IMG/VR virus record: IMGVR_UViG_2529292751_000001
Location: 61,735-125,734 of that record
Reading direction: 5' to 3' (one strand)
Source of the DNA: a virus
Taxonomy: Duplodnaviria; Heunggongvirae; Uroviricota; Caudoviricetes
DNA: 64,000 nt
Shown: one piece after another, positions 1 to 64,000 of the stretch
How positions within the stretch are numbered: the stretch's first letter is position 1
Layout of the letters: each line of letters begins with the position of its first letter
The notes under the pieces: model-generated
Seen by the model: the letters and a program-made list of their open reading frames with translations, nothing else
What the model was told of the DNA's origin: nothing
Database searches by the model: none
Position numbers and translations under genes: made by a program

Positions 1-25
1 AGCTAATACTCAAAGTCATGGAGAA

Positions 26-793
26 ATGTCAGAGGCTATTGATGAGATTTCAGAAATGGTATCGTTTGACGAAGGTGCGGTTGGTACATTAGCAATTGAC
101 TCTGAAACTAAATTCTATCAGAACTTAACTGACTCTGCTCTTACAGTAGAAGAGAAGAAGGCAATTGCCAAAGGTAAGGACGTTATGGATTCAGCAGTTT
201 CTATGCGAGGCTATGGACGTATTAAGGCTGTAGCAACTAGATTACAAAACTTAAAGATTGACGTATCTGCTAAAGGTGTAAACGTAGTATCTATTGCACA
301 GATTGATGATATTAAAACTAAAGTTGGCGAGCAGTTCGTTAAAATTGGTGAGAAGCCTGTAATGCAGAAAAATTCAGAATATGACTATGATTTAGTTGTT
401 AAGCTATTTACTGAAGTAGATTCAAAAGGGAAGACAATTTACAAAGGCGAAATCAAAAAAGACCGTACTGGAGTTACTCAAGTTGGTCAAATCATTGAGA
501 ACCCAAGCTACAAAATTTGGCAGGCATATGTTGAAAGTCGTGACGGTGCGGATAAGATTGAATCTAAATTAGCTCAAGATGCAGGCAAATCTATGAAAGT
601 TCTTGAAAAAGAAGATGCTGAAAAAGAGAAGAGTTTATCAGATATCTTTAAAGAGCTTATGAGTAAATCAGAAGCTCATCAAAAACGAGGAATTGAGCTA
701 GTCAGAGAAAAGGGTATCAAGAACCCAATGAAACCAGAAGCTAACGAACATGATGCTTTGGAAGCAATTGTAAAAGAATTACAAGCTATCTAA
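26..793 (+). CDS. hypothetical protein (255 aa), first gene of the rightward replication module
   Basis: ORF track; GGAG SD upstream of ATG; no diagnostic motifs recognised. Confidence 0.55.
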   Translation: MSEAIDEISEMVSFDEGAVGTLAIDSETKFYQNLTDSALTVEEKKAIAKGKDVMDSAVSMRGYGRIKAVATRLQNLKIDVSAKGVNVVSIAQIDDIKTKVGEQFVKIGEKPVMQKNSEYDYDLVVKLFTEVDSKGKTIYKGEIKKDRTGVTQVGQIIENPSYKIWQAYVESRDGADKIESKLAQDAGKSMKVLEKEDAEKEKSLSDIFKELMSKSEAHQKRGIELVREKGIKNPMKPEANEHDALEAIVKELQAI

Positions 794-806
794 ATACAGA
801 AAGTTT

Positions 807-834
807 AAAGGGGAATCTTAATTGATTTCCCTTT
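807..834 (+). other. stem-loop (AAAGGGGAATC/GATTTCCCTTT) directly abutting motif copy 1; no U-tract
   Basis: inverted repeat read from the sequence. Confidence 0.5.
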
Positions 835-852
835 AAACAAAAGTATTGCAGA
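833..852 (+). promoter_or_regulatory. conserved 20-nt element TTAAACAAAAGTATTGCAGA, copy 1
   Basis: exact consensus; followed by GAAGGAG SD. Confidence 0.9.
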
Positions 853-869
853 AGGAGATGTTTTCATAT

Positions 870-1052
870 ATGATGAGAAGGCAGAGACAAAGGAAGCGAA
901 TTAAGAAGCGGTTCTTATTCTTGATTGGGAGCATATCTCTGGCAGTTATATTGCCATTATTGCTATGGCTAATTTTAAAATTACTTGAATTTGCATTTAT
1001 GGCGGTAATCGTCTTAGTCGATATATTAATGTTTATCTACAGATTGTTTTAG
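870..1052 (+). CDS. small hydrophobic membrane protein (~60 aa)
   Basis: ORF track 846..1052, but the TTG start lies inside the motif; ATG at 870 with SD 13 nt upstream preferred; one long hydrophobic stretch. Confidence 0.4.
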   Translation: MMRRQRQRKRIKKRFLFLIGSISLAVILPLLLWLILKLLEFAFMAVIVLVDILMFIYRLF

Positions 1053-1065
1053 GAGGAGATTTACA

Positions 1066-1749
1066 GTGGCAAAACCAAAAGCGAAGAAGCAGGAGAAGCC
1101 AATTAAATGCTATTACTGTGGGAAGATTATTGAACGAAGTAGTGAGCATGTTATTAAAAAAGTCCCATTGGCTACGAAAGCAGGTATCAGAAACTATAAG
1201 AGACAGCTTCATCTGAGCTGTGTCTCAAAATACAATGAGAAGCTTGAAGATACGGATTTAAGGGTGCAGGAGAACTCTGACTGGGATGCTGTATACCAAT
1301 ATTTTAGAGGTAATGTCTTAGGACTGGATTCAACAATCCCATTAGATGACCATACGATTCGTAGATTACAAGGTCTTCGCCTTGGTCAATTCTATCCCTC
1401 TGGGAACAATACCAGACTATTACCACGAGGGTATGATTTTAAAACGATTCTAGTTGCTATGAAAGTGGCTAACATAAAGATTCAACCCTATCTAAAGACA
1501 GCTAGTTTTAAGGACGGAAAACATCGCGTCAACACTATCATGAGATTTGTAACAGATGAAATCAATGATGTGGCAATGCGATTAGAATCACAACGTAAGG
1601 CTGTTGAGAAGCTTGAAAAAGATGAGGTTACAGAAACGTTTGATTACATATCTAAGCTGAAAGAGAAAAAGGAAACAGAAGCAAAACAAGTTGAAGAGAA
1701 AACGGAAACACAAAGTAATATTGAAGCATTATTTGGAGGTTTACTATGA
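1066..1749 (+). CDS. hypothetical Cys-containing protein (227 aa), GTG start
   Basis: ORF track; AGGAGGAG SD; CYYCGK...SCVSKY possible zinc-binding. Confidence 0.5.
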   Translation: MAKPKAKKQEKPIKCYYCGKIIERSSEHVIKKVPLATKAGIRNYKRQLHLSCVSKYNEKLEDTDLRVQENSDWDAVYQYFRGNVLGLDSTIPLDDHTIRRLQGLRLGQFYPSGNNTRLLPRGYDFKTILVAMKVANIKIQPYLKTASFKDGKHRVNTIMRFVTDEINDVAMRLESQRKAVEKLEKDEVTETFDYISKLKEKKETEAKQVEEKTETQSNIEALFGGLL

Positions 1750-3197
1750 GTACAACAGAACAGCGCAATGAGTTTAGAGAGATGTTAAAGAAAACTAAGA
1801 ATACAGCAGAGAGCTATATCGTACTTAGCATCTACAAGAAGCCAGATTTATATTTTGATAGCAATCTATCAGCAGATGATTTTCATGAGAATGAGTGGAA
1901 GATGTACTTTGCTGTTGCAGAGAAGCTTATCAAGCAAGAGAAGAAGGTTCTAGATGATATTGTAGTAGGATTATACGTATCAGAGAATGAGCTGTTACAG
2001 AAGATGTATGATGAATGTGGTGGATATCAGACAATCGCAAATGGGATTACATTCGTAAAAGAAGAAAACTTCCCAAGTTATCTAACCGATATTAAGAAGA
2101 CAAATGCATTAATTAAGCTACATGACTTAGGATTCCCTATCATGGAGAAATTTGAACACTATAAGGTAATGAGTGTCGATAAGATTCAAGAGGCATTAGA
2201 AGGAGTATTGGCTACTATTTTCGCTGATGTTGACGTTGAGGAGAAATTAGAAGATTTAAGCGACAATCTATTACAGGTTGTTGAAGATGCTCATGCAGGT
2301 AAAATGCGTGGATTCCCATATGCATCACCGTTACTTACTGATGCTGTAAATGGACAAGTATTAGGGAATATTACAATGTTATCAGCAAACTCTGGTATCG
2401 GTAAAACATTCTTAACTCTAGCACAAATTCTACCAAATATGATTGAGTTTCAAGAGAAACTATTAATCTTAGCCAATGAGGAAGATTCAGTAAAATGGAA
2501 GCGCGAAATTATCGTATGGGCAGTCAATAATATGACGGATGGAGACTTCCAAAAATCAAGATTTAACCGAGGAGAATTCTCTAATGAAGAGATGGCTACT
2601 CTTAAAGCAGGAGTAGATTGGTTAGATGACAAGATGAAGAAGGGGCTTATTAACTTCGTCAACTTTAATTCATTCAATATGAACAAGGCTATTAAGACGA
2701 TTAAGAAGCATTCTGCTATTCATGATGTTAAATACTATGTATTAGATACATTAAAGCTAGATAGCGATGCTACTAATGAAAATATGCAGGCATGGCTTCA
2801 ATTACAACAGAACATGGTTAAACTACATGATGTTGTAAAGCCATCTGCTCTGAACAGACACGTATGGGTGACATATCAGTTGGGTAAATCTGCTATGCTA
2901 ACACGCCATCTGAACCAGAACAGTTTAGGTGTTTCCAAGAACGTAGTAGACGTAGTAGCTACACTAATGCTTGTCCGTAAAGCTCTAGATTCTGAGAAAA
3001 AGGGCGGTAGTAACGAGGTAAAGGTAAAGACACCGAATGGTGCAATTGTTGAAATGAATCCAGATAAGGAATACTTCATTATCTTCCTTGGTAAAAACCG
3101 TAATGGTGAGACTCATAGACAGCTTGTATTAGAGGTTGATATTGGTCGAAATACGTTTAGCGACTTAGGAACATGTAATATTCCACTAGATATTTAA
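1746..3197 (+). CDS. DnaB-like replicative DNA helicase
   Basis: Walker A SANSGIGKTFLTLA; C-terminal KNRNGETHRQLVLEVD resembles the DnaB H4 motif; start overlaps the upstream stop (ATGA). Confidence 0.6.
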   Translation: MSTTEQRNEFREMLKKTKNTAESYIVLSIYKKPDLYFDSNLSADDFHENEWKMYFAVAEKLIKQEKKVLDDIVVGLYVSENELLQKMYDECGGYQTIANGITFVKEENFPSYLTDIKKTNALIKLHDLGFPIMEKFEHYKVMSVDKIQEALEGVLATIFADVDVEEKLEDLSDNLLQVVEDAHAGKMRGFPYASPLLTDAVNGQVLGNITMLSANSGIGKTFLTLAQILPNMIEFQEKLLILANEEDSVKWKREIIVWAVNNMTDGDFQKSRFNRGEFSNEEMATLKAGVDWLDDKMKKGLINFVNFNSFNMNKAIKTIKKHSAIHDVKYYVLDTLKLDSDATNENMQAWLQLQQNMVKLHDVVKPSALNRHVWVTYQLGKSAMLTRHLNQNSLGVSKNVVDVVATLMLVRKALDSEKKGGSNEVKVKTPNGAIVEMNPDKEYFIIFLGKNRNGETHRQLVLEVDIGRNTFSDLGTCNIPLDI

Positions 3198-3203
3198 AAT
3201 TTA

Positions 3204-3223
3204 TTAAACAAAAGTATTGCAGA
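3204..3223 (+). promoter_or_regulatory. conserved 20-nt element, copy 2 (its TTGCAG doubles as a -35)
   Basis: exact consensus immediately after the helicase stop. Confidence 0.9.
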
Positions 3224-3245
3224 GATGCTGTTAGTGTGATAGTAT
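3217..3245 (+). promoter_or_regulatory. sigma-A-type promoter (-35 TTGCAG, 17-nt spacer with TTAGTGTGAT, extended -10 TGaTAGTAT)
   Basis: hexamers and spacing read from the sequence; shares TTAGTGTGAT with the promoters at 17038 and 33327. Confidence 0.5.
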
Positions 3246-3283
3246 TACATTAACAGCAAAGCAATACAAAAGGAGAGAATGAT

Positions 3284-3688
3284 ATGAACGTTAAGGTCTT
3301 AGCGGATGTATTAGTGCAAGCTGAAGAGATTGGCTTAATCGGCAGGAAAGAATTAAGGATTAATGTAAAATACAAAATATTAAACAAAAGTATTAATAGA
3401 CTGTTAGGGAAAAGACATAAGGTCATGGAAACATTATTAAGCTTTGATTCGATAAGCGATTTATCATTCTACAAAGAATGCATAAAGACTCTCAATTCTA
3501 TGGATAGGCAGGAGGCTGTCATTTATATGATACAAAAGGATATTGATAGTAAATTATCTAAGCATAAAGACTCCATTCTTGCGGATGAGATGCTTAAGGA
3601 ATTACACAAGGTTGCAAGTGATTTTTCCAATAATGGGAAGAAAATGAGCATTGACATTGAAATCAAAATGCAAAAGGAGACGTTCTAA
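3284..3688 (+). CDS. hypothetical protein (134 aa)
   Basis: ORF track; AAGGAGAG SD. Confidence 0.5.
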   Translation: MNVKVLADVLVQAEEIGLIGRKELRINVKYKILNKSINRLLGKRHKVMETLLSFDSISDLSFYKECIKTLNSMDRQEAVIYMIQKDIDSKLSKHKDSILADEMLKELHKVASDFSNNGKKMSIDIEIKMQKETF

Positions 3689-3821
3689 TGGATAGTTGGG
3701 AACTAGCGGTTAAGATTCTCGCAAAAATTGAGGATAATCTTAAATGCGATAAGGATGATTTAACTGAAGAAGTTTATGAAGTAATCAATAAGTATCGAGA
3801 AGAATACTAGGAGGAAGAATT

Positions 3822-4004
3822 GTGGAATATACAGAGGTTTCAAAGGGTGAGAACAAAAAGCTTGATGAATCGTTAAGAAGCTTTCTAGATATCTTTGAAT
3901 TTAATAAGCATGGTGTAGCTTGGGAAATCTTTGACGATGAAGGATGTGGCGTTTTTGGTCTCATAGATTTGTCTACTGGCGAAGTATTGTGCTTGGGAAG
4001 ATAA
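3822..4004 (+). CDS. hypothetical small protein (60 aa)
   Basis: ORF track; AGGAGGAAG SD. Confidence 0.35.
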   Translation: MEYTEVSKGENKKLDESLRSFLDIFEFNKHGVAWEIFDDEGCGVFGLIDLSTGEVLCLGR

Positions 4005-4056
4005 CTAGACTTATCTAATAAAATCATCATTTTATCAATTCTTAGGAGGAATAGAA

Positions 4057-4686
4057 ATGAAAGTAACTGACGAGTTAAAAGCTGAATTGATTTATTCTCT
4101 ACCAAGTAGACGCATATTGGATGTTGTAAGTAATCTAGCCATAAGAAATCCATATACAAAAGAGTTGATTTTTCTAAAGCAACGACCATGTTACGAGAAT
4201 ACTCCAATAGAAGAGTATATCGAATACAATGAGAAACATGATATGCATCATGACTACAGAGAGCTAATTGCAGAACATGTAATTATAGACATTTCACTGT
4301 TACATCGAAGAGCAAAGATATCGCTATTTGAAGAGTGGCAAAAAGCAAACCCACCAAGATGTAATACTTGTAAAACTGAAATATCTATAAGTTTATCAGC
4401 GTTTGTAAATAAAGAGACTCTAAAATTGAAAGATGTTGATGGTGAAAAAGTTAAAGGATTGTTTTGTAAGGATTGCGTTGAGCAGGCTTGGAGCGATTTA
4501 ATAGAAAGTAGATTTGCTGAGAAATATAATGGTCGCAAAATCTATTGCAAAGATGGTAAATATTTCCCCTACTGGAACTGCGCTTATTACTTCAAAACAG
4601 TTGAGGAATGTAGAGTTAGAATCGATTACTATAATATTTCGATTGTAAAGCGTGGATTAGTTGATTTAAAAGGGGCTTTCTCATGA
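4057..4686 (+). CDS. hypothetical Cys-rich protein (209 aa; CNTCKTE...CKDCVEQ)
   Basis: ORF track; AGGAGGAATAG SD. Confidence 0.5.
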   Translation: MKVTDELKAELIYSLPSRRILDVVSNLAIRNPYTKELIFLKQRPCYENTPIEEYIEYNEKHDMHHDYRELIAEHVIIDISLLHRRAKISLFEEWQKANPPRCNTCKTEISISLSAFVNKETLKLKDVDGEKVKGLFCKDCVEQAWSDLIESRFAEKYNGRKIYCKDGKYFPYWNCAYYFKTVEECRVRIDYYNISIVKRGLVDLKGAFS

Positions 4687-4859
4687 GAAGAATCGATATG
4701 GTTAAAAACAAGAAGATGAAGAATATAAAGCATGCAGAGATTCTTGACAAGAAGAGAATCAAGATTGTATTCCAAAATAACGAAGAGATTATCTTGTCCG
4801 CAAGAATCGAAGGCTATGCAGAAGATAGTGGCATTTATATCGAAAAGGATAATATTTAG
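4683..4859 (+). CDS. hypothetical small protein (58 aa)
   Basis: ATGA start/stop overlap with the upstream gene; translated by eye. Confidence 0.3.
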   Translation: MRRIDMVKNKKMKNIKHAEILDKKRIKIVFQNNEEIILSARIEGYAEDSGIYIEKDNI

Positions 4860-4871
4860 GAGGGAATTACT

Positions 4872-5028
4872 ATGGGCTGGATGTCAGATATGACAATTGA
4901 ATCTATCGTAAAAGATATAGATAAAAAGATTAAAATTGAAAGTCTTAAAAATACTAATCCTCAGCAAGCAGAGTATATTGTACAAGGATTAAAGTTGGCA
5001 AAGGAAATAGTGGAAAGCCACTACTAAG
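4872..5028 (+). CDS. hypothetical small protein (51 aa)
   Basis: AGGAGGGAATTACT-ATG. Confidence 0.3.
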
Positions 5029-5040
5029 GAGGAGTAGAAA

Positions 5041-5202
5041 ATGAAGAAAATTGAGTATAGAGAAATTGGATTTCACAAGCTAACAAGACCGCATTATCAA
5101 GAGCTTGATATAGATAAGCTGAATCATCTTGGCAAGGATGGTTGGGAGCTTGTGACAGTTGTTAGTGGGAACTGCATATTTAAGAGAGAAGTGACAGTAT
5201 AA
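5041..5202 (+). CDS. small protein with a DUF4177-like GWELV motif (53 aa)
   Basis: AGGAGGAGTAGAAA-ATG; ...GKDGWELVTVV... Confidence 0.35.
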   Translation: MKKIEYREIGFHKLTRPHYQELDIDKLNHLGKDGWELVTVVSGNCIFKREVTV

Positions 5203-5203
5203 G

Positions 5204-5392
5204 ATGAAGATTATCTGTGTAGACAATTTTAATAGAGATACGCATAGCGATAGGCTAGTGTGCGAGAACATCGATAAATTCTATGGGGAAATTGTTGTAA
5301 AGTCCCTTAATGACAAGCTGTCTGGTGAGTATAGCGGTTCTTACTTCAGACTAGTTGAAGATGATTATAAATTATATAAATATGAGCTGTAA
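5204..5392 (+). CDS. hypothetical small protein (62 aa)
   Basis: ORF track; tightly packed. Confidence 0.4.
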   Translation: MKIICVDNFNRDTHSDRLVCENIDKFYGEIVVKSLNDKLSGEYSGSYFRLVEDDYKLYKYEL

Positions 5393-5589
5393 TGGAAGGA
5401 ATAATCAATATGGAGCTAATCGAGGTTGCAAAGAATCTCGCCACAATACGTCCTTATCCTACGGAGAACACCTTGGTTAATGAGGCGTATTACAGGGGTT
5501 TTCCAACTCTAGAAATAATCAAAGCATATGAGAAGTTGACCAAAGAAGAGTTGCCCTATGGTTATCTATATAAAAGAAGAGGCTATTAG
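5392..5589 (+). CDS. hypothetical small protein (65 aa)
   Basis: ORF track; ATGGAAGGAATAATCAATATG overlap. Confidence 0.4.
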   Translation: MEGIINMELIEVAKNLATIRPYPTENTLVNEAYYRGFPTLEIIKAYEKLTKEELPYGYLYKRRGY

Positions 5590-5606
5590 AAAAGGAGCTA
5601 ATTAAT

Positions 5607-5828
5607 ATGAATGAAATTTATCAGTACCATGTATATAACGAACATATGAATTTTATAGTTTCTGTTCCAGTTAAAGAAGACGAATACGCAAAAGGATTTG
5701 CTAGACGAGTAGCAATAGACTTTTACGAATATACAGAAGAACAAGTCCAAAATGCAAATGTTGAATATATCGTAAGTTTCTGGGGAGAGTCAGCAATTAA
5801 TTTAAAAAAGTTAAATTCAACAAAATAG
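5607..5828 (+). CDS. hypothetical small protein (73 aa)
   Basis: ORF track; AAAGGAG SD. Confidence 0.45.
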   Translation: MNEIYQYHVYNEHMNFIVSVPVKEDEYAKGFARRVAIDFYEYTEEQVQNANVEYIVSFWGESAINLKKLNSTK

Positions 5829-5857
5829 TTCATTGAAAAACGATATATGAATCAGAA

Positions 5858-6031
5858 ATGGGTGAAGTGATAGTGACTTGGGTTGTACTTAGCACAGGCG
5901 TTTTTAATGTAATATTATCTCTTATTACAAAAACAAATAACTTTAGCAGTTCATTATTATTCAAGGTTGCCCCATTCTTTCTTGGAATGGCGTGTATTAT
6001 CTGCTCGTTAAAAGAATTAAATATTATTTAA
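5858..6031 (+). CDS. small membrane protein (~57 aa, two hydrophobic segments)
   Basis: translated by eye; below the ORF-track size cutoff. Confidence 0.3.
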   Translation: MGEVIVTWVVLSTGVFNVILSLITKTNNFSSSLLFKVAPFFLGMACIICSLKELNII

Positions 6032-6048
6032 AGAGGTGAATCGTACTA

Positions 6049-6177
6049 TGGCACTTAGTATTTATTGTTCAAAATGTGATAGACAGGTAGAAATCACAAA
6101 ACATACTGTCTACAAAGAATATGGTTCAATTTGTATCAAATGTGATTATTGTGGCGACGAGGAGGATGCTGACTGAT
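6049..6177 (+). CDS. small zinc-ribbon protein (42 aa; CSKCD...CDYCGDE)
   Basis: translated by eye; AAAGAGGTGAATCGTACT-ATG. Confidence 0.3.
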
Positions 6178-6302
6178 GTGGAACTTTGCAAAGGAATATC
6201 CGTTCTTTTTTACGATAATAGTGCTACTTGTTCTAATCACAATTGACAGTGTTGTCGCTAATATTTGTAAGCTTTTATCAAACTAATCAAGGAGGAATTG
6301 TA

Positions 6303-6548
6303 ATGAAAAAACGTAATATTGAATTTTTAGCAAAAAAGGCAAAAGAAAAGAAGATTAATAGATTAAAGGTTGGTCGTAAAGGTATTATTGTTGGCAATAT
6401 AAAACATCTACATGCTTTTAAAAAGGATGACGAAGTAATTATTGTGAATGATGATATTAATTTTGGGAAGGAATGGGTAAACTGCAGACGACTAAAGGAT
6501 GGGTTGAAGCAAACTGTTCCAGTCGAAGACTTCTTAATCAAAGAGTAG
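6303..6548 (+). CDS. hypothetical protein (81 aa)
   Basis: ORF track 6243..6548; ATG at 6303 preceded by AGGAGGAATTGTA preferred. Confidence 0.4.
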   Translation: MKKRNIEFLAKKAKEKKINRLKVGRKGIIVGNIKHLHAFKKDDEVIIVNDDINFGKEWVNCRRLKDGLKQTVPVEDFLIKE

Positions 6549-6552
6549 AGCT

Positions 6553-6738
6553 ATGAAAGAATGGCTATATAACTCATATTTTGGATATAAACTAAGCCAA
6601 ATGAAATGGTTTAGAAAATGGTATGGTGGCACATGGCATAAAATTATACCAAAGCCATTCCCATATATGCACTTTTGGGCAAGAGAATACTATGTTAATA
6701 GAGAAATGGAAATTATAACAAATACAGAAGAATATTAA
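6553..6738 (+). CDS. hypothetical protein (61 aa, Trp/Tyr-rich)
   Basis: ORF track. Confidence 0.35.
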   Translation: MKEWLYNSYFGYKLSQMKWFRKWYGGTWHKIIPKPFPYMHFWAREYYVNREMEIITNTEEY

Positions 6739-6754
6739 ACTGGAGGAATTAAGT

Positions 6755-7174
6755 ATGAAAACTATTAAAGATGACATGATTACAGCTATGAAACTTAGAG
6801 ACAAAGTAAAGGTTGTAGCATTACGTATGCTGTTAGCTACATTTGAGAAAGAGCGTATTGCATTAAAAGTACCAGAGTTAAGTGAAGACCAAATTATCAC
6901 TTGCATCAATCGTGAAATCAAAGCAATTGACCAAGAGATTGAAGGATTAGTAAACGCAGGTCGCTCAACTTTAGACCAAGAATATCAAAAGACTGTACTG
7001 CAAGCATATTTACCGAAGCAATTAACTCAAGAAGAAGTTGTATCATTGATTACAGAGGTTGTTGGTCGTACATCTAATATGGGTATGGCAATGAAGGAAT
7101 TAACGCCTCAGCTAAAAGGTAAGGCTGATATGAAGAAGGTATCGCAATTAGTTAAAGAAGCTTTTTCAAAATAA
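6755..7174 (+). CDS. GatB/YqeY domain protein
   Basis: MKTIKDDMITAMKLRDKVKV..ALRMLLA matches the YqeY N-terminus pattern; size 139 aa. Confidence 0.6.
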   Translation: MKTIKDDMITAMKLRDKVKVVALRMLLATFEKERIALKVPELSEDQIITCINREIKAIDQEIEGLVNAGRSTLDQEYQKTVLQAYLPKQLTQEEVVSLITEVVGRTSNMGMAMKELTPQLKGKADMKKVSQLVKEAFSK

Positions 7175-7178
7175 ACAA

Positions 7179-7198
7179 TTAAACAAAATTATTGCATA
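7179..7198 (+). promoter_or_regulatory. conserved element, variant copy 3 (TTAAACAAAATTATTGCATA)
   Basis: 17/20 to consensus; between the YqeY stop and the ligase SD. Confidence 0.75.
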
Positions 7199-7216
7199 GA
7201 ACAGGAGACGATTAAT

Positions 7217-8113
7217 TTGGAACAGAAAAAATATCAAGATATTACTAGACTAGGACACAAAACAACTGTAGGCGTATTAAAAGAGGGAGATTACATCGTA
7301 ATTCAAGAGAAGCTAGATGGTGCTAATGCATCATTCCGCAGGGATGGAGATGTAATTCGCGCCTTCTCAAGAAACAAAGAGTTAGACGAGCATAATAACT
7401 TAGGCGGATTCTGGCAATGGACGCAAACTCTAGACGTTACAAAACTTCGTGAAGAGGGTATTTATTTTGGTGAATGGCTAAATCCTCATAAAGTAAAATA
7501 CCCAGAATACGCTAAAACATTCTGGTTGTATGATATTTTCGATACAGAAACTCAACGATACATTAACTTTAAATTAGTAAAGAAAGTTTCTAAACAATTG
7601 GGATTGAACTTAATCCCAGTATTCTACGAAGGCGAATATCAATCGTTTGAACATTTACAATCATTTGTCGGTAAAACTGCTTTAGGAGGAGTTCTTGGAG
7701 ATTCAGAGACTGGTGAAGGCATTGTTGTTAAGAACGTTGACTATGTAGACAGATTTGGGAATCAAAAGTTTGTTAAACTTGTTGCAGATGTATTCCGAGA
7801 AATTCAGTCTCAAAAAGCTCCTAAAGACCCTAAAAAGGCTCTTACTCAAGAACAATCATTTGTTAACCAAGTTGTTACGGAGGCTAGAATCGAGAAGTTC
7901 TTATACAAGTTTGTAGATGAGGGAATCATTGATGAGGAATTTGGAATCGAGGATATGGGAGTAATTCTTAAGAACATGAATACTCGTATCAAGGAAGATA
8001 TCTTGAAAGAAGAGTCTGAGATGCTTCCAGAAGGTTATGATGAAAAACAGTTATCTAAATCAATTGCTAGAGTAGTTGCTCAAAGTGTTAAGAAATTGAT
8101 TATTAACCGTTAA
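7217..8113 (+). CDS. ATP-dependent nucleotidyltransferase ligase, probably Rnl2-type RNA ligase (TTG start)
   Basis: motif I EKLDGANAS (KxDGxN), motif V GEGIVVK, FGEWL and DIFD motifs. Confidence 0.55.
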   Translation: MEQKKYQDITRLGHKTTVGVLKEGDYIVIQEKLDGANASFRRDGDVIRAFSRNKELDEHNNLGGFWQWTQTLDVTKLREEGIYFGEWLNPHKVKYPEYAKTFWLYDIFDTETQRYINFKLVKKVSKQLGLNLIPVFYEGEYQSFEHLQSFVGKTALGGVLGDSETGEGIVVKNVDYVDRFGNQKFVKLVADVFREIQSQKAPKDPKKALTQEQSFVNQVVTEARIEKFLYKFVDEGIIDEEFGIEDMGVILKNMNTRIKEDILKEESEMLPEGYDEKQLSKSIARVVAQSVKKLIINR

Positions 8114-8129
8114 ACAAAAGATTTGCAGA
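8110..8129 (+). promoter_or_regulatory. conserved element, variant copy 4 (TTAAACAAAAGATTTGCAGA)
   Basis: 18/20; immediately after the ligase stop. Confidence 0.8.
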
Positions 8130-8189
8130 GTTGCTGATATTGTGGTAAGATTACAGTATCAGCAATTTTATTGTATAGGTGATGAAATT

Positions 8190-9263
8190 ATGAATGCATA
8201 TGAAGTAAAAGAGTATTTAAAAGAAGACCTACAGAGAGTAGAGAAGCTTCTTGAAGAGGTTGGATGCCATGGCATGTGGCGTACTGGTGATGAAATTCGT
8301 TGCGCCCCACCAGATTCTCAAAGTCATACTGCTATCGCAGTGAATATAGATACAATGTATTGCTGTTGGTATAAGCAGGATGACACATTTAGAGGAGACA
8401 TCTTATCCCTTATTCAATTGTTGCGAAAAGAGCCATTTACAGAGAGTTTTAGATTTGTAAGAGGGTTATTCGGACTAGGCGGTTCATTCAAGAAGGAAGA
8501 CAAGAAAGACCTCTTGGCAATGTATAAAGAGATTAGAAAGCAACATAGAGTAATTGAAAACATTGATGAGATTGAGATTCCTAAGTTTGGCATGGAAACT
8601 CTAAGAGATTTCATTATGTTGCCTCATATGAGCTTATTCTACGAAGGGATTATGCCACAAACAGCAGAGTTGTTTAATGTTTGCTATGACCCGATGTTAG
8701 ATAGAGTTCTGTTCCCACATTCAAATTACGATGATAAGAACGCGATTGTAGGAATAACAGGCAGAACAACGCTTGACACAAAGGTTCTAAAAGAGATGAA
8801 GATACCTAAGTACTGGAATTACATAAAGGGATATAAGAAGATGTATAACTTATATGGATTCAGTCATTCAGTAGAATTCCTGCCAGAACACAAGAAGCTT
8901 ATTATATTTGAGGCGGAGAAGTCAGTATTGAAGAACTTCACCCAAACCAGAAATAAAGGATATAGCTGTGCTGTTGGCGGTCATGAGATTAGTGACGTAC
9001 AGGTTCAAATTATCCTGCAGAACGTCCCTATGGATGTTGAAATCATTATAGCGTTCGATAAGGATGTTATGACAATGGTTAACAAGGAAACAGGAGAACA
9101 TATTGGAGAGAAGTATCTTATTGATACAGCCAAACGCTTCTCCAAATTTAGAAAGACTAGTTACATTTATGATAATAATGACGTATTAGGCGAGAAGGAT
9201 TCGCCAATCGATTTAGGCTATAAGGTATTTTACGAACTGTTGGAGAATAGGAGAGTTGTATGA
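8190..9263 (+). CDS. DNA primase (DnaG-like zinc finger plus TOPRIM)
   Basis: CAPPDSQSHTAIAV..YCCWYKQDDTFRGDILSLI resembles the CHC2 zinc finger; FEAEKSVL TOPRIM-like; ORF track start 8142 trimmed to the ATG at 8190. Confidence 0.6.
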   Translation: MNAYEVKEYLKEDLQRVEKLLEEVGCHGMWRTGDEIRCAPPDSQSHTAIAVNIDTMYCCWYKQDDTFRGDILSLIQLLRKEPFTESFRFVRGLFGLGGSFKKEDKKDLLAMYKEIRKQHRVIENIDEIEIPKFGMETLRDFIMLPHMSLFYEGIMPQTAELFNVCYDPMLDRVLFPHSNYDDKNAIVGITGRTTLDTKVLKEMKIPKYWNYIKGYKKMYNLYGFSHSVEFLPEHKKLIIFEAEKSVLKNFTQTRNKGYSCAVGGHEISDVQVQIILQNVPMDVEIIIAFDKDVMTMVNKETGEHIGEKYLIDTAKRFSKFRKTSYIYDNNDVLGEKDSPIDLGYKVFYELLENRRVV

Positions 9264-9472
9264 TGAAGAAGATTTATGTTATCAAGTATACACATATTAT
9301 GACAGGACTAGGAAAAGATGAGGAGAGAACTCATTACTTTGACGAGTCTCAAAAGGCTCAATTTCTATCAAAATATACGATATTAAAAGAGGCTTGGTAT
9401 TGCTTTAATCTAGAAGCTTACAAGGCAGACAGTGTTTCAAAATTAGATGTAGATTCATTATTAGACTTTTAA
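9260..9472 (+). CDS. hypothetical protein (70 aa)
   Basis: ORF track; ATGA overlap with the primase. Confidence 0.4.
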   Translation: MMKKIYVIKYTHIMTGLGKDEERTHYFDESQKAQFLSKYTILKEAWYCFNLEAYKADSVSKLDVDSLLDF

Positions 9473-9488
9473 ACAAAAGTATTGCAGA
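9469..9488 (+). promoter_or_regulatory. conserved element, copy 5
   Basis: exact consensus; followed by AAGAAGGAATAGA-ATG. Confidence 0.9.
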
Positions 9489-9501
9489 AAGAAGGAATAG
9501 A

Positions 9502-10134
9502 ATGGCAAAGGTTTACTTCAGATATGGGACGATGGATTCGTCTAAAACAGCAAGATTAATTATGGATGCATATGATTATACGTCCAGAGGCGAGTTTGTA
9601 CTGCCTATTAAACCAGTAGCAGATTCTCGCTCTAAGAAAGGGAAGATTGAGAGTAGAACAGGATTGTCAGTTGACTGTCTTGATGTAGAGAAGGACTATC
9701 ATATTTATGGTCACATTGGGATGTTATTAAAGAACGATATCAACATTTCTTGTGTATTAGTTGATGAAGCGCAGTTCTTAACATCCGCACAAGTATTACA
9801 GCTTCGTCTTGTAGCAAACCACTTTGATATTCCGGTGATGTGTTATGGATTAAAGACGGATTTTAGAGGAAATATGTTTGAAGGTTCACAATCATTATTT
9901 ATCCATGCGAATCGATTAGAGGAAGTTAAGACGATTTGTCGTGAAGTAGGATGCAAACATAAAGCAATGTTCAATGTTCGATACTTTGATGGTCAACCAA
10001 CGTTTAAGGGTGACCAAATCCAAGTAGGGGATACAAAAGCAGAAGAGAAGGCTTATTATTATGTACCTAAATGTTCGGCTCATTTCCTTGAGAACTTTGA
10101 AGCACATTTAAAAGAGGAAGGTGTCGTACAGTGA
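9502..10134 (+). CDS. tdk: thymidine kinase
   Basis: P-loop GTMDSSKTARL; VDEAQF; C-terminal Zn cluster CREVGC...CSAHF typical of type II TK. Confidence 0.85.
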   Translation: MAKVYFRYGTMDSSKTARLIMDAYDYTSRGEFVLPIKPVADSRSKKGKIESRTGLSVDCLDVEKDYHIYGHIGMLLKNDINISCVLVDEAQFLTSAQVLQLRLVANHFDIPVMCYGLKTDFRGNMFEGSQSLFIHANRLEEVKTICREVGCKHKAMFNVRYFDGQPTFKGDQIQVGDTKAEEKAYYYVPKCSAHFLENFEAHLKEEGVVQ

Positions 10135-11405
10135 GATTAACTTATGAACAATTAAATATGATTAAAGAGAAAATGGGAGTAGACATGCTATGGTCATTCT
10201 CAAAAATGAGTACTTATTTGCAATGCTCTTGGCTATATAAGCTTAAGTATATTGACAAGATTAGATTAAAAGGGGATAACTGCTACACGCATTTCGGTAC
10301 GGTATCGCATGATGTTATCCAAGGGTTATATGATGAAGTTCATACATATGAACAGATGATTGACAAGTTTAACGATGAGGTTATCAAATGGCAAATCAAC
10401 GATGACCCTGCACTAAAATTCAATTCTGATAAAGAGCGCGATGGATATATAGAAAACCTTCGCCATTACTTTACCCACACAGAACAGATTCCTTATAAGG
10501 TAGTCAATGAAAAAGCTGTCTTAGCTGTATTTGAGGGTGCTAAGAAATACGTATTCCAAGGTTATATCGATTCCCAGTACACAGATGAAGATGGAATCTT
10601 TTATATTCTCGACTACAAAACTTCTAGTAAAAGCGGATTCACTGGCAAAGACTTGTTGAAAAAGGCTCAGCAGTTAATGATTTATGCAGTCGGTATCAAT
10701 CAGTTCCATAAGATTCCTATTGATAAGATTCGACTTCGTTACGATATGATGAAGTATTGTAATGTATCATTTATGCAGAAGAATGGCAAGATGAAGACGA
10801 CTAAAGCAGAGCGTAGCTTATGGGTTGCTCACATATCTAATCAGTTACGCAAAGACTTTGAGGATGTCGAGAAGAGTATCGAGAAGCATCAAAAGGAAAT
10901 TACAAAGATTGAGAAGAAAATCAAGCAGAAGAAGACTACTCCAGAAATGGCAGAGGAGTATCTGGCTATGATTAAGATTGAGGAAGAGTCTATTAATGAA
11001 CTAGAGAAGTTCGTATTTAATCCTCTTGAGATTAATGAAATGATGGACACAGCTATGAATAACAATACTCTAGAAAACCTACCTCAGTTTATTCAAGACA
11101 AGTATACGGTTGAGAACTGTTATATTGATGTTGAGCTGACAGAGGAGATTGTAGAGGAATTTAAGGCTGAATTAGTTTCTGTATTAGACAAAATTATTGC
11201 AAAGACAGAAGAAGGCAATGCTGATGAAGCATTTGACCGTAGCAGAATCGACAACTCTAATTCCTTCTATTGCAATACTTTATGCGATATGAAGAGTAAA
11301 TGTAAGTTCTATGAGGAATATAAAGAGAATAGCTCTATGTTTATAGAGAAGAAGGTTGACCAACCTAGCGATGAAGAGATAATGGCTATGTTTGGATTGA
11401 GTTAA
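10131..11405 (+). CDS. PD-(D/E)XK nuclease, Cas4/RecB-like, with Fe-S cysteines
   Basis: ILDYKTS motif; one N-terminal Cys plus C-terminal CNTLCDMKSKC cluster; GTG start overlapping the tdk stop. Confidence 0.55.
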   Translation: MRLTYEQLNMIKEKMGVDMLWSFSKMSTYLQCSWLYKLKYIDKIRLKGDNCYTHFGTVSHDVIQGLYDEVHTYEQMIDKFNDEVIKWQINDDPALKFNSDKERDGYIENLRHYFTHTEQIPYKVVNEKAVLAVFEGAKKYVFQGYIDSQYTDEDGIFYILDYKTSSKSGFTGKDLLKKAQQLMIYAVGINQFHKIPIDKIRLRYDMMKYCNVSFMQKNGKMKTTKAERSLWVAHISNQLRKDFEDVEKSIEKHQKEITKIEKKIKQKKTTPEMAEEYLAMIKIEEESINELEKFVFNPLEINEMMDTAMNNNTLENLPQFIQDKYTVENCYIDVELTEEIVEEFKAELVSVLDKIIAKTEEGNADEAFDRSRIDNSNSFYCNTLCDMKSKCKFYEEYKENSSMFIEKKVDQPSDEEIMAMFGLS

Positions 11406-11437
11406 GACGCGGAGAAATCTGCGTTTTTTCTTTTTTT
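11405..11437 (+). terminator. Rho-independent terminator (GACGC...GCGT stem plus T9)
   Basis: hairpin followed by TTTTTTCTTTTTTT. Confidence 0.6.
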
Positions 11438-11444
11438 AAATTTA

Positions 11445-11464
11445 TTAAACAAAAGTATTGCAGA
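11445..11464 (+). promoter_or_regulatory. conserved element, copy 6
   Basis: exact consensus. Confidence 0.9.
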
Positions 11465-11516
11465 TAATTTAAGGCTATGCTAATATTAACTTATCGAACA
11501 GAGAGGGGAAATAAAA

Positions 11517-11822
11517 ATGAAACAAGTTATCGATGCAACTAATTGTGTATTATTTATGAAGCCATCAGATATTATTGGAAGCAATGTTACTTATATTGGG
11601 AGCGCAACTACAGAGGTTGAACCTGTACGCGAAAACAAGTTACCAGATATCGATGAAGATTTCATTAACATGTCAGTTAGTGAAGTTATTTTAAAATACA
11701 TAAAACAAAAGTATTGCAAAGAATTCACTTGGGAACAGATTGTATTAGCAACTTATGGAGAAGCTGTTTTAATAGCTCCTTTATATTGGACAGCAATTGA
11801 ATACTTAAAGGAACATAAATAG
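11517..11822 (+). CDS. hypothetical protein (101 aa); contains an internal copy of the conserved element
   Basis: ORF track; GGGGAAATAAAA-ATG. Confidence 0.4.
   Translation: MKQVIDATNCVLFMKPSDIIGSNVTYIGSATTEVEPVRENKLPDIDEDFINMSVSEVILKYIKQKYCKEFTWEQIVLATYGEAVLIAPLYWTAIEYLKEHK
11701..11720 (+). promoter_or_regulatory. conserved element, internal copy 7 (TAAAACAAAAGTATTGCAAA) inside a CDS, 113 nt upstream of the PolIII alpha start
   Basis: 18/20 match, in gene orientation. Confidence 0.7.
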
Positions 11823-11832
11823 GGGGAATACG

Positions 11833-14800
11833 ATGTACGATACATTAACAGTAGTAGAAAAGACATATACACCGATACACCTACATGACCATCATAGCAA
11901 TATCAATATGGTCGAGGTGGTAACGAAATTTGAACAGTATGTAGAAAGAGCAATTGAACTTGGGCTTCCTACGATTGTATGTACGAATCATGGAGTTCTT
12001 ACAGGTTGGTATAACCGTAAAAAGCTTCTCGAATCGAAAAATATGAAGTACGTTCACGCTGTAGAAGCTTATGTCACTTGGGATTTAGAAAACAAGGCTC
12101 GTGATAATTTCCACTTATCATTATTTGCCAAGAACTTTGAAGGATTCAAGGAGCTGAATAAGCTAGTATCAAACTCATTTAATAGAAGCGACAATCACTT
12201 CTATTACAATCCTCGTATCGCATGGAAAGACATTAAGAATACGAGCGACAACATCTTAGTATCAACTGCATGTTTAGGGAGCTTTATTTGGAAGCTTAAG
12301 GATGATGATGAGAAGTATGCTGAAATCCTACAATGGATTGATAACAATAAGCATCGCGTATTCTTAGAGGTTCAGCCTCATCGACATTTAGAGCAGGCAA
12401 AACTAAATAGACATCTAATTAATTTGGCTAGAAACAACGGATGGAGAATCATTGCAGGCGGTGACGTTCACGCGTTAAACAAAGAGCATGATGAAGCTCG
12501 TAAGATTCTTCAGAAGTCCAAACGAGTTGAATTCGCGGATGAAGATAGCTTTGATTTAACATTAAAGAGCTATGATGAAATCTTCGAACAGTTCCAATCT
12601 CAAGGAGTATTAACAGGCGATGAAATTGCAGAGGCATTAAACAATACAAACGTATTATTAGATATGGTAGAGCCATTTAAGCTTGATTATTCTAAGAAGT
12701 ACCCTAAGTTACATGCTAATCCAGATAGAGTACTTCAAGAGAAGATTGCAGAGGGTATTAAGTTTCGTGGCATTGATAAGATACCTCATCATGAGAAGCT
12801 TATCTACGCACAGAGAATTCAGCATGAATTAGATACTTATAGAGCGAATGAAGCTGAGAATTACCTGCTACTAGAGGATATGGTTAAAACATATGCTAGG
12901 GAAAATGATATAGCATATGGATATGGTCGAGGCTCTGTAAGCGGAAGTATCATCGCATATCTAATGCAAATCACAGAAATGAATTCGATTAAACGAGGTC
13001 TTAACTTCGAGCGATTTATGAATAAAGAACGTATCAGTCTAGCCGATGTTGATTCGGACTACGACCCACAAAAACGTTACATGATTCAAGATTTCTTAAT
13101 GAATCATCCAGAGCTGTACTGCGCTCCAATCATGACATCTAATACAATCGCTATGAAAGGCGCTATCCGAGATATTGGTCGAGGTTTAGGCATGCCACTT
13201 AACGAGGTAGATGACATTGCTAAAGGCGTAGAGGAAGCAGAGCATTACTATCGTGATAGATATCCAGAGCTGTTTAAATATGTTGATATCGTATTGGGAA
13301 CAATCACATCAATTGGACAACATGCATGCGGTATCTGCGTATCTCCAATTCCACTAGATGAGAATATGGGATTAATCACAACTAAAGATTCTCCTTATCC
13401 ATTAACAATGCTTAATATGAAGGAAATCGATGACCAAAACTATGTAAAACTTGATATCTTAGGCTTAGATACTACCTCTGTAATCAGCGAGGTTTGTAGA
13501 TTAGCAGGAATAGACTTTGTAACTCCTCAGAACCTAGATTCGGAAGATGAGAAGGTTTGGAATAGTATCTTAGATAGCAATGTTGGTATTTTCCAGTGGG
13601 AAAGTGACTTCTCGCATCAGATATACAAAGACCTATTCAGCAAAGAAACAATTGCTAAGATTAAAGCGCAAAACCCTAACTTCTCATACATAGACTTATT
13701 CTCATTAGGTAACGCGATTCTGAGACCATCTGGTGCATCGTATCGTGAAAGTGTATGCCGAGGTGAATTCTATGATAATGGGCATCCTGCATTGAATGAA
13801 TTCTTAGCATCAACGCTTGGAAGATTAGTATATCAAGAGCAATTAATGGAGTTTCTGGTGAAATTCTGTGGATACACGATGGGACAGGCTGACTTAGTCA
13901 GACGCGGTATAGGTAAGAAGATTAAGACAATCATAGATACAGAAGTTCCTAAGATTGAAGCGAAATTCATTGAAACAATGACAAGAGACTATGGATTATC
14001 ATATGAAGAGGCAGAGCGAATCGCCAAGCCATTCATGCAGGTATTCTTAGATAGTGCCGATTATGGCTTCTCTGTAAACCACTCAGATGCTTATTCTTGG
14101 ATGGGATATGCCATGGCATGGCTAAGATATTACTATCCTATTGAATTCCTTACAGCATCGTTAAACGTGAACATAGGGAAGGAAGACAAGACTAATAAAC
14201 TAGTTGAATATGCAAAAGAGAAAGGTATTAAGCTAGATAGTATTAAATTCCGCTATTCTCGTGACGGTTATATGTTTAATAAGGAGACAAACTCTATCTA
14301 TCAAGGTATAGAACCTATTAAATTTCTTAACTCTCAAGTGGCAGAAGGATTGTATGAACTGCGTAATAAAGAGTATAAATGTTTTACAGATTTACTTGTT
14401 GACATTAAAGATGGTATGGTGTTACACTGTAACAGTAGCTCACAAGTGATAGATATTAAAGATTTACTTAAGATGTATGAGCCAAAAGAACTACAGAAGA
14501 TGGTTAAAGCAGAAGAAATTGTAACTGTCGGCTCTAATGAGGTTCAAATCAACTCTCGTCAAATGGCAATCTTGATATCTCTGAATTACTTCTCAGAGTT
14601 TGGGCAAAATAAGAAGTTATTACAACTATTTGAGTTCTTCGAGAAGACTTACAAAAAGACTCTCACACTCAAATCTAAAGCAGAGCGTTATGCAAAAGTA
14701 TTGCAGAAAGAACAGGAATTAGAAGATGAGAAGCTTTCATTAGTAGAACAATATGAAAGAGAGCTAGAATTCTTAGGGCATATTGAATCGAAAGATGAGT

Positions 14801-15078
14801 CAATGCCACCTAATATCATGTTTATCACCGAGGTCACTAAGACTAAGACTTATGTTCGTGCTAAAGCTCAACAGTTTCATAGCGGTGAATCAAGAGAGTT
14901 TAAGATTGGTACAAGAACATATGCTTATGTGCCATTCGAAGAGAAAGATGTAATTCAAATCAATCAAGCAAAAGTTAAACCAAAAAAGAAGAAAATCAAC
15001 GGAAAGTGGGCAGACAGCACAGAAAAAGAGCTATGGCTGACAGAAGTGAAGTTTGTTCGCAGGGGAGGAAATGAATAA
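11833..15078 (+). CDS. DNA polymerase III alpha subunit (DnaE-like, PHP domain N-terminus)
   Basis: 1081 aa; PHP-type H..H..D motifs (IHLHDHHSN), long Pol III alpha core. Confidence 0.85.
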   Translation: MYDTLTVVEKTYTPIHLHDHHSNINMVEVVTKFEQYVERAIELGLPTIVCTNHGVLTGWYNRKKLLESKNMKYVHAVEAYVTWDLENKARDNFHLSLFAKNFEGFKELNKLVSNSFNRSDNHFYYNPRIAWKDIKNTSDNILVSTACLGSFIWKLKDDDEKYAEILQWIDNNKHRVFLEVQPHRHLEQAKLNRHLINLARNNGWRIIAGGDVHALNKEHDEARKILQKSKRVEFADEDSFDLTLKSYDEIFEQFQSQGVLTGDEIAEALNNTNVLLDMVEPFKLDYSKKYPKLHANPDRVLQEKIAEGIKFRGIDKIPHHEKLIYAQRIQHELDTYRANEAENYLLLEDMVKTYARENDIAYGYGRGSVSGSIIAYLMQITEMNSIKRGLNFERFMNKERISLADVDSDYDPQKRYMIQDFLMNHPELYCAPIMTSNTIAMKGAIRDIGRGLGMPLNEVDDIAKGVEEAEHYYRDRYPELFKYVDIVLGTITSIGQHACGICVSPIPLDENMGLITTKDSPYPLTMLNMKEIDDQNYVKLDILGLDTTSVISEVCRLAGIDFVTPQNLDSEDEKVWNSILDSNVGIFQWESDFSHQIYKDLFSKETIAKIKAQNPNFSYIDLFSLGNAILRPSGASYRESVCRGEFYDNGHPALNEFLASTLGRLVYQEQLMEFLVKFCGYTMGQADLVRRGIGKKIKTIIDTEVPKIEAKFIETMTRDYGLSYEEAERIAKPFMQVFLDSADYGFSVNHSDAYSWMGYAMAWLRYYYPIEFLTASLNVNIGKEDKTNKLVEYAKEKGIKLDSIKFRYSRDGYMFNKETNSIYQGIEPIKFLNSQVAEGLYELRNKEYKCFTDLLVDIKDGMVLHCNSSSQVIDIKDLLKMYEPKELQKMVKAEEIVTVGSNEVQINSRQMAILISLNYFSEFGQNKKLLQLFEFFEKTYKKTLTLKSKAERYAKVLQKEQELEDEKLSLVEQYERELEFLGHIESKDESMPPNIMFITEVTKTKTYVRAKAQQFHSGESREFKIGTRTYAYVPFEEKDVIQINQAKVKPKKKKINGKWADSTEKELWLTEVKFVRRGGNE
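14695..14713 (+). promoter_or_regulatory. partial copy of the conserved element (CAAAAGTATTGCAGAAAGA) inside the polymerase CDS
   Basis: 19-nt match to the 3' part of the consensus. Confidence 0.4.
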
Positions 15079-15446
15079 TGACTAAGACAACTATCAAAAC
15101 AATCGAGAGCAACGTAACATTTATCCAAAAAGGTGACAAGGTTAAGAAGAATGGAGATATGTTCGTAATCTCATCAATGGGCAAACAGAATCCAAGTAGC
15201 GCTTTTGAAGGAAGAAATATTGTGAGAAACGAGCCAATTAACAGTGCATTATTTGGAAAAGAATCAACGCCAGCGTATGTAACACCAGTGTATGCAAGTC
15301 AAGCAATTGAAGTATATGCATTAGTAAGTATCACTACTGGAGAAAGATATTATCCTAACCCTTGTTCTTTAGAAGAGCTTGTCCATAAGATTTCAAAAGA
15401 TGGCTTTAAAAAAGTAAATGAAGTAGAGATTATTGAAAAATCATAA
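15078..15446 (+). CDS. hypothetical protein (122 aa)
   Basis: ORF track; ATGA overlap with the polymerase. Confidence 0.45.
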   Translation: MTKTTIKTIESNVTFIQKGDKVKKNGDMFVISSMGKQNPSSAFEGRNIVRNEPINSALFGKESTPAYVTPVYASQAIEVYALVSITTGERYYPNPCSLEELVHKISKDGFKKVNEVEIIEKS

Positions 15447-15463
15447 AACAAAAGTATTGCAGG
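15444..15463 (+). promoter_or_regulatory. conserved element, copy 8 (ATAAAACAAAAGTATTGCAG)
   Basis: core 16/16. Confidence 0.85.
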
Positions 15464-15475
15464 GGTGAATAAAGG

Positions 15476-15652
15476 ATGAGTCCAACAGTATTAGTAATAT
15501 TATCATTTGGAATTACATGCATTTCACCGTTCGTAGGAATAGCAATTGGAGCAATGTTGGATACCGATGGTATGGGAATGGCATTGCTCGCGTTCCTCAC
15601 AACGATATTAGGATTCTTTATAACAATAGCAATGATAGCAGTTAACTACTAA
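15476..15652 (+). CDS. small membrane protein (58 aa, 2 TM)
   Basis: translated by eye; GGGGTGAATAAAGG-ATG. Confidence 0.35.
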   Translation: MSPTVLVILSFGITCISPFVGIAIGAMLDTDGMGMALLAFLTTILGFFITIAMIAVNY

Positions 15653-15680
15653 AACATAAAACAAGAGGAGAATGACAATT

Positions 15681-16247
15681 ATGAAAAAGGTTTATATCGC
15701 AGGAGACATGTTAACGAAGGGTTCACAAATGTTACGAGCGCAGGAGCGTGAGCAAATCAAGGATATCGGATTACCTTTCTACAATCCAATGGATAACAAA
15801 GAAATCAATGACAAAGCTAATCTGGATAATAATGAAGGTCTTGCTGAGAAGATTGTGCGTCAAGATACGGATGCAATCAAAGAGAGTGATGTGATTATCA
15901 TTGAGCCACAACCATTTGCTATGGGTACGATGACTGAACTTGGTCAAATCAAAGGCATGAAAGATATGGCTAAAATGATTCTTGGATTAGCAGAAGAGGG
16001 TAACAATCCGTTAGTTATGTTAGGAGAAATCCTTCAATTAGCAGAGAAAGTTAATAACCAAAAGGTTCTACCGCATTATGAAGATATCCGTAGATTTGCA
16101 GGTGTAACTGAATCTGGAGACCGTAGAAGTCTTGGAATCAATCAATACGTATATGGTGTCTGCTTAGATTTAACAGATGGTAAAGGATTCTACGAATGGG
16201 ATGAAATCCTAGAAGAACTACAAAAAATCAAAAGCGAAGAAGTTTAA
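15681..16247 (+). CDS. nucleoside 2-deoxyribosyltransferase (NDT/DNPH1-fold)-like protein
   Basis: KKVYIAGDML resembles the N-terminus of NDT-family enzymes; weak. Confidence 0.35.
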   Translation: MKKVYIAGDMLTKGSQMLRAQEREQIKDIGLPFYNPMDNKEINDKANLDNNEGLAEKIVRQDTDAIKESDVIIIEPQPFAMGTMTELGQIKGMKDMAKMILGLAEEGNNPLVMLGEILQLAEKVNNQKVLPHYEDIRRFAGVTESGDRRSLGINQYVYGVCLDLTDGKGFYEWDEILEELQKIKSEEV

Positions 16248-16269
16248 TAGAAGAGGAGAATAGATAATT

Positions 16270-16992
16270 ATGGCAACTGCAACTAAAACAACAGCTAAAA
16301 AGGTAACAGCAACTAAGAAGGATATTGTTAAAGAAATTAATGAAGCACCAGAGGGTATTACACAAACTGCAACAAAGATTGATTTGAGTGGTAAGATTGC
16401 AACTGATGACCTAAAAGTCAAGGCAGGATTAGAAATTGGCGGAGGTAGTATTACAACTGGTACAATCAAAGCTAAAGACATTAAGATTCGTGGATTTGAA
16501 GTGGCAAAAGGATTCGAAGACAAAGGTATTAATCTACCAGAACGCCAAACAGCTAATTCAGCAGGGTATGATTTTGAAGCATCTGAAGATGTTGTAATTG
16601 AGCCTCTATGGAAAAACCTGTGGAATCTATTCCGTAAGTATACGTATGGTCAAGATACAAATGAAAAGATTTTAAAGCCAACTCTTGTCCCAACTGGAGT
16701 TAAATCATACATGCTAGAGAATGAATCTCTAGACTTATATAATCGCTCAAGCAATCCATTGAAACGATTCTTATTACTAGGTAATGGAGTAGGTCTAATC
16801 GATTCGGATTACTACAACAATCCAGATAATGATGGACATATCATGTTCCAATTCATCAACTTTGGTTTCTTCCCTCAAACAATTAAGAAGGGTGAACGAA
16901 TTGGGCAGGGCGTATTTCGTCCATTCCTTAAAGCAGATGGAGATAAGGCTACTGGTACACGTACTGGCGGTCATGGTTCTACTAAGAAGTAA
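16270..16992 (+). CDS. dut: dUTP diphosphatase with an ~85-aa N-terminal T/K/A-rich extension
   Basis: trimeric dUTPase motifs SAGYDF, RSSN, GLIDSDYYNN, ERIGQGVF, RTGGHGSTKK. Confidence 0.75.
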   Translation: MATATKTTAKKVTATKKDIVKEINEAPEGITQTATKIDLSGKIATDDLKVKAGLEIGGGSITTGTIKAKDIKIRGFEVAKGFEDKGINLPERQTANSAGYDFEASEDVVIEPLWKNLWNLFRKYTYGQDTNEKILKPTLVPTGVKSYMLENESLDLYNRSSNPLKRFLLLGNGVGLIDSDYYNNPDNDGHIMFQFINFGFFPQTIKKGERIGQGVFRPFLKADGDKATGTRTGGHGSTKK

Positions 16993-17002
16993 TTGAAAGA
17001 AG

Positions 17003-17040
17003 GGGAGGGTTTCCTCCCTAAATCTTTCTTTTTTTTATTG
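17003..17040 (+). terminator. Rho-independent terminator (GGGAGG/CCTCCC plus T-run)
   Basis: hairpin plus TTTCTTTTTTTTATT. Confidence 0.65.
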
Positions 17041-17067
17041 ACCATTAGTGTGATGGTGTGTTACTAT
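17038..17067 (+). promoter_or_regulatory. sigma-A promoter (TTGACC - 18 - TGtTACTAT) with TTAGTGTGAT in the spacer
   Basis: hexamers and spacing read from the sequence. Confidence 0.6.
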
Positions 17068-17136
17068 ATAATTATCGAGAGATGATTAGAAAATGAAGTA
17101 TTGGTACGAGTATAGATTAAGAGGAAGTGATGAATC

Positions 17137-17346
17137 ATGATAGATGTTGGTAGTAGGTTAAAATTGCTTCGTGAAAAGAAAGGTTTGCGACTGCAAGATG
17201 TCGCAGAGAAGTTAAACAGTAATACTTCTACATATGGAGGATACGAAACAAACTATAGGAGACCTAGCTATGAAGTTCTTTGTCAATTAGCAGATATATT
17301 CGATACAACTACAGATTTCATTCTAGGAAGAACGGATAGTCAATAA
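17137..17346 (+). CDS. Xre-family HTH protein (69 aa)
   Basis: LKLLREKKGLRLQDVAEKLNSNTSTYGGYE helix-turn-helix. Confidence 0.55.
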   Translation: MIDVGSRLKLLREKKGLRLQDVAEKLNSNTSTYGGYETNYRRPSYEVLCQLADIFDTTTDFILGRTDSQ

Positions 17347-17379
17347 AATTCTCATTTTAAACAAGGAAAGGTGAGCAAA

Positions 17380-17580
17380 ATGATAAGAAAATCCTTTACA
17401 GATATGGACGGAAAGAAAGGTCAAATTGGAAGCATTGTGCGAAATTGGATGAATGTTGATGATGAAAATAAAAATAAAACTGTTAAAGAGATAATTAGTA
17501 AAGGAGCAGGAGGGACAAGGATTTATTTTGAAGAAGGTGGTTACGATAAATCTTCACATTGCAAAATAATACGAAAATAA
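17380..17580 (+). CDS. hypothetical small protein
   Basis: ORF track 17371..17580; ATG at 17380 after AAGGAAAGGTGAG preferred. Confidence 0.4.
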   Translation: MIRKSFTDMDGKKGQIGSIVRNWMNVDDENKNKTVKEIISKGAGGTRIYFEEGGYDKSSHCKIIRK

Positions 17581-17627
17581 ATGGGATTGTATAAAAGTCT
17601 GATTTCATATAAGAGAGGAGAGGTATA

Positions 17628-17828
17628 ATGGCTAAGTTATCACGTAAATCGAAGGATATGGGTAAAGTGGTTGCTACTAAAACTATCAAATCAAACTTTG
17701 GTGAGTCTACTTACAATGTATACGAAGACTCTGGCATGACTTGGAAAGAGGGAGTCGAAGTGGATTATGTGGATTGTCAGAGAGTGGTGGTTACAACTAA
17801 AGCTGTAGATAGAGGAGGAGATAAGTGA
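17628..17828 (+). CDS. hypothetical small protein (66 aa)
   Basis: ORF track; GAGAGGAGAGG SD. Confidence 0.45.
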   Translation: MAKLSRKSKDMGKVVATKTIKSNFGESTYNVYEDSGMTWKEGVEVDYVDCQRVVVTTKAVDRGGDK

Positions 17829-18049
17829 TGAATAGGCTAAAGCAACTTGCTAAAGAGTTGGTATGGATGCAAGATGAGTTGGAGAAAGAAAGTCTTCCTG
17901 AGTGGGAGCGAGAAAATGTAAAAAAGCAAGCCGACGATATCAGAATGAAGGTTGTTTCTGAAGGTCACAGCGTTGACTTGTTCGTTCAGTATATGAAAGA
18001 GTATAAAAACGTTTCTGTTGCTGACTATAAAGATTGGATTAATAGTTAG
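17825..18049 (+). CDS. hypothetical small protein (74 aa)
   Basis: ORF track; start overlaps the upstream stop. Confidence 0.45.
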   Translation: MMNRLKQLAKELVWMQDELEKESLPEWERENVKKQADDIRMKVVSEGHSVDLFVQYMKEYKNVSVADYKDWINS

Positions 18050-18084
18050 ATAGTCTTTTATTTTATAAAAGGGAGCGTGTCTTG

Positions 18085-18336
18085 ATGGAGAGCTATGAGA
18101 AGCCAATGTGTGACTGTGGAGAAGAGCTAGTGTTCCAAGTTGAAGAATATGTATCAGCAACTTATAAAATAAAAAAGGATGGGAGACTTAGCAAGAAAAG
18201 AAAGTATGAACCAACTGGGACGTTAGTCAATTGGGGTAGATTATATTGTCAAAAATGCGGGAACTCTTATGAATATGATTATGACCTTAAGGGTGAAGAG
18301 AAGCTAAAATATAAGAGAAAAGAACTAATTTTCTAA
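18085..18336 (+). CDS. zinc-ribbon protein (CDCGEE...CQKCGN)
   Basis: ORF track; two CxxC pairs. Confidence 0.45.
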   Translation: MESYEKPMCDCGEELVFQVEEYVSATYKIKKDGRLSKKRKYEPTGTLVNWGRLYCQKCGNSYEYDYDLKGEEKLKYKRKELIF

Positions 18337-18387
18337 CGAGAGTAAATAATAAAAGCGCTGTTTTATTAATAAGGAGGGCGGACTAAT

Positions 18388-18603
18388 ATGGGAGCTTTAG
18401 AGATTACTATGTCAATCAAATGTGGAGAGTGTATTACGATTAGCAACTATTCATTGAAGCGTGACAATATGGATAATGTATTGCAATTATCTGATACAGT
18501 TAATGAGCATCATATGGGGCGTTTTGAAGCTAAGCAAACATATCCAGATGCAATTCATATTACATGTACGCAATGTGGTCATGAGGATGAATTGTATATT
18601 TAA
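18388..18603 (+). CDS. zinc-ribbon protein (CGECIT...CTQCGHEDE)
   Basis: ORF track; AAGGAGGGCGG SD. Confidence 0.45.
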   Translation: MGALEITMSIKCGECITISNYSLKRDNMDNVLQLSDTVNEHHMGRFEAKQTYPDAIHITCTQCGHEDELYI

Positions 18604-18628
18604 TTACAGAAGCAGGAGGATGAGTTAA

Positions 18629-18877
18629 ATGGGAATGCGTAAATGCGATTCTTGTAGCGGTTGGTACAATCAACAGGATAAGGAGAAACACTGTTGGTCA
18701 TGCCAAGAACAAGGTAAGGATAAGCCAGAAATGGTGCATTTAGTTTATGAAGAAGAAAGTATTGGACATTCAAAAGTAGTATTTGTTAGAAGAAATGAAG
18801 TTGATGCCAAGGCTGACGTTGATTTTCGCGTGAAGCAAAATATTAAATCTTGGTATGAGACACATTTCTTACGATAG
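18629..18877 (+). CDS. zinc-ribbon protein (CDSCSGW...CWSCQ)
   Basis: ORF track; AGGAGGATGAG SD. Confidence 0.45.
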   Translation: MGMRKCDSCSGWYNQQDKEKHCWSCQEQGKDKPEMVHLVYEEESIGHSKVVFVRRNEVDAKADVDFRVKQNIKSWYETHFLR

Positions 18878-18919
18878 GCTGACAATATAAGAGTTTTATC
18901 CAATAGGGAGGAATATATA

Positions 18920-19132
18920 ATGAATACAAATGAATGGAAAGTGGAATTTACGATAGGAGAAACAAAAATTAGTAGATTAGCAGATGTATCATCGTTAGAT
19001 GCTATTCAAGAAGAAGGGAAGAGAGTCATGGTAGTCAATAATGCTGTAAGCAAGATAAAAAAGGATACAGGCATAAATCTAAGAGATATTATAGAAGACG
19101 TTCATTCAAATGCTGTAATAAGATTAGTATAA
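18920..19132 (+). CDS. hypothetical small protein (70 aa)
   Basis: ORF track; AGGGAGGAA SD. Confidence 0.45.
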   Translation: MNTNEWKVEFTIGETKISRLADVSSLDAIQEEGKRVMVVNNAVSKIKKDTGINLRDIIEDVHSNAVIRLV

Positions 19133-19157
19133 TATTCTCATTTGATTTAAAGGAAGG

Positions 19158-19361
19158 ATGAATGATATGTGTAAAATTATTATTGAACTGAACAATGGAG
19201 ATTCTTATGAAAATGACTCATCACTAGGTATGAATTTAAGTGATGTAGATGAAATTAAAGATTGTTTAAATGAGTCTGGAAAATATGAATTGATTACAAA
19301 AGAGAAGAAATGGATTACCTTAAGACCAAGAGATATAAAAGATATTAAAATGGTTAAATAA
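19158..19361 (+). CDS. hypothetical small protein (67 aa)
   Basis: ORF track. Confidence 0.4.
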   Translation: MNDMCKIIIELNNGDSYENDSSLGMNLSDVDEIKDCLNESGKYELITKEKKWITLRPRDIKDIKMVK

Positions 19362-19401
19362 AGTCTAATTGTCTTTAAAATATAAAGGAGGGAAGAATAG
19401 C

Positions 19402-19536
19402 ATGGAAGAGCCGAAGCAAGAGAAGTTCTGGTGGGAAGAGCTGTACAATGCGGATGAAAACTGTGAACATGATATACAGCCTGCAAGTGGCGGTGGAGTA
19501 AAGTGTACAAAGTGTAGCGGTTGGTTCTGTTTTTAA
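19402..19536 (+). CDS. small zinc-ribbon protein (44 aa; CEHD...CTKCSGWFC)
   Basis: translated by eye; AAGGAGGGAAGAATAGC-ATG. Confidence 0.35.
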   Translation: MEEPKQEKFWWEELYNADENCEHDIQPASGGGVKCTKCSGWFCF

Positions 19537-19537
19537 T

Positions 19538-19590
19538 GTTTATAAAGAGATGGTTAACGCTGTCTCTCTATAAACTAATTTTTAAATCAC
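19538..19590 (+). terminator. terminator-like hairpin (GTTTATAAAGAGA/TCTCTCTATAAAC) plus AT-rich tail
   Basis: 12-13 bp inverted repeat. Confidence 0.45.
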
Positions 19591-19609
19591 CTTAAGCAAA
19601 ATTATTACT

Positions 19610-19630
19610 TGACGTAAATGAGAACAGGTG
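19610..19630 (+). promoter_or_regulatory. degenerate copy of the conserved element (CTTAAGCAAAATTATTAC) abutting a -35
   Basis: ~14/17 match; same placement as the degenerate copies at 22219 and 27156. Confidence 0.4.
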
Positions 19631-19657
19631 ATAATATTAAGAAGTCGTAAAGATAAA
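19629..19657 (+). promoter_or_regulatory. sigma-A promoter (TTGACG - 17 - TGaTAATAT)
   Basis: hexamers and spacing. Confidence 0.6.
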
Positions 19658-19693
19658 GATTTGCAACACATACACAATGGAGGAATATACATA

Positions 19694-19930
19694 ATGAAAA
19701 CAGTTGAAATAAACAAGGCAGAAGCAATCATGATTACACAATCATTATTAAATACATTGAAACAAGTTGCACCACATAAAATCAAAGATTACATTAATGG
19801 AGAACAATTCCAACAGTTTCAAGATGCGATGATTGAGCAGATTCCACAGCTCGGAAACGAAGAGGAGCAAGACGTAGTGATGAAGCAAATATTTAATAAC
19901 ATGTTTGATGCTATCGGTATTGCCAGATAG
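19694..19930 (+). CDS. hypothetical protein (79 aa)
   Basis: ORF track 19628..19930, but its 5' part overlaps the promoter; ATG at 19694 after GGAGGAATATACATA. Confidence 0.45.
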   Translation: MKTVEINKAEAIMITQSLLNTLKQVAPHKIKDYINGEQFQQFQDAMIEQIPQLGNEEEQDVVMKQIFNNMFDAIGIAR

Positions 19931-19944
19931 TTTTTCAACTACAA

Positions 19945-19964
19945 TTAAACAAAAGTATTGCATA
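19945..19964 (+). promoter_or_regulatory. conserved element, copy 9 (TTAAACAAAAGTATTGCATA)
   Basis: 19/20; followed by GGAGGGAATTT-ATG. Confidence 0.85.
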
Positions 19965-19975
19965 GGAGGGAATTT

Positions 19976-22222
19976 ATGACAACAATTAAAGGTATTGCCA
20001 CATTTAAGAGAGCTATATTCTCAAAAGGCGACTTCGTTATCGGAGCATTTGAGCCAGTGTCAATTGAAGAAGGCAAAGTAGAAGTTAACGAGTCGTTTGG
20101 CACTTTCTCGATGAAAGGTGAGATGCCTGCCATGCAGAAAGAAGCTCAATATCACTTTATAGCCGAAGAAGGTCAGAGACATCCTCAGTATGGGATTTCT
20201 TACGACTGTTGCTTTATTAGACAGGATATTAACCTTGAAAGTGGAGATAGCAAAGATATTAGAAGCTTTCTAGAGGTAATCTTAACGAAGAGACAAGTAG
20301 ATTCGCTGTATGAGGTATTTGAGAATCCGTTAGAGGTAATTAAGGAGAATAATCCAGAGAAGCTCACACAAGCAAGCGGAATAGGTTTAAAGACAGCCAA
20401 TCGCATTCTAAAGCATTACGACTCTCAAAAGGATTATACAGTTGCATATGTGGAACTTGGTAAATTTGGAATCACGCCAAACACTATTCGCAAAATCGTT
20501 GGCTTCTATGGCAGTCCAGAATTAGCAGTTCAGAAGATTAATAACAATCCATATGAGCTTATGAAGATTGATGGCTACGGATTTAAGACATGCGATGAGA
20601 TATTCTTTAAAATGGGCGGAGACCCTAATGATAAGATTCGCATTAAGTCATTCCTACTATTTGCATTACAAGAGGAAGCAGGAAGAGGGCATACATGGTC
20701 AGCTCCTTCAGACCTAATTCATACAGCGTTAGAGTTTATCCCAACTGCAGACCAATCATTAATAGGTCGAATCTTAATTGATAATGAAGATGATGAATTC
20801 TATCTAACACCAGATAAAAAACGTATCTCATTAAAGCCATTCCAAATGTTAGAAGAGCTTGTAGCAGGGCAGTTATATCGCGTTCTTACAGCTAATAACA
20901 CATTCGAATACGATGGATGGGAAGATGAAGTTGCTAAAGCCGAAGAAGAGCAAGGTTGGAGATTCACAGACCAACAGAAGGAAGCGATGCAGATGATGCT
21001 AGAGAATAACGTTTCTATCTTGCAAGGTTATGGTGGTACTGGTAAAACGACAAGCTTAAAAGCTGTTGCAGATATCTTAGAAATGGTTGGTTACATTTAT
21101 GCACAATGCGCTTTAAGTGGTAAGGCATCAAATAACTTGGCTCTGGTAACAGGTCGAGAAAGTAGTACTATTCATAGATTACTAGGCTTTGATGTTGGTA
21201 GCGGTGGATTCCACTACAATCACAAAAATCCGTTACCATATGACATTATTATTGTCGATGAGGTGTCTATGGTGGATGCTCGACTATTTGGTCATTTATT
21301 ACTAGCAATTCGCTCTGGTGCAAAACTAATCATGCTAGGGGATAGCCAACAGTTAGAGTCTATTGGTATTCCAGTTATGATGCCGATGCTAGACAGTCAT
21401 ATGATACCTACAATGACATTGACTCAGATTCATAGACAAGCACAAAAATCTGCTGTCGTAACGGATTCTATTGCGATTCGACAAGGTAAGCAGGTTGTGA
21501 AAGAGTCTATAGGGCGCGTAGTCCATGGAGAACTACAGGATTTAGAATATGAGCTAGTAGAATCAGACGATGATATCTTCCTTAATGTTGTGAGAGAGTT
21601 TCATAAACATATTCAAGTAGAAGATATTAAGGACGTTCAAATCCTTTCTCAGACTCGTAATAAGGGCAAAAACTCATGCCTAGCAATCAATAAAGCATGT
21701 CAAAAGATTTATAATCCAGAGTCGGAAGATAAGGATGAAATTCAAGTTGGTAAGGAAGACACTGGCTACGTATTACGACAGGGCGACAAGGTTATCAATA
21801 TCAGAAATAACTATCAAGCTGTTGACGAGCATGATATGAGTTGTCCTGTATTCAATGGTAATATTGGTATTCTAGAAGGTTTCTATACGGATGACGATGG
21901 AGATAACTATATGCTTATCGACTTTGAGGGTATTGGACGATTAAAGATTTACGAAGACAAGTATAGCACAATCGAATTAGCATATTGTATTACCGTACAT
22001 AAGAGCCAAGGTTCTGCTTCTAAGATTATTATCGTAGCATTTCCATATCATTTCTTATTAAATAGTCGCCAATTAATTTATACAGCAATTACTCGTACAC
22101 GAAAACACTGTGTAGTTATTGCCACTAAAAAGACTCTTGTGAAAGCAATTCAGAAAGATGATGTGTCAAATAAGCGCACATACCTTGCCGAATACCTTCA
22201 TAAGCTTGACAATTCTAATTAA
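19976..22222 (+). CDS. RecD-like ATP-dependent DNA helicase
   Basis: HhH GIGLKTANRILKHY; Walker A GYGGTGKTTS; Walker B IIIVDEVSM; C-terminal SH3-like region; ORF track start 19958 trimmed. Confidence 0.75.
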   Translation: MTTIKGIATFKRAIFSKGDFVIGAFEPVSIEEGKVEVNESFGTFSMKGEMPAMQKEAQYHFIAEEGQRHPQYGISYDCCFIRQDINLESGDSKDIRSFLEVILTKRQVDSLYEVFENPLEVIKENNPEKLTQASGIGLKTANRILKHYDSQKDYTVAYVELGKFGITPNTIRKIVGFYGSPELAVQKINNNPYELMKIDGYGFKTCDEIFFKMGGDPNDKIRIKSFLLFALQEEAGRGHTWSAPSDLIHTALEFIPTADQSLIGRILIDNEDDEFYLTPDKKRISLKPFQMLEELVAGQLYRVLTANNTFEYDGWEDEVAKAEEEQGWRFTDQQKEAMQMMLENNVSILQGYGGTGKTTSLKAVADILEMVGYIYAQCALSGKASNNLALVTGRESSTIHRLLGFDVGSGGFHYNHKNPLPYDIIIVDEVSMVDARLFGHLLLAIRSGAKLIMLGDSQQLESIGIPVMMPMLDSHMIPTMTLTQIHRQAQKSAVVTDSIAIRQGKQVVKESIGRVVHGELQDLEYELVESDDDIFLNVVREFHKHIQVEDIKDVQILSQTRNKGKNSCLAINKACQKIYNPESEDKDEIQVGKEDTGYVLRQGDKVINIRNNYQAVDEHDMSCPVFNGNIGILEGFYTDDDGDNYMLIDFEGIGRLKIYEDKYSTIELAYCITVHKSQGSASKIIIVAFPYHFLLNSRQLIYTAITRTRKHCVVIATKKTLVKAIQKDDVSNKRTYLAEYLHKLDNSN

Positions 22223-22238
22223 ACAAAAATATTGCACA
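22219..22238 (+). promoter_or_regulatory. degenerate copy of the conserved element (TTAAACAAAAATATTGCACA), copy 10, just upstream of a -35
   Basis: 18/20. Confidence 0.7.
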
Positions 22239-22244
22239 AAAATG

Positions 22245-22274
22245 TTTACAAGATGTATGTATGGATGGTATAAT
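22245..22274 (+). promoter_or_regulatory. sigma-A promoter (TTTACA - 18 - TATAAT)
   Basis: hexamers and spacing. Confidence 0.6.
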
Positions 22275-22316
22275 TGATTTTGTAGTGATGCTTAGGCGTC
22301 TATTTCAATTATACCA

Positions 22317-22336
22317 TTAAACAAAAGTATTGCAGA
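22317..22336 (+). promoter_or_regulatory. conserved element, copy 11, in the predicted 5' leader
   Basis: exact consensus; followed by GAGGTGTAAA-ATG. Confidence 0.9.
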
Positions 22337-22344
22337 GGTGTAAA

Positions 22345-22746
22345 ATGATAACAATAGCTTACGCGTCATTAACAAACAACGTAAAGAGTTTCGTAGAAAG
22401 ACTGAAGGAAGAGCTACCAGAAGCAAAGGTAGTTAAGATTGACAAGGAAACAGTTATCAATGAGAAGTTTGTTCTTATTACATATACAACTGGATTTGGT
22501 CAAGTTCCTAAGGAAGTAGTATCTATGCTCAAAAAGAATAGAGAGAACATCGTTGCTGTAGCAGGTAGTGGTAATCGGAACTGGGGTTCAGACAACTTCT
22601 GCAGAGCAACTGATATTATATCACAGCAGTACAACGTTCCATTGCTTCATAAGTTTGAAGTAAGAGGACTTAAGAGCGATGTGGATATTGTAGCAACAAA
22701 GATTAAGAAAGGAATGAAGCAGTATTGGCAAAATATATCGAATTAA
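22345..22746 (+). CDS. nrdI: NrdI flavodoxin-like protein
   Basis: MITIAYASLTNNVKSFVERL N-terminus typical of NrdI; sits upstream of nrdE. Confidence 0.7.
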   Translation: MITIAYASLTNNVKSFVERLKEELPEAKVVKIDKETVINEKFVLITYTTGFGQVPKEVVSMLKKNRENIVAVAGSGNRNWGSDNFCRATDIISQQYNVPLLHKFEVRGLKSDVDIVATKIKKGMKQYWQNISN

Positions 22747-24836
22747 ATAATGAGGTCAAAATTCCAGATGAAAATGGTAGACTTCAGTATCACAAAGACA
22801 AAGAGGCGGTTCACTCATACTTCCTAGACCATGTAAATGAAAAGATGCGTTACTTCCACGACAGAGAAGAACAGCTTGATTACATGTTCAAAAATGACTA
22901 CTATGACAAGGCTATTTTCGACCAGTATTCATCAGCAGAGGTTAATGAAATCTTCAACATGATTTATGGAGAAAAATTCCGATTCCAGTCATTCATGAGT
23001 GCGTATAAATTCTACAACAACTACGCTTTAAAAGATAACAAAGGCATTAAGTATCTAGAACGATATGAAGACCGATTAGCTGTAGTAGCATTATTCTTGG
23101 CTCAAGGTGACTTTGAAAAGGCACAAGAGTTTGCTGAGGTACTTGTCAAACAGGGTTATCAACCTGCTACACCAACATTCTTAAATGCAGGACGCTCAAG
23201 AGCAGGGGAATTAGTATCATGTTTCCTAATCGAAGTTCCAGACAGTACAGAAGGTATTATGTATGCATCTGAAGCATCTGCTCAACTTAGTCGTATGGGT
23301 GGAGGAGTTGCACTTAACTTATCTAAACTGCGCGGTGCAGGAGACGCAATCAAGGACATCGAGGATGTATCAACTTCAATCGTAGGTATTGCTAAGATTC
23401 TAGAAGGTATATTTAACAAGTTTAATCAGCTTGGACAGCGACAAGGTAGCGGTGCTGTATATTTAAATGTATTCCATAGTGATGTCATGGACTTGCTAGA
23501 TACAAAGAAAATCAATGTTGATGACAATATTCGTCTTAAAACATTGTCTGTAGGATTAATCATGCCAGATAAGTTCTATGAGTTAGCAGAGAAGAACGAG
23601 CCATTCTTCACATTTTACCCTTACAGCGTATTTAAGGAGTATGGCGTACACTTAGACGACATGGATATGAGTGTTATGTACGATGAGTTATTAAACAACC
23701 CTAACGTTCGTAAGAAGCAAATGATGAATCCTCGTAAGTTCTTAACAGAGATTGCTAAGACTCAAATTGAAAGTGGATATCCATATCTTATGAACCGAGA
23801 CAACGTTAAGAAAGCTCACTTGCTAAATGATATTGGTGAAGTTAAAATGTCGAATTTGTGCGTGGAAATCCTTCAGCTTCAGCTTCCAAGTGACATTCAG
23901 AGCTATAAAGGTGTAGATACTTTTGGTAGAGATATCTCTTGTAACTTAGGCTCATTAAACATTGTAAGTGTTATGGAATCTGGTATCTTTGCAAAAACTG
24001 TAAGAGCATCAATGGACATGCTTAATGCAGTGGCAGACATGACTTCAATTAGCGAAGTTCCTACGGTTAAATTGGCTAATGACGACTTCCATTCTGTTGG
24101 ATTAGGTGCAATGAATCTGCATGGCTACCTTGCTAAAAACTCTATCTCATATGAATCTGAAGAGGCAAAGGACTTTGCAAATACATTCTTTATGATGGTT
24201 CGATTCTATGCTTTACAGCGCTCTATGGAGATTGCTAGAGAGAAAGGAACTGAAAAGAAGAGTAAGCCATTCAAGGGATTCGAAAAGTCGGATTATGCAA
24301 AAGGTACTGCATTAACAAAGTATATCGAGAATAGTTATGCTCCTAAAACAGCTAAAGTAGCTCAGTTATTCGAAGGAATCTATATTCCAAATCAAACTGA
24401 CTGGAGCAACCTAAATCATGAAATTATGACTCATGGTATTTATAATGCTTATATTATGGCAATCGCTCCAACTGGCTCAATCTCATACGTACATAACGCT
24501 ACTCCATCTGTTATGCCGATTGTAGAGAAGATTGAGACAAGAACATATGGAGATTCAACAACGCATTATCCGATGCCATATCTATCTCCTAAGACATTCT
24601 GGTTCTATAAATCAGCTTATGACATGGACATGTTCAAAGTAATCGACCTTATTGCAACGATTCAAGAACACGTTGACCAAGGTATTTCATTTACATTGTT
24701 CGTAGATGGAGATGAGATTACCACTGGTAAACTCGCTAGAAATTACATTTACGCTCACAAAAAAGGTATTAAAACACTGTACTACACTCGTACTAAGAAG
24801 TCTTCAAATGAAGAATGCTTATCTTGCGTAGTCTGA
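22725..24836 (+). CDS. nrdE: ribonucleotide reductase class Ib alpha subunit
   Basis: long collinear similarity to Bacillus NrdE (LNNE...; SYESEEAKDFANTFFMMV; C-terminal CLSCVV); no intein or intron interruption apparent. Confidence 0.9.
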   Translation: MAKYIELNNEVKIPDENGRLQYHKDKEAVHSYFLDHVNEKMRYFHDREEQLDYMFKNDYYDKAIFDQYSSAEVNEIFNMIYGEKFRFQSFMSAYKFYNNYALKDNKGIKYLERYEDRLAVVALFLAQGDFEKAQEFAEVLVKQGYQPATPTFLNAGRSRAGELVSCFLIEVPDSTEGIMYASEASAQLSRMGGGVALNLSKLRGAGDAIKDIEDVSTSIVGIAKILEGIFNKFNQLGQRQGSGAVYLNVFHSDVMDLLDTKKINVDDNIRLKTLSVGLIMPDKFYELAEKNEPFFTFYPYSVFKEYGVHLDDMDMSVMYDELLNNPNVRKKQMMNPRKFLTEIAKTQIESGYPYLMNRDNVKKAHLLNDIGEVKMSNLCVEILQLQLPSDIQSYKGVDTFGRDISCNLGSLNIVSVMESGIFAKTVRASMDMLNAVADMTSISEVPTVKLANDDFHSVGLGAMNLHGYLAKNSISYESEEAKDFANTFFMMVRFYALQRSMEIAREKGTEKKSKPFKGFEKSDYAKGTALTKYIENSYAPKTAKVAQLFEGIYIPNQTDWSNLNHEIMTHGIYNAYIMAIAPTGSISYVHNATPSVMPIVEKIETRTYGDSTTHYPMPYLSPKTFWFYKSAYDMDMFKVIDLIATIQEHVDQGISFTLFVDGDEITTGKLARNYIYAHKKGIKTLYYTRTKKSSNEECLSCVV

Positions 24837-24839
24837 TAA

Positions 24840-24864
24840 AAGAGGGGTTACTTTTAACCCTCTT
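24840..24864 (+). other. stem-loop (AGAGGGGTTA/TAACCCTCT) abutting motif copy 12
   Basis: inverted repeat; no U-tract. Confidence 0.5.
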
Positions 24865-24882
24865 AAACAAAAGTATTGCAGA
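24863..24882 (+). promoter_or_regulatory. conserved element, copy 12 (between nrdE and nrdF)
   Basis: exact consensus. Confidence 0.9.
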
Positions 24883-24898
24883 GGGGTAATTAATAAAC

Positions 24899-25870
24899 AT
24901 GACAAAACGAATTCATAAGGCAGTAAATTGGAATAAGAAAACAGATGACTTTACATTGATGTTCTGGAAGCAGAATATTGCTCAAATGTGGACGGACGAA
25001 GAGTTCTCTCCTGCAAAGGATGAATCAGATTGGGCGAAGCTGTCTCCACAGCAACAAGATGTTTATAAGAAAGTATTGGCAGGATTGACTCTATTAGATA
25101 CGAAGCAATCTGAAGTTGGTATGCCATGTATTAAGCGACATATTGAAGACTCGCAACGTAAAGGCGTTTTATCATTCATGGAGTTTATGGAAGCAATGCA
25201 TGCAAAATCATATTCTACTATCTTCACAACATTGCTACCAGACCACGAGATTTCTGATATCTTAGAAGAGTTTGTAGAGAGCAATCAATATCTACAATAC
25301 AAAGCAGAGCATATCTCCCATTACTATGAAAATATCACATCTAAAAAGTCTTTATATCTAGCTATGGTGGCATCAGTCTTCCTAGAAAGCTTCTTATTCT
25401 ATAGTGGGTTCTTCTATCCATTGTATCTAGCAGGACAGGGACGTATGGTAGCTTCTGGAGAGATTATCAATCTTATTTTACGTGATGAGTCAATTCATGG
25501 GGTTTATATTTCAATGTTAGCGCAGGAGTTATATCAAGAATTAACTCCGCAAGAGCAAGAGGAAGTAGATTATGAGACTAAAGCATTGCTTGAGGAGTTA
25601 ATGGAGAACGAATTGAAGTATACGGAAGAGATTTATGCTCCAATTAACCTTGACCATGATGTAAAGAACTTCCTTTACTATAATGCAAACAAAGCAATGA
25701 TGAATTTAGGTAAAGAGCCTCATTATGAGGAGAAGAAAATCAATCCAATCGTAATGAATGGCTTAAGCACAGAAGGTAAGAACCACGACTTCTTCTCTGT
25801 GAAAGGTAACAGCTATGTTAAGGCTGTACACGAAGATTTAACAGACGCAGATTTCGTATTCGCTATCTAG
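24899..25870 (+). CDS. nrdF: ribonucleotide reductase class Ib beta subunit
   Basis: di-iron ligand motifs (EAMHAKSY; LRDESIHGV) and C-terminal tail. Confidence 0.9.
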   Translation: MTKRIHKAVNWNKKTDDFTLMFWKQNIAQMWTDEEFSPAKDESDWAKLSPQQQDVYKKVLAGLTLLDTKQSEVGMPCIKRHIEDSQRKGVLSFMEFMEAMHAKSYSTIFTTLLPDHEISDILEEFVESNQYLQYKAEHISHYYENITSKKSLYLAMVASVFLESFLFYSGFFYPLYLAGQGRMVASGEIINLILRDESIHGVYISMLAQELYQELTPQEQEEVDYETKALLEELMENELKYTEEIYAPINLDHDVKNFLYYNANKAMMNLGKEPHYEEKKINPIVMNGLSTEGKNHDFFSVKGNSYVKAVHEDLTDADFVFAI

Positions 25871-25887
25871 AGGCATGGAGGTATGAA

Positions 25888-26103
25888 ATGAATAAACAAT
25901 TATTAATTCAGATAAGAAATGAATTCTTTAAAGAAATGGGAAGTAGTCGTTTGAAGAGGGTGTTATTCTGCACCTTCTTCATCGCTAACATATGGTGCTT
26001 CGCTGATTTATTAAGTGGCAGTTTAAGCATCAATTTATGGCACGATTTAATATGCCTCGTACTTGGAATAGTATCTGAAAGACTGATTCCTTGGGGTAAA
26101 TAA
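25888..26103 (+). CDS. hypothetical small membrane protein (71 aa)
   Basis: ORF track. Confidence 0.35.
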   Translation: MNKQLLIQIRNEFFKEMGSSRLKRVLFCTFFIANIWCFADLLSGSLSINLWHDLICLVLGIVSERLIPWGK

Positions 26104-26176
26104 CACACGCTTTAATATGTAATTTTTACATAACTAGCAAATAAACTAAAACAATCGAAAAGGGGATTATCCAACT

Positions 26177-26449
26177 ATGAAATTAATCAAATTTGAACAA
26201 GACAACTGTACACCATGCAAAATGTTAGCAAAGGCTCTTAAAGAAGATTTTGGCAAAGTAATCGAAGTAGATGAAGTACATAACCTTACTACAGGTAATG
26301 ATGAAACATTTATGTTAGCAGGAGAGTTTGGCATTGAGAAAACACCTGTATTGCTATTACTCGATGATAATGGCAAAGAAATTGACCGTCATAAAGGTGT
26401 AGGCATTACTGGAGTATCACGCGTATTATCTAAGCGAGGATTAATCTAA
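26177..26449 (+). CDS. NrdH/thioredoxin-like redoxin (CTPC active site)
   Basis: N-terminal CxxC, size 90 aa, RNR operon context. Confidence 0.55.
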   Translation: MKLIKFEQDNCTPCKMLAKALKEDFGKVIEVDEVHNLTTGNDETFMLAGEFGIEKTPVLLLLDDNGKEIDRHKGVGITGVSRVLSKRGLI

Positions 26450-26697
26450 TGAGAGAGCATATTAATATCAAATTCCAAACAGGAACAGTCCAAGAGCATG
26501 GAGTAAATGGCGCACAAATTGAAGATGTAATTGATGTATTAGTAGAACGATTAGAAGGATTCCAGAAGGGTGGATATCCTTGCAGAGAGAATGCATTAGC
26601 TATCACTAAGCTAGAAGAGGCTAGAATGTGGCTAAATGAGCGCACACGTAAGCGTCAAGAGCAAGGTGTAGAAGGTAAGTATACTAATCACAAGTAA
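26449..26697 (+). CDS. hypothetical protein (82 aa)
   Basis: ORF track; ATGA overlap. Confidence 0.4.
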   Translation: MREHINIKFQTGTVQEHGVNGAQIEDVIDVLVERLEGFQKGGYPCRENALAITKLEEARMWLNERTRKRQEQGVEGKYTNHK

Positions 26698-26757
26698 ATA
26701 GTAGGGAGATTAATTTCTCCCTATTTTTTATACCCAAAAAGAAGAGGAGAAACCGAC

Positions 26758-27159
26758 ATGAAAAAAGGATTAGAACTATTTGAAGAGGTATTTGGAGAAG
26801 ACGTTACAATCGAAGAGGTTCGAGGCGAAGAGATTGAAGGTGCTGAAATATCATATGAGAATGAAGACCATAATGGATGGTGGATTTATCAAGATGTAAT
26901 CGTAGACTATAAAGGTAAGAAATATTCATTCAGATATAGAGAGCATGCATCAGATAACTGCTGTGACAACGATTGCTATATTGATACATTTGTAGAAGTC
27001 GAGAAATCTTTTAAGCTAGAATTGAGCCAAGATGAATACGATTTAATTCGCGAGATGTGTGAAGGAGCATATTATTCAGCAAAAGACGATGGCAATGCAG
27101 AGAAGATGGGTAAGGTAAATAAGCTAGAGAATAGACTAATTGAGCTATATTTAAATTAA
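26758..27159 (+). CDS. hypothetical acidic protein (133 aa)
   Basis: ORF track. Confidence 0.45.
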   Translation: MKKGLELFEEVFGEDVTIEEVRGEEIEGAEISYENEDHNGWWIYQDVIVDYKGKKYSFRYREHASDNCCDNDCYIDTFVEVEKSFKLELSQDEYDLIREMCEGAYYSAKDDGNAEKMGKVNKLENRLIELYLN

Positions 27160-27175
27160 AACAAAAGATTTGCGA
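27156..27175 (+). promoter_or_regulatory. degenerate copy of the conserved element (TTAAAACAAAAGATTTGCGA), copy 13, just upstream of a -35
   Basis: variant with an extra A and GATTTGCG. Confidence 0.65.
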
Positions 27176-27181
27176 AAAGTG

Positions 27182-27210
27182 TTGACCTATCTCACTAACA
27201 TGTGTATAAT
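27182..27210 (+). promoter_or_regulatory. sigma-A promoter (TTGACC - 17 - TATAAT)
   Basis: hexamers match the consensus at optimal spacing. Confidence 0.7.
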
Positions 27211-27225
27211 CAAGTTATAAGTTAA

Positions 27226-27245
27226 TTAAACAAAAGTATTGCAAA
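27226..27245 (+). promoter_or_regulatory. conserved element, copy 14, ~10 nt downstream of the predicted TSS
   Basis: TTAAACAAAAGTATTGCAAA. Confidence 0.85.
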
Positions 27246-27271
27246 AAGAGGAACTTACAGGAGGAAATATA

Positions 27272-28345
27272 ATGTCTAAAACAGTAGATACATTAAAGGA
27301 TTCGGAATCATTAGAAATGATGATGGCAAAGGAGTTAGCACAAGAGAAGGTCAAAGTGTTCTCTCATAATGATTTAGATGGAGTAGGTTGCGGTATTGTA
27401 GCTTTGATGGCACATCCAACAGCAGATGTTGAATATTGTGCCTACCACGATATTAATGACAAGGTTAAAGCGTTTATTATGACTAAGGGTTATGAGATGT
27501 ATGACCGAATTTATATCACAGATATCTCAGTAAACGAAGAGGTTGCAGAGTTAATTGAAGAGCATTGCCCTACCAAAGTTAGACTTCTAGACCATCATGG
27601 TACTGCTACATGGTTAGATGACAAGTATTTCTGGGCTTTAGTTGAAGAGAAGCGAGAGGATGGCAGTATTAATAGCGGTACAAACTTACTGTTTGAAGAG
27701 CTTCAATTACAAGGATACTTCAAGGGTGAACGATATCAAGATGCATTAACTATCTTCGTAGAAATGGTTAGGCGCTATGATTCATGGGAATGGAAGAACA
27801 TCTATGATGACCAGAACCCAATGCAGTTAAACAATCTATTCTTCTTAGTTGGTATTAATAAGTTTGTAAAACGATACGTTGACCGATTCAATACACTTGA
27901 ATTATTCACTGTTAGAGAAGGTTACTGGATGGAGATGTTTGACGAGACAGATGTTGCTGTATTAACAATCGATAACAAGAAGAAGGAAGCCTACATTAAG
28001 CGCAAAGAGAAGCAAATGATTAAGGCTAATCTGATTGGATACGATGTTGGCGTAGTATTTGCAGAGCAATATATTAGTGAGTTAGGCAACGAATTATCTG
28101 AGAGAAACCAAGACTTAGAGTTTATTGTTATTATAGATATGGGAGCTAAGAAGGTGTCTTATCGCACAATTCATGCTCATATTAATCTAGGTAAAGACGT
28201 AGCAGGATTCTTTGGTGGCGGAGGTCATCCTAAAGCATCTGGTAGCATGTTTAACGAACGAGTATTAACATGGGCATACAAAGTTATATTCGGTTTAGGC
28301 TTTATCGGAAAATTCAAAAATATTGTTGACAGATTTAAAAAGTAG
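27272..28345 (+). CDS. DHH/DHHA1-family phosphoesterase (NrnA-like)
   Basis: motifs HNDLDG, DHHGT, DHHA1 GGGHPKASG; ORF track start 27239 lies inside the motif, so trimmed to the ATG at 27272. Confidence 0.6.
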   Translation: MSKTVDTLKDSESLEMMMAKELAQEKVKVFSHNDLDGVGCGIVALMAHPTADVEYCAYHDINDKVKAFIMTKGYEMYDRIYITDISVNEEVAELIEEHCPTKVRLLDHHGTATWLDDKYFWALVEEKREDGSINSGTNLLFEELQLQGYFKGERYQDALTIFVEMVRRYDSWEWKNIYDDQNPMQLNNLFFLVGINKFVKRYVDRFNTLELFTVREGYWMEMFDETDVAVLTIDNKKKEAYIKRKEKQMIKANLIGYDVGVVFAEQYISELGNELSERNQDLEFIVIIDMGAKKVSYRTIHAHINLGKDVAGFFGGGGHPKASGSMFNERVLTWAYKVIFGLGFIGKFKNIVDRFKK

Positions 28346-28355
28346 TAGTAAAATA

Positions 28356-28394
28356 GAAGGTGAGGTTAATAGGTTAGCCTTTTAGCTTCACCTT
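28356..28394 (+). other. stem-loop abutting motif copy 15
   Basis: GAAGGTGAG...CTCACCTT. Confidence 0.4.
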
Positions 28395-28412
28395 AAGCAA
28401 AAGATTTGCAAG
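28393..28412 (+). promoter_or_regulatory. conserved element, variant copy 15 (TTAAGCAAAAGATTTGCAAG)
   Basis: 16/20. Confidence 0.7.
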
Positions 28413-28450
28413 AGGAGGTGAGAAAAACAATAAAAGAAGAGGAGATTCAT

Positions 28451-28625
28451 TATGAAAGAAATGATTAAACAATGGGGGACAAGTGAGATTGTAGAGTTCC
28501 TAAATTCATATAATAGAGTTTTAGAAGTACATAAAGAGGTATCAGAGCCTTGGAAGGTATGGTACACAGTAGCAAGGCAAGAACTTGATAACAGAAATCC
28601 ATTAATAGCTATGCTATATAAGTAG
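28451..28625 (+). CDS. hypothetical small protein (57 aa)
   Basis: translated by eye; AGAGGAGATTCATT-ATG. Confidence 0.3.
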
Positions 28626-28634
28626 GAGGACGTT

Positions 28635-28913
28635 ATGAAACTAGAAATCTTAAATAATATGCTACATCAAAATTTAACATTAAATACAGGCGACTTAATA
28701 ATCGCTGAAAGACGCAATAAATACAGACACTATCAAATCATACAGGATGGAGAAAGTGGTGGGTATAAACTGCTTCACCTTGAGAGTATGACGGTGTTAG
28801 CAACGTTTAATTCACACGAACCTAGTGATGCAGTAAAGTTTGTAAAAGAAGGACTTGCAATGAATATAGTGTCGGTTATTCGCTCAAAGAATATTAAGAT
28901 GGGGTTGGTATAG
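28635..28913 (+). CDS. hypothetical protein (92 aa)
   Basis: ORF track. Confidence 0.45.
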   Translation: MKLEILNNMLHQNLTLNTGDLIIAERRNKYRHYQIIQDGESGGYKLLHLESMTVLATFNSHEPSDAVKFVKEGLAMNIVSVIRSKNIKMGLV

Positions 28914-29230
28914 TGGGTAATCATAATGATATTATCGTAAACAAACCAAAATTAGATACGCATCAAATTCAGTCATTTGACGGAAGGGGCGTATGCGAAT
29001 ACGTTGCTCATAAGTTACGATGCGAGGCAGATGTTGTTGAAGATGTAATCATAGAGCATATGATGGTAGATAAGGAATATGGACTTGATGGCATGCTAGT
29101 AGAGTTGATAATCGAAGAAGAAGAATACTGTAACGATGAAGGCACTTATCATGCTATCAAAAGAGTTATTGCAGAAGACTTTGGTGGTCACATCAATATC
29201 AATTTCTTAAACAGTACAGCTTATATGTAG
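28913..29230 (+). CDS. hypothetical protein (105 aa)
   Basis: ORF track. Confidence 0.45.
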   Translation: MGNHNDIIVNKPKLDTHQIQSFDGRGVCEYVAHKLRCEADVVEDVIIEHMMVDKEYGLDGMLVELIIEEEEYCNDEGTYHAIKRVIAEDFGGHININFLNSTAYM

Positions 29231-29299
29231 AAACATCTATAATTTCATTTACCGTAAGGTTAATAATAGAAAAACAGTAAATAAATAGGGGGATTAGCG

Positions 29300-29557
29300 A
29301 TGGTGAAGGTTACGAGACAGATGTGTATGAAAAGTATGCGCCTTGATAGAAACGGTACTTTTATTGAAGGGAAGAAGTATTGGTGTAGACATTCAAGATT
29401 TGGAACTTCAATTTTGATGCTAAGTGAAGAGAAACAATGGATTAGAGTAATGGATTCCAAGATGACAACAGGCATTCAGCCCATATCTTACTTCACATCT
29501 ACCGATACATTCTTTGTAAAAGACAAGAAAGAACTAAACGAATTAATTCAAAACTAA
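29300..29557 (+). CDS. hypothetical protein (85 aa)
   Basis: ORF track. Confidence 0.4.
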   Translation: MVKVTRQMCMKSMRLDRNGTFIEGKKYWCRHSRFGTSILMLSEEKQWIRVMDSKMTTGIQPISYFTSTDTFFVKDKKELNELIQN

Positions 29558-29577
29558 TATAGCAGGAGGCATTTATT

Positions 29578-29943
29578 ATGTATACGAATATTGACAAGGT
29601 GATTGCAGAACGCGTTATGGGATGGAATCACAATGGTGAGTATCATACTTACTATGTTGCAGGTAGTAATTTAGAATTTTCGCCATCAACTGATATGAAT
29701 CATACTCTATTGGTAATGGAGAAGTTAAAGGAGCTTGGATTCAGCACATTACTTCGAGATTGCTCAAATGAAGATTGTGGGATAGTGAAAAGTAAAGAAG
29801 CTACTCGTGATGATTATTACTGTAGTATTAGCACTGGTAGTATATATAGTGAGAAATTTAGATTCAAGAGCATTGCTAAAACGCCTCAGATGGCTGTTTG
29901 CTTATCTGCATTAAAGGCAGTGGGAGTGATTGATAATGACTGA
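29578..29943 (+). CDS. hypothetical protein (121 aa)
   Basis: ORF track; AGGAGGCATTTATT-ATG. Confidence 0.45.
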   Translation: MYTNIDKVIAERVMGWNHNGEYHTYYVAGSNLEFSPSTDMNHTLLVMEKLKELGFSTLLRDCSNEDCGIVKSKEATRDDYYCSISTGSIYSEKFRFKSIAKTPQMAVCLSALKAVGVIDND

Positions 29944-30244
29944 AAGAGTTGTAGTTGTTGTGTTTGTAGAAAACAGCAAGCAAATGGAAAGTTATTTTAA
30001 ACTATTCAAGCTTATGGTAAAAGATAATATACAAAAAGCATATCTAAGTAAAAACACAGCGTTTATTGAAAGTGATAAATTCCACATTGGGTTTCATATA
30101 TTAGGTATTCATTCTCGTGGAATTAGAGCGCATTACGTTATTAACTTGGTTCAAAACAAGGATATGCATCATCAAATTGCGCTACCATCAACTGTTATCC
30201 ACTATTACCTAAAAGATGACCCTAAGTGGGCAGAGTTATTCTAG
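29930..30244 (+). CDS. hypothetical protein (104 aa)
   Basis: ORF track. Confidence 0.4.
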   Translation: MIMTERVVVVVFVENSKQMESYFKLFKLMVKDNIQKAYLSKNTAFIESDKFHIGFHILGIHSRGIRAHYVINLVQNKDMHHQIALPSTVIHYYLKDDPKWAELF

Positions 30245-30286
30245 TTAATAAAATCCATATTTTAATAACTATTAGGAGGAAATATC

Positions 30287-30523
30287 GTGAAGTCACGTAT
30301 TGAAGAATTGAGAGCGAATGGAATAGCTAGACGGTTAAATGAAACTGCTAAAAAACTAAATGTCGAATTTAGAGTTAAATACAATCTCTTTGATGATGAA
30401 GCCCTTGTCAGAATCAAAATGTGTGATAACGCATCTGAATTCGCAAACTATGCAAGTAATAAGATACTTGATAATGAACTTGCTAGAAGTGTTAGATTCA
30501 CCTACCCAAAACATCGATTATAA
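30287..30523 (+). CDS. hypothetical protein (78 aa), GTG start
   Basis: ORF track; AGGAGGAAATATC SD. Confidence 0.4.
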   Translation: MKSRIEELRANGIARRLNETAKKLNVEFRVKYNLFDDEALVRIKMCDNASEFANYASNKILDNELARSVRFTYPKHRL

Positions 30524-30540
30524 AATTGGAGGAAAACAAT

Positions 30541-30693
30541 ATGACAGTTGAAGAGCTTATTGAGGAACTAAAGCAGTTAAATCCTAAGGAAACGCCTTTC
30601 TGGGTTGATGAGTACGGAAATAAACGTATTATCAGCTCTGTATATGAAATTGATGGCGAGACAATGTTTGACTTAGATTACGAAGAAGAATAA
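30541..30693 (+). CDS. hypothetical small acidic protein (50 aa)
   Basis: translated by eye; TGGAGGAAAACAAT-ATG. Confidence 0.3.
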   Translation: MTVEELIEELKQLNPKETPFWVDEYGNKRIISSVYEIDGETMFDLDYEEE

Positions 30694-30704
30694 ATCAAAT
30701 TCCA

Positions 30705-30724
30705 TTAAACAAAAGTATTGCAAA
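30705..30724 (+). promoter_or_regulatory. conserved element, copy 16
   Basis: TTAAACAAAAGTATTGCAAA. Confidence 0.85.
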
Positions 30725-30750
30725 AAATAAACGAAAGAGGTATAATAACT

Positions 30751-31107
30751 ATGACAACAAAAGCTGAACTTAAAAGAGAGCAAATTTTAACACGATTACG
30801 TAACCGAGGAGAGGTTGGAGCTACTAATGCAGAGCTTTCACATATCTCATTACGATATGGGGCGCATCTTGGCACGTTATATCAATTAGGATACAAAATC
30901 GAGAAGGAATCTCTTGGAGAAGGTTTGTACCGCTACATCTTAAAAGAAGAGCCAGAAGAAGGATTTGCTAAGATGCCAAAAGCATTAGAAGCTCTAAAGC
31001 AAAAGTTATTAAATAACGGATATCCGTTCCTAGCTAAGAATATCGAGCTTATGCTAGATGATGCAGGAATTGCAGTAAAATACAAACCAAACACTTATAA
31101 CAACTAA
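30751..31107 (+). CDS. hypothetical protein, possible winged-helix (118 aa)
   Basis: ORF track 30718..31107 uses a TTG inside the motif; ATG at 30751 after GAAAGAGG preferred. Confidence 0.4.
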   Translation: MTTKAELKREQILTRLRNRGEVGATNAELSHISLRYGAHLGTLYQLGYKIEKESLGEGLYRYILKEEPEEGFAKMPKALEALKQKLLNNGYPFLAKNIELMLDDAGIAVKYKPNTYNN

Positions 31108-31123
31108 TCTGGAGGATGATAGT

Positions 31124-31402
31124 ATGAAACGCACTATGGATGATTTAACTAACTGTTTTAATGAAGCTAGTAAAGCAAATTCAAATTATGTATGTGTAGT
31201 AGTAAGCATGGCAGGATTCCCAAAAGAGGAACTTATCATTAATCAAAGAGAGAACTTTGAAGGCAAGCTAAAGTACTATCAAAACGTGTATGACAAAGGC
31301 TTAGACCATAAGCATGCCACAGGAGTTCGAATCATTGGATTCGCACATGGCAACACATTGAATCAGATTCACAAAGAGCTAGTTCTCAAAAACTTACTAT
31401 AA
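31124..31402 (+). CDS. hypothetical protein (92 aa)
   Basis: ORF track. Confidence 0.45.
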   Translation: MKRTMDDLTNCFNEASKANSNYVCVVVSMAGFPKEELIINQRENFEGKLKYYQNVYDKGLDHKHATGVRIIGFAHGNTLNQIHKELVLKNLL

Positions 31403-31419
31403 AACAAAAGTATTGCAGA
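31399..31419 (+). promoter_or_regulatory. conserved element, copy 17
   Basis: TATAAAACAAAAGTATTGCAGA. Confidence 0.85.
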
Positions 31420-31430
31420 AGAGGTGCAAC

Positions 31431-31571
31431 ATGTTTTCATTACTAGTGCTTATAGCGTTATTCATATCCCTTCTTGTAGGGGTATGGTATGCGCTAGGTA
31501 AATTAAACGTATTCGAGAAGGTCGGAAATTTCATTTTAAATCTAACAAATCTATTTAACGAAAAGGAGTAA
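31431..31571 (+). CDS. small membrane peptide (46 aa), possible NfeD-like partner of the SPFH protein
   Basis: translated by eye; one TM helix; immediately upstream of the SPFH gene. Confidence 0.35.
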   Translation: MFSLLVLIALFISLLVGVWYALGKLNVFEKVGNFILNLTNLFNEKE

Positions 31572-31577
31572 TCAATT

Positions 31578-32432
31578 ATGTTTAACGAAAAAGCAAAGTC
31601 ATCAGTAGCTAAAAAGGTAGGAGCGGTAGTAATTGCAGGAGGAATCTTAGTAGGCGGTATCGTAACAGCGATGTCAGTATCAGTGATTAATCAAGGTCAT
31701 GCAGGTGTTATCTACTCTCGCTCATCTGGTGTACAGGATGAGACGTTACGTGACGGATGGCACATGGTTAGTCCGTTCAAGCGTGTTACAGAATACCCAA
31801 TCGCAACATCAACAGTAGATGTTGACACATTTAAGGCACAAACGAAAGACGGTAAGGCTCTAGAAGTAAGTATGTCTTACGACTACTCAAATGATTTAGA
31901 CAAGCTACCTTATATCTATACTAAATTTAGAGGTCAAAAACCAGAATCAATTGAAGAAACTTGGCTACAAAAACGTATTAAGAAAGCTACATTAAACGTG
32001 TTTTCTCAATACTCAGTTCTAGATGTATTCCAAAAACAAGGTGAAATTAACGAAAAGATTGAGAAAGAATTTAAGTCGATGGTGTCTAAGCATGGATTTG
32101 AGGTTGATTCTGTAACAGTTAACTCTCCAGACCCAGATAAGAAGACTCGTCAAGCAATTCAAGGAGTAGTAGATGCTCAACAAGAACTTGAGAAATCTGA
32201 AATCAAGAAGAAGCAAGCTATCGTAGATGCAGATAAAAAAGTTGAAGAAGCTCGTGGTGAAGCTGAAGCAGAACGAGTTAAGGCTGAAGGTACTGCAAAA
32301 GCAAACGAATTACTTCGTCAATCATTAACTCCAGAAGTAATTCAGAACAAAACTATTGAGAAGTGGGACGGTAAATTACCACAGGTAACTGGTGGCTCAA
32401 CGCCAATGATTACAGTTCCACAAGCTAAGTAA
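31578..32432 (+). CDS. SPFH/band-7 (stomatin/prohibitin-like) membrane protein
   Basis: N-terminal TM helix plus SPFH-like core and coiled-coil C-terminus. Confidence 0.65.
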   Translation: MFNEKAKSSVAKKVGAVVIAGGILVGGIVTAMSVSVINQGHAGVIYSRSSGVQDETLRDGWHMVSPFKRVTEYPIATSTVDVDTFKAQTKDGKALEVSMSYDYSNDLDKLPYIYTKFRGQKPESIEETWLQKRIKKATLNVFSQYSVLDVFQKQGEINEKIEKEFKSMVSKHGFEVDSVTVNSPDPDKKTRQAIQGVVDAQQELEKSEIKKKQAIVDADKKVEEARGEAEAERVKAEGTAKANELLRQSLTPEVIQNKTIEKWDGKLPQVTGGSTPMITVPQAK

Positions 32433-32549
32433 TGAAGAAGAGAAATAAGAGCAAGGGGAGCGCCATTGGGGCGTTCTTCGAGCTTCTTGGAGTATTTTTA
32501 GAAGTTATATTCGAAGGATTATTCAAGATATTCGATTGAGGTGATTGAA

Positions 32550-32711
32550 TTGGAAGAAAAGACAGTGACAATGAGTCTTAATAAGCAGGAGATACTTATT
32601 ATCTCTAAAGCTTTGACTAAAGAGCAGTTATCGAAGATGCAATTTGACCCAGAGTTAGATGAGGTTACAACTAAGATGGCTGTATCATATATGGAATTAA
32701 CAAAAGAATAA
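32550..32711 (+). CDS. hypothetical small protein
   Basis: translated by eye; TTG or internal ATG start. Confidence 0.3.
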   Translation: MEEKTVTMSLNKQEILIISKALTKEQLSKMQFDPELDEVTTKMAVSYMELTKE

Positions 32712-32729
32712 AGAAGGGAGAGGAAGGCT

Positions 32730-33299
32730 CTGAAGCAGTTTTTAATACGCTATGATGAACTTCCTCCTTCTGTAAACAGCTACATTAAACCGAGTGCAAA
32801 GGTGATAGGTGGCAAGGCAATTGTACATATGTACGAAACGTCTCAAGCAAAGGATTTTAAAAAGAGATTTCAAGCTTATTTAAAGCGAGAGGTGGCTAAA
32901 CAGGGATGGGATAAATCATCCACTGCAGAAGGACACTTTTACTTGGATTGTGTATTTTATCAGTCTAGAACAAATCAAGATAATAATAACTACTATAAAA
33001 TACTGTGTGACGCACTTACTGGAATCGTAATTGAGGATGATAAGAACATTCTAATCCGCACTCAATGGGTTATGTATGATGCTAAAAATCCGCGATTTAT
33101 GGCTGTATTGCGACCAGTTGAATACAAAGGAATATTTAGAAATCATGAGTCCTATGGCAGATTCTTTGAGGACAACTGCTTTAATTGCAAGAAAGATAGC
33201 GAAAAATGTGCTATTCTTCGTAGGGCAAAGGAAGGTAGAATTCAAGAAGATATCGAACAGGATAGCAAAGGGTTTGTTTGTAAAAAGAGGAAGAGATAA
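32730..33299 (+). CDS. RusA-family Holliday junction resolvase, probable CTG start
   Basis: N-terminus ...YDELPPSVNSY and the DNNNYYKILCDALTGIVIEDD motif typical of RusA; frame open from 32712 with no ATG, GTG or TTG before the ORF-track GTG at 32802. Confidence 0.5.
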   Translation: MKQFLIRYDELPPSVNSYIKPSAKVIGGKAIVHMYETSQAKDFKKRFQAYLKREVAKQGWDKSSTAEGHFYLDCVFYQSRTNQDNNNYYKILCDALTGIVIEDDKNILIRTQWVMYDAKNPRFMAVLRPVEYKGIFRNHESYGRFFEDNCFNCKKDSEKCAILRRAKEGRIQEDIEQDSKGFVCKKRKR

Positions 33300-33316
33300 T
33301 CTTTCTCTTTTTTTTA
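33291..33316 (+). terminator. weak terminator (AAGAGA/TCTCTT plus T8)
   Basis: short hairpin plus T-run. Confidence 0.4.
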
Positions 33317-33326
33317 TCGACTATAG

Positions 33327-33355
33327 TTGATTCTTGTGTGTTAGTGTGATACTAT
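33327..33355 (+). promoter_or_regulatory. sigma-A promoter (TTGATT - 17 - TGaTACTAT) with TTAGTGTGAT in the spacer
   Basis: hexamers and spacing. Confidence 0.6.
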
Positions 33356-33389
33356 GTAATTAGAACATGAGGTTAGGAGAGGGTGATAA

Positions 33390-34433
33390 ATGGTAACAGA
33401 AATTGAGAAGATGCTTCTAATCGATAATAGAACCAAGAAGCGAATCGGTAGCAATATCTTCTCTCGTGCATCCACAAGAAAAGGTGGGACTAACCAAGCG
33501 TTAAGAACACCATATTTATATATGTCTACAAAAGAACGTAAGGCACTAAATGGGGAGGTCAAGAGATACAATATGAATGATATTATTTCTTACAAAGAGT
33601 TTAAAACAAAAGATTTACAAGAGAAAAGAAGGTTAATGAACCACTGGAGAGACAATTATAAAGTTGTTGAAATCAAGAAGCAAATGGGTGGAATCACTGA
33701 TTATATTTTCTACAAGATATTAGATGAGCTTGATATGAATAGAACTTCTTCTGGAGGAGGAGACACTAGAGAATTATTAGAGATATCACCAGAAGAGATT
33801 GAACAATATAAGAAAGAATTTATAGACTATGAAATGTTCAAACATCTCCCTAGAGAGACTCAGTATGAGCTATTTAATGCTTACTATGCTAAGACACCTG
33901 TTGTTAGCGAACTTGCTAGACAGTGGGAAGGCGCAGAGGCAGGTTATTTATATAATGTCAAAAGTAAGTGGATGAAATTTATTAAGGAGCAGAAGGTTGA
34001 AAAGGATGCTAAAGAAGATTCCAAATCAAAAGAGACTCTAGAAATCAAGAAAGAAAAACCTGTTGCTAAAGCAGATACAGATAGTTCTATCGAAGAGAAA
34101 TCCCCAGAATTATTCAAATTTGACCTTAAGCCAGAACCAGAGAAAGTAGAGACAAAAGTAGTTGAAGAAACCTCTGAAGAGGCAGTGTTATTAGAGAAAG
34201 GCGCGGAAGAATCGTCCGAACCAGTAGAAGAAGCTCCAGTAGAGAAGGTTGAAGAGAAAGAAATCAAAGAAGACAAGGAAGATAAGTCTTCTTCAAATAA
34301 GAATAAATTATCATTTGAGCTAAAAGGGAACTACAGCACAAAAGCTATTATGAAATGTCTTCAATTTACTTTGGAAACTCTAGAAGAAGAAGAATCATTG
34401 ACAGATATAGAAATCAAGGTTAAGAAGAAATAG
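33390..34433 (+). CDS. hypothetical HTH-containing protein with a long acidic E/K-rich low-complexity C-terminus (347 aa)
   Basis: LPRETQYELFNAYYAKTPVVSELARQW HTH-like segment; has its own early-type promoter. Confidence 0.45.
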   Translation: MVTEIEKMLLIDNRTKKRIGSNIFSRASTRKGGTNQALRTPYLYMSTKERKALNGEVKRYNMNDIISYKEFKTKDLQEKRRLMNHWRDNYKVVEIKKQMGGITDYIFYKILDELDMNRTSSGGGDTRELLEISPEEIEQYKKEFIDYEMFKHLPRETQYELFNAYYAKTPVVSELARQWEGAEAGYLYNVKSKWMKFIKEQKVEKDAKEDSKSKETLEIKKEKPVAKADTDSSIEEKSPELFKFDLKPEPEKVETKVVEETSEEAVLLEKGAEESSEPVEEAPVEKVEEKEIKEDKEDKSSSNKNKLSFELKGNYSTKAIMKCLQFTLETLEEEESLTDIEIKVKKK

Positions 34434-34442
34434 GGGATAGAT

Positions 34443-34871
34443 ATGGTTGAAATGCTGAAAATTAACTATGAAGAAAGTGTCAGAGTACACAAAGAGAATT
34501 TAAGAAGGATAGAGAAGAAGATGTGCTATAACAACGTCTTTAATGTGATGTCCTATGTTGATGACAAATTCCATAGTGGAGAATGGCGTGTAGCCTACGG
34601 TTATTGGACTGCAATAGATGGTATTATGGCTCGACACTGCTATATAGTTGATAAGGACAACAGAGTAATTGACCCTACAGCACCATTCTCTACTACTAAA
34701 GACATTAGGAATGTAGATTATCTTACGTTCAAGATATTTGAAGATGCTGACGAATATCTTGAACTTTTATGGGAGCATGACAGAGAGCCTGCCTTATACA
34801 AAGCTTTTCTAGAAGAAGAAAAGAAAGCTCATGAGTATGCTATGAAGAATAACTTAATCCTAATCCAGTAA
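34443..34871 (+). CDS. hypothetical protein (142 aa)
   Basis: ORF track. Confidence 0.45.
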   Translation: MVEMLKINYEESVRVHKENLRRIEKKMCYNNVFNVMSYVDDKFHSGEWRVAYGYWTAIDGIMARHCYIVDKDNRVIDPTAPFSTTKDIRNVDYLTFKIFEDADEYLELLWEHDREPALYKAFLEEEKKAHEYAMKNNLILIQ

Positions 34872-34921
34872 GTAGCATCTGTAGCTATCAATGTCATGAA
34901 GCCTATTGTATAAGAATTGGC

Positions 34922-34972
34922 TTTGTGACATAATATGGTTACAGATATACTATACAGTATATACTGTTACCA
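34922..34972 (+). promoter_or_regulatory. promoter/operator region of the TA module: direct repeats ACAGATATACT / ACAGTATATACT within the inverted repeat GGTTACAG...CTGTTACC
   Basis: repeats read directly from the sequence, upstream of the antitoxin SD. Confidence 0.5.
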
Positions 34973-34998
34973 TTAGAGACACTAAGGAGGATACGAGT

Positions 34999-35166
34999 AT
35001 GAGTAGCAAAAAGAGAGTACTCAATCCAGTAGAAATTAAAAAAGATGTAGATTACATTCCACTAGGAAGAGCATTCGATTTCTGGAACAACGAGGGAGAC
35101 GATATTTATGACGAAGTCTATGGGGAAGACAGTGAAGCAGGGCGAGGTATGGATAGCAAACGTTAA
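34999..35166 (+). CDS. putative antitoxin (55 aa)
   Basis: AAGGAGGATACGAGT-ATG; overlaps the toxin start; ORF track extends it upstream to 34906. Confidence 0.45.
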   Translation: MSSKKRVLNPVEIKKDVDYIPLGRAFDFWNNEGDDIYDEVYGEDSEAGRGMDSKR

Positions 35167-35452
35167 GTTCGTCCAAGATAATCAAACTAAAGTCAGACCA
35201 GTCTTGGCAATAAGCTTAGAAATCGATGGGGATGACGATGTTGTCGTCCTCCCTGTCACTTCTCAGAATCCAAGAAATGACTACGATGTAGAAGTTTCGG
35301 ATTACAAAGGGACTGGATTGTTAAAACAACCATCATACATAAGAACATCAAAGCCATTAACAATCGAAAAGAGAGAGCTTAAAAGAAAAATAGGCGAAAT
35401 CAAAGATGTTGACCTAGCGAACGCATTGGAAAAGTTTCGTTCATTATTTTAA
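35108..35452 (+). CDS. MazF/PemK-family endoribonuclease toxin
   Basis: GEVWIANV...VRPVLAIS...VVLPVTSQ typical of PemK/MazF; start at 35108 or 35120. Confidence 0.65.
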   Translation: MTKSMGKTVKQGEVWIANVKFVQDNQTKVRPVLAISLEIDGDDDVVVLPVTSQNPRNDYDVEVSDYKGTGLLKQPSYIRTSKPLTIEKRELKRKIGEIKDVDLANALEKFRSLF

Positions 35453-35457
35453 GCAGA

Positions 35458-35500
35458 AAAGATGGAAGATTCATAGTCTTTCATCTTTTTATTTTTCTCT
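35458..35500 (+). terminator. Rho-independent terminator
   Basis: AAGATGGAAG...CTTTCATCTT plus TTTTTATTTTT. Confidence 0.55.
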
Positions 35501-35501
35501 G

Positions 35502-35605
35502 ATATCTCAAAAGACAAGTATTCTCTACTCTATGAGATATGATACCAATTTCATAATTATACTTAATATCTCATAAATATAAGTAATGTAGTCTCTATGA
35601 GATGG
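35502..35605. repeat. four copies of the 9-mer ATATCTCAT in alternating orientation at ~30-35 bp spacing (35502, 35532, 35566, 35598), including the 11-mer CTCTATGAGAT twice
   Basis: read directly from the sequence; region is non-coding and bounded by terminators. Confidence 0.7.
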
Positions 35606-35675
35606 GATTTTCTTACATTTTACAACTGCCGATAATAAAGGTTATGTAAACTAACTAAAAGTAAGTAGGTAAATA

Positions 35676-35716
35676 AAGCAAAACCCTCCTGCATGAACAG
35701 GAAGGCTGTTTTGGGA
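35676..35716. terminator. bidirectional terminator (CCCTCCTG/CAGGAAGG stem flanked by A-run and T-run)
   Basis: hairpin with U-tracts on both strands. Confidence 0.55.
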
Positions 35717-35778
35717 TTCTGTATATTTTGTTGTATATTTGTTATGTAGATTTTATATAGCTATATGCTACCAGAGCG

Positions 35779-35807
35779 TCCTCTGGTGTATCGATACTCC
35801 CCTATTG
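35779..35807. repeat. two adjacent palindromes (ACCAGAG..CTCTGGT and GTATCGATAC)
   Basis: read directly from the sequence. Confidence 0.6.
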
Positions 35808-35835
35808 TACTAAATGAGAGAGCTAATATCAATAT

Positions 35836-35997
35836 CTAATTTTTAGTTGCTTTCTTAGCAATATTATTAAATTTCTTAACTTCCTCAATATTCAAATCTT
35901 TTAGTTCTACATCTCTAACAGAACCATCCGTATATATTCCTACAGGTATAAGATGACCTTTCTCATCTTTTCTTGCTCCGATAGTTACTCTAATCAT
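35836..35997 (-). CDS. hypothetical small protein (53 aa), divergent from the Xre gene
   Basis: translated by eye; GGAGAGGTGAAGTATAA-ATG on the minus strand. Confidence 0.4.
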   Translation of the reverse strand: MIRVTIGARKDEKGHLIPVGIYTDGSVRDVELKDLNIEEVKKFNNIAKKATKN

Positions 35998-36051
35998 TTA
36001 TACTTCACCTCTCCTCATTTTATATAATAGCAAAAAATAGCCCCGCTCACT

Positions 36052-36093
36052 AACTTAACTTTTCTTGACCGATTGGTTAAGTTTTGTTAAGAT
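36052..36093 (+). promoter_or_regulatory. promoter (TTGACC - 17 - TAAGAT) bracketed by the 8-bp inverted repeat AACTTAAC/GTTAAGTT plus a third GTTAAG half-site; candidate Xre operator
   Basis: read directly from the sequence. Confidence 0.45.
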
Positions 36094-36125
36094 AGCCTTA
36101 CTATATTTTACAAAGGAGAATCTAC

Positions 36126-36479
36126 ATGTCCGATATTGCTCATGTCACCGCTAAAAGAGTTAAAATGTTAAGATTAAAGAAAGGATTGACTCAAAAGAGT
36201 CTTGGGGAATTGGTTGGAGTATCTGAAGCATTTATATCCATGATAGAATCTAGGTCATCTACTAACAAGAGACCATCTGGGAAAACTATATCTCTTATAG
36301 CAGAAGCCTTAAACGTATCAACTGATTACTTATTAGGGCTATCTAATACAGAAGATTTATTACCTTACTCTGATACAAGGAGAGAATTTGAAGTAATTAT
36401 TGAAAAGGTCGAGCAGTTGGATGAGGATAAGCGTGTAATGGTTATAAAGATGATTCAATCTATGGTCAAAACATTATAG
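36126..36479 (+). CDS. Xre-family HTH transcriptional regulator (117 aa)
   Basis: LRLKKGLTQKSLGELVGVSEAFISMIE helix-turn-helix. Confidence 0.6.
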   Translation: MSDIAHVTAKRVKMLRLKKGLTQKSLGELVGVSEAFISMIESRSSTNKRPSGKTISLIAEALNVSTDYLLGLSNTEDLLPYSDTRREFEVIIEKVEQLDEDKRVMVIKMIQSMVKTL

Positions 36480-36533
36480 TTGCTGTTAACGCATAATATT
36501 ACGATGCAATGGATACACTCTTATTGGAGGTGT

Positions 36534-36773
36534 ATGATGCTATTCAGACGGGGCAAATCCAATAAAAAAGAAAAAGAGTTTAAGGCAATTGAAAATATGT
36601 TAATTGATGCCAAGATGAAAATCGACTCCTATAATCTCGATTTAAAAAACGTAGAATATACTGAGACAAAAGAGTTGTTAAATAGAGAAATCCGTCATCT
36701 AAGAGAGTTTATAGATACACTAAAGATTACATATACTGAGTACGAAAAGAACATGCAACGCAAAGAAAGATAG
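36534..36773 (+). CDS. hypothetical small coiled-coil protein (~79 aa)
   Basis: ORF track 36480..36773; ATG at 36534 after TGGAGGTGT preferred. Confidence 0.35.
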   Translation: MMLFRRGKSNKKEKEFKAIENMLIDAKMKIDSYNLDLKNVEYTETKELLNREIRHLREFIDTLKITYTEYEKNMQRKER

Positions 36774-36811
36774 TATGGTATAATATGTATGAGTCGCGTC
36801 ATTTTTCATTG

Positions 36812-36850
36812 CCTTGGCTAATCCCCAAGGTTTCTTTTTATTTTTCTTAA
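36812..36850 (+). terminator. Rho-independent terminator (CCTTGG/CCAAGG plus T-run)
   Basis: hairpin plus TTTCTTTTTATTTTT. Confidence 0.6.
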
Positions 36851-36955
36851 TATTCTGAATAATATTGAAAAATAAGGCTATTTCACTTTCACTTCATTCC
36901 CCTACTATATAATAGGAAGAAACATGACATATATATATGGATGAAGGAGGATACT

Positions 36956-38050
36956 ATGAACGTCCCAGTCAAAGGAAACGAAAAGATTACGCAGTTATTA
37001 AACGAATGGTACATTGAAATTCGTGCCAGACGAATTGGTCAAGCTCATAGATTGAAAGAAGAGATTGATAAAAAGATTGATAGTATAGAAAAAGACCAAA
37101 CTCTACTATTATACTACTCTCTCTTAGATTTTCGATTTCAGTACATTGTAGATAATCTAGGAGTCTCTGCCAACAGTTTTGATAAGGTTGAAGAGTTTGA
37201 GATTCCAACAAACAACTTTTTGACTTATTACTACCACTTCTTTAAGGCTATTCATGCTTCTGGTATTGGTAACTACATGATTGCAAAAGAACACTTTGAC
37301 AAAGCTGAATCTCTTCTTGAATTAGTTCCAGATGAGATTGAAAAAGCTGAGTTCTACTACAAATTAGGCGCTTTCCACTATGACATCTACGAATCACTCC
37401 AATCAATTAAGTATGTTAACAAAGCAAAAGAAATCTTTGAACAAAATGAAAACTATGAGCGAAATGTTGGATTCTGTGAGAACCTTCTTGGAACTGCTTG
37501 TACAAAGCTAAGAGAATGGGCTTTATCAGAGGAACATCTTATTAAAGCTATGGATATTTTCAGCAAGATTGATGAGGAAAAGTATACTTTAATGGTTAGA
37601 CATAACCTAGGGTATATGTATTCTAGTCAGAACTTATCTCCACTGGCAATTAGATATTTATCAGAGGTAACAAGTCACAATCCTAGACATCACAAAGCTC
37701 TGTTCTTACAAGCTAGAGAGCATTACAAATTAGATGAGATGGATATCGCAAAAGATTTGGCTGATAGAGGATATAGTATCTGTCTTGAGCTAGGGAATAT
37801 GGAGTATAAACACCTTTTTGCAATTCTGAAATGCCTTATATCTAATGTGTCTGGCGATGAATTGGAGAAGGTTGCAATTGAAGGAATATCTTACTTTGAA
37901 AGCGAATCACTATATGAGTATATAGAAGAGAGCCAAGAGTATATGGCTGTTAAGTTCTATGAGGAAGGCAACCATACTAAATCTAGTGAATACTTCTATC
38001 TAGCTTCAAAAACGAGACAAAAAATCAAGGAAAGGGAGTCTTTAAAATGA
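36956..38050 (+). CDS. rap: Rap-family TPR response-regulator aspartate phosphatase / quorum-sensing receptor
   Basis: N-terminus KITQLLNEWYIEIRARRIGQAHRLKEEIDKKIDSIEKDQTLLLYYSLLDFRF closely resembles Bacillus Rap proteins; TPR-like repeats throughout; ATGA overlap with the phr gene. Confidence 0.75.
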   Translation: MNVPVKGNEKITQLLNEWYIEIRARRIGQAHRLKEEIDKKIDSIEKDQTLLLYYSLLDFRFQYIVDNLGVSANSFDKVEEFEIPTNNFLTYYYHFFKAIHASGIGNYMIAKEHFDKAESLLELVPDEIEKAEFYYKLGAFHYDIYESLQSIKYVNKAKEIFEQNENYERNVGFCENLLGTACTKLREWALSEEHLIKAMDIFSKIDEEKYTLMVRHNLGYMYSSQNLSPLAIRYLSEVTSHNPRHHKALFLQAREHYKLDEMDIAKDLADRGYSICLELGNMEYKHLFAILKCLISNVSGDELEKVAIEGISYFESESLYEYIEESQEYMAVKFYEEGNHTKSSEYFYLASKTRQKIKERESLK

Positions 38051-38181
38051 AAAAAGTAGTATTGGGCTTAATGGGAATTTTAACAGCTTTAACTATGATT
38101 GTGGGCGTTCAGTCTAATAGCGATAGTAAGCCTGCGTCTCCTACTATTATGATGATGGAACATGGAGACCATGGTGGTTGA
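38047..38181 (+). CDS. phr: Phr-type secreted signalling peptide precursor (44 aa, signal sequence)
   Basis: MKKVVLGLMGILTALTMIVGV hydrophobic signal; overlaps the rap stop; below the ORF-track cutoff. Confidence 0.55.
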   Translation: MKKVVLGLMGILTALTMIVGVQSNSDSKPASPTIMMMEHGDHGG

Positions 38182-38187
38182 TAAGAG

Positions 38188-38258
38188 GACAAAATAAAAA
38201 TAATAGCCAACCTCCTACCTTATATAGAGTGGGATTGGCTATTATTTTCTTTAAATTT
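38188..38258. terminator. bidirectional terminator (12-bp perfect inverted repeat AATAATAGCCAA/TTGGCTATTATT)
   Basis: flanked by an A-run on one side and a T-run on the other; overlaps the last codons of the minus-strand 171-aa gene. Confidence 0.6.
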
Positions 38259-38735
38259 CTTTACGTATTTTATAAAATCGTATAGTTGGTTTGGTGTCAT
38301 ATCTATTCCACGAGTTCCGCCTCTAAGAGAAAGTTCTTTTAAAGTGCCTGCCTCTTCCAATACGACAAATACTAGCTCGGAGCATATATAATTATTAGGA
38401 TTATTAAATTTATTCCTACCCTTTAATCTTAATAACTTGCTAATCATATACCAGATAATTTGCATATAATCGTATTTTTTACCAACCATTTTCGTGCCTA
38501 CATCTACTACCCTACTTCTCTCTTCTTTATTAAGCTCTAAATCAATTACTTCTATTATATTATATTGTTCCTTATCGAATGGGACTATAGAAACTCTTGT
38601 ATCAAAATCCGCCTCTAATATATGAGTATCAGACATGGCGATTGCTACATGACTAAATGTTCCATTATCGAAGAATCGTACAGCTTTTGATATAAAGCTT
38701 TTGCCTTGTAAAAATACTACGTCACCTTGTTTCAA
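38220..38735 (-). CDS. YiiX/DUF830-like permuted papain-fold (NlpC/P60 superfamily) peptidase
   Basis: GDVVFLQGKSFISKAVRFF..GTFSHVAIAM (His) and YICSELVFVVLEEAG (Cys) pattern. Confidence 0.45.
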   Translation of the reverse strand: MKQGDVVFLQGKSFISKAVRFFDNGTFSHVAIAMSDTHILEADFDTRVSIVPFDKEQYNIIEVIDLELNKEERSRVVDVGTKMVGKKYDYMQIIWYMISKLLRLKGRNKFNNPNNYICSELVFVVLEEAGTLKELSLRGGTRGIDMTPNQLYDFIKYVKKFKENNSQSHSI

Positions 38736-38749
38736 AGGAATCTTCCTTT

Positions 38750-39031
38750 CTATTTGCGCTTACGATATTTTAATAGCAATGAAAATTCAATCGAACATAA
38801 AGTTAATGCAATCGTATTTGTAATCATAAATGCTCCTGCTGTATGAAGAACGAACCACATATAAATGGCATAAGCCTCCATAAACGCTACGCCTAAACAG
38901 ATTCCGCCTAGATAGGTTACACTAAAGTCGTCTACCGATTTTGTACGAATGAATTTAATGATTTGAGGAATATATCCGAAACTTAATATTAATCCTCCTA
39001 TTAGCTGTAAAGTGTTAAAAAATTCTGTCAT
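38750..39031 (-). CDS. holin candidate; 3-TM PQ-loop/SemiSWEET-like membrane protein (93 aa)
   Basis: immediately downstream of the amidase; LIGGLILSFGYIPQIIKFIRTKS PQ-motif; hydrophobic segments. Confidence 0.5.
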   Translation of the reverse strand: MTEFFNTLQLIGGLILSFGYIPQIIKFIRTKSVDDFSVTYLGGICLGVAFMEAYAIYMWFVLHTAGAFMITNTIALTLCSIEFSLLLKYRKRK

Positions 39032-39123
39032 TGTTTATATATCTCCTTATCTTTTCTTTCATTTAAAAGGTTCGAACATAGCGTTAGCTACATCCGAACC
39101 AATAGATTAATAAAATCTAAGTT

Positions 39124-40095
39124 TTATTGCTTAACGTGAACGTAAGCAGGACTTGCAGTAATGTAGAAATACTTACATCTGTACATCTTAGAACCGTTAA
39201 CTGTTAATTCCTCAAGTATTGTAAATGCTTCACCCTTCGGAACAGTTTTTTCTTTTGCATTCCAATCTGGAGCTGAGTAAACCCATAACTCTGGAGCGTC
39301 TACTACAACTAATTTCCCTACATTGCTAGTCTGTCTACGTGCAAAACGAGTGTAGCTAGGGTCTCCATATACCCATGAATTACCAACATTTAACCAACCG
39401 TCTTGTTCAGCCCATACAACATAGCTTTCTGGAGCGTTTAATTTACGAATTACTTCACCGCTTGTACTTGGAGTCTTACGTAGATTCACGTTTGTTCCAG
39501 TGATATAAACGATACCTAAACCTTCTGTTCCTGCATCTCCATTATTAGTTGGAGGAGCGATTGTATTACCGCCACCAGAACCATTGCTACCTTGAACCAT
39601 GTTTTTGAATCCTTCGAATCCACCTGCACGATTTAAGATTGGTCGTGGGCAATATTTACCAGACCAACGTTGGTGAGGAACTACATTTCCAATGCCGATA
39701 CCAGTTTGTCCCATTAAGAACTTCACTAATTTAGCAACGTTTGCTAATGCTTTCTCAAAGTTGCCATCTGAATTTTCAGCAGTTTCGATACCAATTGATT
39801 GGCGGTTACCTGTTCCACTATTACCGTCTCCTGCATGCCAACCATTTTCATTAATCGGTAAATGTTGAACGATACGATTACTATCTACTGTAAAATGCCA
39901 AGACTTTCCGTCTCCACCGTTAACTAAGTAGTTCGCATGCGCTCTAGCATCTGCACCTTTTTCTGTATTTTCAGTTGTGTGAACCGTAATATAATTAGGA
40001 CTCATAGGATACTGAGGTCTATTGTTATTACTTGCAGGAATAATCTTCGTTTCAAAAGGTACTCCACCGATGTTGCTTACATTAAATACTGTCAT
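39124..40095 (-). CDS. N-acetylmuramoyl-L-alanine amidase endolysin (PGRP/Amidase_2 plus C-terminal cell-wall-binding domain)
   Basis: NYITVHTTEN...WHF..WHAGDGN...GIE...CP motifs of Amidase_2; ORF track start 40125 trimmed to the ATG at 40095 after AAAAGGAGAG. Confidence 0.8.
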   Translation of the reverse strand: MTVFNVSNIGGVPFETKIIPASNNNRPQYPMSPNYITVHTTENTEKGADARAHANYLVNGGDGKSWHFTVDSNRIVQHLPINENGWHAGDGNSGTGNRQSIGIETAENSDGNFEKALANVAKLVKFLMGQTGIGIGNVVPHQRWSGKYCPRPILNRAGGFEGFKNMVQGSNGSGGGNTIAPPTNNGDAGTEGLGIVYITGTNVNLRKTPSTSGEVIRKLNAPESYVVWAEQDGWLNVGNSWVYGDPSYTRFARRQTSNVGKLVVVDAPELWVYSAPDWNAKEKTVPKGEAFTILEELTVNGSKMYRCKYFYITASPAYVHVKQ

Positions 40096-40194
40096 AAATA
40101 CTCTCCTTTTCTTGCCTTTTGGCAAGCTCTTATTTTTTTGTTTTATATATAATAGGAAGAAACTCGTTTTAAATTAGCTCTCCCTACCGATATT

Positions 40195-40214
40195 TCTGCA
40201 ATACTTTTGTTTAA
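40195..40214 (-). promoter_or_regulatory. conserved element, copy 18 (minus strand), upstream of the amidase
   Basis: exact consensus on the minus strand. Confidence 0.9.
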
Positions 40215-40218
40215 TAAT

Positions 40219-40857
40219 CTATTTTGTATAAGTGATTTTTAACTGAGGCGCACCCCAATCGCCATACCCATTGAAAATACCGTAGTATTCTCCTGCTCCA
40301 GTATTAGCAAATATACTAACACCCTTGTAATAGCCATCTCGAATTCCATAACCCAGAGCTACTGGAAGATTAACCCATCCTGCAGTTCCTCTATCATAAA
40401 ATTTCTGATAAGCTTTACCGTATTCTGAATGGCTGAATGTATTTGGCTTACTAGAGTGATTGTGAAATCCTGCAACTACAGTACCACCTGCATAATAGTA
40501 CCAATGCTCATTCTGCAGATATAGCTCTACCTTATCAATACGCGCCCCTTGTAATTCATTCCGAATTCTAGCTCCATCATCAAATCCAATTAAAGAACGC
40601 ATAATCCCCCAAGGTTCATAAACATATCGACCTTGACAAATCTTTTCACTACGATAGTCGGTACGCTTTGTCCCTGCTTCACGATAAGTTTGAGTAAATG
40701 TACAGCCCCACGTTTTTGTATACGTCTGAGAGGTCATATTAGACCATCCAGAGCCATTCCATTTATAAACTTTAGCATCCTGCCAACTAGAACCATTCCA
40801 TGATTTCACGCTTGCATCGTACCATTCAGAACCGCTCCATCTCTTGATATTACTCAC
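40219..40857 (-). CDS. hypothetical tail/fiber-associated protein with W-rich repeats (212 aa)
   Basis: ORF track; tail-module context. Confidence 0.45.
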   Translation of the reverse strand: MSNIKRWSGSEWYDASVKSWNGSSWQDAKVYKWNGSGWSNMTSQTYTKTWGCTFTQTYREAGTKRTDYRSEKICQGRYVYEPWGIMRSLIGFDDGARIRNELQGARIDKVELYLQNEHWYYYAGGTVVAGFHNHSSKPNTFSHSEYGKAYQKFYDRGTAGWVNLPVALGYGIRDGYYKGVSIFANTGAGEYYGIFNGYGDWGAPQLKITYTK

Positions 40858-40872
40858 GCTAACACTCCCTCT

Positions 40873-42243
40873 CTACACTTGAATCCAAATGTCTCCATAA
40901 GAAGCGCTAGATGGAGCATCCCCTCGAATATGAAGTCTTTTACCTTGTATTTTAATCTGGTTATTGAATTCGATAGAGCTTTCATTTCTATTTGCTGTAA
41001 AGAAGTATCTATCATGTTGCCAATCATACAATCCCATTTGCTTTGAATTGTTATTCATGTAGAATCCCATACCAACATCACTATCATTCGCTTTGAAATG
41101 AACTCTTGTCTCCTTGTTCTTACTATTAAATTCAATTCCATAATCAGATGTAATAACCCCATCCCCTCGAACTCTCATATCTCCATAGAATTGAGAGCGA
41201 AGAACTAGAGTACCAGTATTATCAACGAATACACGACCAATCTCACCATTTCCCCCTTCCGCAAATACAAGGTCTCCAGAATTCATAGAGCCTGCAGGCG
41301 CGCGAAGAATGATATCTTTACCATTAGTCATGATAAGATTTTGTTGGAAGTTTGGTTCTGAATCAACTCTAGCGAATGAACTAGCATGGATACCATCTAG
41401 CTTATCAGCATCTAAGCCACTCATATGACCTTGGTTTCCTGTGTGCCAAACAGAATGCTCATCTGTACCATCATAGAACTTTAGAGTCTTCTTAGTACTA
41501 GTATGAATAACCGTTTGAGCATTCGTATCACCAATAATAACCGCATTTGCTGTGCTAATTCTACCGATGTTTATCTCTGCACCACCTGTATTCTTGCCAG
41601 AGAAAGATTTATTATTAGCCATAGAAATATTGCCAGTTACTGTGCCACCAGTTAGCTTAACATAAGTGCCATCATGGTTATGATTAGTAATATCTTTATT
41701 TAACTGAGAGATGGCTGACGCATTGTCTGATGCTTTCTTTAGAGCCATATCGACTTCTGTTTGAACCTCATTAACTGCGTTTACAACGCTATTCTTATCA
41801 GAAGTTTTTAAGTTTGCTATTGAGCCGATATTTGCATTAATAGTAGCGATTGCATCGTTCGTTTTCTTACCGCCTGCACTCCATGAACTAACTGTAGAAC
41901 CTACAATTGCTCTTTGATGAGTATCATTCCCTGCATGGTCGTAAAATGTTTGTAAAACAACTGTATCTACAGCGTCTACTCTCATAAGATAAACAGTTGT
42001 GGCTACCATTCCAGATGGAGCATTTGTACAGCCTTTAACTCGGTACAATCCATTTTCTTTAACTGTATTTAGGTTTACTCCTTGAATGAGCTTCCCTGTA
42101 AGGAACATTTCATTAAAATCCGATGTAATGCCACTAGCACCCATGATTTTAACTTGTTCCGCTTGCGTTTCATAATGGAGCGTATCATAGCTTGTCCCAT
42201 TATGAATATTAGCTTTAGACTTTTTAATCACCAAGCCTATCAT
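40873..42243 (-). CDS. tail fiber / receptor-binding protein
   Basis: GLDADKLDGIHASSF motif common in phage tail fibers; Gly/Asn/Thr-rich beta-type sequence. Confidence 0.55.
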   Translation of the reverse strand: MIGLVIKKSKANIHNGTSYDTLHYETQAEQVKIMGASGITSDFNEMFLTGKLIQGVNLNTVKENGLYRVKGCTNAPSGMVATTVYLMRVDAVDTVVLQTFYDHAGNDTHQRAIVGSTVSSWSAGGKKTNDAIATINANIGSIANLKTSDKNSVVNAVNEVQTEVDMALKKASDNASAISQLNKDITNHNHDGTYVKLTGGTVTGNISMANNKSFSGKNTGGAEINIGRISTANAVIIGDTNAQTVIHTSTKKTLKFYDGTDEHSVWHTGNQGHMSGLDADKLDGIHASSFARVDSEPNFQQNLIMTNGKDIILRAPAGSMNSGDLVFAEGGNGEIGRVFVDNTGTLVLRSQFYGDMRVRGDGVITSDYGIEFNSKNKETRVHFKANDSDVGMGFYMNNNSKQMGLYDWQHDRYFFTANRNESSIEFNNQIKIQGKRLHIRGDAPSSASYGDIWIQV

Positions 42244-42252
42244 TCTCCTTTC

Positions 42253-42639
42253 TTACTCAATTTCTAATATTACGTTGATTGGCTTTTGCAATTCTTCGTC
42301 CCATAATTGCTCTATAGAACTTACGATTCTATCCTCAATAGGGTCATAGATATGAAACATATCTTTATGAAGAGATGAGATTACTCCTTGCACAATCTTC
42401 TGAGCGTTATTATTCCCAATGTCCTGTACGATTACGATATCATCTACATCTATAAATGAAACTAGATTGTAAGGTATGATACATTCAGATTCACTGCCAA
42501 GAACTTCAACAATACATCGAAGACCTTTTACATCTCTTACAATGCCAGTATATGACTTTGTAAAGTTTACATTTTTAAGTCTTTCACCTGCTAGAATTTG
42601 AACCGTTTCTAACAGGCTTTGTTGAATATCCTTTATCAT
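42253..42639 (-). CDS. small tail-module protein (128 aa), paralog of the next gene
   Basis: shares LQ.SL..A.QI....K....YT....G.V....G..CIVE..G.....IP..L....V.DIVIVQD..NN..QK.VQ with 42636..42911. Confidence 0.45.
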   Translation of the reverse strand: MIKDIQQSLLETVQILAGERLKNVNFTKSYTGIVRDVKGLRCIVEVLGSESECIIPYNLVSFIDVDDIVIVQDIGNNNAQKIVQGVISSLHKDMFHIYDPIEDRIVSSIEQLWDEELQKPINVILEIE

Positions 42640-42911
42640 TGCTTCGCACCAATCTTACTCTGTACGAATTTTTGAACGCTATTATTGTACAGGTCTTGTA
42701 CGATTACAATATCTCCTACACCAATTTGTGTATGGAGATGTTCTGGAACTTTACACGTTGTATCATTTCCATATAGCTCAACAATGCAATCAAATCCCAT
42801 TAACTTCTTAACAAGACCAACATGAGAAGATGTGTAAGATGTACTCTTAACCGCCTCATCTACCATGATTTGAATAGCATCTATCAGGCTAGTCTGCAGG
42901 GTTTTATCCAC
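42636..42911 (-). CDS. small tail-module protein (91 aa), tandem paralog
   Basis: see above. Confidence 0.45.
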   Translation of the reverse strand: MDKTLQTSLIDAIQIMVDEAVKSTSYTSSHVGLVKKLMGFDCIVELYGNDTTCKVPEHLHTQIGVGDIVIVQDLYNNSVQKFVQSKIGAKQ

Positions 42912-42925
42912 CTCACATCACCTCT

Positions 42926-43618
42926 TTAGTCAATAATTTCAATCCACATCAAACCCTCTTGCTTAACAGTAGGAGCAGTCTTACTTGCAATAAATCTATC
43001 AAATAAGAACCAATATGCCGAATCAGTAGGCGCTTTACCTGCTGTTGTATCCGTAGAGCAATAGAATAAGTTTCCTTGATAAGATACTGCATCCCCTACT
43101 TTATAAGTAGCAGTTGCACTGTATTGTCCTCGGTAATAGGTATTTAATCCCACATCCCCCTTATCACCTTTCGTAGAAATCTTCTGCCAGTAGCCAGTGT
43201 TTGTTGGAACTGTACCTGCAGGTGTATTCTTCGTACATAGGTATAGGTCGCCATTATACGTAACCATATTTTGGAACTTATATGCTACAGATGCACTGTA
43301 CACACCTTTGTGAACAAAATCATTTACGTATGTAGCCCATTCTGCCTGTTTCGTATTGATGTATCCATCTACCTTATCTTTAAAGAACGTTTCTACGTTG
43401 ACGATACAATCAGCCATCTTATTCCATGTTTCTGGAGTAATGATATAGCTATTTAATTGAGTTGTTAAACCATTTAATTCATTTTGCTCCGTCTGATTTA
43501 ACGTAGGCTTAAGCTTTAATTCTTGATATCGCTTAGCTTGATTAAACTTACTAGGAGGCATGTCATAAAGCTCGACAAATGAATCTACTTTACTTGGAAA
43601 TTGACTTCTATTAGCCAA
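42926..43618 (-). CDS. tail fiber-associated protein with two Y.GDLY.C...AG..P....YW repeats
   Basis: internal duplicated motif (YNGDLYLCTKNTPAGTVPTNTGYW / YQGNLFYCSTDTTAGKAPTDSAYW). Confidence 0.45.
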   Translation of the reverse strand: MANRSQFPSKVDSFVELYDMPPSKFNQAKRYQELKLKPTLNQTEQNELNGLTTQLNSYIITPETWNKMADCIVNVETFFKDKVDGYINTKQAEWATYVNDFVHKGVYSASVAYKFQNMVTYNGDLYLCTKNTPAGTVPTNTGYWQKISTKGDKGDVGLNTYYRGQYSATATYKVGDAVSYQGNLFYCSTDTTAGKAPTDSAYWFLFDRFIASKTAPTVKQEGLMWIEIID

Positions 43619-43632
43619 GATATCTCATCCCT

Positions 43633-43652
43633 TCTGCAAATCTTTTGTTTAA
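43633..43652 (-). promoter_or_regulatory. conserved element, variant copy 19 (TTAAACAAAAGATTTGCAGA, minus strand)
   Basis: 18/20; followed by GAAGGGATGAG-ATG of the 230-aa gene. Confidence 0.8.
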
Positions 43653-43688
43653 TAACCTCCATACGACACCGTTCAAATGTCTATTACA

Positions 43689-43717
43689 ATGATATCATAT
43701 TTTGGAGGTCATTGCAA
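43689..43717 (-). promoter_or_regulatory. sigma-A-like promoter on the minus strand (-35 TTGCAA supplied by motif copy 20, 17-nt spacer, TGaTATCAT)
   Basis: hexamers and spacing. Confidence 0.45.
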
Positions 43718-43731
43718 TACTTTTGTTTTAA
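43712..43731 (-). promoter_or_regulatory. conserved element, copy 20 (TTAAAACAAAAGTATTGCAAT, minus strand)
   Basis: core 16/16. Confidence 0.8.
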
Positions 43732-43733
43732 AT

Positions 43734-45854
43734 TTATGGACGGTCAAATTCGATAGAGAATCCATAAGATATGATACCATTTGCTTCACTATTTTTGAAA
43801 ATATCTTCAGCATTTAATGGAACTGTTCCGCGATGGTCTGAGCCACCGATTGAACCAGTATCTAATTCATCACCTGTTAGATTTAACGATACACCTGTCT
43901 TCACATAGTTAACTGCATTAGCAGAGAAGTTATTTACAAAGTCTGTAAATGTACCAAATGGTGTATGAGCCACAATAGCATCTTTAATTAATTCGTTTGC
44001 CTTATAACCCCTCTTATCAGAGTCCTTTATGTGCTTCATAATATCCTTCATAGTTTTACCGCTAGAAAGATTCTTATCTAAATACTTCATGATAATGTAT
44101 CCCGCTCCATAATCATCTGATAAGCTCTCCCATTGTCCGCCATTCAACAGCCTTGTAGCTCTTGCGATTAAAGCATTCAGTCTCGTATCGGAAATTTTAC
44201 CGCCCTCAACAATAATAGTCTTTAATCGCTCATCAGCACCATGAATAAACTCACCAGAACCTTCTTTAAACCATTCTTGCATATACATCGTTTTATCCAT
44301 GCCAAATGCATTATTCATAACAGCATGAACCATTTCGTGACCGAGAATACGGTCATTATGGTCGCCTTTACCCAATTCATTATCCCCACTCTCTCCTACT
44401 CCTGTGCCGAAATCTGCTAGGTCAATAGTCAAGGTTTGGATATCAAATCCTAAGTATCCAGTTACATATGCTGTCGTGCCACCTACTGATTGATGCTCAA
44501 ATCTTATAACTATCTTAGATTTATTTCCTTCTAATCCATAGAAGTCTTTAATTCTTTTTTCTCCTAATGAGAGCCACCCTTTGTTTTCAATGCCATCGAT
44601 AACTAGTTCGATAGATTCCTTATACTTCTCAGAAGCATCTTCCCCATCAAAAGCAGTATCATAATACATCTTATGACAGCCTATCTGCATCGTATCGCTA
44701 ACTCCTAGACCGATAGAAATTGATTCTACTAGATATTCTTCAAGTTCTTTCGTGGCATGATTAGTTACAAGAATAATATTATTTGCATCTAAGTAATAGA
44801 TAGGCAACGAATCAATATTCAACTTTTCTTGCATATTACTATTCTTAAATAGTTCGAATCTAGCGCGAGATTGGCATTGTTCTGGTGAACTATAGTTTCC
44901 ATCAGATACAACCATCTTTCTTAGACCTATTTCATCTTCATGGAAAGGAGATTCTTTGTTTGTAATAGATGAATCTGCTTTGGGCGTAATACCAGTTTCA
45001 CTATTTACTTGACCAACTACAACTACTTTGTTTTTTACACTTTTATACGAAAATGTCTCAGAGAAGCTTGTAATTAAATCGCCCTCATCTGAAAAGTTCC
45101 ACATGATAGGCTCTCCGCCCTTTTTCTGGATTTTCATCTTTCTAAAAATGAACTTTCCGCTCACATCGTAGAACGCTTCCCAATCCATATATAAGTCTCT
45201 TATCTTTGTGATAATATCTATAACATTTTGACCTTCATTGAATTCTAGCGCATAAGGAACTGTAAGGTCTGTCCATTCTATAGATGTATTAAATTCTCCA
45301 TTCTGATTTAATACCATGCTCATCGCAATATGAATAGGAGTTCCTGCAGGAATAGCAACCTTATTCTCTAAAGGAGAATCTTCCCATTTCATCATGTAAT
45401 CCTGTAGGTCTATTGTTATCGAACGACTGTCGTTCCCAATACTAATGCTAGGCTCTGTAATAAAAAATGTTCCTAAGCAGAAGTGTGTAACCGTATTGTC
45501 TTGTGTTGCCAAATTTTCGATACCTGCATAAACGCGAATTTTATTCGTCATCCATAAGAGACTTTGTTTTCTTGGTAACAGAGAGTCAAAGAGGACGAAG
45601 GACAGAGAGCCTGTCCGTCTAATTAGGCTACCGCCCTCAATATTAATATTCCCACCTGTCGATAAGCCTTGAATAGTCTCAATAACCCTATCGTTTTTAT
45701 CAATTACCTCTACTGTGATATGAAGTCTTCTAATGGATTGTAAATGCAAGTTCGCATATTCGACTATCTTACTATGAACATCTTGATTATTCATAACGAT
45801 ATTACCTTGAATATAATTGCTAGATTGCACTAATGATTTCCCCCTCATCATCAA
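43734..45854 (-). CDS. tail protein with an embedded zincin-like metallopeptidase motif (HEMVH...E)
   Basis: 706 aa; HExxH at GHEMVHAVMN; position after TMP/Dit-like genes; start at 45854 or 45794. Confidence 0.5.
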   Translation of the reverse strand: MMMRGKSLVQSSNYIQGNIVMNNQDVHSKIVEYANLHLQSIRRLHITVEVIDKNDRVIETIQGLSTGGNINIEGGSLIRRTGSLSFVLFDSLLPRKQSLLWMTNKIRVYAGIENLATQDNTVTHFCLGTFFITEPSISIGNDSRSITIDLQDYMMKWEDSPLENKVAIPAGTPIHIAMSMVLNQNGEFNTSIEWTDLTVPYALEFNEGQNVIDIITKIRDLYMDWEAFYDVSGKFIFRKMKIQKKGGEPIMWNFSDEGDLITSFSETFSYKSVKNKVVVVGQVNSETGITPKADSSITNKESPFHEDEIGLRKMVVSDGNYSSPEQCQSRARFELFKNSNMQEKLNIDSLPIYYLDANNIILVTNHATKELEEYLVESISIGLGVSDTMQIGCHKMYYDTAFDGEDASEKYKESIELVIDGIENKGWLSLGEKRIKDFYGLEGNKSKIVIRFEHQSVGGTTAYVTGYLGFDIQTLTIDLADFGTGVGESGDNELGKGDHNDRILGHEMVHAVMNNAFGMDKTMYMQEWFKEGSGEFIHGADERLKTIIVEGGKISDTRLNALIARATRLLNGGQWESLSDDYGAGYIIMKYLDKNLSSGKTMKDIMKHIKDSDKRGYKANELIKDAIVAHTPFGTFTDFVNNFSANAVNYVKTGVSLNLTGDELDTGSIGGSDHRGTVPLNAEDIFKNSEANGIISYGFSIEFDRP

Positions 45855-46773
45855 ATGTAAACTTTCCTAATTCAGCAGTTGAAATCAAATCATTCTTAAG
45901 CATATTACTAAAGTTTAATTCGCCAATTTCTGTGTAGTCAAAGGTTACTGTTGCTAGGTCTCTTAAAGCGCCTTCCTTATGCTGAGATGAGACGTTTTGT
46001 GTAGCAATTAGAATAAGTACCCCACTATCCATTCGCAATACTTTTGCTTTATGGTTATTTAAGAAATCAAGCCAGTCTTGACGATTGATTTGCTCTGCCA
46101 ATTTGTCAATTCCTCCACCTGCCATAGCAATTGTTTCTTTTGACAATGGTAAGGTTGATAGATTACCGCTTCTGTAATTACTATTGCCAAATGTTACAAT
46201 TGGATATGCACCATTAATAGGCTGGTTTACACTAGATGCTTGGTTATATGTTACATCCCCTAATGAGATATCATATTCAAGTCTCTTATTTTCTTTTCTA
46301 TCCGTTAGGAAAATACCTTCGTACTCCGACTTAATCTGGTCTGATTTAAGCATATCTCCAATAACTTCATTTGCTACTGGGACAATTGCGTACTGGTATG
46401 TAGCCCCATTCTGGACGTATCTATCAACGTAATTGTACACATTGTACTCTTTGTTATAATCAAATTGTGCGACTAAATCCCACTTATTACTTCCATACAC
46501 AGAGCGATACAACTGAATGTGAGTTACTTTAAATCCTTCTGCACCAATAGAGCCTGCATCTAAGTCTCCTGTAAACTTGGAATCCATGATAGTAGTCAGT
46601 GTCCACATGAATGGCTTCGCTGTATCATTCGCGATTTGCGTGTTTAAGTCGATATAGATTTCATCGTATGTACCTTCATTAATATTTAACTCATCCATCA
46701 TATCTGTACACACTGGAGTATCAAATATAGTCCCACCATGTTCATAATTAAAGAAGTTGTATCCAATAATCAC
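45820..46773 (-). CDS. tail structural protein (317 aa)
   Basis: ORF track; module context. Confidence 0.45.
   Translation of the reverse strand: MIIGYNFFNYEHGGTIFDTPVCTDMMDELNINEGTYDEIYIDLNTQIANDTAKPFMWTLTTIMDSKFTGDLDAGSIGAEGFKVTHIQLYRSVYGSNKWDLVAQFDYNKEYNVYNYVDRYVQNGATYQYAIVPVANEVIGDMLKSDQIKSEYEGIFLTDRKENKRLEYDISLGDVTYNQASSVNQPINGAYPIVTFGNSNYRSGNLSTLPLSKETIAMAGGGIDKLAEQINRQDWLDFLNNHKAKVLRMDSGVLILIATQNVSSQHKEGALRDLATVTFDYTEIGELNFSNMLKNDLISTAELGKFTFDDEGEIISAI
46026..46046 (-). promoter_or_regulatory. partial copy of the conserved element (AAAGCAAAAGTATTGCGAATGG) inside a CDS
   Basis: 14-nt core match. Confidence 0.3.
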
Positions 46774-46786
46774 ATTATCACCTCTC

Positions 46787-47881
46787 TTATAAAATCTTTA
46801 ATTCTAAATCGATTCTATGTTCTATGACTTTTACATAAAGCATAAAAGCAGTTCCCTTAGGGATTGTCACGATATTTGAACAATATCTTGCTTTGACCCC
46901 CTTATATTCTTTGATAGCAAGAACTCTATCCTTATACTTCCATAGTTGGATAGGGAGGTCATTTTTAGTGCCTTTTTGACTCATCTCCATAAACATAGTG
47001 TCGTTTGGAATATCTTTGCACCAAACCTTCATAACGAAGTCTGAGGCGCGGTTCATTCCTAATCCTTTAAACATGATTGGTCTTTCTTTTGGAACGACAA
47101 TCCAATCATTGTCGATATACTCATAGTTATTACTATCCATACCATCGTCATCTACTTGTGGCGTACCTTCTACTTGCGTACCAAGAATTTGTTTTAAGTT
47201 GGATGTAATTCTAACGAATCCTTCTTCAGAATCGTTTCTGGTAGATATGACACCGTTAATAGATGGAACGATGTATAAAGGGATAAACCTCTCTCTGTGT
47301 GAGTGGACAAATCCATTCGTAGTCTCTACGATACATTCTATAAAGTATCCTTTACTCTTCTCTAATCCAGTTACTGTTTCCGTTAATCGATTTGGAGAGT
47401 CTATGGGCATTCTTAAAGGGAATTTCTCAATCACATCTTCATGCTCATCATACAGGATGAATCTATAATTCTTTACAGCTTCACCATTCGCCTGTGAATA
47501 CTTAGCTATGAAAGTTACATTAGCATTATATACATGCCCTAGACCATCGATATTATCAATGTCAAGAATAGGAGTCTTGACTGTCGCAAACACTACTTCT
47601 TGTGAATAAGGAGAGTATGTTGAATCGGAGAATTTCACTCTGATTTTCGCTACATATTTCTTACCGTTTTGTAATGCTCCGTCTGGTATATGATGAACTC
47701 GTTCAAAGCTACTCCACTCATGGTCATATACAGCCATACCTGTGTTCTTGTCGTAAATATGAAGATTGTTGACCATCGACTGTTGACTACCAGTGTATGT
47801 GAAGTAAACACTTGTACCTTTTGTTGCATCAAACGGTTCTATTCTTTGTAAAAATGGTTGAATGTCTTGAATCTCTGCCAT
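46787..47881 (-). CDS. tail component immediately downstream of the tape measure (distal-tail-protein position)
   Basis: gene order only. Confidence 0.45.
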   Translation of the reverse strand: MAEIQDIQPFLQRIEPFDATKGTSVYFTYTGSQQSMVNNLHIYDKNTGMAVYDHEWSSFERVHHIPDGALQNGKKYVAKIRVKFSDSTYSPYSQEVVFATVKTPILDIDNIDGLGHVYNANVTFIAKYSQANGEAVKNYRFILYDEHEDVIEKFPLRMPIDSPNRLTETVTGLEKSKGYFIECIVETTNGFVHSHRERFIPLYIVPSINGVISTRNDSEEGFVRITSNLKQILGTQVEGTPQVDDDGMDSNNYEYIDNDWIVVPKERPIMFKGLGMNRASDFVMKVWCKDIPNDTMFMEMSQKGTKNDLPIQLWKYKDRVLAIKEYKGVKARYCSNIVTIPKGTAFMLYVKVIEHRIDLELKIL

Positions 47882-47893
47882 TTAAACACCCTC

Positions 47894-47913
47894 TCTGCAA
47901 TACTTTTGTTTTA
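47894..47913 (-). promoter_or_regulatory. conserved element, copy 21 (minus strand)
   Basis: TAAAACAAAAGTATTGCAGA; GAGGGTG SD follows. Confidence 0.85.
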
Positions 47914-47937
47914 GGGGAGTAATTAAACTCCCCTAAG
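47913..47937 (-). other. perfect 9-bp stem-loop (TAGGGGAGT/ACTCCCCTA) abutting motif copy 21
   Basis: read directly from the sequence. Confidence 0.55.
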
Positions 47938-47943
47938 CATCAA

Positions 47944-50900
47944 TTATAGTTTATTCTTGCTCTTTTGTAAAGCAATTTGTGGAAGAGATAGAATCGCATC
48001 CTTAATTCCATCAGCAGTCTTAATGTTAGGGAATTCAATATTATCGATAGTGATTTGAGTTGGAGAACTCGCAACACTTCTAGATACTGCCTGTGCATTA
48101 AACGTATTTGGCAATCGAGACAGCAACGCATCCGCGAACACCTTTCCTAGCTCACTGCTGATTTCAGTGAATGTCTTTTTCAATTCCTTGTTAAAGTCAT
48201 TAGAAATAGGCTTCATAATGTCTTCTACTGGCAATTTAGACAACACATCTTCGTTACCTTTGATGTATTTAGAATACGCATCAACTAACTCTTTTACGTA
48301 ATCTGATTGGATTTGCGGGAAGTCTCCCAAGATAGATTCGAATGCATCGCCAAGTTCTTTAATTGCATTTTCAAACTCTTTAACAGTTTCGTAATCTCCA
48401 TCTTTAGCATTAGAAAGAATCTTATCTAATTGGCTCAAGTAATCCTCTCTTGCCTTTTCCTCCATTTTCTGAAGTTCTAGTTTGGCTTTTTCAAGGTCTT
48501 CTTTCGCCTTATCAAGTTCCTTCTGGTCAGCTTCATAAACCCAATCCCATTGACCAAATTCGTTCTGCTTTAATGTCTGAACTTTCTTCTCTTGGTTAAG
48601 ATTATTAATCTTATTCTGAAGCTCAACAATATCAAGCTGTTTGTTTAGGTAGTCCATTTCGAACTTGCTTAGTTTCTCTTGCTTATCAAGAAGAGCTAGT
48701 TTATCCTCGTTAATAGAAGTTCCAAGGTCAGCCATTCTCTTATACATTTTCTCTAATGCAATTTCTCGTTCTAATCCTTCTATCCACAGCTCTTGATGTT
48801 GTTTCCAAGCTTTCTGAGTTTTCCCTCCGAACAGCTCTTTTTCCATCTTGTCGGTGATATTATTGAATGAGTTATCCATAATATTCTTGTTAATCTGAAG
48901 CAGTTCTTTATTACTATCGTTAAGTTGCTTATTGTATTGCTCAACTTGTGCATTGATTAGATTCCACTCGAAACTTCCTTTCTCATACAGACCAAGCTGT
49001 TGATTTAAGTAGTTTAGAGACTTCTTGATTTCAGCATTCTTATTTTGCTCCACATTAAGCTGTTCACCTAGAATAGTACCCTTTGTTGTTGTATTATTCT
49101 TGTCTAGTAAGTTGACGATACTTGTGAGGTAATCTAGACTAGCAGATGCCTTATCATACTCTTTAACAGCTTTGCTAAGTAGGCTAAATTCAAATTCGAA
49201 TCGCTTCTTAATAGAATCTTTAATGCTATTTTGAGCGCCTACATTATCCTTTTCATAAGTAGAAATTTGCTGTTTAATTTTTTCAACTTGGTCATCTGTT
49301 AAGCTTGTATCCTGTAACTGACGATTCAATTCTTCAATTGCCTCATTGTTACCTTGGATGTTCGCTCTCAGATACTTCTCTTGTAGCTTCATGCTGTCGA
49401 TAATATATTTATTAGTTAGAGAGTCTTTTTCATCTGGGTTTAGAGCTGAAGCGAGATTGCGTTCGTATTCTTTTAGAAGTGCCGACTGCTCTTTCTGAAC
49501 TTCTTTAATATACTTCGTAAGTTGTCCTGCTACAAGAGTACCGTATCCTGCATCAATCTTATTGATATCACCCATATCTCCCAACACTGAAGACGATACT
49601 CTTGACATCGATAAGTCTTGACCGTTCTTGTAAGCATATTCTAATCCTAAAAGCTGATTATACATTTGTTTATTGATATCTAATATGGAATTAGCAACCC
49701 ACTCTGTTCTCTCAACGTTTTTCTTAGCATATCCTGCTAACGCTTCTTGAACTTCTTTTTCGAGATTAATACGCTCTATAGCCATTTGCTGAAGTCTATT
49801 ATCTCTAGATAGGTCAAGCTCAGTAATATTGGAACTGTATAAGTCTCCAACTCCAGTTCTGCTTAAAAGACCATCTTGCAAGTTCTTTACAACATTATCA
49901 ATCTTAGTGTTATTTTCATCGATTGCAGAATTGAATTTGTTCATATCTTCGGTGATACGACTAATTTCAATATCGTTCATCGCTTGACGATACTTTATAA
50001 CAGCATCTGCCTGAGCTAGAATTGCAGAACTAACTTTCTGTAGCTGAGATTGAATTTGAGAGCCATTCTCCTTGAATTGTACTGACATAGTAGATAGGCG
50101 ATTAAACTCATTAATCAATTCAGACATGTTCTGCTTAGATTCATTTAAAGCTCTTGCGTTAAGATGTAAGGCAAGTTCCTTATCCTGTGAGCCAACGAAA
50201 CCAAGCTTTCTAGAAGTTATAGCATCTGAATTCGTTACTTTCGTAAGAATTGCATCTACTCTCTTCATTGTAGGCTCAAGGTTTTTTAGCTCTTCTGTAA
50301 TTTTAGCTTTCTCGATAGTGTCATCAAGACCTTTGACGTTAGAATTTAAGTTGGCAATGGTATCCTGCAATCCACCTATTTCGGTATAAAGGGATTTCCA
50401 TCTATTTAGCAATTCCTCTGCTTTTTGAGCAGACTCTCCTTTAAGGTCTTTAGCATGATACAGATTGTTAATATTATTAGTATCTGTATCTACCCAAAAT
50501 CCATAATCACTAAGCTTATTAAGGACTTCATCCAACTCTTTATCTTTGTAGTAAGATAAAATTTCATTATGAGACACTTGTTTTTTCAAAAGAGCTTGCT
50601 GTTGTTTGTAGAGCGGAATAAGCTTCGACTGGTCGTCCTTCGCTTCATTGATGGCGATAGTAAGGTTTTTCAGCTCTTTTTCAATGCTTGCACCCCTATA
50701 CATTTCTTGCCCCCAATAACGCCAAACAGACTCACTCACCGTAGCATTTTCATTCGCAGAGTTATAATCTCTGTCCGAATTATACTTAGAAACTCCCGAT
50801 ACGCTTCTACCAACACCTTTCACTGGGACTCCATTAGCACTTATAGAAGAGCTTTGACTAGAAGAGACGTTGCTCGCTACACTTGAAGACTTTCCTTGCT

Positions 50901-53900
50901 CTGGGGTAGATGATACAGACGCATCAACTTTCGCACCAGTTCCACTTCCTCTAATCTTATCTAGCAAACTCTTAGCTGATTTAGCCTTTTCAATTACCCA
51001 ATCTAGACCTTCGGCAACAACACTAGTTACAACTTTTGCAGGGATATCTTTATATGCCCCATTTAAAATGCCAATATCTTTTTCTGTATCCTTAGCTTGC
51101 TTACCACTTCTGTCAATTTCTTTCTGAACTTCTTGCTCTTTGTTTATGTGTTGACCAATAGCTATTAAGGCTTCCTCAGCAGTCTTAATAGTCGTGCCTT
51201 TTTCTTTTATCTTGGCATCAATATTATTTTGGATTTCTTTTTGTAAATTTTTGTCAGCCGCAATTTTTTCTGGGGCAATACCTGCATATTGCTTAAGTTC
51301 TCCGCCTAATGCTTCCACTTCATCTGCAGACAACTTGTGACCCTCAGCAACTTTCTTCTGAATATTAGCCAATTTATCAGAGGAGTCTCTCATATTACGA
51401 TATTGGCTAATCATAGCAGGATAAACCGCAGTTGCTTGCTCTGCTGTCAAGTTTGAAGCCTTCATATTCTTACCTTGTTTTAATAAAGCTTCCGCAGATG
51501 CATTAATAGAATGTTGCGCGGTCTCATATTCCTTACCTGCACTATTAATTTTCTTGCCCAATCCATCATACTCACCTTGCAACGTCTTAAGTGTCGCTTG
51601 CCACATCTTACGCTTTTGGTCATCTTCTGGAGAAGTCCCCAGTTTGCCCATAGCTGTGTTAATCTCGTCCATTTTACCTTTAACGACTTCCTGTTCACCT
51701 TTTAACTCCGCAATGGTTTGTTGGGACTCTTTCAGTTTCTCCCAGTCACCAGTCATCTGAGAGGCGATTTCGATAGTAGATTTTTCAGCTAATTCATCTT
51801 TCTTTTTCTTTAACTCATCTAGCTTAGCCTGCACTTCCTCGTAGCTATTAACTGTAACCTTAATATCTACCCCAAGGTCTTGACCCTGTTTCTCTATTTC
51901 ATCTTTAATCTTCATAAACTCGTCTTGTTCCATCCAAGCTTGTGTACCTTCTTGATTAGGGTCTTTATCAGTCTGCTTTGATTTGTCTATTTTCTCTTGC
52001 AACTTATCAAGGTTGGCTTGAGTTTTTTCAATCATACCATTAACTATAAAGTTTGTTGATTCAAATTTCTTAACCGACTGTTCATACTCTAAGGCTTGTT
52101 TTTCAGCACTCTTGAATAAATTGTCGTAAGCCCTACCCATATTATCGAACACAGGGACTCCAACGAAATCTAATAATAGTAAAGCGTCACCAACTAACGG
52201 AATCATTCCAAGCAGTTTACCAATACCCTTACCTACTGCAGAGATTTTGCTACTAGTTCCCTCTAGGACTGCGCCTGCGTTACTTGCACTTTGCACAGCA
52301 TTCCTAGTGCTATTGTTATTTCTGTTAGAGTCAGCGTTATTATTACTGTTATTATTCCTACCACCAGAATTAACGTTTCTAGAACCACCGTTGTTGATAT
52401 CTACAGTAGAAACATTAGAAACTCTTGCTTCTTTATTAAATAGTCGCGTTGCCCTTGTAGCTTCACCAATTTTACCTGTAAGAGTTCCGAAGTAGCTACC
52501 TACTTGAGACAAGTCCCTCATAATACCGCTTGCACCAGTTTTCATAGTATCAGTTAATTGTCTCATGCCATTACTCATAGCATGAATACCAACAGCAAAT
52601 GCAGTGAATTTTAATGCTTCCATGAATTTTTCATTCGTTGCTACATCTGCAAGTTTTTGAAGTGCTACAGTTACTGCATCGACCAATCCTGTTAAACCTG
52701 TAGAGTTTCCGATATTATTCATTAACTCCATCCAAGCGTTCTTAAGCTCTACCATTTTGAATTTAAGTGATGACGCTTGTTTTGCATGCTCTAAGTACGC
52801 AGAACCATTCGTGCCTTTCCCAAACTGTTCGTTGGTTTCTTTTGAAACCTCTTCAACTCGCTCCCACTGGTCAATGATACCACCAAGAATTTCGGCATGC
52901 TCTTTACCTGCTAAATAGAACTTCGCAGTACCCTTTTGCTCTTGAGAAAGAGAATCCCATTTTTTAACTAGGTCTCCTAAGATTGCGCTACCCTCACGCA
53001 TCTGACCATTAGAATCCTTAAAGTCTACTCCAATTTGCTTGAACCATGCAAATTTCTTTTGAGTGTCTGGAGTTAACTGAGAAGTGATATTAGTCATGTT
53101 CATGGAAATCGTTTTAATACCTGTACCAATACGCTCTCCACCCTTACGAGTAGCTTCCTGCGCTCCTGTAATCATACCTGTTAAATATCCAAAATCGATA
53201 CCAGTATCTTTTGCAGTATTCGCAGAACGAACGTAAGCTTTTCCGAGGTCATCCATTTCAATGGCGTGATTATTGGCAGTTTCGTTCATTACGTTGATTA
53301 CGTCATTCGTTTCAAGACCTTGCTTTCTAAATGCAAGCAAAGGAACTTCCATGTACTTAACCATGTCATCTGGTTTTAAGTTACCTACGAAAGAACCGAT
53401 TAGTGATACCTTCGCTTTTTCTTGCGCTTTTATAAACGTTTCACCAGATGTTACCCATGTTTCTACAGCTTTCATATAGTCATTGGCAGTTACACCAAGA
53501 GTAGAACCGACATCAAATGCAGTATCTTTAAAGCGATTTAAATCATCTTCTGAAGCCTGTGCAACCTTTGATACACCAATAAATGCCTCATCAAGCTCTC
53601 GCATAGGTTCTAAGACAGCTCGGATACCTTGTTCAAAGTTCGCGTATGTAGAATAGAAATCAACAACGCCATGAGCATCGTTGCTCATTCTATCTTTCTC
53701 TCTAGCTTCTGAACGAAGACGATTTAATCTTTGCTGAGCAGTTTGAGCCTGTTCAATAGCGTGAATTTCTCTCATTCGTTCTTGAACTAGAGAATTCTGG
53801 GCTGACAATGATGTCTTAATCGCGTCTGCCTTTGCTCTTTCGCTTGATAGCGCTCTTTCAATTTCAGCTCTTTCTCTTGTTCCTGCAAAAGCTAAATCTC

Positions 53901-55476
53901 TACTAAGCTGATTAATATTTCTTACCACAGCTTCATATTCTTTAAGTTTAGAAGTAACTGCATCTTGTTCAGCTTTATGTTTGGCTGTAATTTGGCTACG
54001 TTCCATCTCTTGCTGATTAATCTTGCCTGCTTCAGTTAATTGCTTCTGCATTTCACGAGTAACAAGCTGAACACTTTCAAACATTTGTCTGTTTGCTTGT
54101 TGGTTTCGTTCTGCGAGTACAAGCTGTTCGCGTAATGCTCTTAATTGAGAATTTTCCGCAACACCTAGACCACCCATATTCTTTCTAGTGTCTAGTTCTG
54201 CAATCTTCATCTTTAAGCGATGCACATCTTGAAGGTCTGCTTTCATAACAGCTAGTGCTTCTTTTTGCTCTTGCTTAGTTTTTCTCTCCTCTTCAGTAAG
54301 TCTCTTAGCATCAGCTAACGCTTGCTTCTTAGCTTCCGCCTGTTGAACCTGTAGCATACCAATTGTTCTAAGATTGTCCATCTCATCTTTTTGAGAAGAG
54401 TTCATTTTCTCTTGAAGACTATGTTTTTCTTTAATCTTATTTTGAGCCTTCTCATAATGACCATACAGTTCTTGAAGAGAAGCTTTTTCTTTCTCTGTCG
54501 CATTAACCATTTGTACAGCAAGAGAGTTTTTCTTAGCCTCTAACTGAGCAACTTTTGATACAGCCTGTGCAATTTCATTATTAGCTTGTTTTTCTTGTTG
54601 CTTTAAAGCTAATATAGTTTTTGCCTCTAAAGCCAATTCTTGCTGACGCTTAAGCTCTTTTAGCGAGTTGTTATCAGTAGCATTCTGAGCATATCTTAAT
54701 CTATACTCGTATTGAAGCATCTCCAATTGCTCTTTCTGAATTCCTCTTTCTCTTTCAAGGAGTTGGAAGTGCTTACCTTGAGCATTTACTTGTTCCATTT
54801 CAATCTGATGGATTCTTCTAGTAACACCCTCGATTTCTTTCATCGCTCGCATTTTATCTTCGACAACTTTAACGTCTTGCGTACCATCTGGCTTGTTGGT
54901 CGTTGTTTTAGATACACCAGAGCCAACATTCTCTGTTACAACCTTTGTTTTTAATGTTGTAACACTGCCATCTTGATTTCTAACCTGTCGAGACAAGTTG
55001 CTAATCTTCGTCCATTCTCCTGCTTGCTCTTTTAGCGCCTGCGTTTCTCCCTTAGTCTTAGACTTGAGGCTATCCATAGCATCATTCATTCGCTTAGCAT
55101 CGCTAAGAACTTCTTTTAGAGGAGCATCCAAATCAATGCCTTTAACATCTATTTTCAATTCGCGCTTCTTAGTTAATTCTTGGTCAAGTTGTTTCAATTC
55201 TCTATGAAAAGTATTTATAGCCTTTAAAGCATTGCTAACATCTGTCTTTAACTTAATTTCAAAAGCATCTTCTTTTAACGCTGATTTAATTTTGGCTCTT
55301 ACACTTTTTAGGCTATTGCCATCAATATCGATGTTAATCTTACCTTCGAAACCATTTTTTACTTTCGCCCATTTCTGAGCTAATTGAGCCTGTAGTTCTC
55401 CAACCGTAGGGAATTCGACACCAACTTCAATTCCTATTTTATTCGCCACTAAGCTAACACCTTCCCTTCTTAGCAA
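47944..55476 (-). CDS. tail tape measure protein (2510 aa)
   Basis: size, extensive coiled-coil K/E/Q-rich sequence, position in the tail operon; contains an N/S-rich low-complexity segment (~52250-52400). Confidence 0.85.
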   Translation of the reverse strand: MLRREGVSLVANKIGIEVGVEFPTVGELQAQLAQKWAKVKNGFEGKINIDIDGNSLKSVRAKIKSALKEDAFEIKLKTDVSNALKAINTFHRELKQLDQELTKKRELKIDVKGIDLDAPLKEVLSDAKRMNDAMDSLKSKTKGETQALKEQAGEWTKISNLSRQVRNQDGSVTTLKTKVVTENVGSGVSKTTTNKPDGTQDVKVVEDKMRAMKEIEGVTRRIHQIEMEQVNAQGKHFQLLERERGIQKEQLEMLQYEYRLRYAQNATDNNSLKELKRQQELALEAKTILALKQQEKQANNEIAQAVSKVAQLEAKKNSLAVQMVNATEKEKASLQELYGHYEKAQNKIKEKHSLQEKMNSSQKDEMDNLRTIGMLQVQQAEAKKQALADAKRLTEEERKTKQEQKEALAVMKADLQDVHRLKMKIAELDTRKNMGGLGVAENSQLRALREQLVLAERNQQANRQMFESVQLVTREMQKQLTEAGKINQQEMERSQITAKHKAEQDAVTSKLKEYEAVVRNINQLSRDLAFAGTRERAEIERALSSERAKADAIKTSLSAQNSLVQERMREIHAIEQAQTAQQRLNRLRSEAREKDRMSNDAHGVVDFYSTYANFEQGIRAVLEPMRELDEAFIGVSKVAQASEDDLNRFKDTAFDVGSTLGVTANDYMKAVETWVTSGETFIKAQEKAKVSLIGSFVGNLKPDDMVKYMEVPLLAFRKQGLETNDVINVMNETANNHAIEMDDLGKAYVRSANTAKDTGIDFGYLTGMITGAQEATRKGGERIGTGIKTISMNMTNITSQLTPDTQKKFAWFKQIGVDFKDSNGQMREGSAILGDLVKKWDSLSQEQKGTAKFYLAGKEHAEILGGIIDQWERVEEVSKETNEQFGKGTNGSAYLEHAKQASSLKFKMVELKNAWMELMNNIGNSTGLTGLVDAVTVALQKLADVATNEKFMEALKFTAFAVGIHAMSNGMRQLTDTMKTGASGIMRDLSQVGSYFGTLTGKIGEATRATRLFNKEARVSNVSTVDINNGGSRNVNSGGRNNNSNNNADSNRNNNSTRNAVQSASNAGAVLEGTSSKISAVGKGIGKLLGMIPLVGDALLLLDFVGVPVFDNMGRAYDNLFKSAEKQALEYEQSVKKFESTNFIVNGMIEKTQANLDKLQEKIDKSKQTDKDPNQEGTQAWMEQDEFMKIKDEIEKQGQDLGVDIKVTVNSYEEVQAKLDELKKKKDELAEKSTIEIASQMTGDWEKLKESQQTIAELKGEQEVVKGKMDEINTAMGKLGTSPEDDQKRKMWQATLKTLQGEYDGLGKKINSAGKEYETAQHSINASAEALLKQGKNMKASNLTAEQATAVYPAMISQYRNMRDSSDKLANIQKKVAEGHKLSADEVEALGGELKQYAGIAPEKIAADKNLQKEIQNNIDAKIKEKGTTIKTAEEALIAIGQHINKEQEVQKEIDRSGKQAKDTEKDIGILNGAYKDIPAKVVTSVVAEGLDWVIEKAKSAKSLLDKIRGSGTGAKVDASVSSTPEQGKSSSVASNVSSSQSSSISANGVPVKGVGRSVSGVSKYNSDRDYNSANENATVSESVWRYWGQEMYRGASIEKELKNLTIAINEAKDDQSKLIPLYKQQQALLKKQVSHNEILSYYKDKELDEVLNKLSDYGFWVDTDTNNINNLYHAKDLKGESAQKAEELLNRWKSLYTEIGGLQDTIANLNSNVKGLDDTIEKAKITEELKNLEPTMKRVDAILTKVTNSDAITSRKLGFVGSQDKELALHLNARALNESKQNMSELINEFNRLSTMSVQFKENGSQIQSQLQKVSSAILAQADAVIKYRQAMNDIEISRITEDMNKFNSAIDENNTKIDNVVKNLQDGLLSRTGVGDLYSSNITELDLSRDNRLQQMAIERINLEKEVQEALAGYAKKNVERTEWVANSILDINKQMYNQLLGLEYAYKNGQDLSMSRVSSSVLGDMGDINKIDAGYGTLVAGQLTKYIKEVQKEQSALLKEYERNLASALNPDEKDSLTNKYIIDSMKLQEKYLRANIQGNNEAIEELNRQLQDTSLTDDQVEKIKQQISTYEKDNVGAQNSIKDSIKKRFEFEFSLLSKAVKEYDKASASLDYLTSIVNLLDKNNTTTKGTILGEQLNVEQNKNAEIKKSLNYLNQQLGLYEKGSFEWNLINAQVEQYNKQLNDSNKELLQINKNIMDNSFNNITDKMEKELFGGKTQKAWKQHQELWIEGLEREIALEKMYKRMADLGTSINEDKLALLDKQEKLSKFEMDYLNKQLDIVELQNKINNLNQEKKVQTLKQNEFGQWDWVYEADQKELDKAKEDLEKAKLELQKMEEKAREDYLSQLDKILSNAKDGDYETVKEFENAIKELGDAFESILGDFPQIQSDYVKELVDAYSKYIKGNEDVLSKLPVEDIMKPISNDFNKELKKTFTEISSELGKVFADALLSRLPNTFNAQAVSRSVASSPTQITIDNIEFPNIKTADGIKDAILSLPQIALQKSKNKL

Positions 55477-55489
55477 TACTTTTGTTTAA
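55470..55489 (-). promoter_or_regulatory. conserved element, copy 22 (TTAAACAAAAGTATTGCTAA, minus strand) between the recombinase stop and the TMP start
   Basis: 18/20. Confidence 0.8.
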
Positions 55490-55490
55490 G

Positions 55491-55511
55491 GGAGGGTATT
55501 ACTCCTCCCTG
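55491..55511 (-). other. stem-loop (AGGGAGG...CCTCCCT) abutting motif copy 22
   Basis: read directly from the sequence. Confidence 0.5.
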
Positions 55512-56530
55512 TTTTGTTTTCTAACCTGCTTTAGCTTATCACGAATCTCAGCCTTGGATTTAGGCTTAACATAATGTTTTTGAGTCGTGGATACATCGGA
55601 ATGGTTAAGAAATTCTTGAGCCAGTGTTAAATCACCTGTCTCATCAACGATTCTGTTCCCTGCTGTTTTACGAAGACAGTGAGGATGCAAGTCTGGCAAC
55701 CCTAAGATTGTACCAATCTTTCTAACTCTCATATAGATTGAAGTCTGAGACATCTTTCTATATTCTCCATCTTTCTTAACAAGGAAAATCCCATCGCACT
55801 CTAGATTGTCCATTGGTTTTCGTTTTTCTTTCCATTCTTCTAACAACTTAGCAGAACCCTCTTCGAACGCTACTTCTACCATCTTACCGCGCTTCTCTCT
55901 AATATCTAAGAACATCATATTCTCAACATCTAGACTAGACCACGTAAGTTTAGAGATAGCTCCGTTTCGATTTCCACTTTCAATCATGATGTGCCAGATT
56001 AATAGGTCTTGAATATCAAACTTTCTTCCCTTTTCTTTCTGGTAATCTTCATGAAGATGCTTTGTTACAATATCAATCTGCTCTTGAGTTAAGAAATAGT
56101 GATTAATAAGTTTCTCATCATTAGCACCCTTCATTCTATCTAGCTTTCTATCAAATGGGTGAGCCTCGATAATACCGCGCTTCATAGCCCACAAGTAGTA
56201 ACTAGATACAGCAGAAAGCTTTGTGTTAATTACTTTCTTATTATTCCCAAGCGTATCTTGACAGAAGCCAATGTAACCTTCCATAATATCTACAGCGTTT
56301 TCCATATATTCTTCATCATGAATGAAAATATTCTCCCATTCTTCTTCCAAATAAACAAGAAATTGATTGAAGTAATTCTGGTAAACCTTGTATGTTGTTT
56401 CCTTTACATCTTTGTTTTTGATAATGTTAGAACGAAGATATTTTTCATAAGCTTTAACGCTCTTCTTATTAACCTTCTCCAACTTATCTTTTGTAAAATA
56501 ACGTTTATAAACTCTTTTCTGAGCCATCAA
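55499..56530 (-). CDS. tyrosine recombinase / phage-integrase family protein embedded in the tail operon
   Basis: N-terminal SAM-like domain; C-terminal catalytic-type residues: HCLRKT (H-x-x-R), NHSD (His), QKHYV (Tyr). Confidence 0.8.
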   Translation of the reverse strand: MMAQKRVYKRYFTKDKLEKVNKKSVKAYEKYLRSNIIKNKDVKETTYKVYQNYFNQFLVYLEEEWENIFIHDEEYMENAVDIMEGYIGFCQDTLGNNKKVINTKLSAVSSYYLWAMKRGIIEAHPFDRKLDRMKGANDEKLINHYFLTQEQIDIVTKHLHEDYQKEKGRKFDIQDLLIWHIMIESGNRNGAISKLTWSSLDVENMMFLDIREKRGKMVEVAFEEGSAKLLEEWKEKRKPMDNLECDGIFLVKKDGEYRKMSQTSIYMRVRKIGTILGLPDLHPHCLRKTAGNRIVDETGDLTLAQEFLNHSDVSTTQKHYVKPKSKAEIRDKLKQVRKQNREE

Positions 56531-56571
56531 TACACCTCTATTCTTGAGTAGTATGATAGCCTCCTAAATTC

Positions 56572-57075
56572 CTAAAATACCTTTACGTCCCATCCTTCTC
56601 TACGAAGAGCCATTGCTAATTCTTTAGGGATGTCAGCATCTAATTTATGATAAGATTTCTCCATATAATGAGCGCCATCTCTATCCCATAGAGAACCACT
56701 TGTACCTTCTTCAATCCACATTGGAATGTATTCACTAGTATCTTCTGTATATGAAACGTCCGCATGGGCATTCCATCCAACTCCACCAAAAGCACCATTT
56801 CTGTTATACGCATTGATTTTGTCGGTATCCATGATAATTTCAAATGTAGCAAATTTAGTTCCAATCTTTAGATTGTCAATGGTTACACTGTTCATTAGCT
56901 CGAATGTTCTATCATAAGCGTATTCACCTTTAGGCATATACGTATCATAAACATTCTTCTTTACATTCTCCTGCACAACCTTAATGCAGATGTTCGTAAT
57001 CTGATTCTGTATAGTATCTATAATGGAACGTTTTAAATGAGCATGGAGAGCAGAGACGCTATCAAACTTCCGCAC
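56572..57075 (-). CDS. tail-module protein (167 aa), GTG start
   Basis: ORF track; overlaps the upstream gene by 14 nt. Confidence 0.45.
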   Translation of the reverse strand: MRKFDSVSALHAHLKRSIIDTIQNQITNICIKVVQENVKKNVYDTYMPKGEYAYDRTFELMNSVTIDNLKIGTKFATFEIIMDTDKINAYNRNGAFGGVGWNAHADVSYTEDTSEYIPMWIEEGTSGSLWDRDGAHYMEKSYHKLDADIPKELAMALRREGWDVKVF

Positions 57076-57706
57076 CGTCTGCTACCTCATGCTCTGTTTT
57101 CCCAGTTTTTAATTGAATTGTATCTGCTGTTTGAGTAATAGTTGATTCTGCATTTTTTAATTTTTCTTCTCTGCTCAATAATTCTGTTTTAGCGAGATTC
57201 TCAATGTCTTTTGTAGTCTGTTCAATCTTATCTAAGTTTTCTTTTACCTTTGGATTATAATTAGCATGATTTAATAATGCTGAAGGGATAGAATTGATTA
57301 ATTCTGATTGAGCCAAGATGCTATCCGCGCTTATGATTTCAGACTTCATATTTTCAGCATAAAGCTTATTAATCTCTGAGATAATTTGAGCTACTACATT
57401 TTGTGCAATCAACAGATGGACTGAAGGATTATCAATAGTCTTATTAATTTCCTCATCTGACATTCCACTAACATCAATATTCGTTAGTAATGGAAATACA
57501 TCTTTCATCATTGTCATTCCATCAAAGATAATTTTGTCATTTTCTAAGCCCATTCCCTTTGCGTTCTGCAAATCGATGATTGCATTTGCGTCAACTAGAG
57601 TTGGTTCGTAAATTTCAATATTCCCTTGTGGAGCATTAACGTATTCACGAATTTTTCGAACACCCTCTTGAGCTACTTGAAGTGAATCTAATTTAATTTT
57701 TGTCAT
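57062..57706 (-). CDS. tail-module protein (214 aa), possible major tail or chaperone-like protein
   Basis: ORF track; AAGGAGG SD; position upstream of the TMP. Confidence 0.45.
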   Translation of the reverse strand: MTKIKLDSLQVAQEGVRKIREYVNAPQGNIEIYEPTLVDANAIIDLQNAKGMGLENDKIIFDGMTMMKDVFPLLTNIDVSGMSDEEINKTIDNPSVHLLIAQNVVAQIISEINKLYAENMKSEIISADSILAQSELINSIPSALLNHANYNPKVKENLDKIEQTTKDIENLAKTELLSREEKLKNAESTITQTADTIQLKTGKTEHEVADGAEV

Positions 57707-57724
57707 AATTGTGTATCCTCCTTG

Positions 57725-57744
57725 TTTGCAAATCTTTTGCTTAA
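57725..57744 (-). promoter_or_regulatory. conserved element, variant copy 23 (TTAAGCAAAAGATTTGCAAA, minus strand)
   Basis: 16/20; predicted TSS of the adjacent promoter falls at its 5' edge. Confidence 0.7.
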
Positions 57745-57748
57745 TTAA

Positions 57749-57777
57749 ATAATATCAAAAAAGATGGCATGCGTCAA
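57749..57777 (-). promoter_or_regulatory. sigma-A promoter on the minus strand (TTGACG - 17 - TATTAT)
   Basis: hexamers and spacing. Confidence 0.6.
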
Positions 57778-57802
57778 CACATACCATCAAACTTTTCGAT
57801 AT

Positions 57803-57817
57803 TATGCAAATCTTTCG
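57803..57817 (-). promoter_or_regulatory. degenerate partial copy of the conserved element upstream of the -35
   Basis: CGAAAGATTTGCATAA on the minus strand. Confidence 0.35.
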
Positions 57818-57944
57818 TTCAACCTAACAGCTTACAACGCTCACTGTAGTTTGCGCTTGGGTTTTCCCATATGTAATGAGGCAGGGTTACTGGTTTGTCG
57901 AACTACTACTACTAACCCTTATTCGTAATAAAACCGCTCTTTTA

Positions 57945-58409
57945 TTAGCTCTTCTTTTCCGTCTCATCTATCGAATCAAATTTACCATCTTTAAAAGTAG
58001 CGCGGTCTCCGCCTCTACCCTTAACCTGTGACAGTCTATCAACGAACCCTTGAGGGATTGGGACTCCTAAAGAAGCTAAGTTTTCGAGTACAGATACTCC
58101 CTCTACGAAGATATAGAACCATACAGCACCTGTTCTAAGTACTGGTGCAGTCTCTGGCATCAACCCATCAAAGAGTGTAGCTAACATAATTACAATGAAG
58201 TATCCAACTTTTGTTGAAAATCCTTCTCTCATTCTTTGGCTAGAGAAGTTTTTATCTCTCCATCCCTTTATCATACCTGTTGCAATATCTATGATGACAC
58301 AAGCAACAATTACCTGTAATGGCTTATCCCATCCTCCAAGTAATGCTGTTAATCCTGTCATACCGCCTGCAAAAATAACAGATACCTCATTTAAGTTTTC
58401 GAACTTCAA
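57945..58409 (-). CDS. holin, Phage_holin_4_1 family (TTG start)
   Basis: MKFENLN...GGMTGLTALLGGWD...DIATG...VGYFIV...ENLASLGVPIP matches the 4_1 holin family pattern; 3-4 TM segments. Confidence 0.55.
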   Translation of the reverse strand: MKFENLNEVSVIFAGGMTGLTALLGGWDKPLQVIVACVIIDIATGMIKGWRDKNFSSQRMREGFSTKVGYFIVIMLATLFDGLMPETAPVLRTGAVWFYIFVEGVSVLENLASLGVPIPQGFVDRLSQVKGRGGDRATFKDGKFDSIDETEKKS

Positions 58410-58493
58410 ATCATAACACCCTTCCGTTTTATAATAACCATCTCTTTATCTATTAATGGATATTAATGATTGCAGGGTCTCCTATATCTCGCT

Positions 58494-58633
58494 TAGTTCT
58501 TGCTATTCTTTAATTCTTCAATTTCTTGTTGCTGTGTAAAGATAACTGCATCTTTAACAGCATTATCTCTAGTCAATTCTGCAACTCTAGTACTCAAGCT
58601 GTCAATTACTTTGGTAAGGTCAACATTCATCAT
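58494..58633 (-). CDS. small coiled-coil protein (~46 aa), possible XhlA-like lysis accessory
   Basis: translated by eye; immediately upstream of the holin; coordinates approximate. Confidence 0.25.
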
Positions 58634-58634
58634 G

Positions 58635-59192
58635 TTATTCACTTGTTTCACCTACTTTCTCTAATATCGGTTCTTTTTTCTCTTCTTTCTTTGGTGGCTC
58701 ATCCCAAGTTACAGCAACAATTTCCGCATGAGTTTTAGCATCTGAAATCTTTTTCTTTCGTTCACTATACTTAAATAGTTGAGCTTTTTTATGCATAAAT
58801 GCTTCTCTATACACCTGATTAAGCCATTCTTCTCGTGGATGTACGACATAGTCAGCATCTTCCGTTAACCAAGGAATTGTCTCGGTCTCTTTATCAAAGA
58901 AGATTAGCTCATGAGCTTGTCCTATGAAGTTAATCTGGTCATCCTCTCTCATTCTATAGGTATGACCATTCGTAGATTTGAATCCAGTAATAATAACCTC
59001 ATCGCACTTCTCTGATAAGATGGCGCTCTTCAATTTCTTATGGTGATTTAAGATATATTCATCTGTAATATGAGAGAGAACTGCTCCCTCCTTTCTTGCT
59101 AATGTCGTAATAAGTTCGTTCTTTTGTTCCATATTCATATTGTCGAAACCAACGCTGACTAGTTGTTTCTCAATCTGAGAGTCGAAAAGCAC
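58635..59192 (-). CDS. hypothetical protein (185 aa)
   Basis: ORF track. Confidence 0.45.
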   Translation of the reverse strand: MLFDSQIEKQLVSVGFDNMNMEQKNELITTLARKEGAVLSHITDEYILNHHKKLKSAILSEKCDEVIITGFKSTNGHTYRMREDDQINFIGQAHELIFFDKETETIPWLTEDADYVVHPREEWLNQVYREAFMHKKAQLFKYSERKKKISDAKTHAEIVAVTWDEPPKKEEKKEPILEKVGETSE

Positions 59193-59206
59193 TATTAACC
59201 ATCTCC

Positions 59207-62200
59207 TTATTTATTATTTATTTTTTCATTCAAGTATTTAACTTGTTCAGAAAGTTCTTGAATAGCCTTCCAAGCCAATGTTGTCATACCGTAGCCATCA
59301 ACTGATTTCCCATCTCTACCTTGTACTAATTGTGGTGCTTCTTCTGCAATTAATCCAATGTTCAGTTTTTCACTGTCATCTTGGTTATTGTAGTGGTAAA
59401 GTCTAGCTTTAGATGCGTTAATAATATCTAACGCGCTTCCACCAAAGTGAGATATATTCTTTTTATAATCTCTAGATGAAGCATTTTCTACAATACCTGC
59501 CACTCTCGACCAGTTTGTATCATCACCGTTACGAAACTCAAAGCGCCCTTGATTCTTTTGCCATTTAATGATACCTTGTCCTGCAAATTGCTGAACATAG
59601 TTGGCATCGCCTTGTTTCCAAATAGCAAAGATACGCTCGTTATTATGACTAAATGCATGACCACCGCCATACGAAGCATATTCAGTGGTTTGCGATGACC
59701 CTTTACCAATTCCTGTTAAATATCTAAGGCGACCATCAGCATCTTTAATTGACCACGTAGCATCACTACCTGCATAAGCCCCACCTTTGATATTCCCGAA
59801 ACCATCGAAGAAAATTGATGCACTAGGTTCGAATTGAATTGATGCATATTGAGTTCCGTTTTTGTTCTTAACAAGAATACCGCTTTGTCCTTCTAGACGT
59901 AGCCCATAACCGTTACCACCATCACTGCTTGTAACATCAAATGTCACCGTACCTGTCATGTTCGGAACCCAAAATCTTAGTTCGGAAGGTTCAAATGCTG
60001 AACTTCTTGAACCTTGCTGTGCGTTAAATCTAGCAGGTTCAAGATAAGCTTTCTTATCTCCAAATGGCGAACCACTTTCAGCCATTTCAAATACAGATAT
60101 ACCGCCATCTTTCATCTCGGCATAGTTCTGTTTCTTCGCTGTTGTATCCATTGCACCATAGCTTTTAATAGAATTACCTTCTAATACTAATTTAATAGAA
60201 GAGTTTGAGGCATTAATACTTTCATATCTAATACCCTTAATTGTTCCACCGACAAGCTTATCAGCACTTACAGTCTGAGCTTTAAGATTATTGATAAACG
60301 CAGTGTTAGCAAATAGATTCGCAACATCAATTTGAACTGCTTTGACGCTTCCTGTCTCAATTTGAGCGCCATTAATAGTTGTCTTATTAGGGAATATCCA
60401 AGGTTTAATAGTATTGTTTACCCCATTAGCTGTTCCTTGAGCGCTATCAGCTAATGATTTAGCTTTCTCATTGATTACCTTGACTAGCTGTGACTTCTTA
60501 TCATAGTAATCATCAAATTGACCTCGGAAGGTAGCTCCAGTAACAGCAGAAGTCGTTGTCATATTCGTTAAAATACCGCCAGTACCATTAAGTACAGTAT
60601 TTAGAGTGTTGTAAGCATTGACAAAGTTTGTCTTCTCTGCCCCTATGCCATATGTTGTAGCTAGGACTTCGTACTGAGGTTTCTCAGATGCCATAACCGC
60701 CCATTCTTTTTTCAATTGGACTTTTTCTACTGGAGTAATCTTACTGTCAGAAGACATGTCTGCAATAGAGTTTTTAACCTCTTGCGCCTTTGCATCTGCA
60801 CCAGTTCCAATACTTCTAGATAACTCATTAATCTTTCTGACTAGTTGCGCTTTTTTATCGTAATAGTCATCAAACGTATTTCTAAATGTTTGACCATTAA
60901 CATCACTTGTTGTAGTAATGTTAGAGATAAGAGGCGAAAGAAGAGTATTTAACGTATTATAAGAGTTGACGTAATTTGTCTTTTCAGTAGTGATACCAAA
61001 TGTATTTGATAATGCTTCATACTGAGGTTTTTCTGCCGAAATCGTTGCCCACTCTTTTTTCAATTGCTGTTTTTCAAGCGGAGTAAGCTTATTATCATTA
61101 GACATGTCTGTAATAGAATAATCATAGTCTGTCGCATCAATAACTGTAGCGTATGCAATATGCCAAGTTAAAGGTAACGTTCCGCCCTCTATATTGAAGA
61201 AGTTCGTTGAGCTGAAAGTTCCTGTTGAACCACATTCTAGTCTAAATAAGTACTCTTCCCATTTACCTGTGCCTGCTACTGGAGTTAACCATTCTGACTT
61301 GCCACCTGTTCCAGTTGAATTACTAGCAAAGACAAGCTTAGAACCGACAGGTATTTTCGCGACAATTCTAGTTACAAAAATAGCATTTGCTCTAGACATA
61401 GTCTGGAATGAGAATCCACCGTATGAAGGAGAGATAGGTAATGCAAGAGACTTTACCTCCAAGACATGTGTTGAATTTGTTGGGGCATCACTTGGCTTAG
61501 CAACTCTGTTTATTGTTACATTTGAGTTGGCTGAGTTGTTATACACCTTAACGTCATTAAGCCCATTCCTAAACATTGGGTCGCTGTATAATACCTTTCC
61601 ATTCAGCCCTTGAGTCAATATTCTAGACAACTCATTAATCTTTCTGACTAGTTGAGATTTTCTATCATAGTAATCATCAAACTGCGCTCTAAATGTTGCG
61701 CCAGTCACACTAGAAGTTGTCGTCATGTTTGTAAGTATTCCGCCACTTCCATTTAATACTGTATTCAGAGTATTGTACGCATTAACGTAATTATTCTTCT
61801 CTCCAGTAACACCAAACCCATTTGCCAAGGCTTCAAATTGAGGCTTCTCAGCAACCATTACAGCCCATTCCTTTTTAAGCTGAACCTTTTCTACAGGAGT
61901 AATTTTGCTATCGCTAGACATATCCGCAATAGAGTTCTGAGCTGATTGAGCTTTGCTTTCTGCGCTAGTACCAATGCTTCTAGCTAGTTCGTTAATTTTT
62001 TTAACCAATTGTGACTGCTTGTCATAGTAATCATCAAAAGTATTTCTGAATGTCGACCCATTTATATCACTAGTAATACTTGCGTTAGAAATGATAGGCG
62101 ATATTGCTGTATTCAAAGCATTATAAGCATTAATATAGTTGGTTTTCTCAGTAGTAACTCCATACGTATTAGCAAGGGCTTCATAGTTTGGCTTTTCAGC

Positions 62201-63850
62201 AGTAATTGTCGCCCATTCTTTCTTTAATTGTTGCTTTTCAATCGGAGTTGCTTTATTGTCGTTTGACATATCAGCAATTGCATTTTTGCTCGCTGTAGCT
62301 TTCTCATCAACGCCAGTAAATAGATTTTGAATATCTCCAGATGAAATTGTCCAATCCATTGGCTTATTACCTTTGTATAGAGCGACCCAATCTACCGTAG
62401 ATGCAGTAGTATTACTTGGATAGTTATAAAGACCTAATGTCTTTGTGTGGCTTCCTGCAGGAGTTACAGCTTTAAATGTTACATATGTCACACCGTCAGC
62501 GTATTTTGTCGTTGCATAACCAACGTTATTTGCCCCACCATTCATCCAAATACCAAACTTCTGACCTGCAGGAACAGTTCCTTTAATTACAAAGGTATAT
62601 TCTTGACCTGCAACCCAATTCTCAGTCAATGTATACGTAGCTATCTGATACTCAGTAGTCGAATAATCTGCATGAGAATTTAATAGTAAGTTGTTGCCAC
62701 CAATAGACATATTATCAATGGCGTTTTGACTATCTTGAGCTTTCTTGTTAACTTCAGAAAGCAACTTATCATAATCCTCAGGGGCTAAAGTGAAATCAGT
62801 TTTTCTATTACCTTTTTCGAGTTGCATTCTCTTAATAAAGAAGTCAACCCCAGACACAACTGCTGTCGTATAGAAGATAGCCGTTCCATTCCCTGCTCCA
62901 GTCCCTTTGAATGTATGAGAATATTCTCTCCAAGTAGTATCAACGTCTACTGTTTTAACATCAAGACTCTCTGCGCCAATTTGTAGTTTATGACTTCCAG
63001 TGCTTGCCTTCATCATTACGCTAACTGTATATTCTTGGTCTTTTTCAAACACTCTGGTAGCAGAAACACCGCCACCTAATCTTTGATATATGCCTGCTCG
63101 ACCTGCACCGCTATTCGGAGTAAACTTGAAAGCTTTGTCTTCGCCATCATCTACAACTGCTGTTTGAGCCACATTTGAATACCAATTAGTAGCTCCTTGC
63201 AGTAGCCCTGCATTTAGGAATATGTTTCTGCCACCAAATGAAATGTTATTAATCATCTCATCAATGTCCTCTTGAGCCAATGTAAAGTCTGTGACTACGT
63301 TACCAAGTTCCCCTTTTACATTTCTGATTTTAAACGTAACAGGCGTACCACTATTATTAACTAATCCAATGTTAGATTGGTCATATAGGTCGGTGTTTGA
63401 ATTATCTTTGTTCTTCCAAGTAAACCAACATTTCGTCCATGTATTAGCCTTTAGACTCTTACTAGAAGTTTTCCTCATTGCAATATCATCATTATCATTC
63501 GTTGTAGATGTGCCAGTAACAGGAAAGTTATTTACATCAGCATTCCAATTGGCATCAATAGGAGAATAGATTTCAAAGCTAATTGTAAACCAACTTCCAA
63601 TTGGGACTACAGATGTTTTATCAGTTATTCTTACACCTGCTCCCCATGAACCCCCTGCCCCGCTATTGGCAGTTAAAGTCCAAGTATTTGTAGCCTCATC
63701 ATATGACGAAGATGCTACATTGATAGGAGTTATCTGCTTCTTTCTAATGATGTTTTTCATACCAAATTGCATTCCATCAATCTGATTCTTAGCATCAGCA
63801 CCTGCATTAACTTTGCTTTGCATAGAAGGGTCTAAACTCTGGAATGTCAC
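59207..63850 (-). CDS. giant modular tail fiber / receptor-binding protein with a C-terminal intramolecular-chaperone (peptidase S74-like) domain; the N-terminus may extend beyond the window
   Basis: C-terminus ...SSRDYKKNISHFGGSALDIINASKARLYHYN...YGMTTLAWKAIQEL typical of tail-spike autoproteolytic chaperone domains; the frame stays open upstream of the GTG at 63850 for the 13 codons checked. Confidence 0.7.
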   Translation of the reverse strand: MTFQSLDPSMQSKVNAGADAKNQIDGMQFGMKNIIRKKQITPINVASSSYDEATNTWTLTANSGAGGSWGAGVRITDKTSVVPIGSWFTISFEIYSPIDANWNADVNNFPVTGTSTTNDNDDIAMRKTSSKSLKANTWTKCWFTWKNKDNSNTDLYDQSNIGLVNNSGTPVTFKIRNVKGELGNVVTDFTLAQEDIDEMINNISFGGRNIFLNAGLLQGATNWYSNVAQTAVVDDGEDKAFKFTPNSGAGRAGIYQRLGGGVSATRVFEKDQEYTVSVMMKASTGSHKLQIGAESLDVKTVDVDTTWREYSHTFKGTGAGNGTAIFYTTAVVSGVDFFIKRMQLEKGNRKTDFTLAPEDYDKLLSEVNKKAQDSQNAIDNMSIGGNNLLLNSHADYSTTEYQIATYTLTENWVAGQEYTFVIKGTVPAGQKFGIWMNGGANNVGYATTKYADGVTYVTFKAVTPAGSHTKTLGLYNYPSNTTASTVDWVALYKGNKPMDWTISSGDIQNLFTGVDEKATASKNAIADMSNDNKATPIEKQQLKKEWATITAEKPNYEALANTYGVTTEKTNYINAYNALNTAISPIISNASITSDINGSTFRNTFDDYYDKQSQLVKKINELARSIGTSAESKAQSAQNSIADMSSDSKITPVEKVQLKKEWAVMVAEKPQFEALANGFGVTGEKNNYVNAYNTLNTVLNGSGGILTNMTTTSSVTGATFRAQFDDYYDRKSQLVRKINELSRILTQGLNGKVLYSDPMFRNGLNDVKVYNNSANSNVTINRVAKPSDAPTNSTHVLEVKSLALPISPSYGGFSFQTMSRANAIFVTRIVAKIPVGSKLVFASNSTGTGGKSEWLTPVAGTGKWEEYLFRLECGSTGTFSSTNFFNIEGGTLPLTWHIAYATVIDATDYDYSITDMSNDNKLTPLEKQQLKKEWATISAEKPQYEALSNTFGITTEKTNYVNSYNTLNTLLSPLISNITTTSDVNGQTFRNTFDDYYDKKAQLVRKINELSRSIGTGADAKAQEVKNSIADMSSDSKITPVEKVQLKKEWAVMASEKPQYEVLATTYGIGAEKTNFVNAYNTLNTVLNGTGGILTNMTTTSAVTGATFRGQFDDYYDKKSQLVKVINEKAKSLADSAQGTANGVNNTIKPWIFPNKTTINGAQIETGSVKAVQIDVANLFANTAFINNLKAQTVSADKLVGGTIKGIRYESINASNSSIKLVLEGNSIKSYGAMDTTAKKQNYAEMKDGGISVFEMAESGSPFGDKKAYLEPARFNAQQGSRSSAFEPSELRFWVPNMTGTVTFDVTSSDGGNGYGLRLEGQSGILVKNKNGTQYASIQFEPSASIFFDGFGNIKGGAYAGSDATWSIKDADGRLRYLTGIGKGSSQTTEYASYGGGHAFSHNNERIFAIWKQGDANYVQQFAGQGIIKWQKNQGRFEFRNGDDTNWSRVAGIVENASSRDYKKNISHFGGSALDIINASKARLYHYNNQDDSEKLNIGLIAEEAPQLVQGRDGKSVDGYGMTTLAWKAIQELSEQVKYLNEKINNK
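60450..62300 (-). repeat. internal protein-coding repeats in the fiber gene: two (A-B) pairs of ~105-120-aa units (DMSNDNK..TP.EKQQLKKEWA... / IADMSSDSKITPVEKVQLKKEWAVM...)
   Basis: near-identical DNA blocks at ~62290-61990, 61960-61630, 61120-60820 and 60780-60450. Confidence 0.8.
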
Positions 63851-64000
63851 CGCACCAGTAATATCAAGATGTTTACCAAGGATTTTAACGCCTTCCTCAC
63901 TAGCATTAATAGAAGTTTTTACATTCCCCTTTTTAACAACGTTGACAGCAACCTCTTCAGCAGTTTGTTTAATTTGAGTTCCTTGAGATTCAACAGTTGT

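Follow-up and report, generated by a model that had tools for sequence, protein, structure and literature searches.

The closest described systems come from Bacillus and mycobacterial phages. In SPbeta, the MrpR protein binds the repeated element SPBRE at 10 ChAP-seq peaks (PMC10516654). SroF of phi3T binds as a monomer, reads 24 of the 26 bp of an asymmetric A-tract box, and has many genomic sites; the same source summarizes reports that the SPbeta family employs two or more sro-operon repressors (bioRxiv 10.1101/2025.11.27.690993). The YonO polymerase of SPbeta has a single start site (PMC5467207), and the stoperators of L5 and other cluster A phages set the precedent for orientation-dependent roadblock sites (PMC9283540). 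We analyzed a 64-kb stretch of DNA (the window), whose source is an SPbeta-like phage of the Bacillus cereus group. It contains about 27 copies of a 20-nt element, which is probably the box recognized by the MrpR/SroF-family master repressor of the phage and would serve as both operator and roadblock site. The box would then add a new example to a type of system known from SPbeta and phi3T of Bacillus subtilis.

Number, placement and orientation of the copies

A search of both strands of the window with TTAAACAAAAGTATTGCAGA returned 22 matches at up to three mismatches, compared with 0.04 expected from shuffled sequences. The 16-nt core gave 23 matches at up to two mismatches (0.17 expected) and a degenerate 17-mer pattern gave 30 (1.4 expected). 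The multi-copy element noticed in the first-pass annotation is therefore real, and the positions listed there were recovered with shifts of 1-8 nt (27156 to 27157, 31399 to 31400, 43712 to 43711, 14695 to 14688, and 46026 to 46032), the match at 19610 being moved to 19593. Sequence conservation among the copies ends at the borders of the 20 nt. A variant core, AAAAGATTTGCA, is present at 8110, 27157, 28393, 43633, 57725, and 57803.

As far as 33.6 kb all copies lie on the + strand; from 40.2 kb onward all are on the - strand. Since this agrees with the strand of the gene blocks for every copy, the proposed co-orientation with the downstream genes is borne out. Based on our own gene calls, 23 of the 27 copies are intergenic in a window of which just 8% is non-coding (binomial P ~1e-21). 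In seven copies, the stop codon of the upstream gene is a TAA within the TTAAAC or TAAAAC of the motif. In about 14 copies the distance from the end of the motif to the start codon is 8-26 nt; the remainder are 39-106 nt away or intragenic. The statement that nearly all copies end 2-8 nt before a Shine-Dalgarno (SD) sequence is true of only about 14 of them, the spacing between motif and SD ranging from 0 to 8 nt or more. Boxes are present in both the replication and the tail/lysis modules. As first noted, the motif is missing from the early region at 17-19.5 kb and from the moron region at 31.5-38.2 kb, save for weak matches at 19593 and 33603, no more than chance would produce. No Rfam family matches the motif.

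Classes of copies

The 20-mer comprises several types of copies rather than one uniform pre-SD element. In the promoter type, represented by about five or six copies in the window, the TTGCAG or TTGCAA of the motif is the -35 hexamer of a sigma-A-type promoter. The motif then spans exactly -48 to -29, with its A-tract at the proximal UP position and TTGNNN as the -35. Such a -35 is found 17 bp from a -10 on the + strand in the exact copy 3204..3223 (TTGCAG 3217-3222, TG-extended -10 TAGTAT 3240-3245, gene start 3284), in the GATTTGCA variant 8110..8129, which overlaps the stop codon TAA 8111-8113 (TTGCAG 8123-8128, TG-extended -10 TAAGAT 8146-8151), in the exact copy 11445..11464 just after the intrinsic terminator 11404-11427 (TTGCAG 11458-11463, TG-extended -10 TAATAT 11481-11486, gene start 11517), and in 30705..30724 with one mismatch (TTGCAA 30718-30723, perfect TATAAT 30741-30746, ATG 30751, 4 nt on). 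On the - strand, TTGCAA 43717-43712 of the copy 43711..43730 is the -35 of the promoter 43717-43689 (TG-extended TATCAT). The arrangement at 8110 is kept in a B. wiedmannii relative at 72245. The earlier argument that the element is never part of a promoter is thus only half right, as it fails for these five copies.

Four copies of the leader type lie just downstream of a promoter, and each is paired with a copy 69-98 bp upstream. The exact copy 22317..22336 (+), in a predicted leader and followed by an SD and ATG 22345, lies 98 bp past 22219..22238, which overlaps the stop codon TAA 22220-22222 just 5' of a sigma-A-like promoter at 22245-22274 (TTTACA-18-TATAAT). Similarly, 27226..27245 (+) starts 15 nt past the -10 of the promoter 27182-27210 (TTGACC-17-TATAAT) and precedes an SD and ATG 27272; its degenerate partner, 27157..27176, overlaps TAA 27157-27159 just 5' of that promoter. 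On the - strand, the leader copy 43633..43652, a GATTTGCA variant followed by an SD and the TTG start 43618, is located 78 bp from the promoter-type copy 43711. The variant copy 57725..57744 starts 4 nt past the -10 of the promoter 57777-57749 (TTGACG-17-TATTAT) and is followed by AAGGAGG and ATG 57706, with a degenerate partner (57803..57822) at a distance of 78 bp, some 25 bp 5' of the -35.

About ten copies have no promoter and lie in the gap from a stop codon to the following SD. On the + strand, these include 833..852 (exact, AGGAG SD directly after, ATG 870), 7179..7198 (two mismatches, then an SD and the TTG start 7217), 9469..9488 (exact, overlapping TAA 9470-9472, ATG 9502 of the thymidine kinase gene), 15444..15463 (overlapping TAA 15444-15446, ATG 15476), 19945..19964 (one mismatch, AGGAGG directly after, ATG 19976 of a RecD2-like helicase gene), 24863..24882 (exact, ATG 24899 of nrdF), and 31400..31419 (overlapping TAA 31400-31402, ATG 31431), the last copy before the moron region. 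The copy 55470..55489 (-, two mismatches), also without a promoter, precedes an SD and the start of the tape-measure gene. The exact copy 40195..40214 (-) lies 99 nt upstream of the next gene start, 40095, without a clear -10 or SD. Within coding sequence we found 11701..11720 (+, core exact) in a 101-aa ORF (11517-11822), 112 nt before the dnaE start 11833, and the partial copy 14688..14707 (+, two mismatches) in dnaE. The function of two further copies is doubtful since they are conserved in a relative as coding sequence: the degenerate 11184..11203 (+, three mismatches) in a PD-(D/E)XK nuclease gene, which was absent from the first list, and the partial copy 46032..46051 (-) in the gene 45820-46773.

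The stem-loops that the first-pass annotation had reported as fused to the copies 833, 24863, 28393, 47894, and 55470 were confirmed; they abut the 5' end of the motif with predicted energies of -9.8 to -20.3 kcal/mol. Abutting hairpins occur at five to six of 24 copies, and hairpins reaching -10 kcal/mol at 3.9% of random positions. At 833 the hairpin spans 807-834 (-14.1 kcal/mol), and at 24863 it spans 24840-24864, this combination of hairpin, motif and SD being present in a relative at 39737 as well. The loop of the hairpin 55510-55489 contains the stop codon of the YomM-like gene upstream. At the variant copy 28393..28412 (+), the order is promoter (28326-28354, TTGACA-17-TAAAAT), hairpin at the predicted 5' end (28357-28394, -20.3 kcal/mol), motif and SD, with ATG 28452. 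The copy 47894..47913 (-) comes after a promoter at 47971-47943 (TTTACA-17-TATAAT) and a hairpin at 47935-47912 (-15.2 kcal/mol), and is followed by an SD and ATG 47881.

Conservation in relatives and an MrpR-family gene

In agreement with the initial assignment of the window to an SPbeta-like phage, SPbeta-like relatives from the B. cereus group carry both the motif and an MrpR/SroF-family gene. The exact 16-mer is kept, often at the same gene junctions, in phages with just 65-70% identity in coding DNA. A complete 137.6-kb relative (NZ_CP032366) contains 71 copies, about 23 of which lie upstream of the predicted transcription start and supply the -35 for a -10 at 16-18 bp; nine of these -10s are perfect TATAAT. 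TTGACA variants are confined to the promoter copies in this relative and TTAAAA variants to the promoter-less ones, and AAACAAAAKTATT is kept in both alike. Since a -10 at any fixed distance is missing from about half of all copies and both classes retain AAACAAAAKTATT, the motif is not simply a promoter.

Every motif-carrying relative examined encodes an MrpR/SroF-family protein (Pfam MrpR_N_CB/MrpR_C_cat), named "phage lytic cycle repressor MrpR family" in public sources. The Bw homologue (88316-89518) scores 61.5 bits for MrpR_N_CB and 34.4 bits for MrpR_C_cat, and the A2 protein (L254 9896-11119) scores 77 bits for MrpR_N_CB and matches the solved YopR/MrpR structures 8bj6 and 8a0a (E 1e-17). 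In a close relative 87-97% identical to the window's phage, the gene is located outside the window, upstream of its start by about 15 kb, in a region syntenic with the window's left flank. The recombinase gene 55499-56530, initially put forward as the MrpR candidate, was rejected as a homologue; it encodes a Phage_integrase protein of ordinary type at the place of YomM, next to YomN and the tape-measure gene. The promoter of the MrpR-family gene has degenerate boxes in its spacer and -10 that are conserved between relatives, and two small ORFs occupy the YopQ place in the cereus-group operon. A motif-bearing promoter with two LexA boxes precedes an 81-aa ORF in the close relative, consistent with the LexA-controlled Sar antirepressor of the family.

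The MrpR homologues of motif-sharing phages are just 40-57% identical to each other, and the box is almost invariant; a more conserved partner, such as the alpha and sigma subunits of host RNA polymerase or another phage protein, would be an easier fit to the box. Its lone clear difference, TTGCA versus TTGAA, is at odds with the protein tree (A2 and Bw share 46% identity, A2 and B 42%).

The candidate repressor box, its alternatives and known systems

Among the readings raised at the outset, an operator and roadblock of an MrpR-type repressor is best supported, given the MrpR-family genes in the relatives and a box anatomy identical to that of the validated SroF and MrpR boxes. The repressor would be an integrase-fold protein without catalytic activity that, as a monomer, clamps onto a long, asymmetric A-tract site, and an MrpR-family protein presumably binds the 20-mer. 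In the B. cereus-group lineage, the box would form one unit with the upstream half of the sigma-A promoter that is standard for the phage, with AAACAAAAG at the place of the proximal UP element and TTGCAG/TTGCAA as the -35. Repressor bound to promoter copies in the lysogen would mask the -35 and block initiation. An additional block would come from a second copy, placed 70-100 bp farther downstream in the leader and directly ahead of the SD. Promoter-less copies in tight intergenic gaps may stop elongation and act as roadblocks against read-through, like mycobacteriophage stoperators; such a role would account for their strict co-orientation with transcription. Boxes also extend into the tail/lysis module, probably because this lineage has no detectable YonO, so that host RNA polymerase would need direct blocking at late genes. 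Morons expressed in the lysogen are without boxes.

We consider it unlikely that the motif is the mere upstream half of strong sigma-A promoters, made up of a proximal UP element close to consensus and the -35, and read by the alpha C-terminal domain and sigma region 4 of host RNA polymerase with no phage regulator involved. Copies without a -10 would then be decayed promoters, polymerase-recruiting half-sites, or remnants of duplicated promoter cassettes. At -46 to -38, AAACAAAAG fits eight of nine positions of the proximal UP consensus, AAAAAARNR, that Estrem et al. reportedly gave in 1999; TTGAAA, TTGACA, and TTGCAA all make good -35 hexamers, a -10 follows at 16-18 bp in about a third of the copies, and a conserved host partner suits the near-invariance of the box despite the divergence of MrpR. 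However, diverged phages retain at the same gene junctions the half of the copies that lack a -10, constraint on the C at -43 and on the GTA/TTA is much tighter than in UP elements, phages A-D retain TTGCA, which is poorer than TTGACA, and promoter-less copies accept TTAAAA but keep the rest of the box. Furthermore, the equivalent multi-copy element of phi3T is a proven repressor box (bioRxiv 10.1101/2025.11.27.690993).

Action in the mRNA is somewhat less probable still: the motif could be an A-rich unstructured leader 5' of the SD, a translation enhancer or standby site, or an RNase Y-type cleavage site at which upstream hairpins would protect 3' ends and downstream cistrons would gain new 5' ends. 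Strict gene co-orientation, the fourteen copies close to start codons, and the enrichment of hairpins on the 5' side, which the repressor-box model does not account for at the five copies, all fit this reading. The preference reported for RNase Y resembles a G within an A/U-rich stretch, and the G of the motif is similarly placed. Promoter-type copies, however, lie upstream of the predicted transcription start and are not in that promoter's transcript; since they provide the -35, the element acts on DNA and not solely on RNA. The variable SD spacing and the lack of an Rfam match also speak against it, a 16-nt invariant core far exceeds the need of a standby site or RNase Y, and in phi3T and SPbeta it is DNA boxes, the targets of SroF and MrpR, that have this anatomy (PMC10516654).

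To a different phage protein as the ligand we assign a similarly low probability, be it a second sro-type repressor (an SroE/YopQ analogue or one of the small MrpR-adjacent proteins), an HTH protein, or an activator overlapping the -35. The SPbeta family reportedly uses more than one sro-operon repressor (bioRxiv 10.1101/2025.11.27.690993), two small ORFs lie at the YopQ place, and the box variant does not follow the MrpR tree. Against this, the multi-copy asymmetric box of SPbeta and phi3T is the MrpR/SroF site, an activator would be pointless at promoter-less sites, and an asymmetric site of 16-20 bp is more apt for a monomeric clamp than for a dimeric HTH protein of small size. It is very improbable that the motif is a promoter read by an RNA polymerase or sigma factor of the phage itself (YonO type, AR9-like, or sigma-54-like), another early suggestion: the length, asymmetry, and conservation of a sequence located immediately ahead of genes in every lytic module would fit, as presumably would the match of the motif string to AR9-like AACA-N6-TW and a spacing that resembles -24/-12 with TTGCA, but tblastn and blastp detected no YonO homologue in the complete relative, SPbeta YonO has its one start site, a third of the copies are plain sigma-A -35 elements with proper -10s, and a sigma-54-type start would land inside or past the SD.

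Promoter-type copies share the A-tract and TTGNNN positions with the UP element and -35 of sigma-A/sigma-70 promoters, but the window motif is far stricter and more phage-specific. The SAS of cluster K mycobacteriophages, also short, asymmetric, and present in many copies, lie directly upstream of start codons and are co-oriented with genes; they include the SD and presumably act in translation, whereas the SD is separate from the window motif and a third of its copies are promoter elements.

As a putative MrpR/SroF-type box, the element resembles the SroF boxes of phi3T in several respects. The repressor family is homologous and encoded in relatives of the window's phage; the boxes are long, asymmetric, A-tract-rich, and present in dozens of copies that follow gene direction; and sites occur at promoters, before SDs inside operons, and in pairs about 70-100 bp apart. 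Our scan of phi3T yielded 39 boxes where 4.5 were expected, and 38 share one orientation with the genes; some lie immediately 5' of a -35, others immediately ahead of an SD, and paired boxes are separated by 87-89 bp. The phi3T box, proven to be bound by SroF where binding to ours is inferred, stops where the -35 begins, whereas the window box includes it; and the YonO-transcribed late operon of phi3T is without boxes, in contrast to the tail and lysis genes of the window phage. SPBRE is likewise a multi-copy asymmetric element ahead of lytic genes that is served by an integrase-fold master repressor (PMC10516654). We found 12 strong SPBRE copies in SPbeta, all co-oriented, some paired around a promoter (yonX) and some abutting an SD (yopV, yopM, yonX). 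However, SPBRE (~ACAAATACAAAWAATATGTATATAA) covers the spacer and -10 of its promoters and recurs about 12 times in 134 kb, and the window 20-mer spans UP/-35 with 27 copies in 64 kb. After control for A-richness, the box showed no significant similarity to SPBRE or to the phi3T box; the motif, whose possible identity with SPBRE was raised in the first-pass annotation, is thus a different element in sequence, and its link to MrpR/SroF runs through architecture and a homologous protein rather than operator homology.

The cluster A stoperators (L5 gp71, TipsytheTRex repressor) are also bound by a monomeric repressor at more than 20 asymmetric sites, which lie in promoters and short intergenic gaps and whose orientation tracks transcription (PMC9283540). 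They differ in the unrelated fold of the repressor (HTH plus Stoperator domain), in their 13-bp GC-rich site, and in the host. An orientation-dependent elongation block is demonstrated for them and hypothesized for the window's box; stoperators are the best functional model for the promoter-less copies.

Setting and classes of the repeat

The repeated element of the window is a 20-nt, asymmetric, A-tract-rich motif present in 27-30 copies, compared with 1.4 expected. The 20-mer, TTAAACAAAAGTATTGCAGA, matches the window 22 times at up to three mismatches (0.04 expected from shuffled sequences), its 16-nt core matches 23 times at up to two mismatches (0.17 expected), and a degenerate pattern broad enough to include the recurrent variant AAAAGATTTGCA finds 30 sites where 1.4 are expected. 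Beyond either border of the 20 nt, the information content is at background. The first-pass annotation had placed the copies correctly to within a few bases, and its claim that each copy follows the direction of its gene holds throughout: all copies lie on the plus strand up to 33.6 kb and all on the minus strand from 40.2 kb onward, matching the two gene blocks. A count of enrichment and strand bias, which it had suggested as a check, placed 23 of 27 copies, all of them co-oriented, between genes in a window of which 8% is non-coding (P ~1e-21; gene calls made here). As it had also noted, the moron region at 31.5-38.2 kb is devoid of copies. Among the papers searched for the motif string, none contains it.

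The copies are fitted tightly into the gene junctions. In seven of them, the upstream gene terminates in a TAA that belongs to the first bases of the motif (TTAAAC or TAAAAC), and the element thus fills the entire gap between the genes; such overlaps of motif and coding sequence include the stop codons at 8111-8113, 9470-9472, 15444-15446, 22220-22222, 27157-27159, and 31400-31402. For fourteen copies, the distance from the end of the motif to a start codon is 8-26 nt. Two degenerate copies (11184-11203 and 46032-46051) are located within genes and are conserved in a relative at the protein-coding level; judged by this pattern, they probably just resemble functional boxes.

The motif copies, named here by their start coordinates, fall into several classes and are not of one uniform type. 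In the promoter-forming copies (3204, 8110, 11445, 30705, and 43711), the TTGCAG or TTGCAA of the motif is positioned 17 bp from a -10 hexamer, and the motif thus provides the -35 element together with the region upstream of it; four of the five promoters are TG-extended and one possesses a perfect TATAAT. Since a generic sigma-70 promoter scan of the window performed at shuffle level overall, the promoter evidence is limited to 11/12 matches and to a fixed-spacing test anchored on the motif. When a -35 element, a spacer of 16-18 bp and a -10 element are required, copy 833 is a possible further promoter-type copy, and a -10 at this distance is absent after the remaining window copies. The promoter-type copies carry AAACAAAAG at -46 to -38, and eight of these nine positions match the consensus of the proximal UP element.

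Two features of these promoters deserve mention in their own right. At 30741-30753, just 4 nt separate a perfect TATAAT from the ATG at 30751, and the TTGCAA of the motif is located 17 bp upstream of the hexamer; transcription from this promoter would yield an mRNA with little or no leader, although the spacer contains an SD-like AAGAGG. Furthermore, a 7-bp inverted repeat encloses the spacer and the -10 element at 3227-3257 (GCTGTTA...TAACAGC) and at 8133-8163 (GCTGATA...TATCAGC), and recurs at ~72245 and ~78448 of the complete relative from Bacillus wiedmannii (NZ_CP032366). A dimeric regulator could use these inverted repeats as a second operator at a subset of the promoters.

The leader copies (22317, 27226, 43633, and 57725) are found just downstream of a separate sigma-A-like promoter, and each has a partner 69-98 bp upstream that is often degenerate. 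Copies 28393 and 47894 each come after a promoter and then a hairpin placed at the predicted 5' end, and are themselves followed by an SD. The promoter-less copies (833, 7179, 9469, 15444, 19945, 24863, 31400, and 55470) occupy the gap from a stop codon to the SD that follows it, and no -10 was detected at any fixed distance from them. Five copies are abutted by hairpins of -9.8 to -20.3 kcal/mol; of random positions, just 3.9% reach -10 kcal/mol. At copy 55470, which lacks a promoter, the preceding gene has its stop codon inside the abutting hairpin. On the opposite strand, the hairpins at 55489-55510 and 24845-24860 are each followed by a T-rich run and appear in a terminator scan as antisense terminator-like structures. 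No tRNA genes were found in the window.

The repeat and an MrpR/SroF-family gene in related phages

Exact matches to window proteins are found on ~127-kb contigs of B. cereus-group assemblies (e.g., GCA_050929235.1 and GCA_002556855.1). The gene content of the window is SPbeta-like, and Pfam families named for SPbeta proteins (YomN, YomU, YomV, YomW, and YorH) match neighboring genes. Several IMG/VR contigs, 125-132 kb in length, carry the exact 16-mer in multiple copies. One of these, the close relative IMGVR_UViG_3300003973_000001 (A2), shares 87-93% identity with the window, and the others have kept the 16-mer despite just 65-70% identity in coding regions. A contig-wide scan with the 16-mer was uninformative, as almost all of the matches listed were single chance matches. 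Clostridioides phage pCD1602_4, the best DnaE match among deposited phages, contains no motif copies, and its repeated 12-mers correspond to protein tandem repeats.

The complete relative NZ_CP032366, a circular B. wiedmannii plasmid (137.6 kb), contains 71 copies of TTAAACAAAA(G/T)TATTGAAA where 2.7 would be expected; co-orientation holds for 70. About 23 of the 71 possess a -10 at the right spacing (a perfect TATAAT in nine instances), at least 20 stand immediately before an SD and a start codon, and pairs of copies spaced 52-90 bp apart are common. TTGACA variants are limited to promoter copies and TTAAAA variants to promoter-less ones, while AAACAAAAKTATT is kept in both classes, which argues that the core is constrained by something besides sigma. 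Gene-junction arrangements are shared between the window and this genome; e.g., copy 8110 corresponds to 72245, 24863 to 39737, and 22219/22317 to 42392/42319.

NZ_CP032366 encodes an actin-like segregation protein (ParM/Alp7A) and a RepA initiator at 12210-13340 and 18379-19377 of the stretch L252; it appears to be maintained as a phage-plasmid, and the ~127-kb phage contigs in draft assemblies fit an extrachromosomal state. The same stretch comprises ~2.6 kb of ORF-free, CA-rich, low-complexity DNA (8516-11121, at 108.5-111.1 kb of the genome); a similar 1.7-kb gap without genes separates yonK from yonN in SPbeta and holds the YonO start site.

A protein of the MrpR/SroF family, which has an integrase fold, is encoded by every relative examined, and its gene lies outside the window. 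The recombinase-family gene at 55499-56530, put forward in the first-pass annotation as a candidate for MrpR, must be set aside: it encodes a Phage_integrase protein in the position of YomM and adjoins YomN and the tape-measure gene. The product of 88316-89518 in NZ_CP032366 matches both MrpR_N_CB and MrpR_C_cat of Pfam above their cut-offs, and the protein from the MrpR locus of A2 (stretch L254, 9896-11119) scores 77 bits with MrpR_N_CB; against PDB structures, it hits the YopR/MrpR chains 8bj6 and 8a0a with E 1e-17. The homologues of the motif-bearing phages B, C, and E share 40-57% identity with one another and 23-28% with SPbeta YopR; public sources name cereus-group proteins 'phage lytic cycle repressor MrpR family'.

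The gene comes after one for a YopP-like integrase, an arrangement resembling the sro operon, and lies ~10.7 kb upstream of the genes for a PQ-loop protein, a 388-aa protein, and an AAA_24 protein that precede the window. The A2 locus overlaps, at 97% identity, a contig carrying exact window proteins (L246), and it is syntenic with the left flank of the window. From this distance and overlap, we infer that the MrpR-family gene of the window phage itself should be located ~15 kb upstream of the window start. The promoter of the MrpR-family gene (TTGCAT-17-TACAAT) contains a degenerate box in its spacer and -10 that is conserved between relatives and is also found in an orphan plasmid copy of the gene. 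An 84% identical MrpR homologue was rejected as a phage gene because it is this orphan copy on large B. cereus plasmids. There (e.g., AP022929.1, 177-198 kb), the gene is situated between IS elements without phage genes nearby and has its own promoter and degenerate boxes; it could confer immunity against the phage group.

The A2 locus contains, ~10 kb upstream of where the window begins, a motif-bearing promoter (TTGCAA ... TAAGAT) with two LexA-type boxes, AGAACAAATGTTCT and CGAACAAGCGTTCG, before an 81-aa ORF (L254, 15524-15857). The ORF is a candidate for an SOS-controlled, Sar-like antirepressor, and its promoter would by analogy fit the LexA-controlled antirepressor Sar of the family. 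A similar LexA-type box, AGAACATCTGTTCT, is found at ~83.1 kb of NZ_CP032366; in the window, none was detected above chance. Within the moron region of the window, the part at 36126-38181 contains a gene for a Rap-type phosphatase (36956-38050; RapH_N and TPR), followed by a 44-aa ORF (38047-38181) that could encode its Phr peptide, and a small HTH protein with weak similarity to YonR is encoded at ~36150-36335.

Predicted function of the repeat

We propose that the 20-mer is the predicted box of the MrpR-family repressor, which in the B. cereus-group lineage would have become fused to the UP/-35 half of phage sigma-A promoters. Repressor bound to promoter copies would block initiation, a leader copy would offer a second block, and at promoter-less copies read-through would be stopped in a stoperator-like manner (PMC9283540). 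We infer both the binding of the motif and the roadblock action by analogy. The hairpins abutting some copies are outside what this model accounts for. A conditional terminator composed of hairpin and bound repressor was considered and rejected on geometry, since the active site of a polymerase stalled at the box would, given the footprints of roadblocked polymerases, fall inside the hairpin.

One rival reading is that the box is recognized by a host factor that is itself conserved, or by some other phage protein. Phages with MrpR proteins that share just 40-57% identity have nearly the same box, and the difference between its TTGCA and TTGAA variants is out of step with the MrpR protein tree, in which we looked for covariation and saw no clean pattern; together, these findings leave room for such a reader. 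Leader copies might alternatively act at the RNA level, but promoter copies fall outside the transcript initiated at that promoter, and no match in the window reached the gathering score of any Rfam 15 family. The promoter of a phage-encoded polymerase, an alternative raised in the first-pass annotation, finds no counterpart in the complete relative, where tblastn with SPbeta YonO returned nothing at E <= 0.01 and the sole unassigned large ORF (691 aa) is unrelated; readings as a YonO-type, AR9-like (AACA-N6-TW), or sigma-54-like (-24/-12) promoter were dismissed on this ground and because their geometry conflicts with the SDs.

Since YonO is not detectable in the complete relative, the late genes would have to be transcribed by the host polymerase. 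Returning to the repressor box, we tentatively advance a wider joint reading, and consider it somewhat improbable as a whole: promoter-less copies would be integrase-fold roadblocks at which the MrpR/SroF clamp blocks elongating host RNA polymerase in an orientation-dependent manner at dozens of sites; an unrelated fold would thereby have reinvented, by convergence, the strategy of mycobacteriophage L5; the YonO-less lineage would silence its whole late region directly; and the UP/-35-fused 20-mer would be read alternately by RNA polymerase and repressor.

If the repressor reading is true, the repeat constitutes the operator set for an MrpR/SroF-type repressor in large SPbeta-like phages and phage-plasmids of the B. 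cereus group, whose MrpR/SroF-type proteins have so far been named by homology alone. It would suggest how a temperate phage of 130 kb that lacks an RNA polymerase of its own silences ~20 host-type promoters. It would also make it testable, with simple reporters, whether monomeric integrase-fold repressors stop elongation besides initiation. Promoter-less sites are strictly co-oriented here and, in our scans, in phi3T and SPbeta too. For annotation, the 20-mer can serve as a marker of transcription-unit boundaries, and in metagenomes it helps to recognize relatives of this phage group.

Relation to SPBRE, the phi3T box, and stoperators

MrpR binds the element SPBRE at ten sites of SPbeta (PMC10516654), and SroF of phi3T is a monomer whose integrase fold clamps a 26-bp asymmetric A-tract box at many genome sites (bioRxiv 10.1101/2025.11.27.690993). 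The SPBRE consensus that we derived in the SPbeta genome from the ten published peak regions (~ACAAATACAAAWAATATGTATATAA) occurs in about 12 strong copies, each of them co-oriented; some are whole promoters, others, at yopV and yopM, reach right up to the SD, and one pair surrounds the promoter of yonX. The core of the phi3T box, GAATAAAAATAAAAT, is present in 39 copies, compared with 4.5 expected, of which 38 are co-oriented. Some are located directly 5' of a -35 element, others within operons immediately ahead of an SD, and paired copies are 87-89 bp apart; the YonO-transcribed late operon of phi3T contains no copies.

The suggestion that the motif is SPBRE did not hold: its sequence differs from the 15-bp MrpR motif of SPbeta, and the similarity of their position matrices does not exceed that of column-permuted controls. 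The single exact match of the window 16-mer in SPbeta (11256-11271) lies outside the published MrpR-peak regions and is taken as chance. Homology to the phi3T SroF box was likewise rejected, since the resemblance of AAACAAAATTATTG to AAATAAAATTACTG is striking by eye but not significant against column-permuted controls; the phi3T box and SPBRE themselves lack significant similarity when A-richness is controlled. In their anatomy, the validated MrpR/SroF boxes are the same as the window motif. They differ in that the boxes of phi3T and SPbeta are absent from the tail/lysis-type late region, whereas those of the window extend into the tail and lysis module, as would follow from late transcription by the host polymerase. 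Of the MrpR-type operator or roadblock favored in the first-pass annotation, the regulatory reading is strengthened by the homologue in relatives and by the shared anatomy, while identity with SPBRE and the 55499-56530 product as repressor fall away. The element is best filed with the MrpR/SroF box system rather than with SPBRE itself.

The stoperators of cluster A mycobacteriophages are asymmetric and oriented with transcription (PMC9283540). Like them, the window motif forms many asymmetric sites in short intergenic gaps that are oriented along transcription. Stoperators are bound by a repressor of the gp71 family (HTH and Stoperator domains), whereas the candidate here has an unrelated integrase fold; the comparison is one of analogy, not of membership.

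Follow-up and report, generated by a model that had tools for sequence, protein, structure and literature searches.

The interval from 22,219 to 22,336 of this phage DNA raises the question of why a good sigma-A promoter should lie between two copies of one short element, with an SD sequence directly after the second copy. The preliminary description of the window (the whole 64-kb stretch of DNA analysed here) listed four such loci, judged the pattern not to be due to chance, and read it as a switch in which host-polymerase promoters are bracketed by two binding sites, allowing looping or cooperative repression.

The element, TTAAACAAAAGTATTGCA, is an asymmetric 18-bp sequence with the consensus T[T/A]AA[A/G]CAAAAG[TA/AT]TTGCA. 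At three or fewer mismatches it had 26 matches in the 64-kb window against 0.27 expected, and a weight matrix scan of the window gave about 30 copies, with 30/30 on the coding strand, so chance was rightly dismissed. About 24 of the 26–30 copies, all of which are co-oriented with the genes, lie outside long ORFs.

The source is an SPbeta-like prophage of the Bacillus cereus group. In gene content and order the window shows synteny to SPbeta, with helicase-like, PD-(D/E)XK nuclease, DNA pol III alpha, RecD2-like helicase and NrdI/E/F genes, followed on the opposite strand by an amidase gene, a 2501-aa tape-measure-like gene and a YomM-like recombinase gene. Related contigs are 113–132 kb long, and an identical NrdF protein occurs on B. 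cereus-group contigs. No near-identical isolate phage was found; in the phage search, Mammaliicoccus and Staphylococcus phages gave short RNR matches and nothing more. Nor was there a near-identical plasmid, the plasmid search returning one 80% patch in a 137-kb plasmid of B. wiedmannii. One ~90%-identical relative (L068, IMGVR_UViG_3300003973_000001), itself 99% identical to B. cereus P0053, has no overlap with the window.

All four loci with the order copy, sigma-A promoter, copy and SD were recovered at their positions, and a fifth and possibly a sixth were added (Table 1). The finer description held in part. The upstream copy adjoins the −35 at 22219 and 27157 and supplies it at 43730, but lies 27 nt away at 57822; the upstream copy is degenerate and the downstream one consensus at three of five loci but not at the rest; and the claim for two further loci, that a copy supplies or adjoins a −35, was borne out (copies at 3204 and 19592). 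Both copies of the bracket are invariant across ~90–97% identical relatives while neighbouring bases differ. The copy at 22219–22236 is unchanged among relatives although its flanks vary, and the promoter at 22245–22274 is kept in three of them (L072, L073 and L004). What survives of the proposed switch is thus a bracket that is real, promoter-associated and evolutionarily conserved, but it is a minority pattern, accounting for only 5–6 of the ~30 copies. The TAA of the 22219–22236 copy is the stop codon of the RecD2-like helicase gene, and that of the 27157–27174 copy is the stop codon of the preceding gene. At bracket 4 the −35 falls in the loop of a terminator-like hairpin (57788–57763, minus strand).

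Table 1. Element copies and associated promoters in the window (scores out of 12 refer to promoters; TG, as noted beside the −10).
Feature	Position	Strand	Details
Bracket 1, upstream copy TTAAACAAAAATATTGCA	22219-22236	+	1 mismatch; ends 8 nt before −35
Bracket 1, sigma-A-like promoter	22245-22274	+	TTTACA-18-TATAAT, TG; 11/12
Bracket 1, leader copy	22317-22334	+	0 mismatches; then GAGGTG, ATG 22345 (NrdI-like gene)
Bracket 2, upstream degenerate copy TAAAACAAAAGATTTGCG	27157-27174	+	4 mismatches; 7 nt to −35
Bracket 2, sigma-A-like promoter	27182-27210	+	TTGACC-17-TATAAT; 11/12
Bracket 2, leader copy	27226-27243	+	0 mismatches; 16 nt past −10; GGAGG, ATG 27272
Bracket 3, upstream copy	43730-43713	-	own TTGCAA (43717-43712) is −35; 17 nt; TATCAT (43694-43689, TG)
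Bracket 3, downstream copy	43652-43635	-	then TTG start 43618
Bracket 4, upstream weak copy	57822-57805	-	27 nt from −35
Bracket 4, promoter	57777-57749	-	TTGACG-17-TATTAT, TG; 10/12
Bracket 4, downstream copy	57744-57727	-	then ATG 57706
Bracket 5 (newly found here), upstream degenerate copy	19592-19609	+	overlaps TTGACG (19609-19614)
Bracket 5, promoter	−10 at 19632-19637	+	TTGACG-17-TAATAT (TGaTAATAT)
Bracket 5, downstream degenerate copy	19648-19665	+	then GGAGG, ATG 19694
Possible bracket 6, upstream weak copy	28310-28327	+	matrix rank 86 of 128k positions
Possible bracket 6, promoter	28326-28354	+	TTGACA-17-TAAAAT; 11/12
Possible bracket 6, leader hairpin	28357-28394	+	−23.9 kcal/mol
Possible bracket 6, downstream copy	28393-28410	+	
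One-copy promoter locus	47971-47943	-	TTTACA-17-TATAAT; 11/12; 5′ hairpin; without upstream copy
Leader copy of 47971 promoter	47913-47896	-	single; ATG 47881
−35-supplying copy	3204-3245	+	TTGCAG (3217-3222)-17-TAGTAT, TG; start codon 62 nt past copy
−35-supplying copy, GAT variant	8110-8151	+	TTGCAG-17-TAAGAT, TG
−35-supplying copy	11445-11486	+	TTGCAG-17-TAATAT, TG; after terminator 11404-11427
−35-supplying copy	30705-30746	+	TTGCAA-17-TATAAT; 10/12
Single SD-abutting copy	833-850	+	−21 kcal/mol hairpin before it includes its TTAAAC
Single SD-abutting copy	7179-7196	+	precedes RNA-ligase-like gene
Single SD-abutting copy	9469-9486	+	contains TAA stop of upstream gene
Single SD-abutting copy	15444-15461	+	first three bases TAA, upstream stop codon
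Single SD-abutting copy	19945-19962	+	13 nt from ATG of RecD2-like helicase gene
Single copy between nrdE and nrdF	24863-24880	+	hairpin, copy, GAGGGG, ATG 24899
Single SD-abutting copy	31400-31417	+	TAA is upstream stop codon
Consensus copy	40197-40214	-	upstream of amidase (lysis) gene
Single copy	55472-55489	-	hairpin, copy, SD; before 2501-aa tape-measure/transglycosylase-like gene
Weak intragenic copy	3380-3397	+	
Other intragenic copies	11184, 11701, 14688, 33602	+	
Other intragenic copy	46051	-	

Promoter-like sites overall were not enriched in the window relative to shuffles (75 vs 79, 76 vs 75.5 and 61 vs 67). With intergenic location controlled for, seven of the eight junctions that have a promoter of at least 10/12 carry a copy (Fisher P = 1e-4), and for gaps of at least 60 nt only, the comparison was 7/14 against 0/17 (P = 0.0013). 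All four co-oriented 11/12 promoter-like sites have a copy 16–43 nt after the −10. The promoter scan that had been proposed as a check on the association thus found it in the window. The element is placed in several registers, 7–8 nt upstream of the −35, as the −35 itself, within the spacer (position 8888 of L068) and in the leader, which fits a repressor; activators and fixed promoter elements would be tied to a single register. These patterns support the view that the element behaves as a protein-binding operator tied to sigma-A-type promoters.

In 7/30 copies the TTGCAR of the element is at the −35 position, with a −10-like hexamer exactly 17 bp further on (P = 9e-6), and five of these seven are convincing promoters; among relatives the same exact distance past TTGNNN was seen in 19/63 copies (P = 4e-14). 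Such spacing would also be produced by a positive promoter module, in which the A-rich part is an UP element or activator site, TTGCAR is a −35 recruiting host RNA polymerase, and copies lacking a −10 are relics or RNAP-recruiting half-sites. The 3′ end of the element in relatives varies between TTGACA, TTGAAA, TTGATA and TTGCAA while the upstream core is fixed, and with TTGCAA at −35, ACAAAAGTA at −46 to −38 matches 8/9 of the proximal UP-subsite consensus, AAAAAARNR. We nevertheless consider this module unlikely, because most of the perfect copies lie 10–28 nt upstream of a start codon with no −10 and so cannot drive that gene, and because positions in the spacer, in the leader or upstream of a separate, better −35 are registers unfit for a fixed activator or UP element. 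Nor would contacts of alpha-CTD or sigma explain why certain C and G positions are invariant or why GTA is replaced by CCA phage-wide.

Other transcription signals were tried and rejected. A promoter for a YonO-type RNA polymerase does not fit, as there is no SPBRE (the SPbeta repeat described below) upstream of yonK, and copies that abut an SD sit too close to it for a leader to fit. In SPbeta, YonO has one start site for the late operon, which lies upstream of yonK and whose promoter is undefined; no later literature on that promoter was found. Sites for sigma-54 or an ECF sigma were discarded: the −24 GG is missing, and no conserved sequence follows TTAAAC at the ECF distance. The motifs of other Bacillus regulators did not fit the element either. 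The 833 copy has no apparent functional promoter: the TATGAT found 17 nt past TTGCAG overlaps the start codon and was set aside as a chance match.

If the element is an operator, the closest described counterpart is SPBRE, the operator of MrpR/YopR, the master repressor of the Bacillus subtilis phage SPbeta (Lazarevic 1999, cited in PMC10516654; Kohm et al. 2023), which has been shown experimentally to be bound as DNA by MrpR (PMC10516654). We located SPBRE at ten published MrpR ChAP-seq targets of SPbeta and compared its placements with those in the window. Both are asymmetric, A/T-rich repeats of 15–18 bp, intergenic and co-oriented with genes in an SPbeta-type genome, and an MrpR-family gene is present in both phage groups (in the window's group, in the relatives). 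The placements also match: upstream of the −35 (aimR and yonX copy 1), overlapping the promoter (yonP, yosX, yorZ, yorE and yorM) and in the leader abutting the SD (yopV, yopM and yonX copy 2), with yonX having the identical bracket of copy, TTGATT-17-TATAAT, copy and SD. By SEC the SPbeta MrpR is a monomer, and the motif it binds is asymmetric and 15 bp long, in keeping with the non-palindromic element of the window.

The two repeats differ in sequence, TTAAACAAAAGTATTGCA sharing with ACAAAWAATATGTAT only the skeleton ACAAA...TAT...G, and the SPBRE core at three or fewer mismatches gave no copy-associated match in the window. MrpR is ~25% identical, so divergent specificity is expected, and the mismatch to SPBRE excludes identity but not analogy. 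Copies are also about fivefold denser (~30 in 64 kb, compared with 11 in 134 kb for SPBRE) and, unlike SPBRE, extend into the late and structural region; many are promoter-less, a class that SPBRE does not show; and supply of the −35 is common for the window element, whereas SPBRE usually fills the spacer. In sequence, the window element has its nearest counterpart (TTAAAYAAAA[G]TAT) in TTAAATAAAATATAA, a repeat found in one 41-kb stretch of Geobacillus virus E3, which encodes an MrpR-family protein, GP146, with PF22822 and PF22823. Within that stretch the repeat takes the three positions seen in the window, ahead of the −35, inside the spacer or directly against the SD, but it is shorter and does not have the TTGCA end. 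We know of no published description of the E3 repeat.

The element is most likely a new example of the control system known from SPbeta, and we think it probable that it forms the operator set of a phage-encoded, sequence-specific repressor, best matched by an MrpR-family master repressor of tyrosine-recombinase fold. No MrpR-family gene was found in the 64-kb window. Every relative carrying the element, including L068, encodes a protein of this family (MrpR_N_CB PF22822 with MrpR_C_cat PF22823), which suggests that the source genome has one too. For P0053, a Pfam scan scored PF22822 at 77 bits (cut-off 27 bits), with PF22823 taken from precomputed annotation only; NCBIfam has no MrpR model, and the best MrpR match among isolate phages was 31%. 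The only recombinase-fold gene of the window (55499–56530, minus strand) was rejected as MrpR because it is YomM-like, keeps HxxR...Y and has no YopR match. In four relatives (L064, L065, L069 and L071) the bracket lies 0.7–1.1 kb upstream of the MrpR-homologue gene, a position that suggests autoregulation. From homology we infer that the MrpR homologue would bind the element, and that repression and roadblock activity would follow from binding.

The element also varies between relatives, as GTATTGCA, GTATTGAC, KTATTGAA or CCATTRA, beside TTAAATAAAATATAA in Geobacillus E3 and ACAAAWAATATGTAT in SPbeta. The variants switch phage-wide, also at orthologous promoters, as would be expected if they were heteroimmune operator sets. 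In MrpR identity, the phage that carries the switched CCATT variant does not stand apart from the others, so a specific co-variation of element and MrpR is not demonstrated. Identity among MrpR homologues with one and the same element is only 36–57%, which would also suit a different binder, such as an Xre-type HTH protein (17137–17346 or 36126–36479) or a product of the yopM-R-like operon. Single exact copies lie 65–110 nt 3′ of Xre-type repressor genes in five small prophages (L009, L045, L047, L048 and L055), and the products of these genes are ~40% identical over the HTH to the window ORF 17137–17346. That level of identity across an HTH is generic, however, and Xre-type dimers normally bind palindromes, whereas the element is asymmetric. 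MrpR is the only experimentally established binder of an analogous repeat in this phage family, and all relatives examined have the bracket upstream of the MrpR operon; another binder is thus quite improbable.

Sigma-70-type promoters bracketed by two or more operators, with one site close to the −35 and the other past the start site, are well known from lac O1/O2/O3, lambda OR/OL and phi105, and the operators of the Bacillus phage phi105 are asymmetric and directly repeated. In the classical dual-operator systems the repressors are oligomeric, and looping or cooperativity has been demonstrated. The present system differs in that its model protein, the SPbeta MrpR, is monomeric in solution and the copy spacing has no helical phase. 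Start-to-start spacings in the brackets of the window are 56, 69, 78, 78 and 98 nt and those in relatives and SPbeta are 64–78 nt, with no common helical phase, so looping or cooperative repression found no support. An MrpR-type repressor could instead act as a double lock on host-sigma-A promoters in lysogeny: one molecule on or next to the −35/UP region would hinder binding of RNA polymerase, and a second, at about +1 to +40 of the leader, would hinder promoter escape or elongation. Where the element's TTGCAR is the −35, a single molecule would be enough.

The commonest arrangement is a single copy ending 1–25 nt before an SD (~15 copies), and about nine of the SD-abutting copies have no recognisable promoter. 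In at least six copies the TAA is the stop codon of the preceding gene and the element fills the entire intercistronic spacer, and stable hairpins adjoin its 5′ end. Together with the complete co-orientation with transcription, these features would suit an mRNA signal 5′ of the SD that is recognised by a factor of phage or host origin and serves either translation, as an operator or enhancer, or RNA processing or stability. We consider this distinctly unlikely. Copies upstream of or forming a −35 are absent from the transcript of the downstream gene, yet are conserved; a −10 box at exactly 17 nt is a signal at the level of DNA; MrpR binds the homologous SPbeta element in DNA form (PMC10516654); and the element has no intrinsic structure. 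The entire window gave no match to Rfam 15 at the gathering threshold and no known RNA family or tRNA. With an MrpR-type repressor, single copies that follow a stop codon or hairpin and precede an SD would be roadblocks against read-through along long operons.

Tentatively, and with a low probability, the promoter-less intercistronic copies may have a second role beyond that of promoter operator, as orientation-specific roadblocks or in mRNA-level cis control. In the roadblock version, a monomeric, recombinase-derived repressor would silence a 127-kb prophage in a distributed manner; in the alternative, the cassette copies would act in cis on the mRNA through translation or processing control. 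Either role, if true, would go past what is described for SPBRE in SPbeta, and the SD-adjoining copies would provide a concrete case of possible roadblock or RNA-level control. About half of the copies have the stop codon inside the element, then the SD, and no promoter. Intercistronic cassette copies recur every ~2 kb through the early and late operons in a single orientation.

The location of copies at gene boundaries could also mean that they are modular recombination junctions, cassette boundaries for recombinase-like proteins, with the coincidence with promoters incidental. The phage family has several proteins of tyrosine-recombinase fold (the YomM-like one of the window, YopP-like ones and MrpR), and the same 18-mer occurs in unrelated prophages. 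This is highly improbable, given the strong, register-specific link with −35 and −10 boxes, which is unexpected for recombination sites, and the absence of the inverted-repeat core typical of tyrosine-recombinase sites. The SPbeta MrpR, moreover, does not have most of the catalytic residues and has lost recombinase function (PMC10516654).

If the MrpR reading is true, the MrpR/SPBRE logic would reach an uncultured B. cereus-group lineage with a different operator sequence, and the operator–promoter–operator design would be conserved, the repressor's own operon included. SPbeta-type prophages, large elements that are widespread in Bacillaceae, bring with them genes for toxins, bacteriocins and anti-defence functions, and to our knowledge their silencing mechanism is known for SPbeta alone. 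The series of operator variants in relatives could be used to learn how a recombinase-fold protein reads DNA and how immunity specificity diverges.

The exact 18-mer is also found singly in unrelated small Bacillaceae prophages, in some cases next to an Xre-type repressor gene. SPbeta has one such copy, located upstream of yokK at a site with no MrpR ChAP-seq peak. These occurrences count against the MrpR reading. A host regulon site was rejected, as the exact 18-mer gave 53 single hits across all phyla (185,579 species genomes), none of them multi-copy. Thirteen of the 53 were in Bacillaceae, all in AT-rich non-coding DNA, and several of these were at the yokK-type site of SPbeta-like prophages.

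The repeated element of the window far exceeded chance expectation. A mismatch search with TTAAACAAAAGTATTGCA found 26 matches with up to 3 mismatches, where shuffled sequence led us to expect 0.27. A weight matrix built from these 26 found about 30 copies in the window and 0.7 in shuffled sequence, and added the weak copies 19592, 27157, 33602 and 57822. The same family was recovered by a repeat finder. Its conserved core is 18 bp long and non-palindromic, and the purine-rich stretch after the core is the Shine-Dalgarno sequence (SD). All copies lie on the coding strand, plus up to 33.6 kb and minus from 40.2 kb, a switch that follows the convergent gene layout. We consider it most likely, with moderate confidence, that the element serves as the operator set for a repressor like MrpR (YopR), the master repressor of Bacillus subtilis phage SPβ. 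A sub-variant with GAT replacing GTA, AAAAGATTTGCA, comprises copies 8110, 19648, 27157, 28393, 33602, 43652, 57744 and 57822. It is at promoter-bearing junctions in 7/8 cases (GTA form, about 7/20), is the form seen most often around the MrpR gene of L068, a close relative, and might mark tuned affinity or else a second specificity.

The preliminary description had reported four loci at which two copies bracket a σA promoter. Read directly, each has a copy, σA-like −35 and −10 boxes, a second copy, an SD and a start codon, in the order claimed. As a recurrent design the bracket is real, yet the tally of copy classes makes it a minority pattern (see table); the promoter-less single copies end 10-41 nt 5' of a start codon, and six copies lie within coding sequence. 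At 57822 the order was correct but the adjacency was not, since 27 nt separate the upstream copy from the −35, and this −35 is in the loop of a hairpin resembling a terminator. The proposed rule of a degenerate upstream and a consensus downstream copy held at only three of five loci.

Promoter-like sites showed no overall excess in a consensus scan of the window compared with shuffles (75 vs 79, 76 vs 75.5 and 61 vs 67). At all four co-oriented 11/12 sites (+22245, +27182, +28326 and −47971) a copy begins 16-43 nt 3' of the −10, and at the 10/12 site −57777 a copy follows after 5 nt. As a control for intergenic location, a crude gene model with 85 junctions was built, of which 20 carried a copy and 8 a promoter of ≥10/12. 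Seven of these 8 also carried a copy (Fisher P=1e-4), so that copies and σA-like promoters are statistically associated in the window. Among gaps of ≥60 nt, such promoters occurred in 7/14 with a copy and 0/17 without (P=0.0013).

A second signal, independent of the junction association, came from spacing. In 7/30 window copies the element's own TTGCAR is followed at exactly 17 nt by a −10-like hexamer, against a background of about 0.8 per spacing (P=9e-6), and the same spacing from the TTGNNN-type end was found in 19/63 copies of six divergent relatives (P=4e-14). In this subset the element supplies the predicted −35, and the start codons 54-62 nt 3' of copies 3204, 8110 and 11445 match the expectation for real promoters. 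We retain as an alternative that the element is a positive promoter module: ACAAAAGTA, preceding TTGCAA at the −35, fits 8/9 positions of the proximal UP-subsite consensus. Resemblance to a good promoter half-site may partly explain the element's wider occurrence. However, overlap with promoters in many registers suits a repressor, and suits neither an activator nor a promoter element of fixed position.

Placement of element copies and of neighbouring features (minus-strand copies named by the higher coordinate; SPβ, AF020713; E3, Geobacillus virus E3, KP144388; L064-L071, related phages carrying the element)
Sequence	Feature	Position or arrangement	Strand
Window	Two-copy bracket	19592/19648	+
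Window	Two-copy bracket	22219/22317	+
Window	Two-copy bracket	27157/27226	+
Window	Two-copy bracket	43730/43652	−
Window	Two-copy bracket	57822/57744	−
Window	Possible two-copy bracket	28310/28393	+
Window	Promoter then single leader copy	47913	−
Window	Element supplies predicted −35, clear cases	3204, 8110, 11445, 30705	+
Window	Element supplies predicted −35, clear case	43730	−
Window	Single copies, no recognisable promoter (about nine over both strands)	833, 7179, 9469, 15444, 19945, 24863, 31400	+
Window	Single copies, no recognisable promoter	55489, perhaps 40214	−
Window	Inverted repeat TGCTGWTA-N17-TAWCAGCA	3226-3258, 8132-8164	+
Window	GC-rich stable hairpins	803-838, 24840-24864, 28357-28394	+
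Window	GC-rich stable hairpins	47934-47912, 55510-55489	−
Window	PF24729-related gene	26449-26697	+
Window	Apparent PF18066 gene	29578-29943	+
Window	PemK-type toxin	35108-35452	+
Window	Xre/RstR-like HTH protein	36126-36479	+
Window	Rap-family protein	36941-38050	+
Window	YomM-like tyrosine recombinase	55499-56530	−
Window	Internal direct repeats	60457-62086	−
SPβ	Copies 5' of −35	aimR, yonX copy 1	
SPβ	Copies spanning spacer and −10	yonP, yosX, yorZ, yorE, yorM	
SPβ	Copies abutting SD	yopV, yopM, yonX copy 2	
E3	TTAAATAAAATATAA copies, examples	8029, 17518, 23318, 37600	
L064	5' of MrpR gene	copy ending TTGACA, 17 nt, TATACT, copy, SD	
L069, L071	5' of MrpR gene	copy, 4-5 nt, TTGACT-17-TATAAT, 16-17 nt, copy	
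L065	5' of MrpR gene	two copies, 66 nt apart	
L068	5' of MrpR gene	one copy as spacer of TTGACA-17-TACAAT; another 4 nt after a −10	

In SPβ, MrpR binds the repeated element SPBRE; it is monomeric with a tyrosine-recombinase fold, gave ten ChAP-seq peaks with a 15-bp asymmetric motif, bound in gel shifts (EMSA), and has a five-fold repressive effect on PaimR and PyosX (PMC10516654). Searching the SPβ genome at the ten ChAP-seq loci, we found a repeat reading (ATAG)ACAAATACAAAWAATATGTATA, with 11 copies, each co-oriented with its gene. Their placements agree with those of the window element, and yonX (copy, TTGATT-17-TATAAT, copy, AGGAGG, ATG) has the window's bracket architecture. The window differs in its consensus, in about five times the copy density and in copies reaching into the late genes. 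The kind of system is already known; the consensus is new here, and the double-site design is conserved. By analogy we infer each functional step: repressor bound at an upstream or −35 copy would hinder polymerase binding, at a leader copy, starting roughly at +1 to +36, it would hinder escape or elongation, and single intercistronic copies would be roadblocks. The looping or cooperative repression first proposed for the brackets is unsupported: the distances between paired copies, 56-98 nt, show no common helical phase, and the SPβ protein is a monomer.

No MrpR gene was found in the 64-kb window, where the sole recombinase-fold ORF is the YomM-like one. An MrpR-family gene is present in every element-carrying relative (L064-L067, L068, L069, L070 and L071), and the bracket recurs 5' of it in L064, L065, L068, L069 and L071 (see table). 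The L064 (3300005080) protein is 24% identical to YopR (E=3e-13); that of L068, a roughly 90% relative of the window, shares 99% identity with B. cereus P0053, and Bacillus cereus-group genomes are the annotated source of homologues of this lineage. Geobacillus virus E3 (L076) encodes an MrpR-family protein, GP146, and carries a repeat of its own, TTAAATAAAATATAA, which takes the same three positions: 5' of SDs, in promoter spacers and 5' of −35 boxes. One E3 copy lies directly 5' of the operon holding GP146.

The core A(A/G)CAAAAGTATTG is common to phages with no more than 36-57% identity between their MrpR proteins, and across relatives the element's 3' end takes the form of different −35-like hexamers. 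In L069 the repeat reads AAACAAAACCATTRA throughout, including at an orthologous extended −10 promoter where other phages have GTATTG. Such phage-wide switching has the look of heteroimmune operator sets and favours a specific binder encoded by the phage itself. It falls short of proof for MrpR in that role, since the MrpR of L069 does not diverge further than the proteins of the GTATTG phages. Another phage DNA-binding protein is kept as a rival, to which exact copies in small Bacillaceae prophages, some 65-110 nt beyond an Xre-type repressor gene, also point.

Three features invite a reading at the RNA level: every copy points in the direction of transcription, the majority lie directly against an SD, and in at least six (8110, 9469, 15444, 22219, 27157 and 31400) the element's TAA is the upstream gene's stop codon. 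At these six, stop codon, element and SD form one compact intercistronic unit. In a compact genome, however, any intergenic site is pressed against an SD, and it is as DNA that the SPβ repeat, likewise co-oriented, is bound. Moreover, copies 5' of or forming a −35 lie outside the regulated transcript yet are kept in relatives while their flanks vary, a fixed 17-nt distance to −10 boxes belongs to the DNA level, the window has no Rfam match, and the element has no intrinsic fold.

The exact 18-mer occurs once in SPβ (AF020713 11254-11271), immediately after the stop codon of yokJ (antitoxin/immunity) and 41 nt 5' of yokK, an orphan SMI1/KNR4 immunity gene. This site is absent from the published MrpR ChAP-seq targets (PMC10516654). 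It is also perfect between yokJ and yokK in B. subtilis-group relatives (L012, L014, L022, L039, L046, L062, L084 and L128). Other Bacillaceae prophage contigs carry single or double exact copies (L009, L045, L047 at 11832 and 11872, L048, L055 and L025), and in several small ones an exact copy lies 65-110 nt past an Xre/cI-like repressor gene. In L025, apparently a fragment of a multi-copy SPβ-like prophage, the tandem copies (3008/3027) form a promoter of TTGCAA, the second copy as 17-nt spacer, and TATAAT. A scan of 185,579 species genomes gave 53 single matches, 13 in Bacillaceae, and no multi-copy occurrence, which makes a host regulon unlikely.

Past copies 3204 and 8110, sequence similarity extends into an inverted repeat (2 matches vs 0.00 expected) that straddles the −10 of the element-supplied promoters. 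It shows a compensated change (GTTA/TAAC vs GATA/TATC) and may represent either a second operator, with dyad symmetry, or a hairpin in the leader. GC-rich hairpins lacking a U-tract abut or overlap the 5' TTAAAC of copies (−12.6 to −24 kcal/mol, z down to −5.8; that at 24840 is weaker, −10.7 kcal/mol, z −1.7). At copies 28393 and 47913 the hairpin would be the extreme 5' end of the predicted transcript and may be a 5' stabiliser; the others may be weak terminators.

Pfam matches and gene order agree with SPβ: DnaB-like helicase, RNA ligase, PD-(D/E)XK nuclease, DNA pol III α, RecD2-like helicase and NrdI/E/F, then amidase, a 2501-aa tape-measure-like protein and the YomM-like recombinase. No close DNA-level match was found among isolate phages or plasmids. 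The exact 18-mer search returned IMG/VR contigs of 127-132 kb with many copies, IMGVR_UViG_3300003973_000001 (L068) being 88-93% identical to the window, and an identical NrdF is on ~127-kb contigs of NCBI assemblies, among them NUAN01000071.1 (126,941 bp). Near-identical loci hold a PF24729 gene (Acb2/Tad1 hairpin; anti-CBASS/Thoeris sponge family) and a 121-aa PF18066 (Phage_ABA_S) gene, the latter apparently matching a window gene by position and length; both are probable anti-defence genes. Near the convergence of the two gene blocks lie the PemK, Xre/RstR-like and Rap (RapH_N + TPR) genes, accessory genes of the sort that Bacillus prophages typically carry; the window showed no recognisable AimR. 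The YomM-like gene, which retains the HxxR and Y catalytic residues, is within the late/structural block, directly 5' of the tape-measure-like gene and its copy. A 1547-aa gene with GA-like and Peptidase_S74 chaperone domains contains direct repeats of 109-172 nt, which are 63-78% identical and have periods of 357 and 1164 nt; its product is probably a repeat-containing tail fibre.

Follow-up and report, generated by a model that had tools for sequence, protein, structure and literature searches.

A predicted dif-like Xer recombination site in an intergenic region of a tailed phage and on Bacillus plasmids

An intergenic region of a tailed-phage genome was analysed in a window of 64,000 nucleotides (the whole stretch of DNA under study), and a 28-bp dif-like site was found in it, consisting of two 11-bp arms with partial dyad symmetry (..ATAA / TTAT..) around a 6-bp centre (Table 1). 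This was the sole feature of the region with a strong statistical and comparative signal. Sequence comparison suggested that the region is probably a cer/dif-like multimer-resolution site used by the host recombinases XerC/XerD (CodV/RipX). An insulated site bound by a recombinase had already been proposed for this region in an earlier note, and the general idea agreed with the presence of an Xer-type site with terminators on both sides, while the 9-mer repeats proved to be flanking dyads and not the recombination core, and the specific candidates mostly had to be given up.

Table 1. Features of the region, with positions in the window
Feature	Position	Strand	Evidence
Intrinsic terminator of the mazE/mazF (PemK) operon; left module boundary	35456..35500	+	16-pair stem and T-run, terminator scan
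Distal dyad/hairpin unit 1, ATATCTCA-N23-TGAGATAT	35502..35540	.	inverted repeat
Proximal dyad/hairpin unit 2, ATCTCATA-N20-TATGAGAT, then T-run	35566..35614	.	inverted repeat
Dif-like Xer recombination core site (predicted)	35625..35652	+	dif pattern match, conservation, distribution
Predicted XerC/CodV arm, ACTGCCGATAA	35625-35635	+	
Central region of the dif-like site, TAAAGG	35636-35641	+	
Predicted XerD/RipX arm, TTATGTAAACT	35642-35652	+	
Conserved extension past the XerD arm, AA(C/T)TAAAAGTAAGT(AGG)	35653..35669	+	near-invariant in 16 copies
Intrinsic terminator, weaker hairpin on the + strand	35672..35707	-	11 pairs, 5 G-C, TTGCTTTATT tail, terminator scan
Candidate small RNA, ~125 nt	35672..35797	-	fold, covariation; predicted ends
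Sigma-70-type promoter of the candidate small RNA, TTGATA-17-TACAAT	35804..35832	-	10/12 match

The core site, its conservation and its distribution

In a pattern scan of the window, the core site matched ACTNCCNATAA-N6-TTATGTNAACT with 0 mismatches at the 19 specified positions, when 0.06 matches per window were expected by chance at 3 or fewer mismatches, and it was the one strong match in the window. The host clade was assigned from homologues in B. cereus-group genomes. The XerD arm was identical (11/11) to that of the B. subtilis dif, ACTTCCTAGAATATATATTATGTAAACT, in which this arm has been experimentally defined (PMC3025954), and the XerC arm agreed at 8/11 positions. Comparison with the B. 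anthracis/cereus-group dif, ACT(G/A)CCTATAATATATATTATGTTAACT (PMC3025954, main text and supplementary file 2), gave 10/11 identity in each arm, the chromosomal B. cereus comparator being a published prediction and not a site mapped by experiment. The binding preferences of XerC/XerD for dif arms have been summarised (PMC5357621). The centre TAAAGG had only the TA on the XerC side in common with the chromosomal TATATA (2/6).

The dif-like site was present at the syntenic position in every phage relative examined and also on at least 14 independent Bacillus plasmids. In an alignment of 16 copies of the site with their flanks (A2), the XerD arm was invariant in 16/16 copies, as was the ATAA of the XerC arm, while the 6-bp centre took at least eight forms, with two further forms among the phage relatives. 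Conserved arms around a variable centre are the pattern expected of a tyrosine-recombinase core site. Most of the B. cereus-group copies carried the XerC arm ACT(G/A)CC(G/T)ATAA; the subtilis-like arm ACTTCCTATAA was detected on pBS72 of B. subtilis and on one B. cereus plasmid, so the arm sequences may track the host. The 17-bp extension on the XerD side was near-invariant in the 16 copies though the DNA further out was unrelated; it lies outside the canonical dif, and a plain dif model leaves it unexplained.

The carriers of the site with its flanking architecture comprised dozens of large Bacillus plasmids, including those of B. thuringiensis and B. cereus strains and pBS72, and these copies stood in unrelated backbones beside unrelated genes. 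BLAST located the site at one place per record in 57 plasmids, and the element occurred in only three loci among 185,579 species genomes. Searches of a phage collection by megablast and blastn gave no relative, only short chance matches. A common upstream protein gene was dismissed, the upstream ORFs being unrelated between the plasmids.

We also considered that the block is not a recombination site, and instead represents a promoter (with the XerC arm as its TATAAT-like element) plus the 5' end of a short plus-strand RNA, one half of a convergent RNA pair of the type I toxin-antitoxin kind, or an IS/MITE end. The sequence (G/T)ATAAT does stand 6-7 nt upstream of a conserved TTATG, but a -35 element was not consistently present with it, and nothing there was picked up by the promoter scan; moreover, the 11 bp downstream of 'TATAAT' were the most conserved and the 6 bp between were the least, which is the reverse of a promoter pattern. 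A convergent pair would be compatible with the minus-strand small RNA candidate, which uses the common terminator, and small minus-strand ORFs of 34-35 codons overlap the block in some copies (L028, L033), but such ORFs were broken or frame-shifted in most copies. A type I toxin-antitoxin system or leader peptide, suggested by these ORFs and by tiny minus-strand ORFs ending in ..TYF*, was rejected, as the frames and stops were not conserved whereas the DNA was. For an IS/MITE end, a TnpB gene adjoins the copy in L019. The presence in three genomic loci and once per plasmid is not that of a multicopy MITE, and an IS200-IS605 end or omega-RNA, considered for the tnpB beside the pBMX_1 copy, was discarded because L021 and L023 are otherwise identical and lack the tnpB insertion. 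Agreement with both dif arms at 19/19 positions, with the spacing exact, cannot arise by chance. This group of explanations is thus regarded as very improbable.

The genes next to the site varied among close relatives. On the left, mazEF, Imm70 or a DndB-like gene was found, and the homology with one relative in which the Imm70 gene replaces mazEF (L012) began at around 35505; a 53-aa ORF was present or absent, and Rap-Phr was missing in L035 and L036. At the site, a patch of 54 bp, which stops precisely where the centre meets the XerD arm, was identical to the sister phage L001 at only 29/54 positions, whereas its flanks were identical at 48/48 and 28/28; the same patch agreed with plasmid copies at 43/54 and 41/54. 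In the strain TD42, two contigs (L021/L022) had 510 bp in common from the centre/XerD arm on, and their left flanks were unrelated. Judging from these sequences, the patch and the TD42 contigs are traces of exchange at the dif-like site.

Such traces raise the alternative that Xer recombination here forms and resolves co-integrates and thereby moves accessory modules such as the toxin-antitoxin and Rap-Phr genes between replicons, in the manner of pdif modules. The mosaic flanking genes, the plasmid-like patch that stops at the central region, the hybrid site within one strain and the occurrence of the whole architecture in unrelated backbones beside unrelated genes are all consistent with it. 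The modules of Acinetobacter pdif are, however, bounded by pairs of sites, while the window and the complete relative each held a single strong match and BLAST found one place per plasmid record; in addition, the copies differ in their centres, so that most pairs of them would be unable to complete an exchange. Shuffling was accordingly judged rather unlikely as the main explanation. It can coexist with a role in resolution.

Dyads, terminators and a candidate small RNA beside the site

The left terminator, reported earlier, was confirmed on the plus strand after mazF (PemK_toxin Pfam match at 35108-35452), with its stem at 35456-35490 followed by a T-run. The right terminator (35682-35707) had been described as bidirectional; it was strong on the minus strand and weaker on the plus strand. 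The relatives retained the minus-strand terminator, and one pair in its lower stem showed a compensatory change; it presumably ends the candidate small RNA of that strand and keeps leftward transcription off the site.

Between the two terminators, the earlier note had reported the 9-mer ATATCTCAT four times, and it did not list the 28-bp dif-like site. The 9-mer was exact only twice (35532 on the minus strand and 35566 on the plus strand), the other two places agreeing at 8/9 (35502) and 7/9 (35596). The 11-mer CTCTATGAGAT did occur exactly twice, at 35528 and 35593. The four 9-mer sites turned out to be two inverted-repeat pairs, 35502-35509/35533-35540 and 35568-35575/35596-35603, both of which sit within a direct duplication of ~65 bp. 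A conserved dyad was found 20-60 bp from the XerC arm in the 16 copies, and a second dyad lay further out in several lineages, the upstream unit resembling unit 1 being also detected in L018, L020, L036, L039 and L040.

Unit 2 was conserved in the 16 aligned copies, with TCTCA...GA invariant, a T-run after it in all copies and one covarying pair (AU in 9, GC in 6 and unpaired in 1). Its hairpin had z = -0.3 in the window when compared to z = -3.3 to -4.0 in plasmid copies, and unit 1 folded as RNA gave -10 kcal/mol with z = -1.6. The plus strand of 35495-35720 as one structured RNA was not significant (z = -1.5). The dyads are thus weak as hairpins in the window, with one covarying pair as the evidence that they are conserved. 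Unit 2 may act as accessory sequence and/or as a weak plus-strand terminator, and the dyads could be terminators instead of accessory sequence.

The region had been described as non-transcribed, which became doubtful for its right third, since the 10/12 promoter on the minus strand points into it. The arrangement TTGnnn-17 nt-TA(C/T)AAT was kept in 10/10 loci examined. The candidate small RNA reads, in order, the GTATCGATAC palindrome (35788-35797), a 5' hairpin, an A/U-rich variable middle and the terminator, and its minimum free energy was -31.8 kcal/mol (z = -3.3). The 5' hairpin, ACCAGAG-CGTC-CTCTGGT (35770-35787), has 7 pairs, with none broken in 9 sequences and 4 showing compensatory changes. 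Of the two palindromes reported earlier, GTATCGATAC was found as described and the first had been mis-transcribed, being in fact this hairpin with its 4-nt loop; the tandem GTATATTT(T)GTT repeats were found at 35721-35743, within the variable middle. The candidate was present in the seven distinct phage-family sequences tested and in the plasmids L018 and L025. An Rfam 15 scan of 34500-37000 with E up to 10 returned three chance-level matches (E = 1.9-3.6), all far below the gathering score; the conserved small RNA candidate beside the site corresponds to no described family in Rfam. The 53-aa ORF (35836-35997) had a single homologue cluster, 96% identical, and no match in Pfam, PHROG or NCBIfam, and is not part of the module because it is missing from several relatives.

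Replicon context and the probable role of the site

The complete circular relative NZ_CP032366.1 is 137.6 kb in length and was deposited as a circular plasmid. Its only full XerD arm with a dif-like XerC arm was detected at 27,985-28,012, exactly at the cumulative GC-skew maximum (27-28 kb) and close to the gene-convergence point. The skew minimum (119-120 kb) adjoins the gene annotated as replication initiator protein A, ~46 kb from the site in one direction round the circle and ~92 kb in the opposite one. In the window, the site was located 2-3 kb from the switch of GC skew and gene orientation, where the skew may partly reflect the direction of transcription. The site likely marks the replication terminus of these replicons. 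All contigs with the neighbouring Xre gene or the looked-up homologues were shorter than 200 kb, and the longest contig was 113-138 kb for nearly every homologue cluster. The phage thus appears to be kept as a plasmid circle of some 125-140 kb, as judged from its relatives and these contig sizes. None of the genes in the examined part of the window was found to be a partition gene, and the SpoIIIE recognition sequence of B. subtilis, GAGAAGGG, had no occurrence in the window.

The origin and packaging site suggested in the earlier note fared poorly in this context. Dyads that recur in a stretch insulated from transcription would suit a replication origin or a pac/cos site. The locus lies, however, near the skew maximum and the point of gene convergence, with the minimum and the initiator gene elsewhere in the complete relative, and there are no more than two dyad copies. 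As for packaging, the terminase gene of the relative (127,275-129,005) is ~38 kb from the site by the shorter way round the circle, and the same module was found on many non-phage plasmids. Either function is extremely unlikely.

The site had also been proposed as attP for the tyrosine recombinase encoded at 55499-56530. This gene, the nearest of its kind to the site, is 20 kb distant among tail genes, and the site is of the host XerC/XerD type. The best NCBIfam matches of the enzyme were XerA/XerC/XerD, far below the cut-offs, and this phage Xer-like recombinase might act here instead of, or with, the host enzymes. A classical integrase-linked attP was not supported, since no integrase gene is adjacent and many plasmids carry the same site without an adjacent integrase.

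An attP of the IMEX type, by which the phage would integrate into the host chromosomal dif via XerC/XerD in the manner of the Vibrio elements CTXphi, VGJphi and TLCphi, was weighed separately. The site closely mimics the host dif, and the centres of some relatives (TATATG in L037, L040 and L035, and TATATC in L036) are one base off the chromosomal TATATA (5/6), so that XerC-side strand exchange with dif is conceivable in them; the best NCBIfam match of the neighbouring Xre was moreover the RstR phage-repressor family, below the cut-off. The window centre, in contrast, has nothing but TA in common with TATATA, and the limited sample of family contigs contained no chromosomal junction and no contig above 200 kb. 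Among the relatives is a closed plasmid circle that encodes its own replication initiator, and dozens of large, autonomously replicating plasmids carry the site as well. We therefore consider chromosomal integration improbable.

The multimer-resolution reading, which we prefer, can be formulated as follows. Homologous recombination between sister copies of the circular phage-plasmid would generate dimers. Host XerC (CodV in Bacillus) would bind the left 11-bp arm and XerD (RipX) the right arm, and the two enzymes, which resolve chromosome dimers in the host, would exchange strands across the 6-bp centre. A dimer, with its two sites in direct repeat, would in this way be recombined back to monomers, and each daughter cell could inherit a copy. 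The same task is performed for the chromosome by dif, for enterobacterial plasmids by cer/psi and for phage P1 by loxP/Cre. Since the centre TAAAGG is unlike the chromosomal TATATA, complete exchange with the chromosome should be disfavoured. The XerC-side dyads and the two flanking terminators may act as accessory or architectural sequences, as shields against transcription, or both.

Surveys of plasmid prophages in the B. cereus group noted phage Xer-like recombinases and assumed dimer resolution, with dif sites unmentioned (PMC8026635). Our literature search on Xer/dif-like sites of Bacillus plasmids or phage-plasmids found no report, and an earlier one may still exist. The 28-bp mimic of the host dif provides a concrete and testable site for dimer resolution in phage-plasmids, and suggests that host CodV/RipX, rather than or besides phage enzymes, keep phage-plasmids of ~130 kb monomeric. 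As the same site and architecture are found on dozens of large Bacillus plasmids, it could be a general stability determinant, and it could also be a crossover point for the exchange of accessory genes between plasmids and phages.

Comparison with known systems

Bsdif, the chromosomal dif of Bacillus, is bound by CodV/RipX (Sciochetti et al. 2001, as cited in PMC3025954 and PMC5357621). The phage site has the same 11 + 6 + 11 organization and an identical XerD/RipX arm, and it is likewise located at the GC-skew switch and gene-convergence point of its replicon. It differs in being carried on a phage(-plasmid) and on plasmids, in the centre (TAAAGG versus TATATA), and in the conserved flanks, which comprise the dyads towards the XerC arm and the 17 bp past the XerD arm. 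The original Bsdif paper reportedly also connects SPbeta yopP with codV phenotypes.

The sites cer of ColE1 and psi of pSC101 are host XerC/XerD cores on extrachromosomal replicons, with centres that differ from dif and further conserved DNA on the XerC side, features that the predicted site appears to share. In sites of this type, the XerC side carries about 150-200 bp of accessory DNA, which is bound by architectural proteins and makes the reaction selective for resolution; PepA, ArgR and ArcA are among the enterobacterial accessory proteins. The putative accessory region here has no sequence similarity to theirs. As in cer/psi systems, the site was found once per circular replicon in the window, the complete relative and 57 plasmids, the replicon status of the phage itself being deduced from its relatives. 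In addition, cer holds the promoter for the small regulatory RNA Rcd (PMC4393325, PMC5357621), and a conserved candidate small-RNA gene adjoins the phage site. The small RNA candidate would, however, have its own promoter on the XerD side, at a distance of ~150 bp, and be transcribed towards the site and not from within it. A quite unlikely further reading is that the site, dyads, extension and small RNA together form a Gram-positive counterpart of the whole cer system, a dimer-sensing checkpoint shared horizontally between Bacillus plasmids and tailed phage-plasmids; the output or action of the small RNA might then depend on the multimer state, by analogy with Rcd of ColE1. In a bolder variant, the same site would switch the tailed phage between episomal and dif-integrated states via the host Xer enzymes.

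[quoted passage not shown] P1 uses its own dedicated recombinase on an unrelated 34-bp site, whereas the phage site copies the host dif, which implies the use of host enzymes. The attP sites of IMEXs (CTXphi, VGJphi, TLCphi and the gonococcal genetic island) are also dif-like sites on mobile elements and are recognised by host Xer (PMC5357621). Those elements, however, insert into the chromosome at dif, most of them are islands or small filamentous phages, and the XerD arms of TLCphi and the gonococcal island are divergent; the present element is a tailed phage of ~130 kb with episomal relatives, and both of its arms are well conserved. The pdif sites of Acinetobacter are XerC/XerD sites on plasmids, associated with accessory genes that form mosaics and include toxin-antitoxin modules (PMC5790767, PMC7399989). 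They resemble the present case in being plasmid-borne Xer-type sites beside mosaic accessory genes, but pdif sites are multicopy and bracket the modules, whereas a single site per replicon was found here.

Sequence and distribution of the dif-like Xer site

The dif-like site of the window reads ACTGCCGATAA-TAAAGG-TTATGTAAACT. The chromosome dimer-resolution site dif of Bacillus subtilis is ACTTCCTAGAA-TATATA-TTATGTAAACT, with TTATGTAAACT as the XerD/RipX-binding arm, according to the passage of PMC3025954 that cites Sciochetti et al. (2001). The supplementary table of PMC3025954 predicts ACTGCCTATAA-TATATA-TTATGTTAACT for B. anthracis and a site starting with ACTACCTATAA for B. cereus ATCC 14579 and G9842. 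The two arms in the window each matched the predicted B. cereus-group dif at 10/11 positions, and the centre differed. A degenerate dif pattern with 19 fixed positions matched here without mismatch; shuffled windows gave 0.06 matches even when three mismatches were allowed.

The phage collection contained no close relative of the window phage, and relatives were found by anchoring on proteins flanking the region. These were L001, a 127-kb IMG/VR contig of a sister phage approximately 90% identical across the neighbourhood of the site; L013-L017, identical copies from five sequencing runs; L012, a Logan contig with an Imm70 gene in place of mazEF; and L036-L040, more distant family members reached via Xre homologues (71-87% identity). 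Homology between the window and L012 started at approximately 35505, indicating that the repeats go with the right-hand side and do not belong to the toxin-antitoxin module. When the plasmid collection was searched sensitively with 35553-35716, 57 records (55 from Bacillus) contained unannotated homologues, at a single place in each and with 35621-35667 as the core. Most carriers belonged to the B. cereus group, and the others included pBS72 from B. subtilis as well as plasmids from B. safensis, B. pumilus and Brevibacillus.

About 15 independent copies, when aligned, shared one fixed layout. The dyad (C/T)(A/G)TCTCA(A/T)..N20..(T/A)TGAGA(T/C) comes first and has a T-run after it; a spacer of 20-25 bp then leads to the block AC(T)nCC(G/T)ATAA-N6-TTATGTAAACT, and AA(C/T)TAAAAGTAAGT stands after the XerD arm. 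The full site was kept in every plasmid and phage-relative copy. In a 16-sequence alignment, the XerD arm and the inner ATAA of the XerC arm were invariant, and the 6-bp centre took at least eight forms (TAAAGG, TAAAGC, TAAAGA, TAAAAG, TATATC, TATCTC, TATTTC and GATTTC); TATATG was also found among phage relatives. The pBS72 copy had an XerC arm of the B. subtilis type, ACTTCCTATAA. Fixed arms around a variable centre are the pattern of a tyrosine-recombinase core site. As this conservation is the opposite of that of a promoter, a promoter reading was rejected. Type I toxin-antitoxin and IS-end readings of the block were likewise examined and rejected. What the analysis established directly is the sequence identity of the site, its pattern of conservation, where it lies and how it is distributed; the site belongs to the Xer/dif family on all sequence-level criteria tested.

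Two sets of copies fit, anecdotally, crossovers at the site. The window and L001 were identical at 48/48 positions over 35540-35587 and at 28/28 over 35642-35669, and at just 29/54 over 35588-35641. This patch, which stops exactly at the border between centre and XerD arm, was closer to plasmid copies (43/54 identical to L025 and 41/54 to L018, plasmid pG9842_140). In B. proteolyticus TD42, contigs L021 (2314-2830) and L022 (2392-2908) have 510 bp in common from the centre/XerD arm onward, with unrelated left flanks and a degenerate XerC arm in one; the segment may be an Xer-mobilised module or a hybrid site. A role in shuffling, like that of pdif modules, is unlikely to be the main one of the site, and it may coexist with resolution. 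The shared TD42 segment encodes an ORF of approximately 63 aa on the minus strand.

Two further loci carried additional elements. On the B. safensis plasmid NZ_CP015608.1 (L027, 2505-2575), an inverted XerD arm with extension stands 24 bp after a full dif-like site (TTATGTAAACTAACT-N24-AGTTAGTTTACAT); the pair adjoins an HTH regulator gene and recalls CTXphi attP with its paired inverted sites. On pBMX_1 (L019, 3346-4543), an IS200/IS605-family TnpB element is inserted approximately 270 bp from the site; L021 and L023, loci identical in other respects, lack it.

Position of the site in the replicon

The window comes from a large tailed phage of the B. cereus group. Up to approximately 35 kb, the plus strand carries genes for replication and nucleotide metabolism (DnaB-like helicase, PolIII-alpha-like polymerase, exonuclease V-like helicase, ribonucleotide reductase, thymidine kinase and dUTPase), and from 64 kb down to 38.2 kb the minus strand carries tail, lysis and other late genes. 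The site region lies where these blocks converge, within a small accessory-gene island.

Coordinates of features in the window
Feature	Position	Strand	Remark
dif-like site	35625-35652	+	
XerC/CodV arm	35625-35635	+	
Centre	35636-35641	+	
XerD/RipX arm	35642-35652	+	
17-bp extension	35653-35669		
Inverted-repeat pair 1	35502-35509 with 35533-35540		
Inverted-repeat pair 2	35568-35575 with 35596-35603		
Promoter	35832..35804	-	TTGATA-17-TACAAT
Small-RNA locus (candidate)	35672-35832	-	
Candidate small RNA	~35797 to 35672	-	~125 nt
PemK toxin of mazE/mazF	35108-35452		accessory island
Orphan ORF, 53 aa	35836-35997	-	accessory island
Xre-type repressor	36126-36479		accessory island
Rap/Phr pair	36941-38181		accessory island
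Tyrosine recombinase	55499-56530	-	among tail genes
18-mer TTAAACAAAAGTATTGCA, examples	3204, 9469, 11445, 19945, 22317, 24863, 27226, 30705	+	
18-mer TTAAACAAAAGTATTGCA, examples	40197, 43713, 47896, 55472	-	

The closest deposited relative was the B. wiedmannii plasmid NZ_CP032366.1, a closed circle of 137,592 bp with tape-measure, tail-fibre, terminase and holin genes and approximately 84% identity, in patches, to the late region of the window. The whole circle, joined from five pieces, was scanned for the site and for GC skew. Just one site combined a full XerD arm with a dif-like XerC arm, namely TGTGCTTAGAA-TATATG-TTATGTAAACT at 27,985-28,012. It shared a 1-kb bin with the cumulative skew maximum (27-28 kb) and was approximately 0.6 kb from the convergence of gene orientation. 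At the skew minimum (119-120 kb), which adjoins the annotated gene for replication initiator protein A, gene orientation diverges. The site thus holds a terminus-like position, matching the placement of chromosomal dif. In the window, cumulative skew rose until approximately 37-39 kb and fell thereafter; the site is 2-3 kb from this switch, with the Xre/Rap-Phr insertion, partly or wholly missing in some relatives, in between.

Contigs with the Xre gene or looked-up homologues were all shorter than 200 kb, and the longest was 113-138 kb for nearly every homologue cluster, the sizes expected of complete extrachromosomal replicons and not of integrated prophages. Together with the circular relative, they make a plasmid-prophage lifestyle likely for the window phage. 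IMEX-style integration at chromosomal dif is improbable. Centres one base off TATATA in some relatives speak for it; no integrated copy was seen among the family contigs looked up.

Other features of the island and its surroundings were also recorded. The Rap/Phr pair is a quorum-sensing cassette carried by the phage, and is missing from relatives L035 and L036. It consists of a RapH_N-domain Rap-family TPR protein and, after it and overlapping it, a Phr-like secreted-peptide ORF of 44 aa. The 53-aa ORF has a strong ribosome-binding site and is missing from several phage relatives; family searches gave no match, and a word-based search of 5.8 billion proteins found a single homologue cluster. 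Possible homologues are the small ORFs annotated at matching places in CP097261 (53 aa) and pG9842_140 (58 aa), the latter giving the sole DNA match seen, a weak one of 62%. The 18-mer TTAAACAAAAGTATTGCA occurred at 26 sites between 833 and 57744 with up to three mismatches (0.27 expected), always in the orientation of the genes and often in short gaps directly 5' of ORFs; it looks like a promoter or regulatory motif specific to the phage. No copy at this threshold was found at 31.4-40.2 kb, the accessory island with the dif-like site.

Flanking dyads and a candidate small RNA

Most of the sequence features that the earlier note described for 35455-35835 are present. Its four alternating 9-mers include two exact copies, and are really two inverted-repeat pairs inside a direct duplication of approximately 65 bp; these pairs form the arms of two dyads that flank the site on its XerC side. 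The proximal dyad was kept in 16/16 aligned copies, each with the T-run after it, and one base pair covaried (A-T in nine copies, G-C in six, one exception), the other pairs being invariant. Folded as RNA, the dyads gave weak hairpins in the window (z = -0.3 and -1.6), and some plasmid copies folded better (z to -4.0). In every copy examined the upstream gene, unrelated from plasmid to plasmid, was aimed at the site. We infer that the dyads either stop transcription arriving from outside or serve as binding sites for an architectural protein; in cer/psi, accessory sequences on the XerC side bind such a protein, and the dyads are candidate equivalents.

The proposal that the region is non-transcribed is doubtful for its right third, which is probably transcribed from a good minus-strand promoter aimed into it. 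The origin and packaging-site readings were examined and rejected. Of the two palindromes, the first exists with a corrected sequence, ACCAGAG-CGTC-CTCTGGT. The right-hand palindromes and tandem repeats are parts of a candidate minus-strand small RNA, whose locus comprises a promoter of the sigma-70 type, a 5' hairpin that covaries, and a terminator. The promoter TTGnnn-17 nt-TA(C/T)AAT, the hairpin, the terminator and, where the RNA is predicted to start, the palindrome GTATCGATAC recurred in the seven distinct phage-family sequences tested, and the same arrangement was found in plasmids L018 and L025. The 5' hairpin had seven pairs, none broken in nine sequences, with compensatory double changes in four (e.g., ACCAGAG/CTCTGGT to GTTGGGG/CTCCAAC). 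The fold was more stable than shuffles (z = -3.3), the middle with the GTATATTT(T)GTT repeats was variable, and an Rfam search of the region gave no family match. The terminator is predicted to stop leftward transcription approximately 20 bp before the 17-bp extension and 40 bp before the core site. The candidate is kept beside the dif-like site in the phage family, pG9842_140 and CP097261 pd.

Proposed function and comparison with known systems

We infer that CodV/RipX, the XerC/XerD homologues of the host, would bind the arms and, by catalysis at the site, would turn dimers of the circular plasmid prophage back into monomers. A centre other than the chromosomal one would disfavour complete exchange with chromosomal dif, and the terminators and dyads would insulate the site or supply architecture. 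The phage tyrosine recombinase could be an additional actor. Its top NCBIfam matches were XerA/XerC/XerD models at 94 bits against cut-offs of 220-335, suggesting only a distant Xer resemblance. Its gene adjoins a 2510-aa tape-measure-like ORF, and the B. wiedmannii relative has the same gene and, close to an HTH gene, one further tyrosine recombinase.

No description of such dif-like sites on Bacillus plasmids or phage-plasmids was found in the searchable literature, and a survey of B. cereus plasmid prophages treats phage-encoded Xer-like recombinases only (PMC8026635). Extras beyond a plain dif are the 17-bp extension on the XerD side, the dyads and the linked candidate small RNA. In its mode of working the site would most resemble cer/psi, or loxP of P1.
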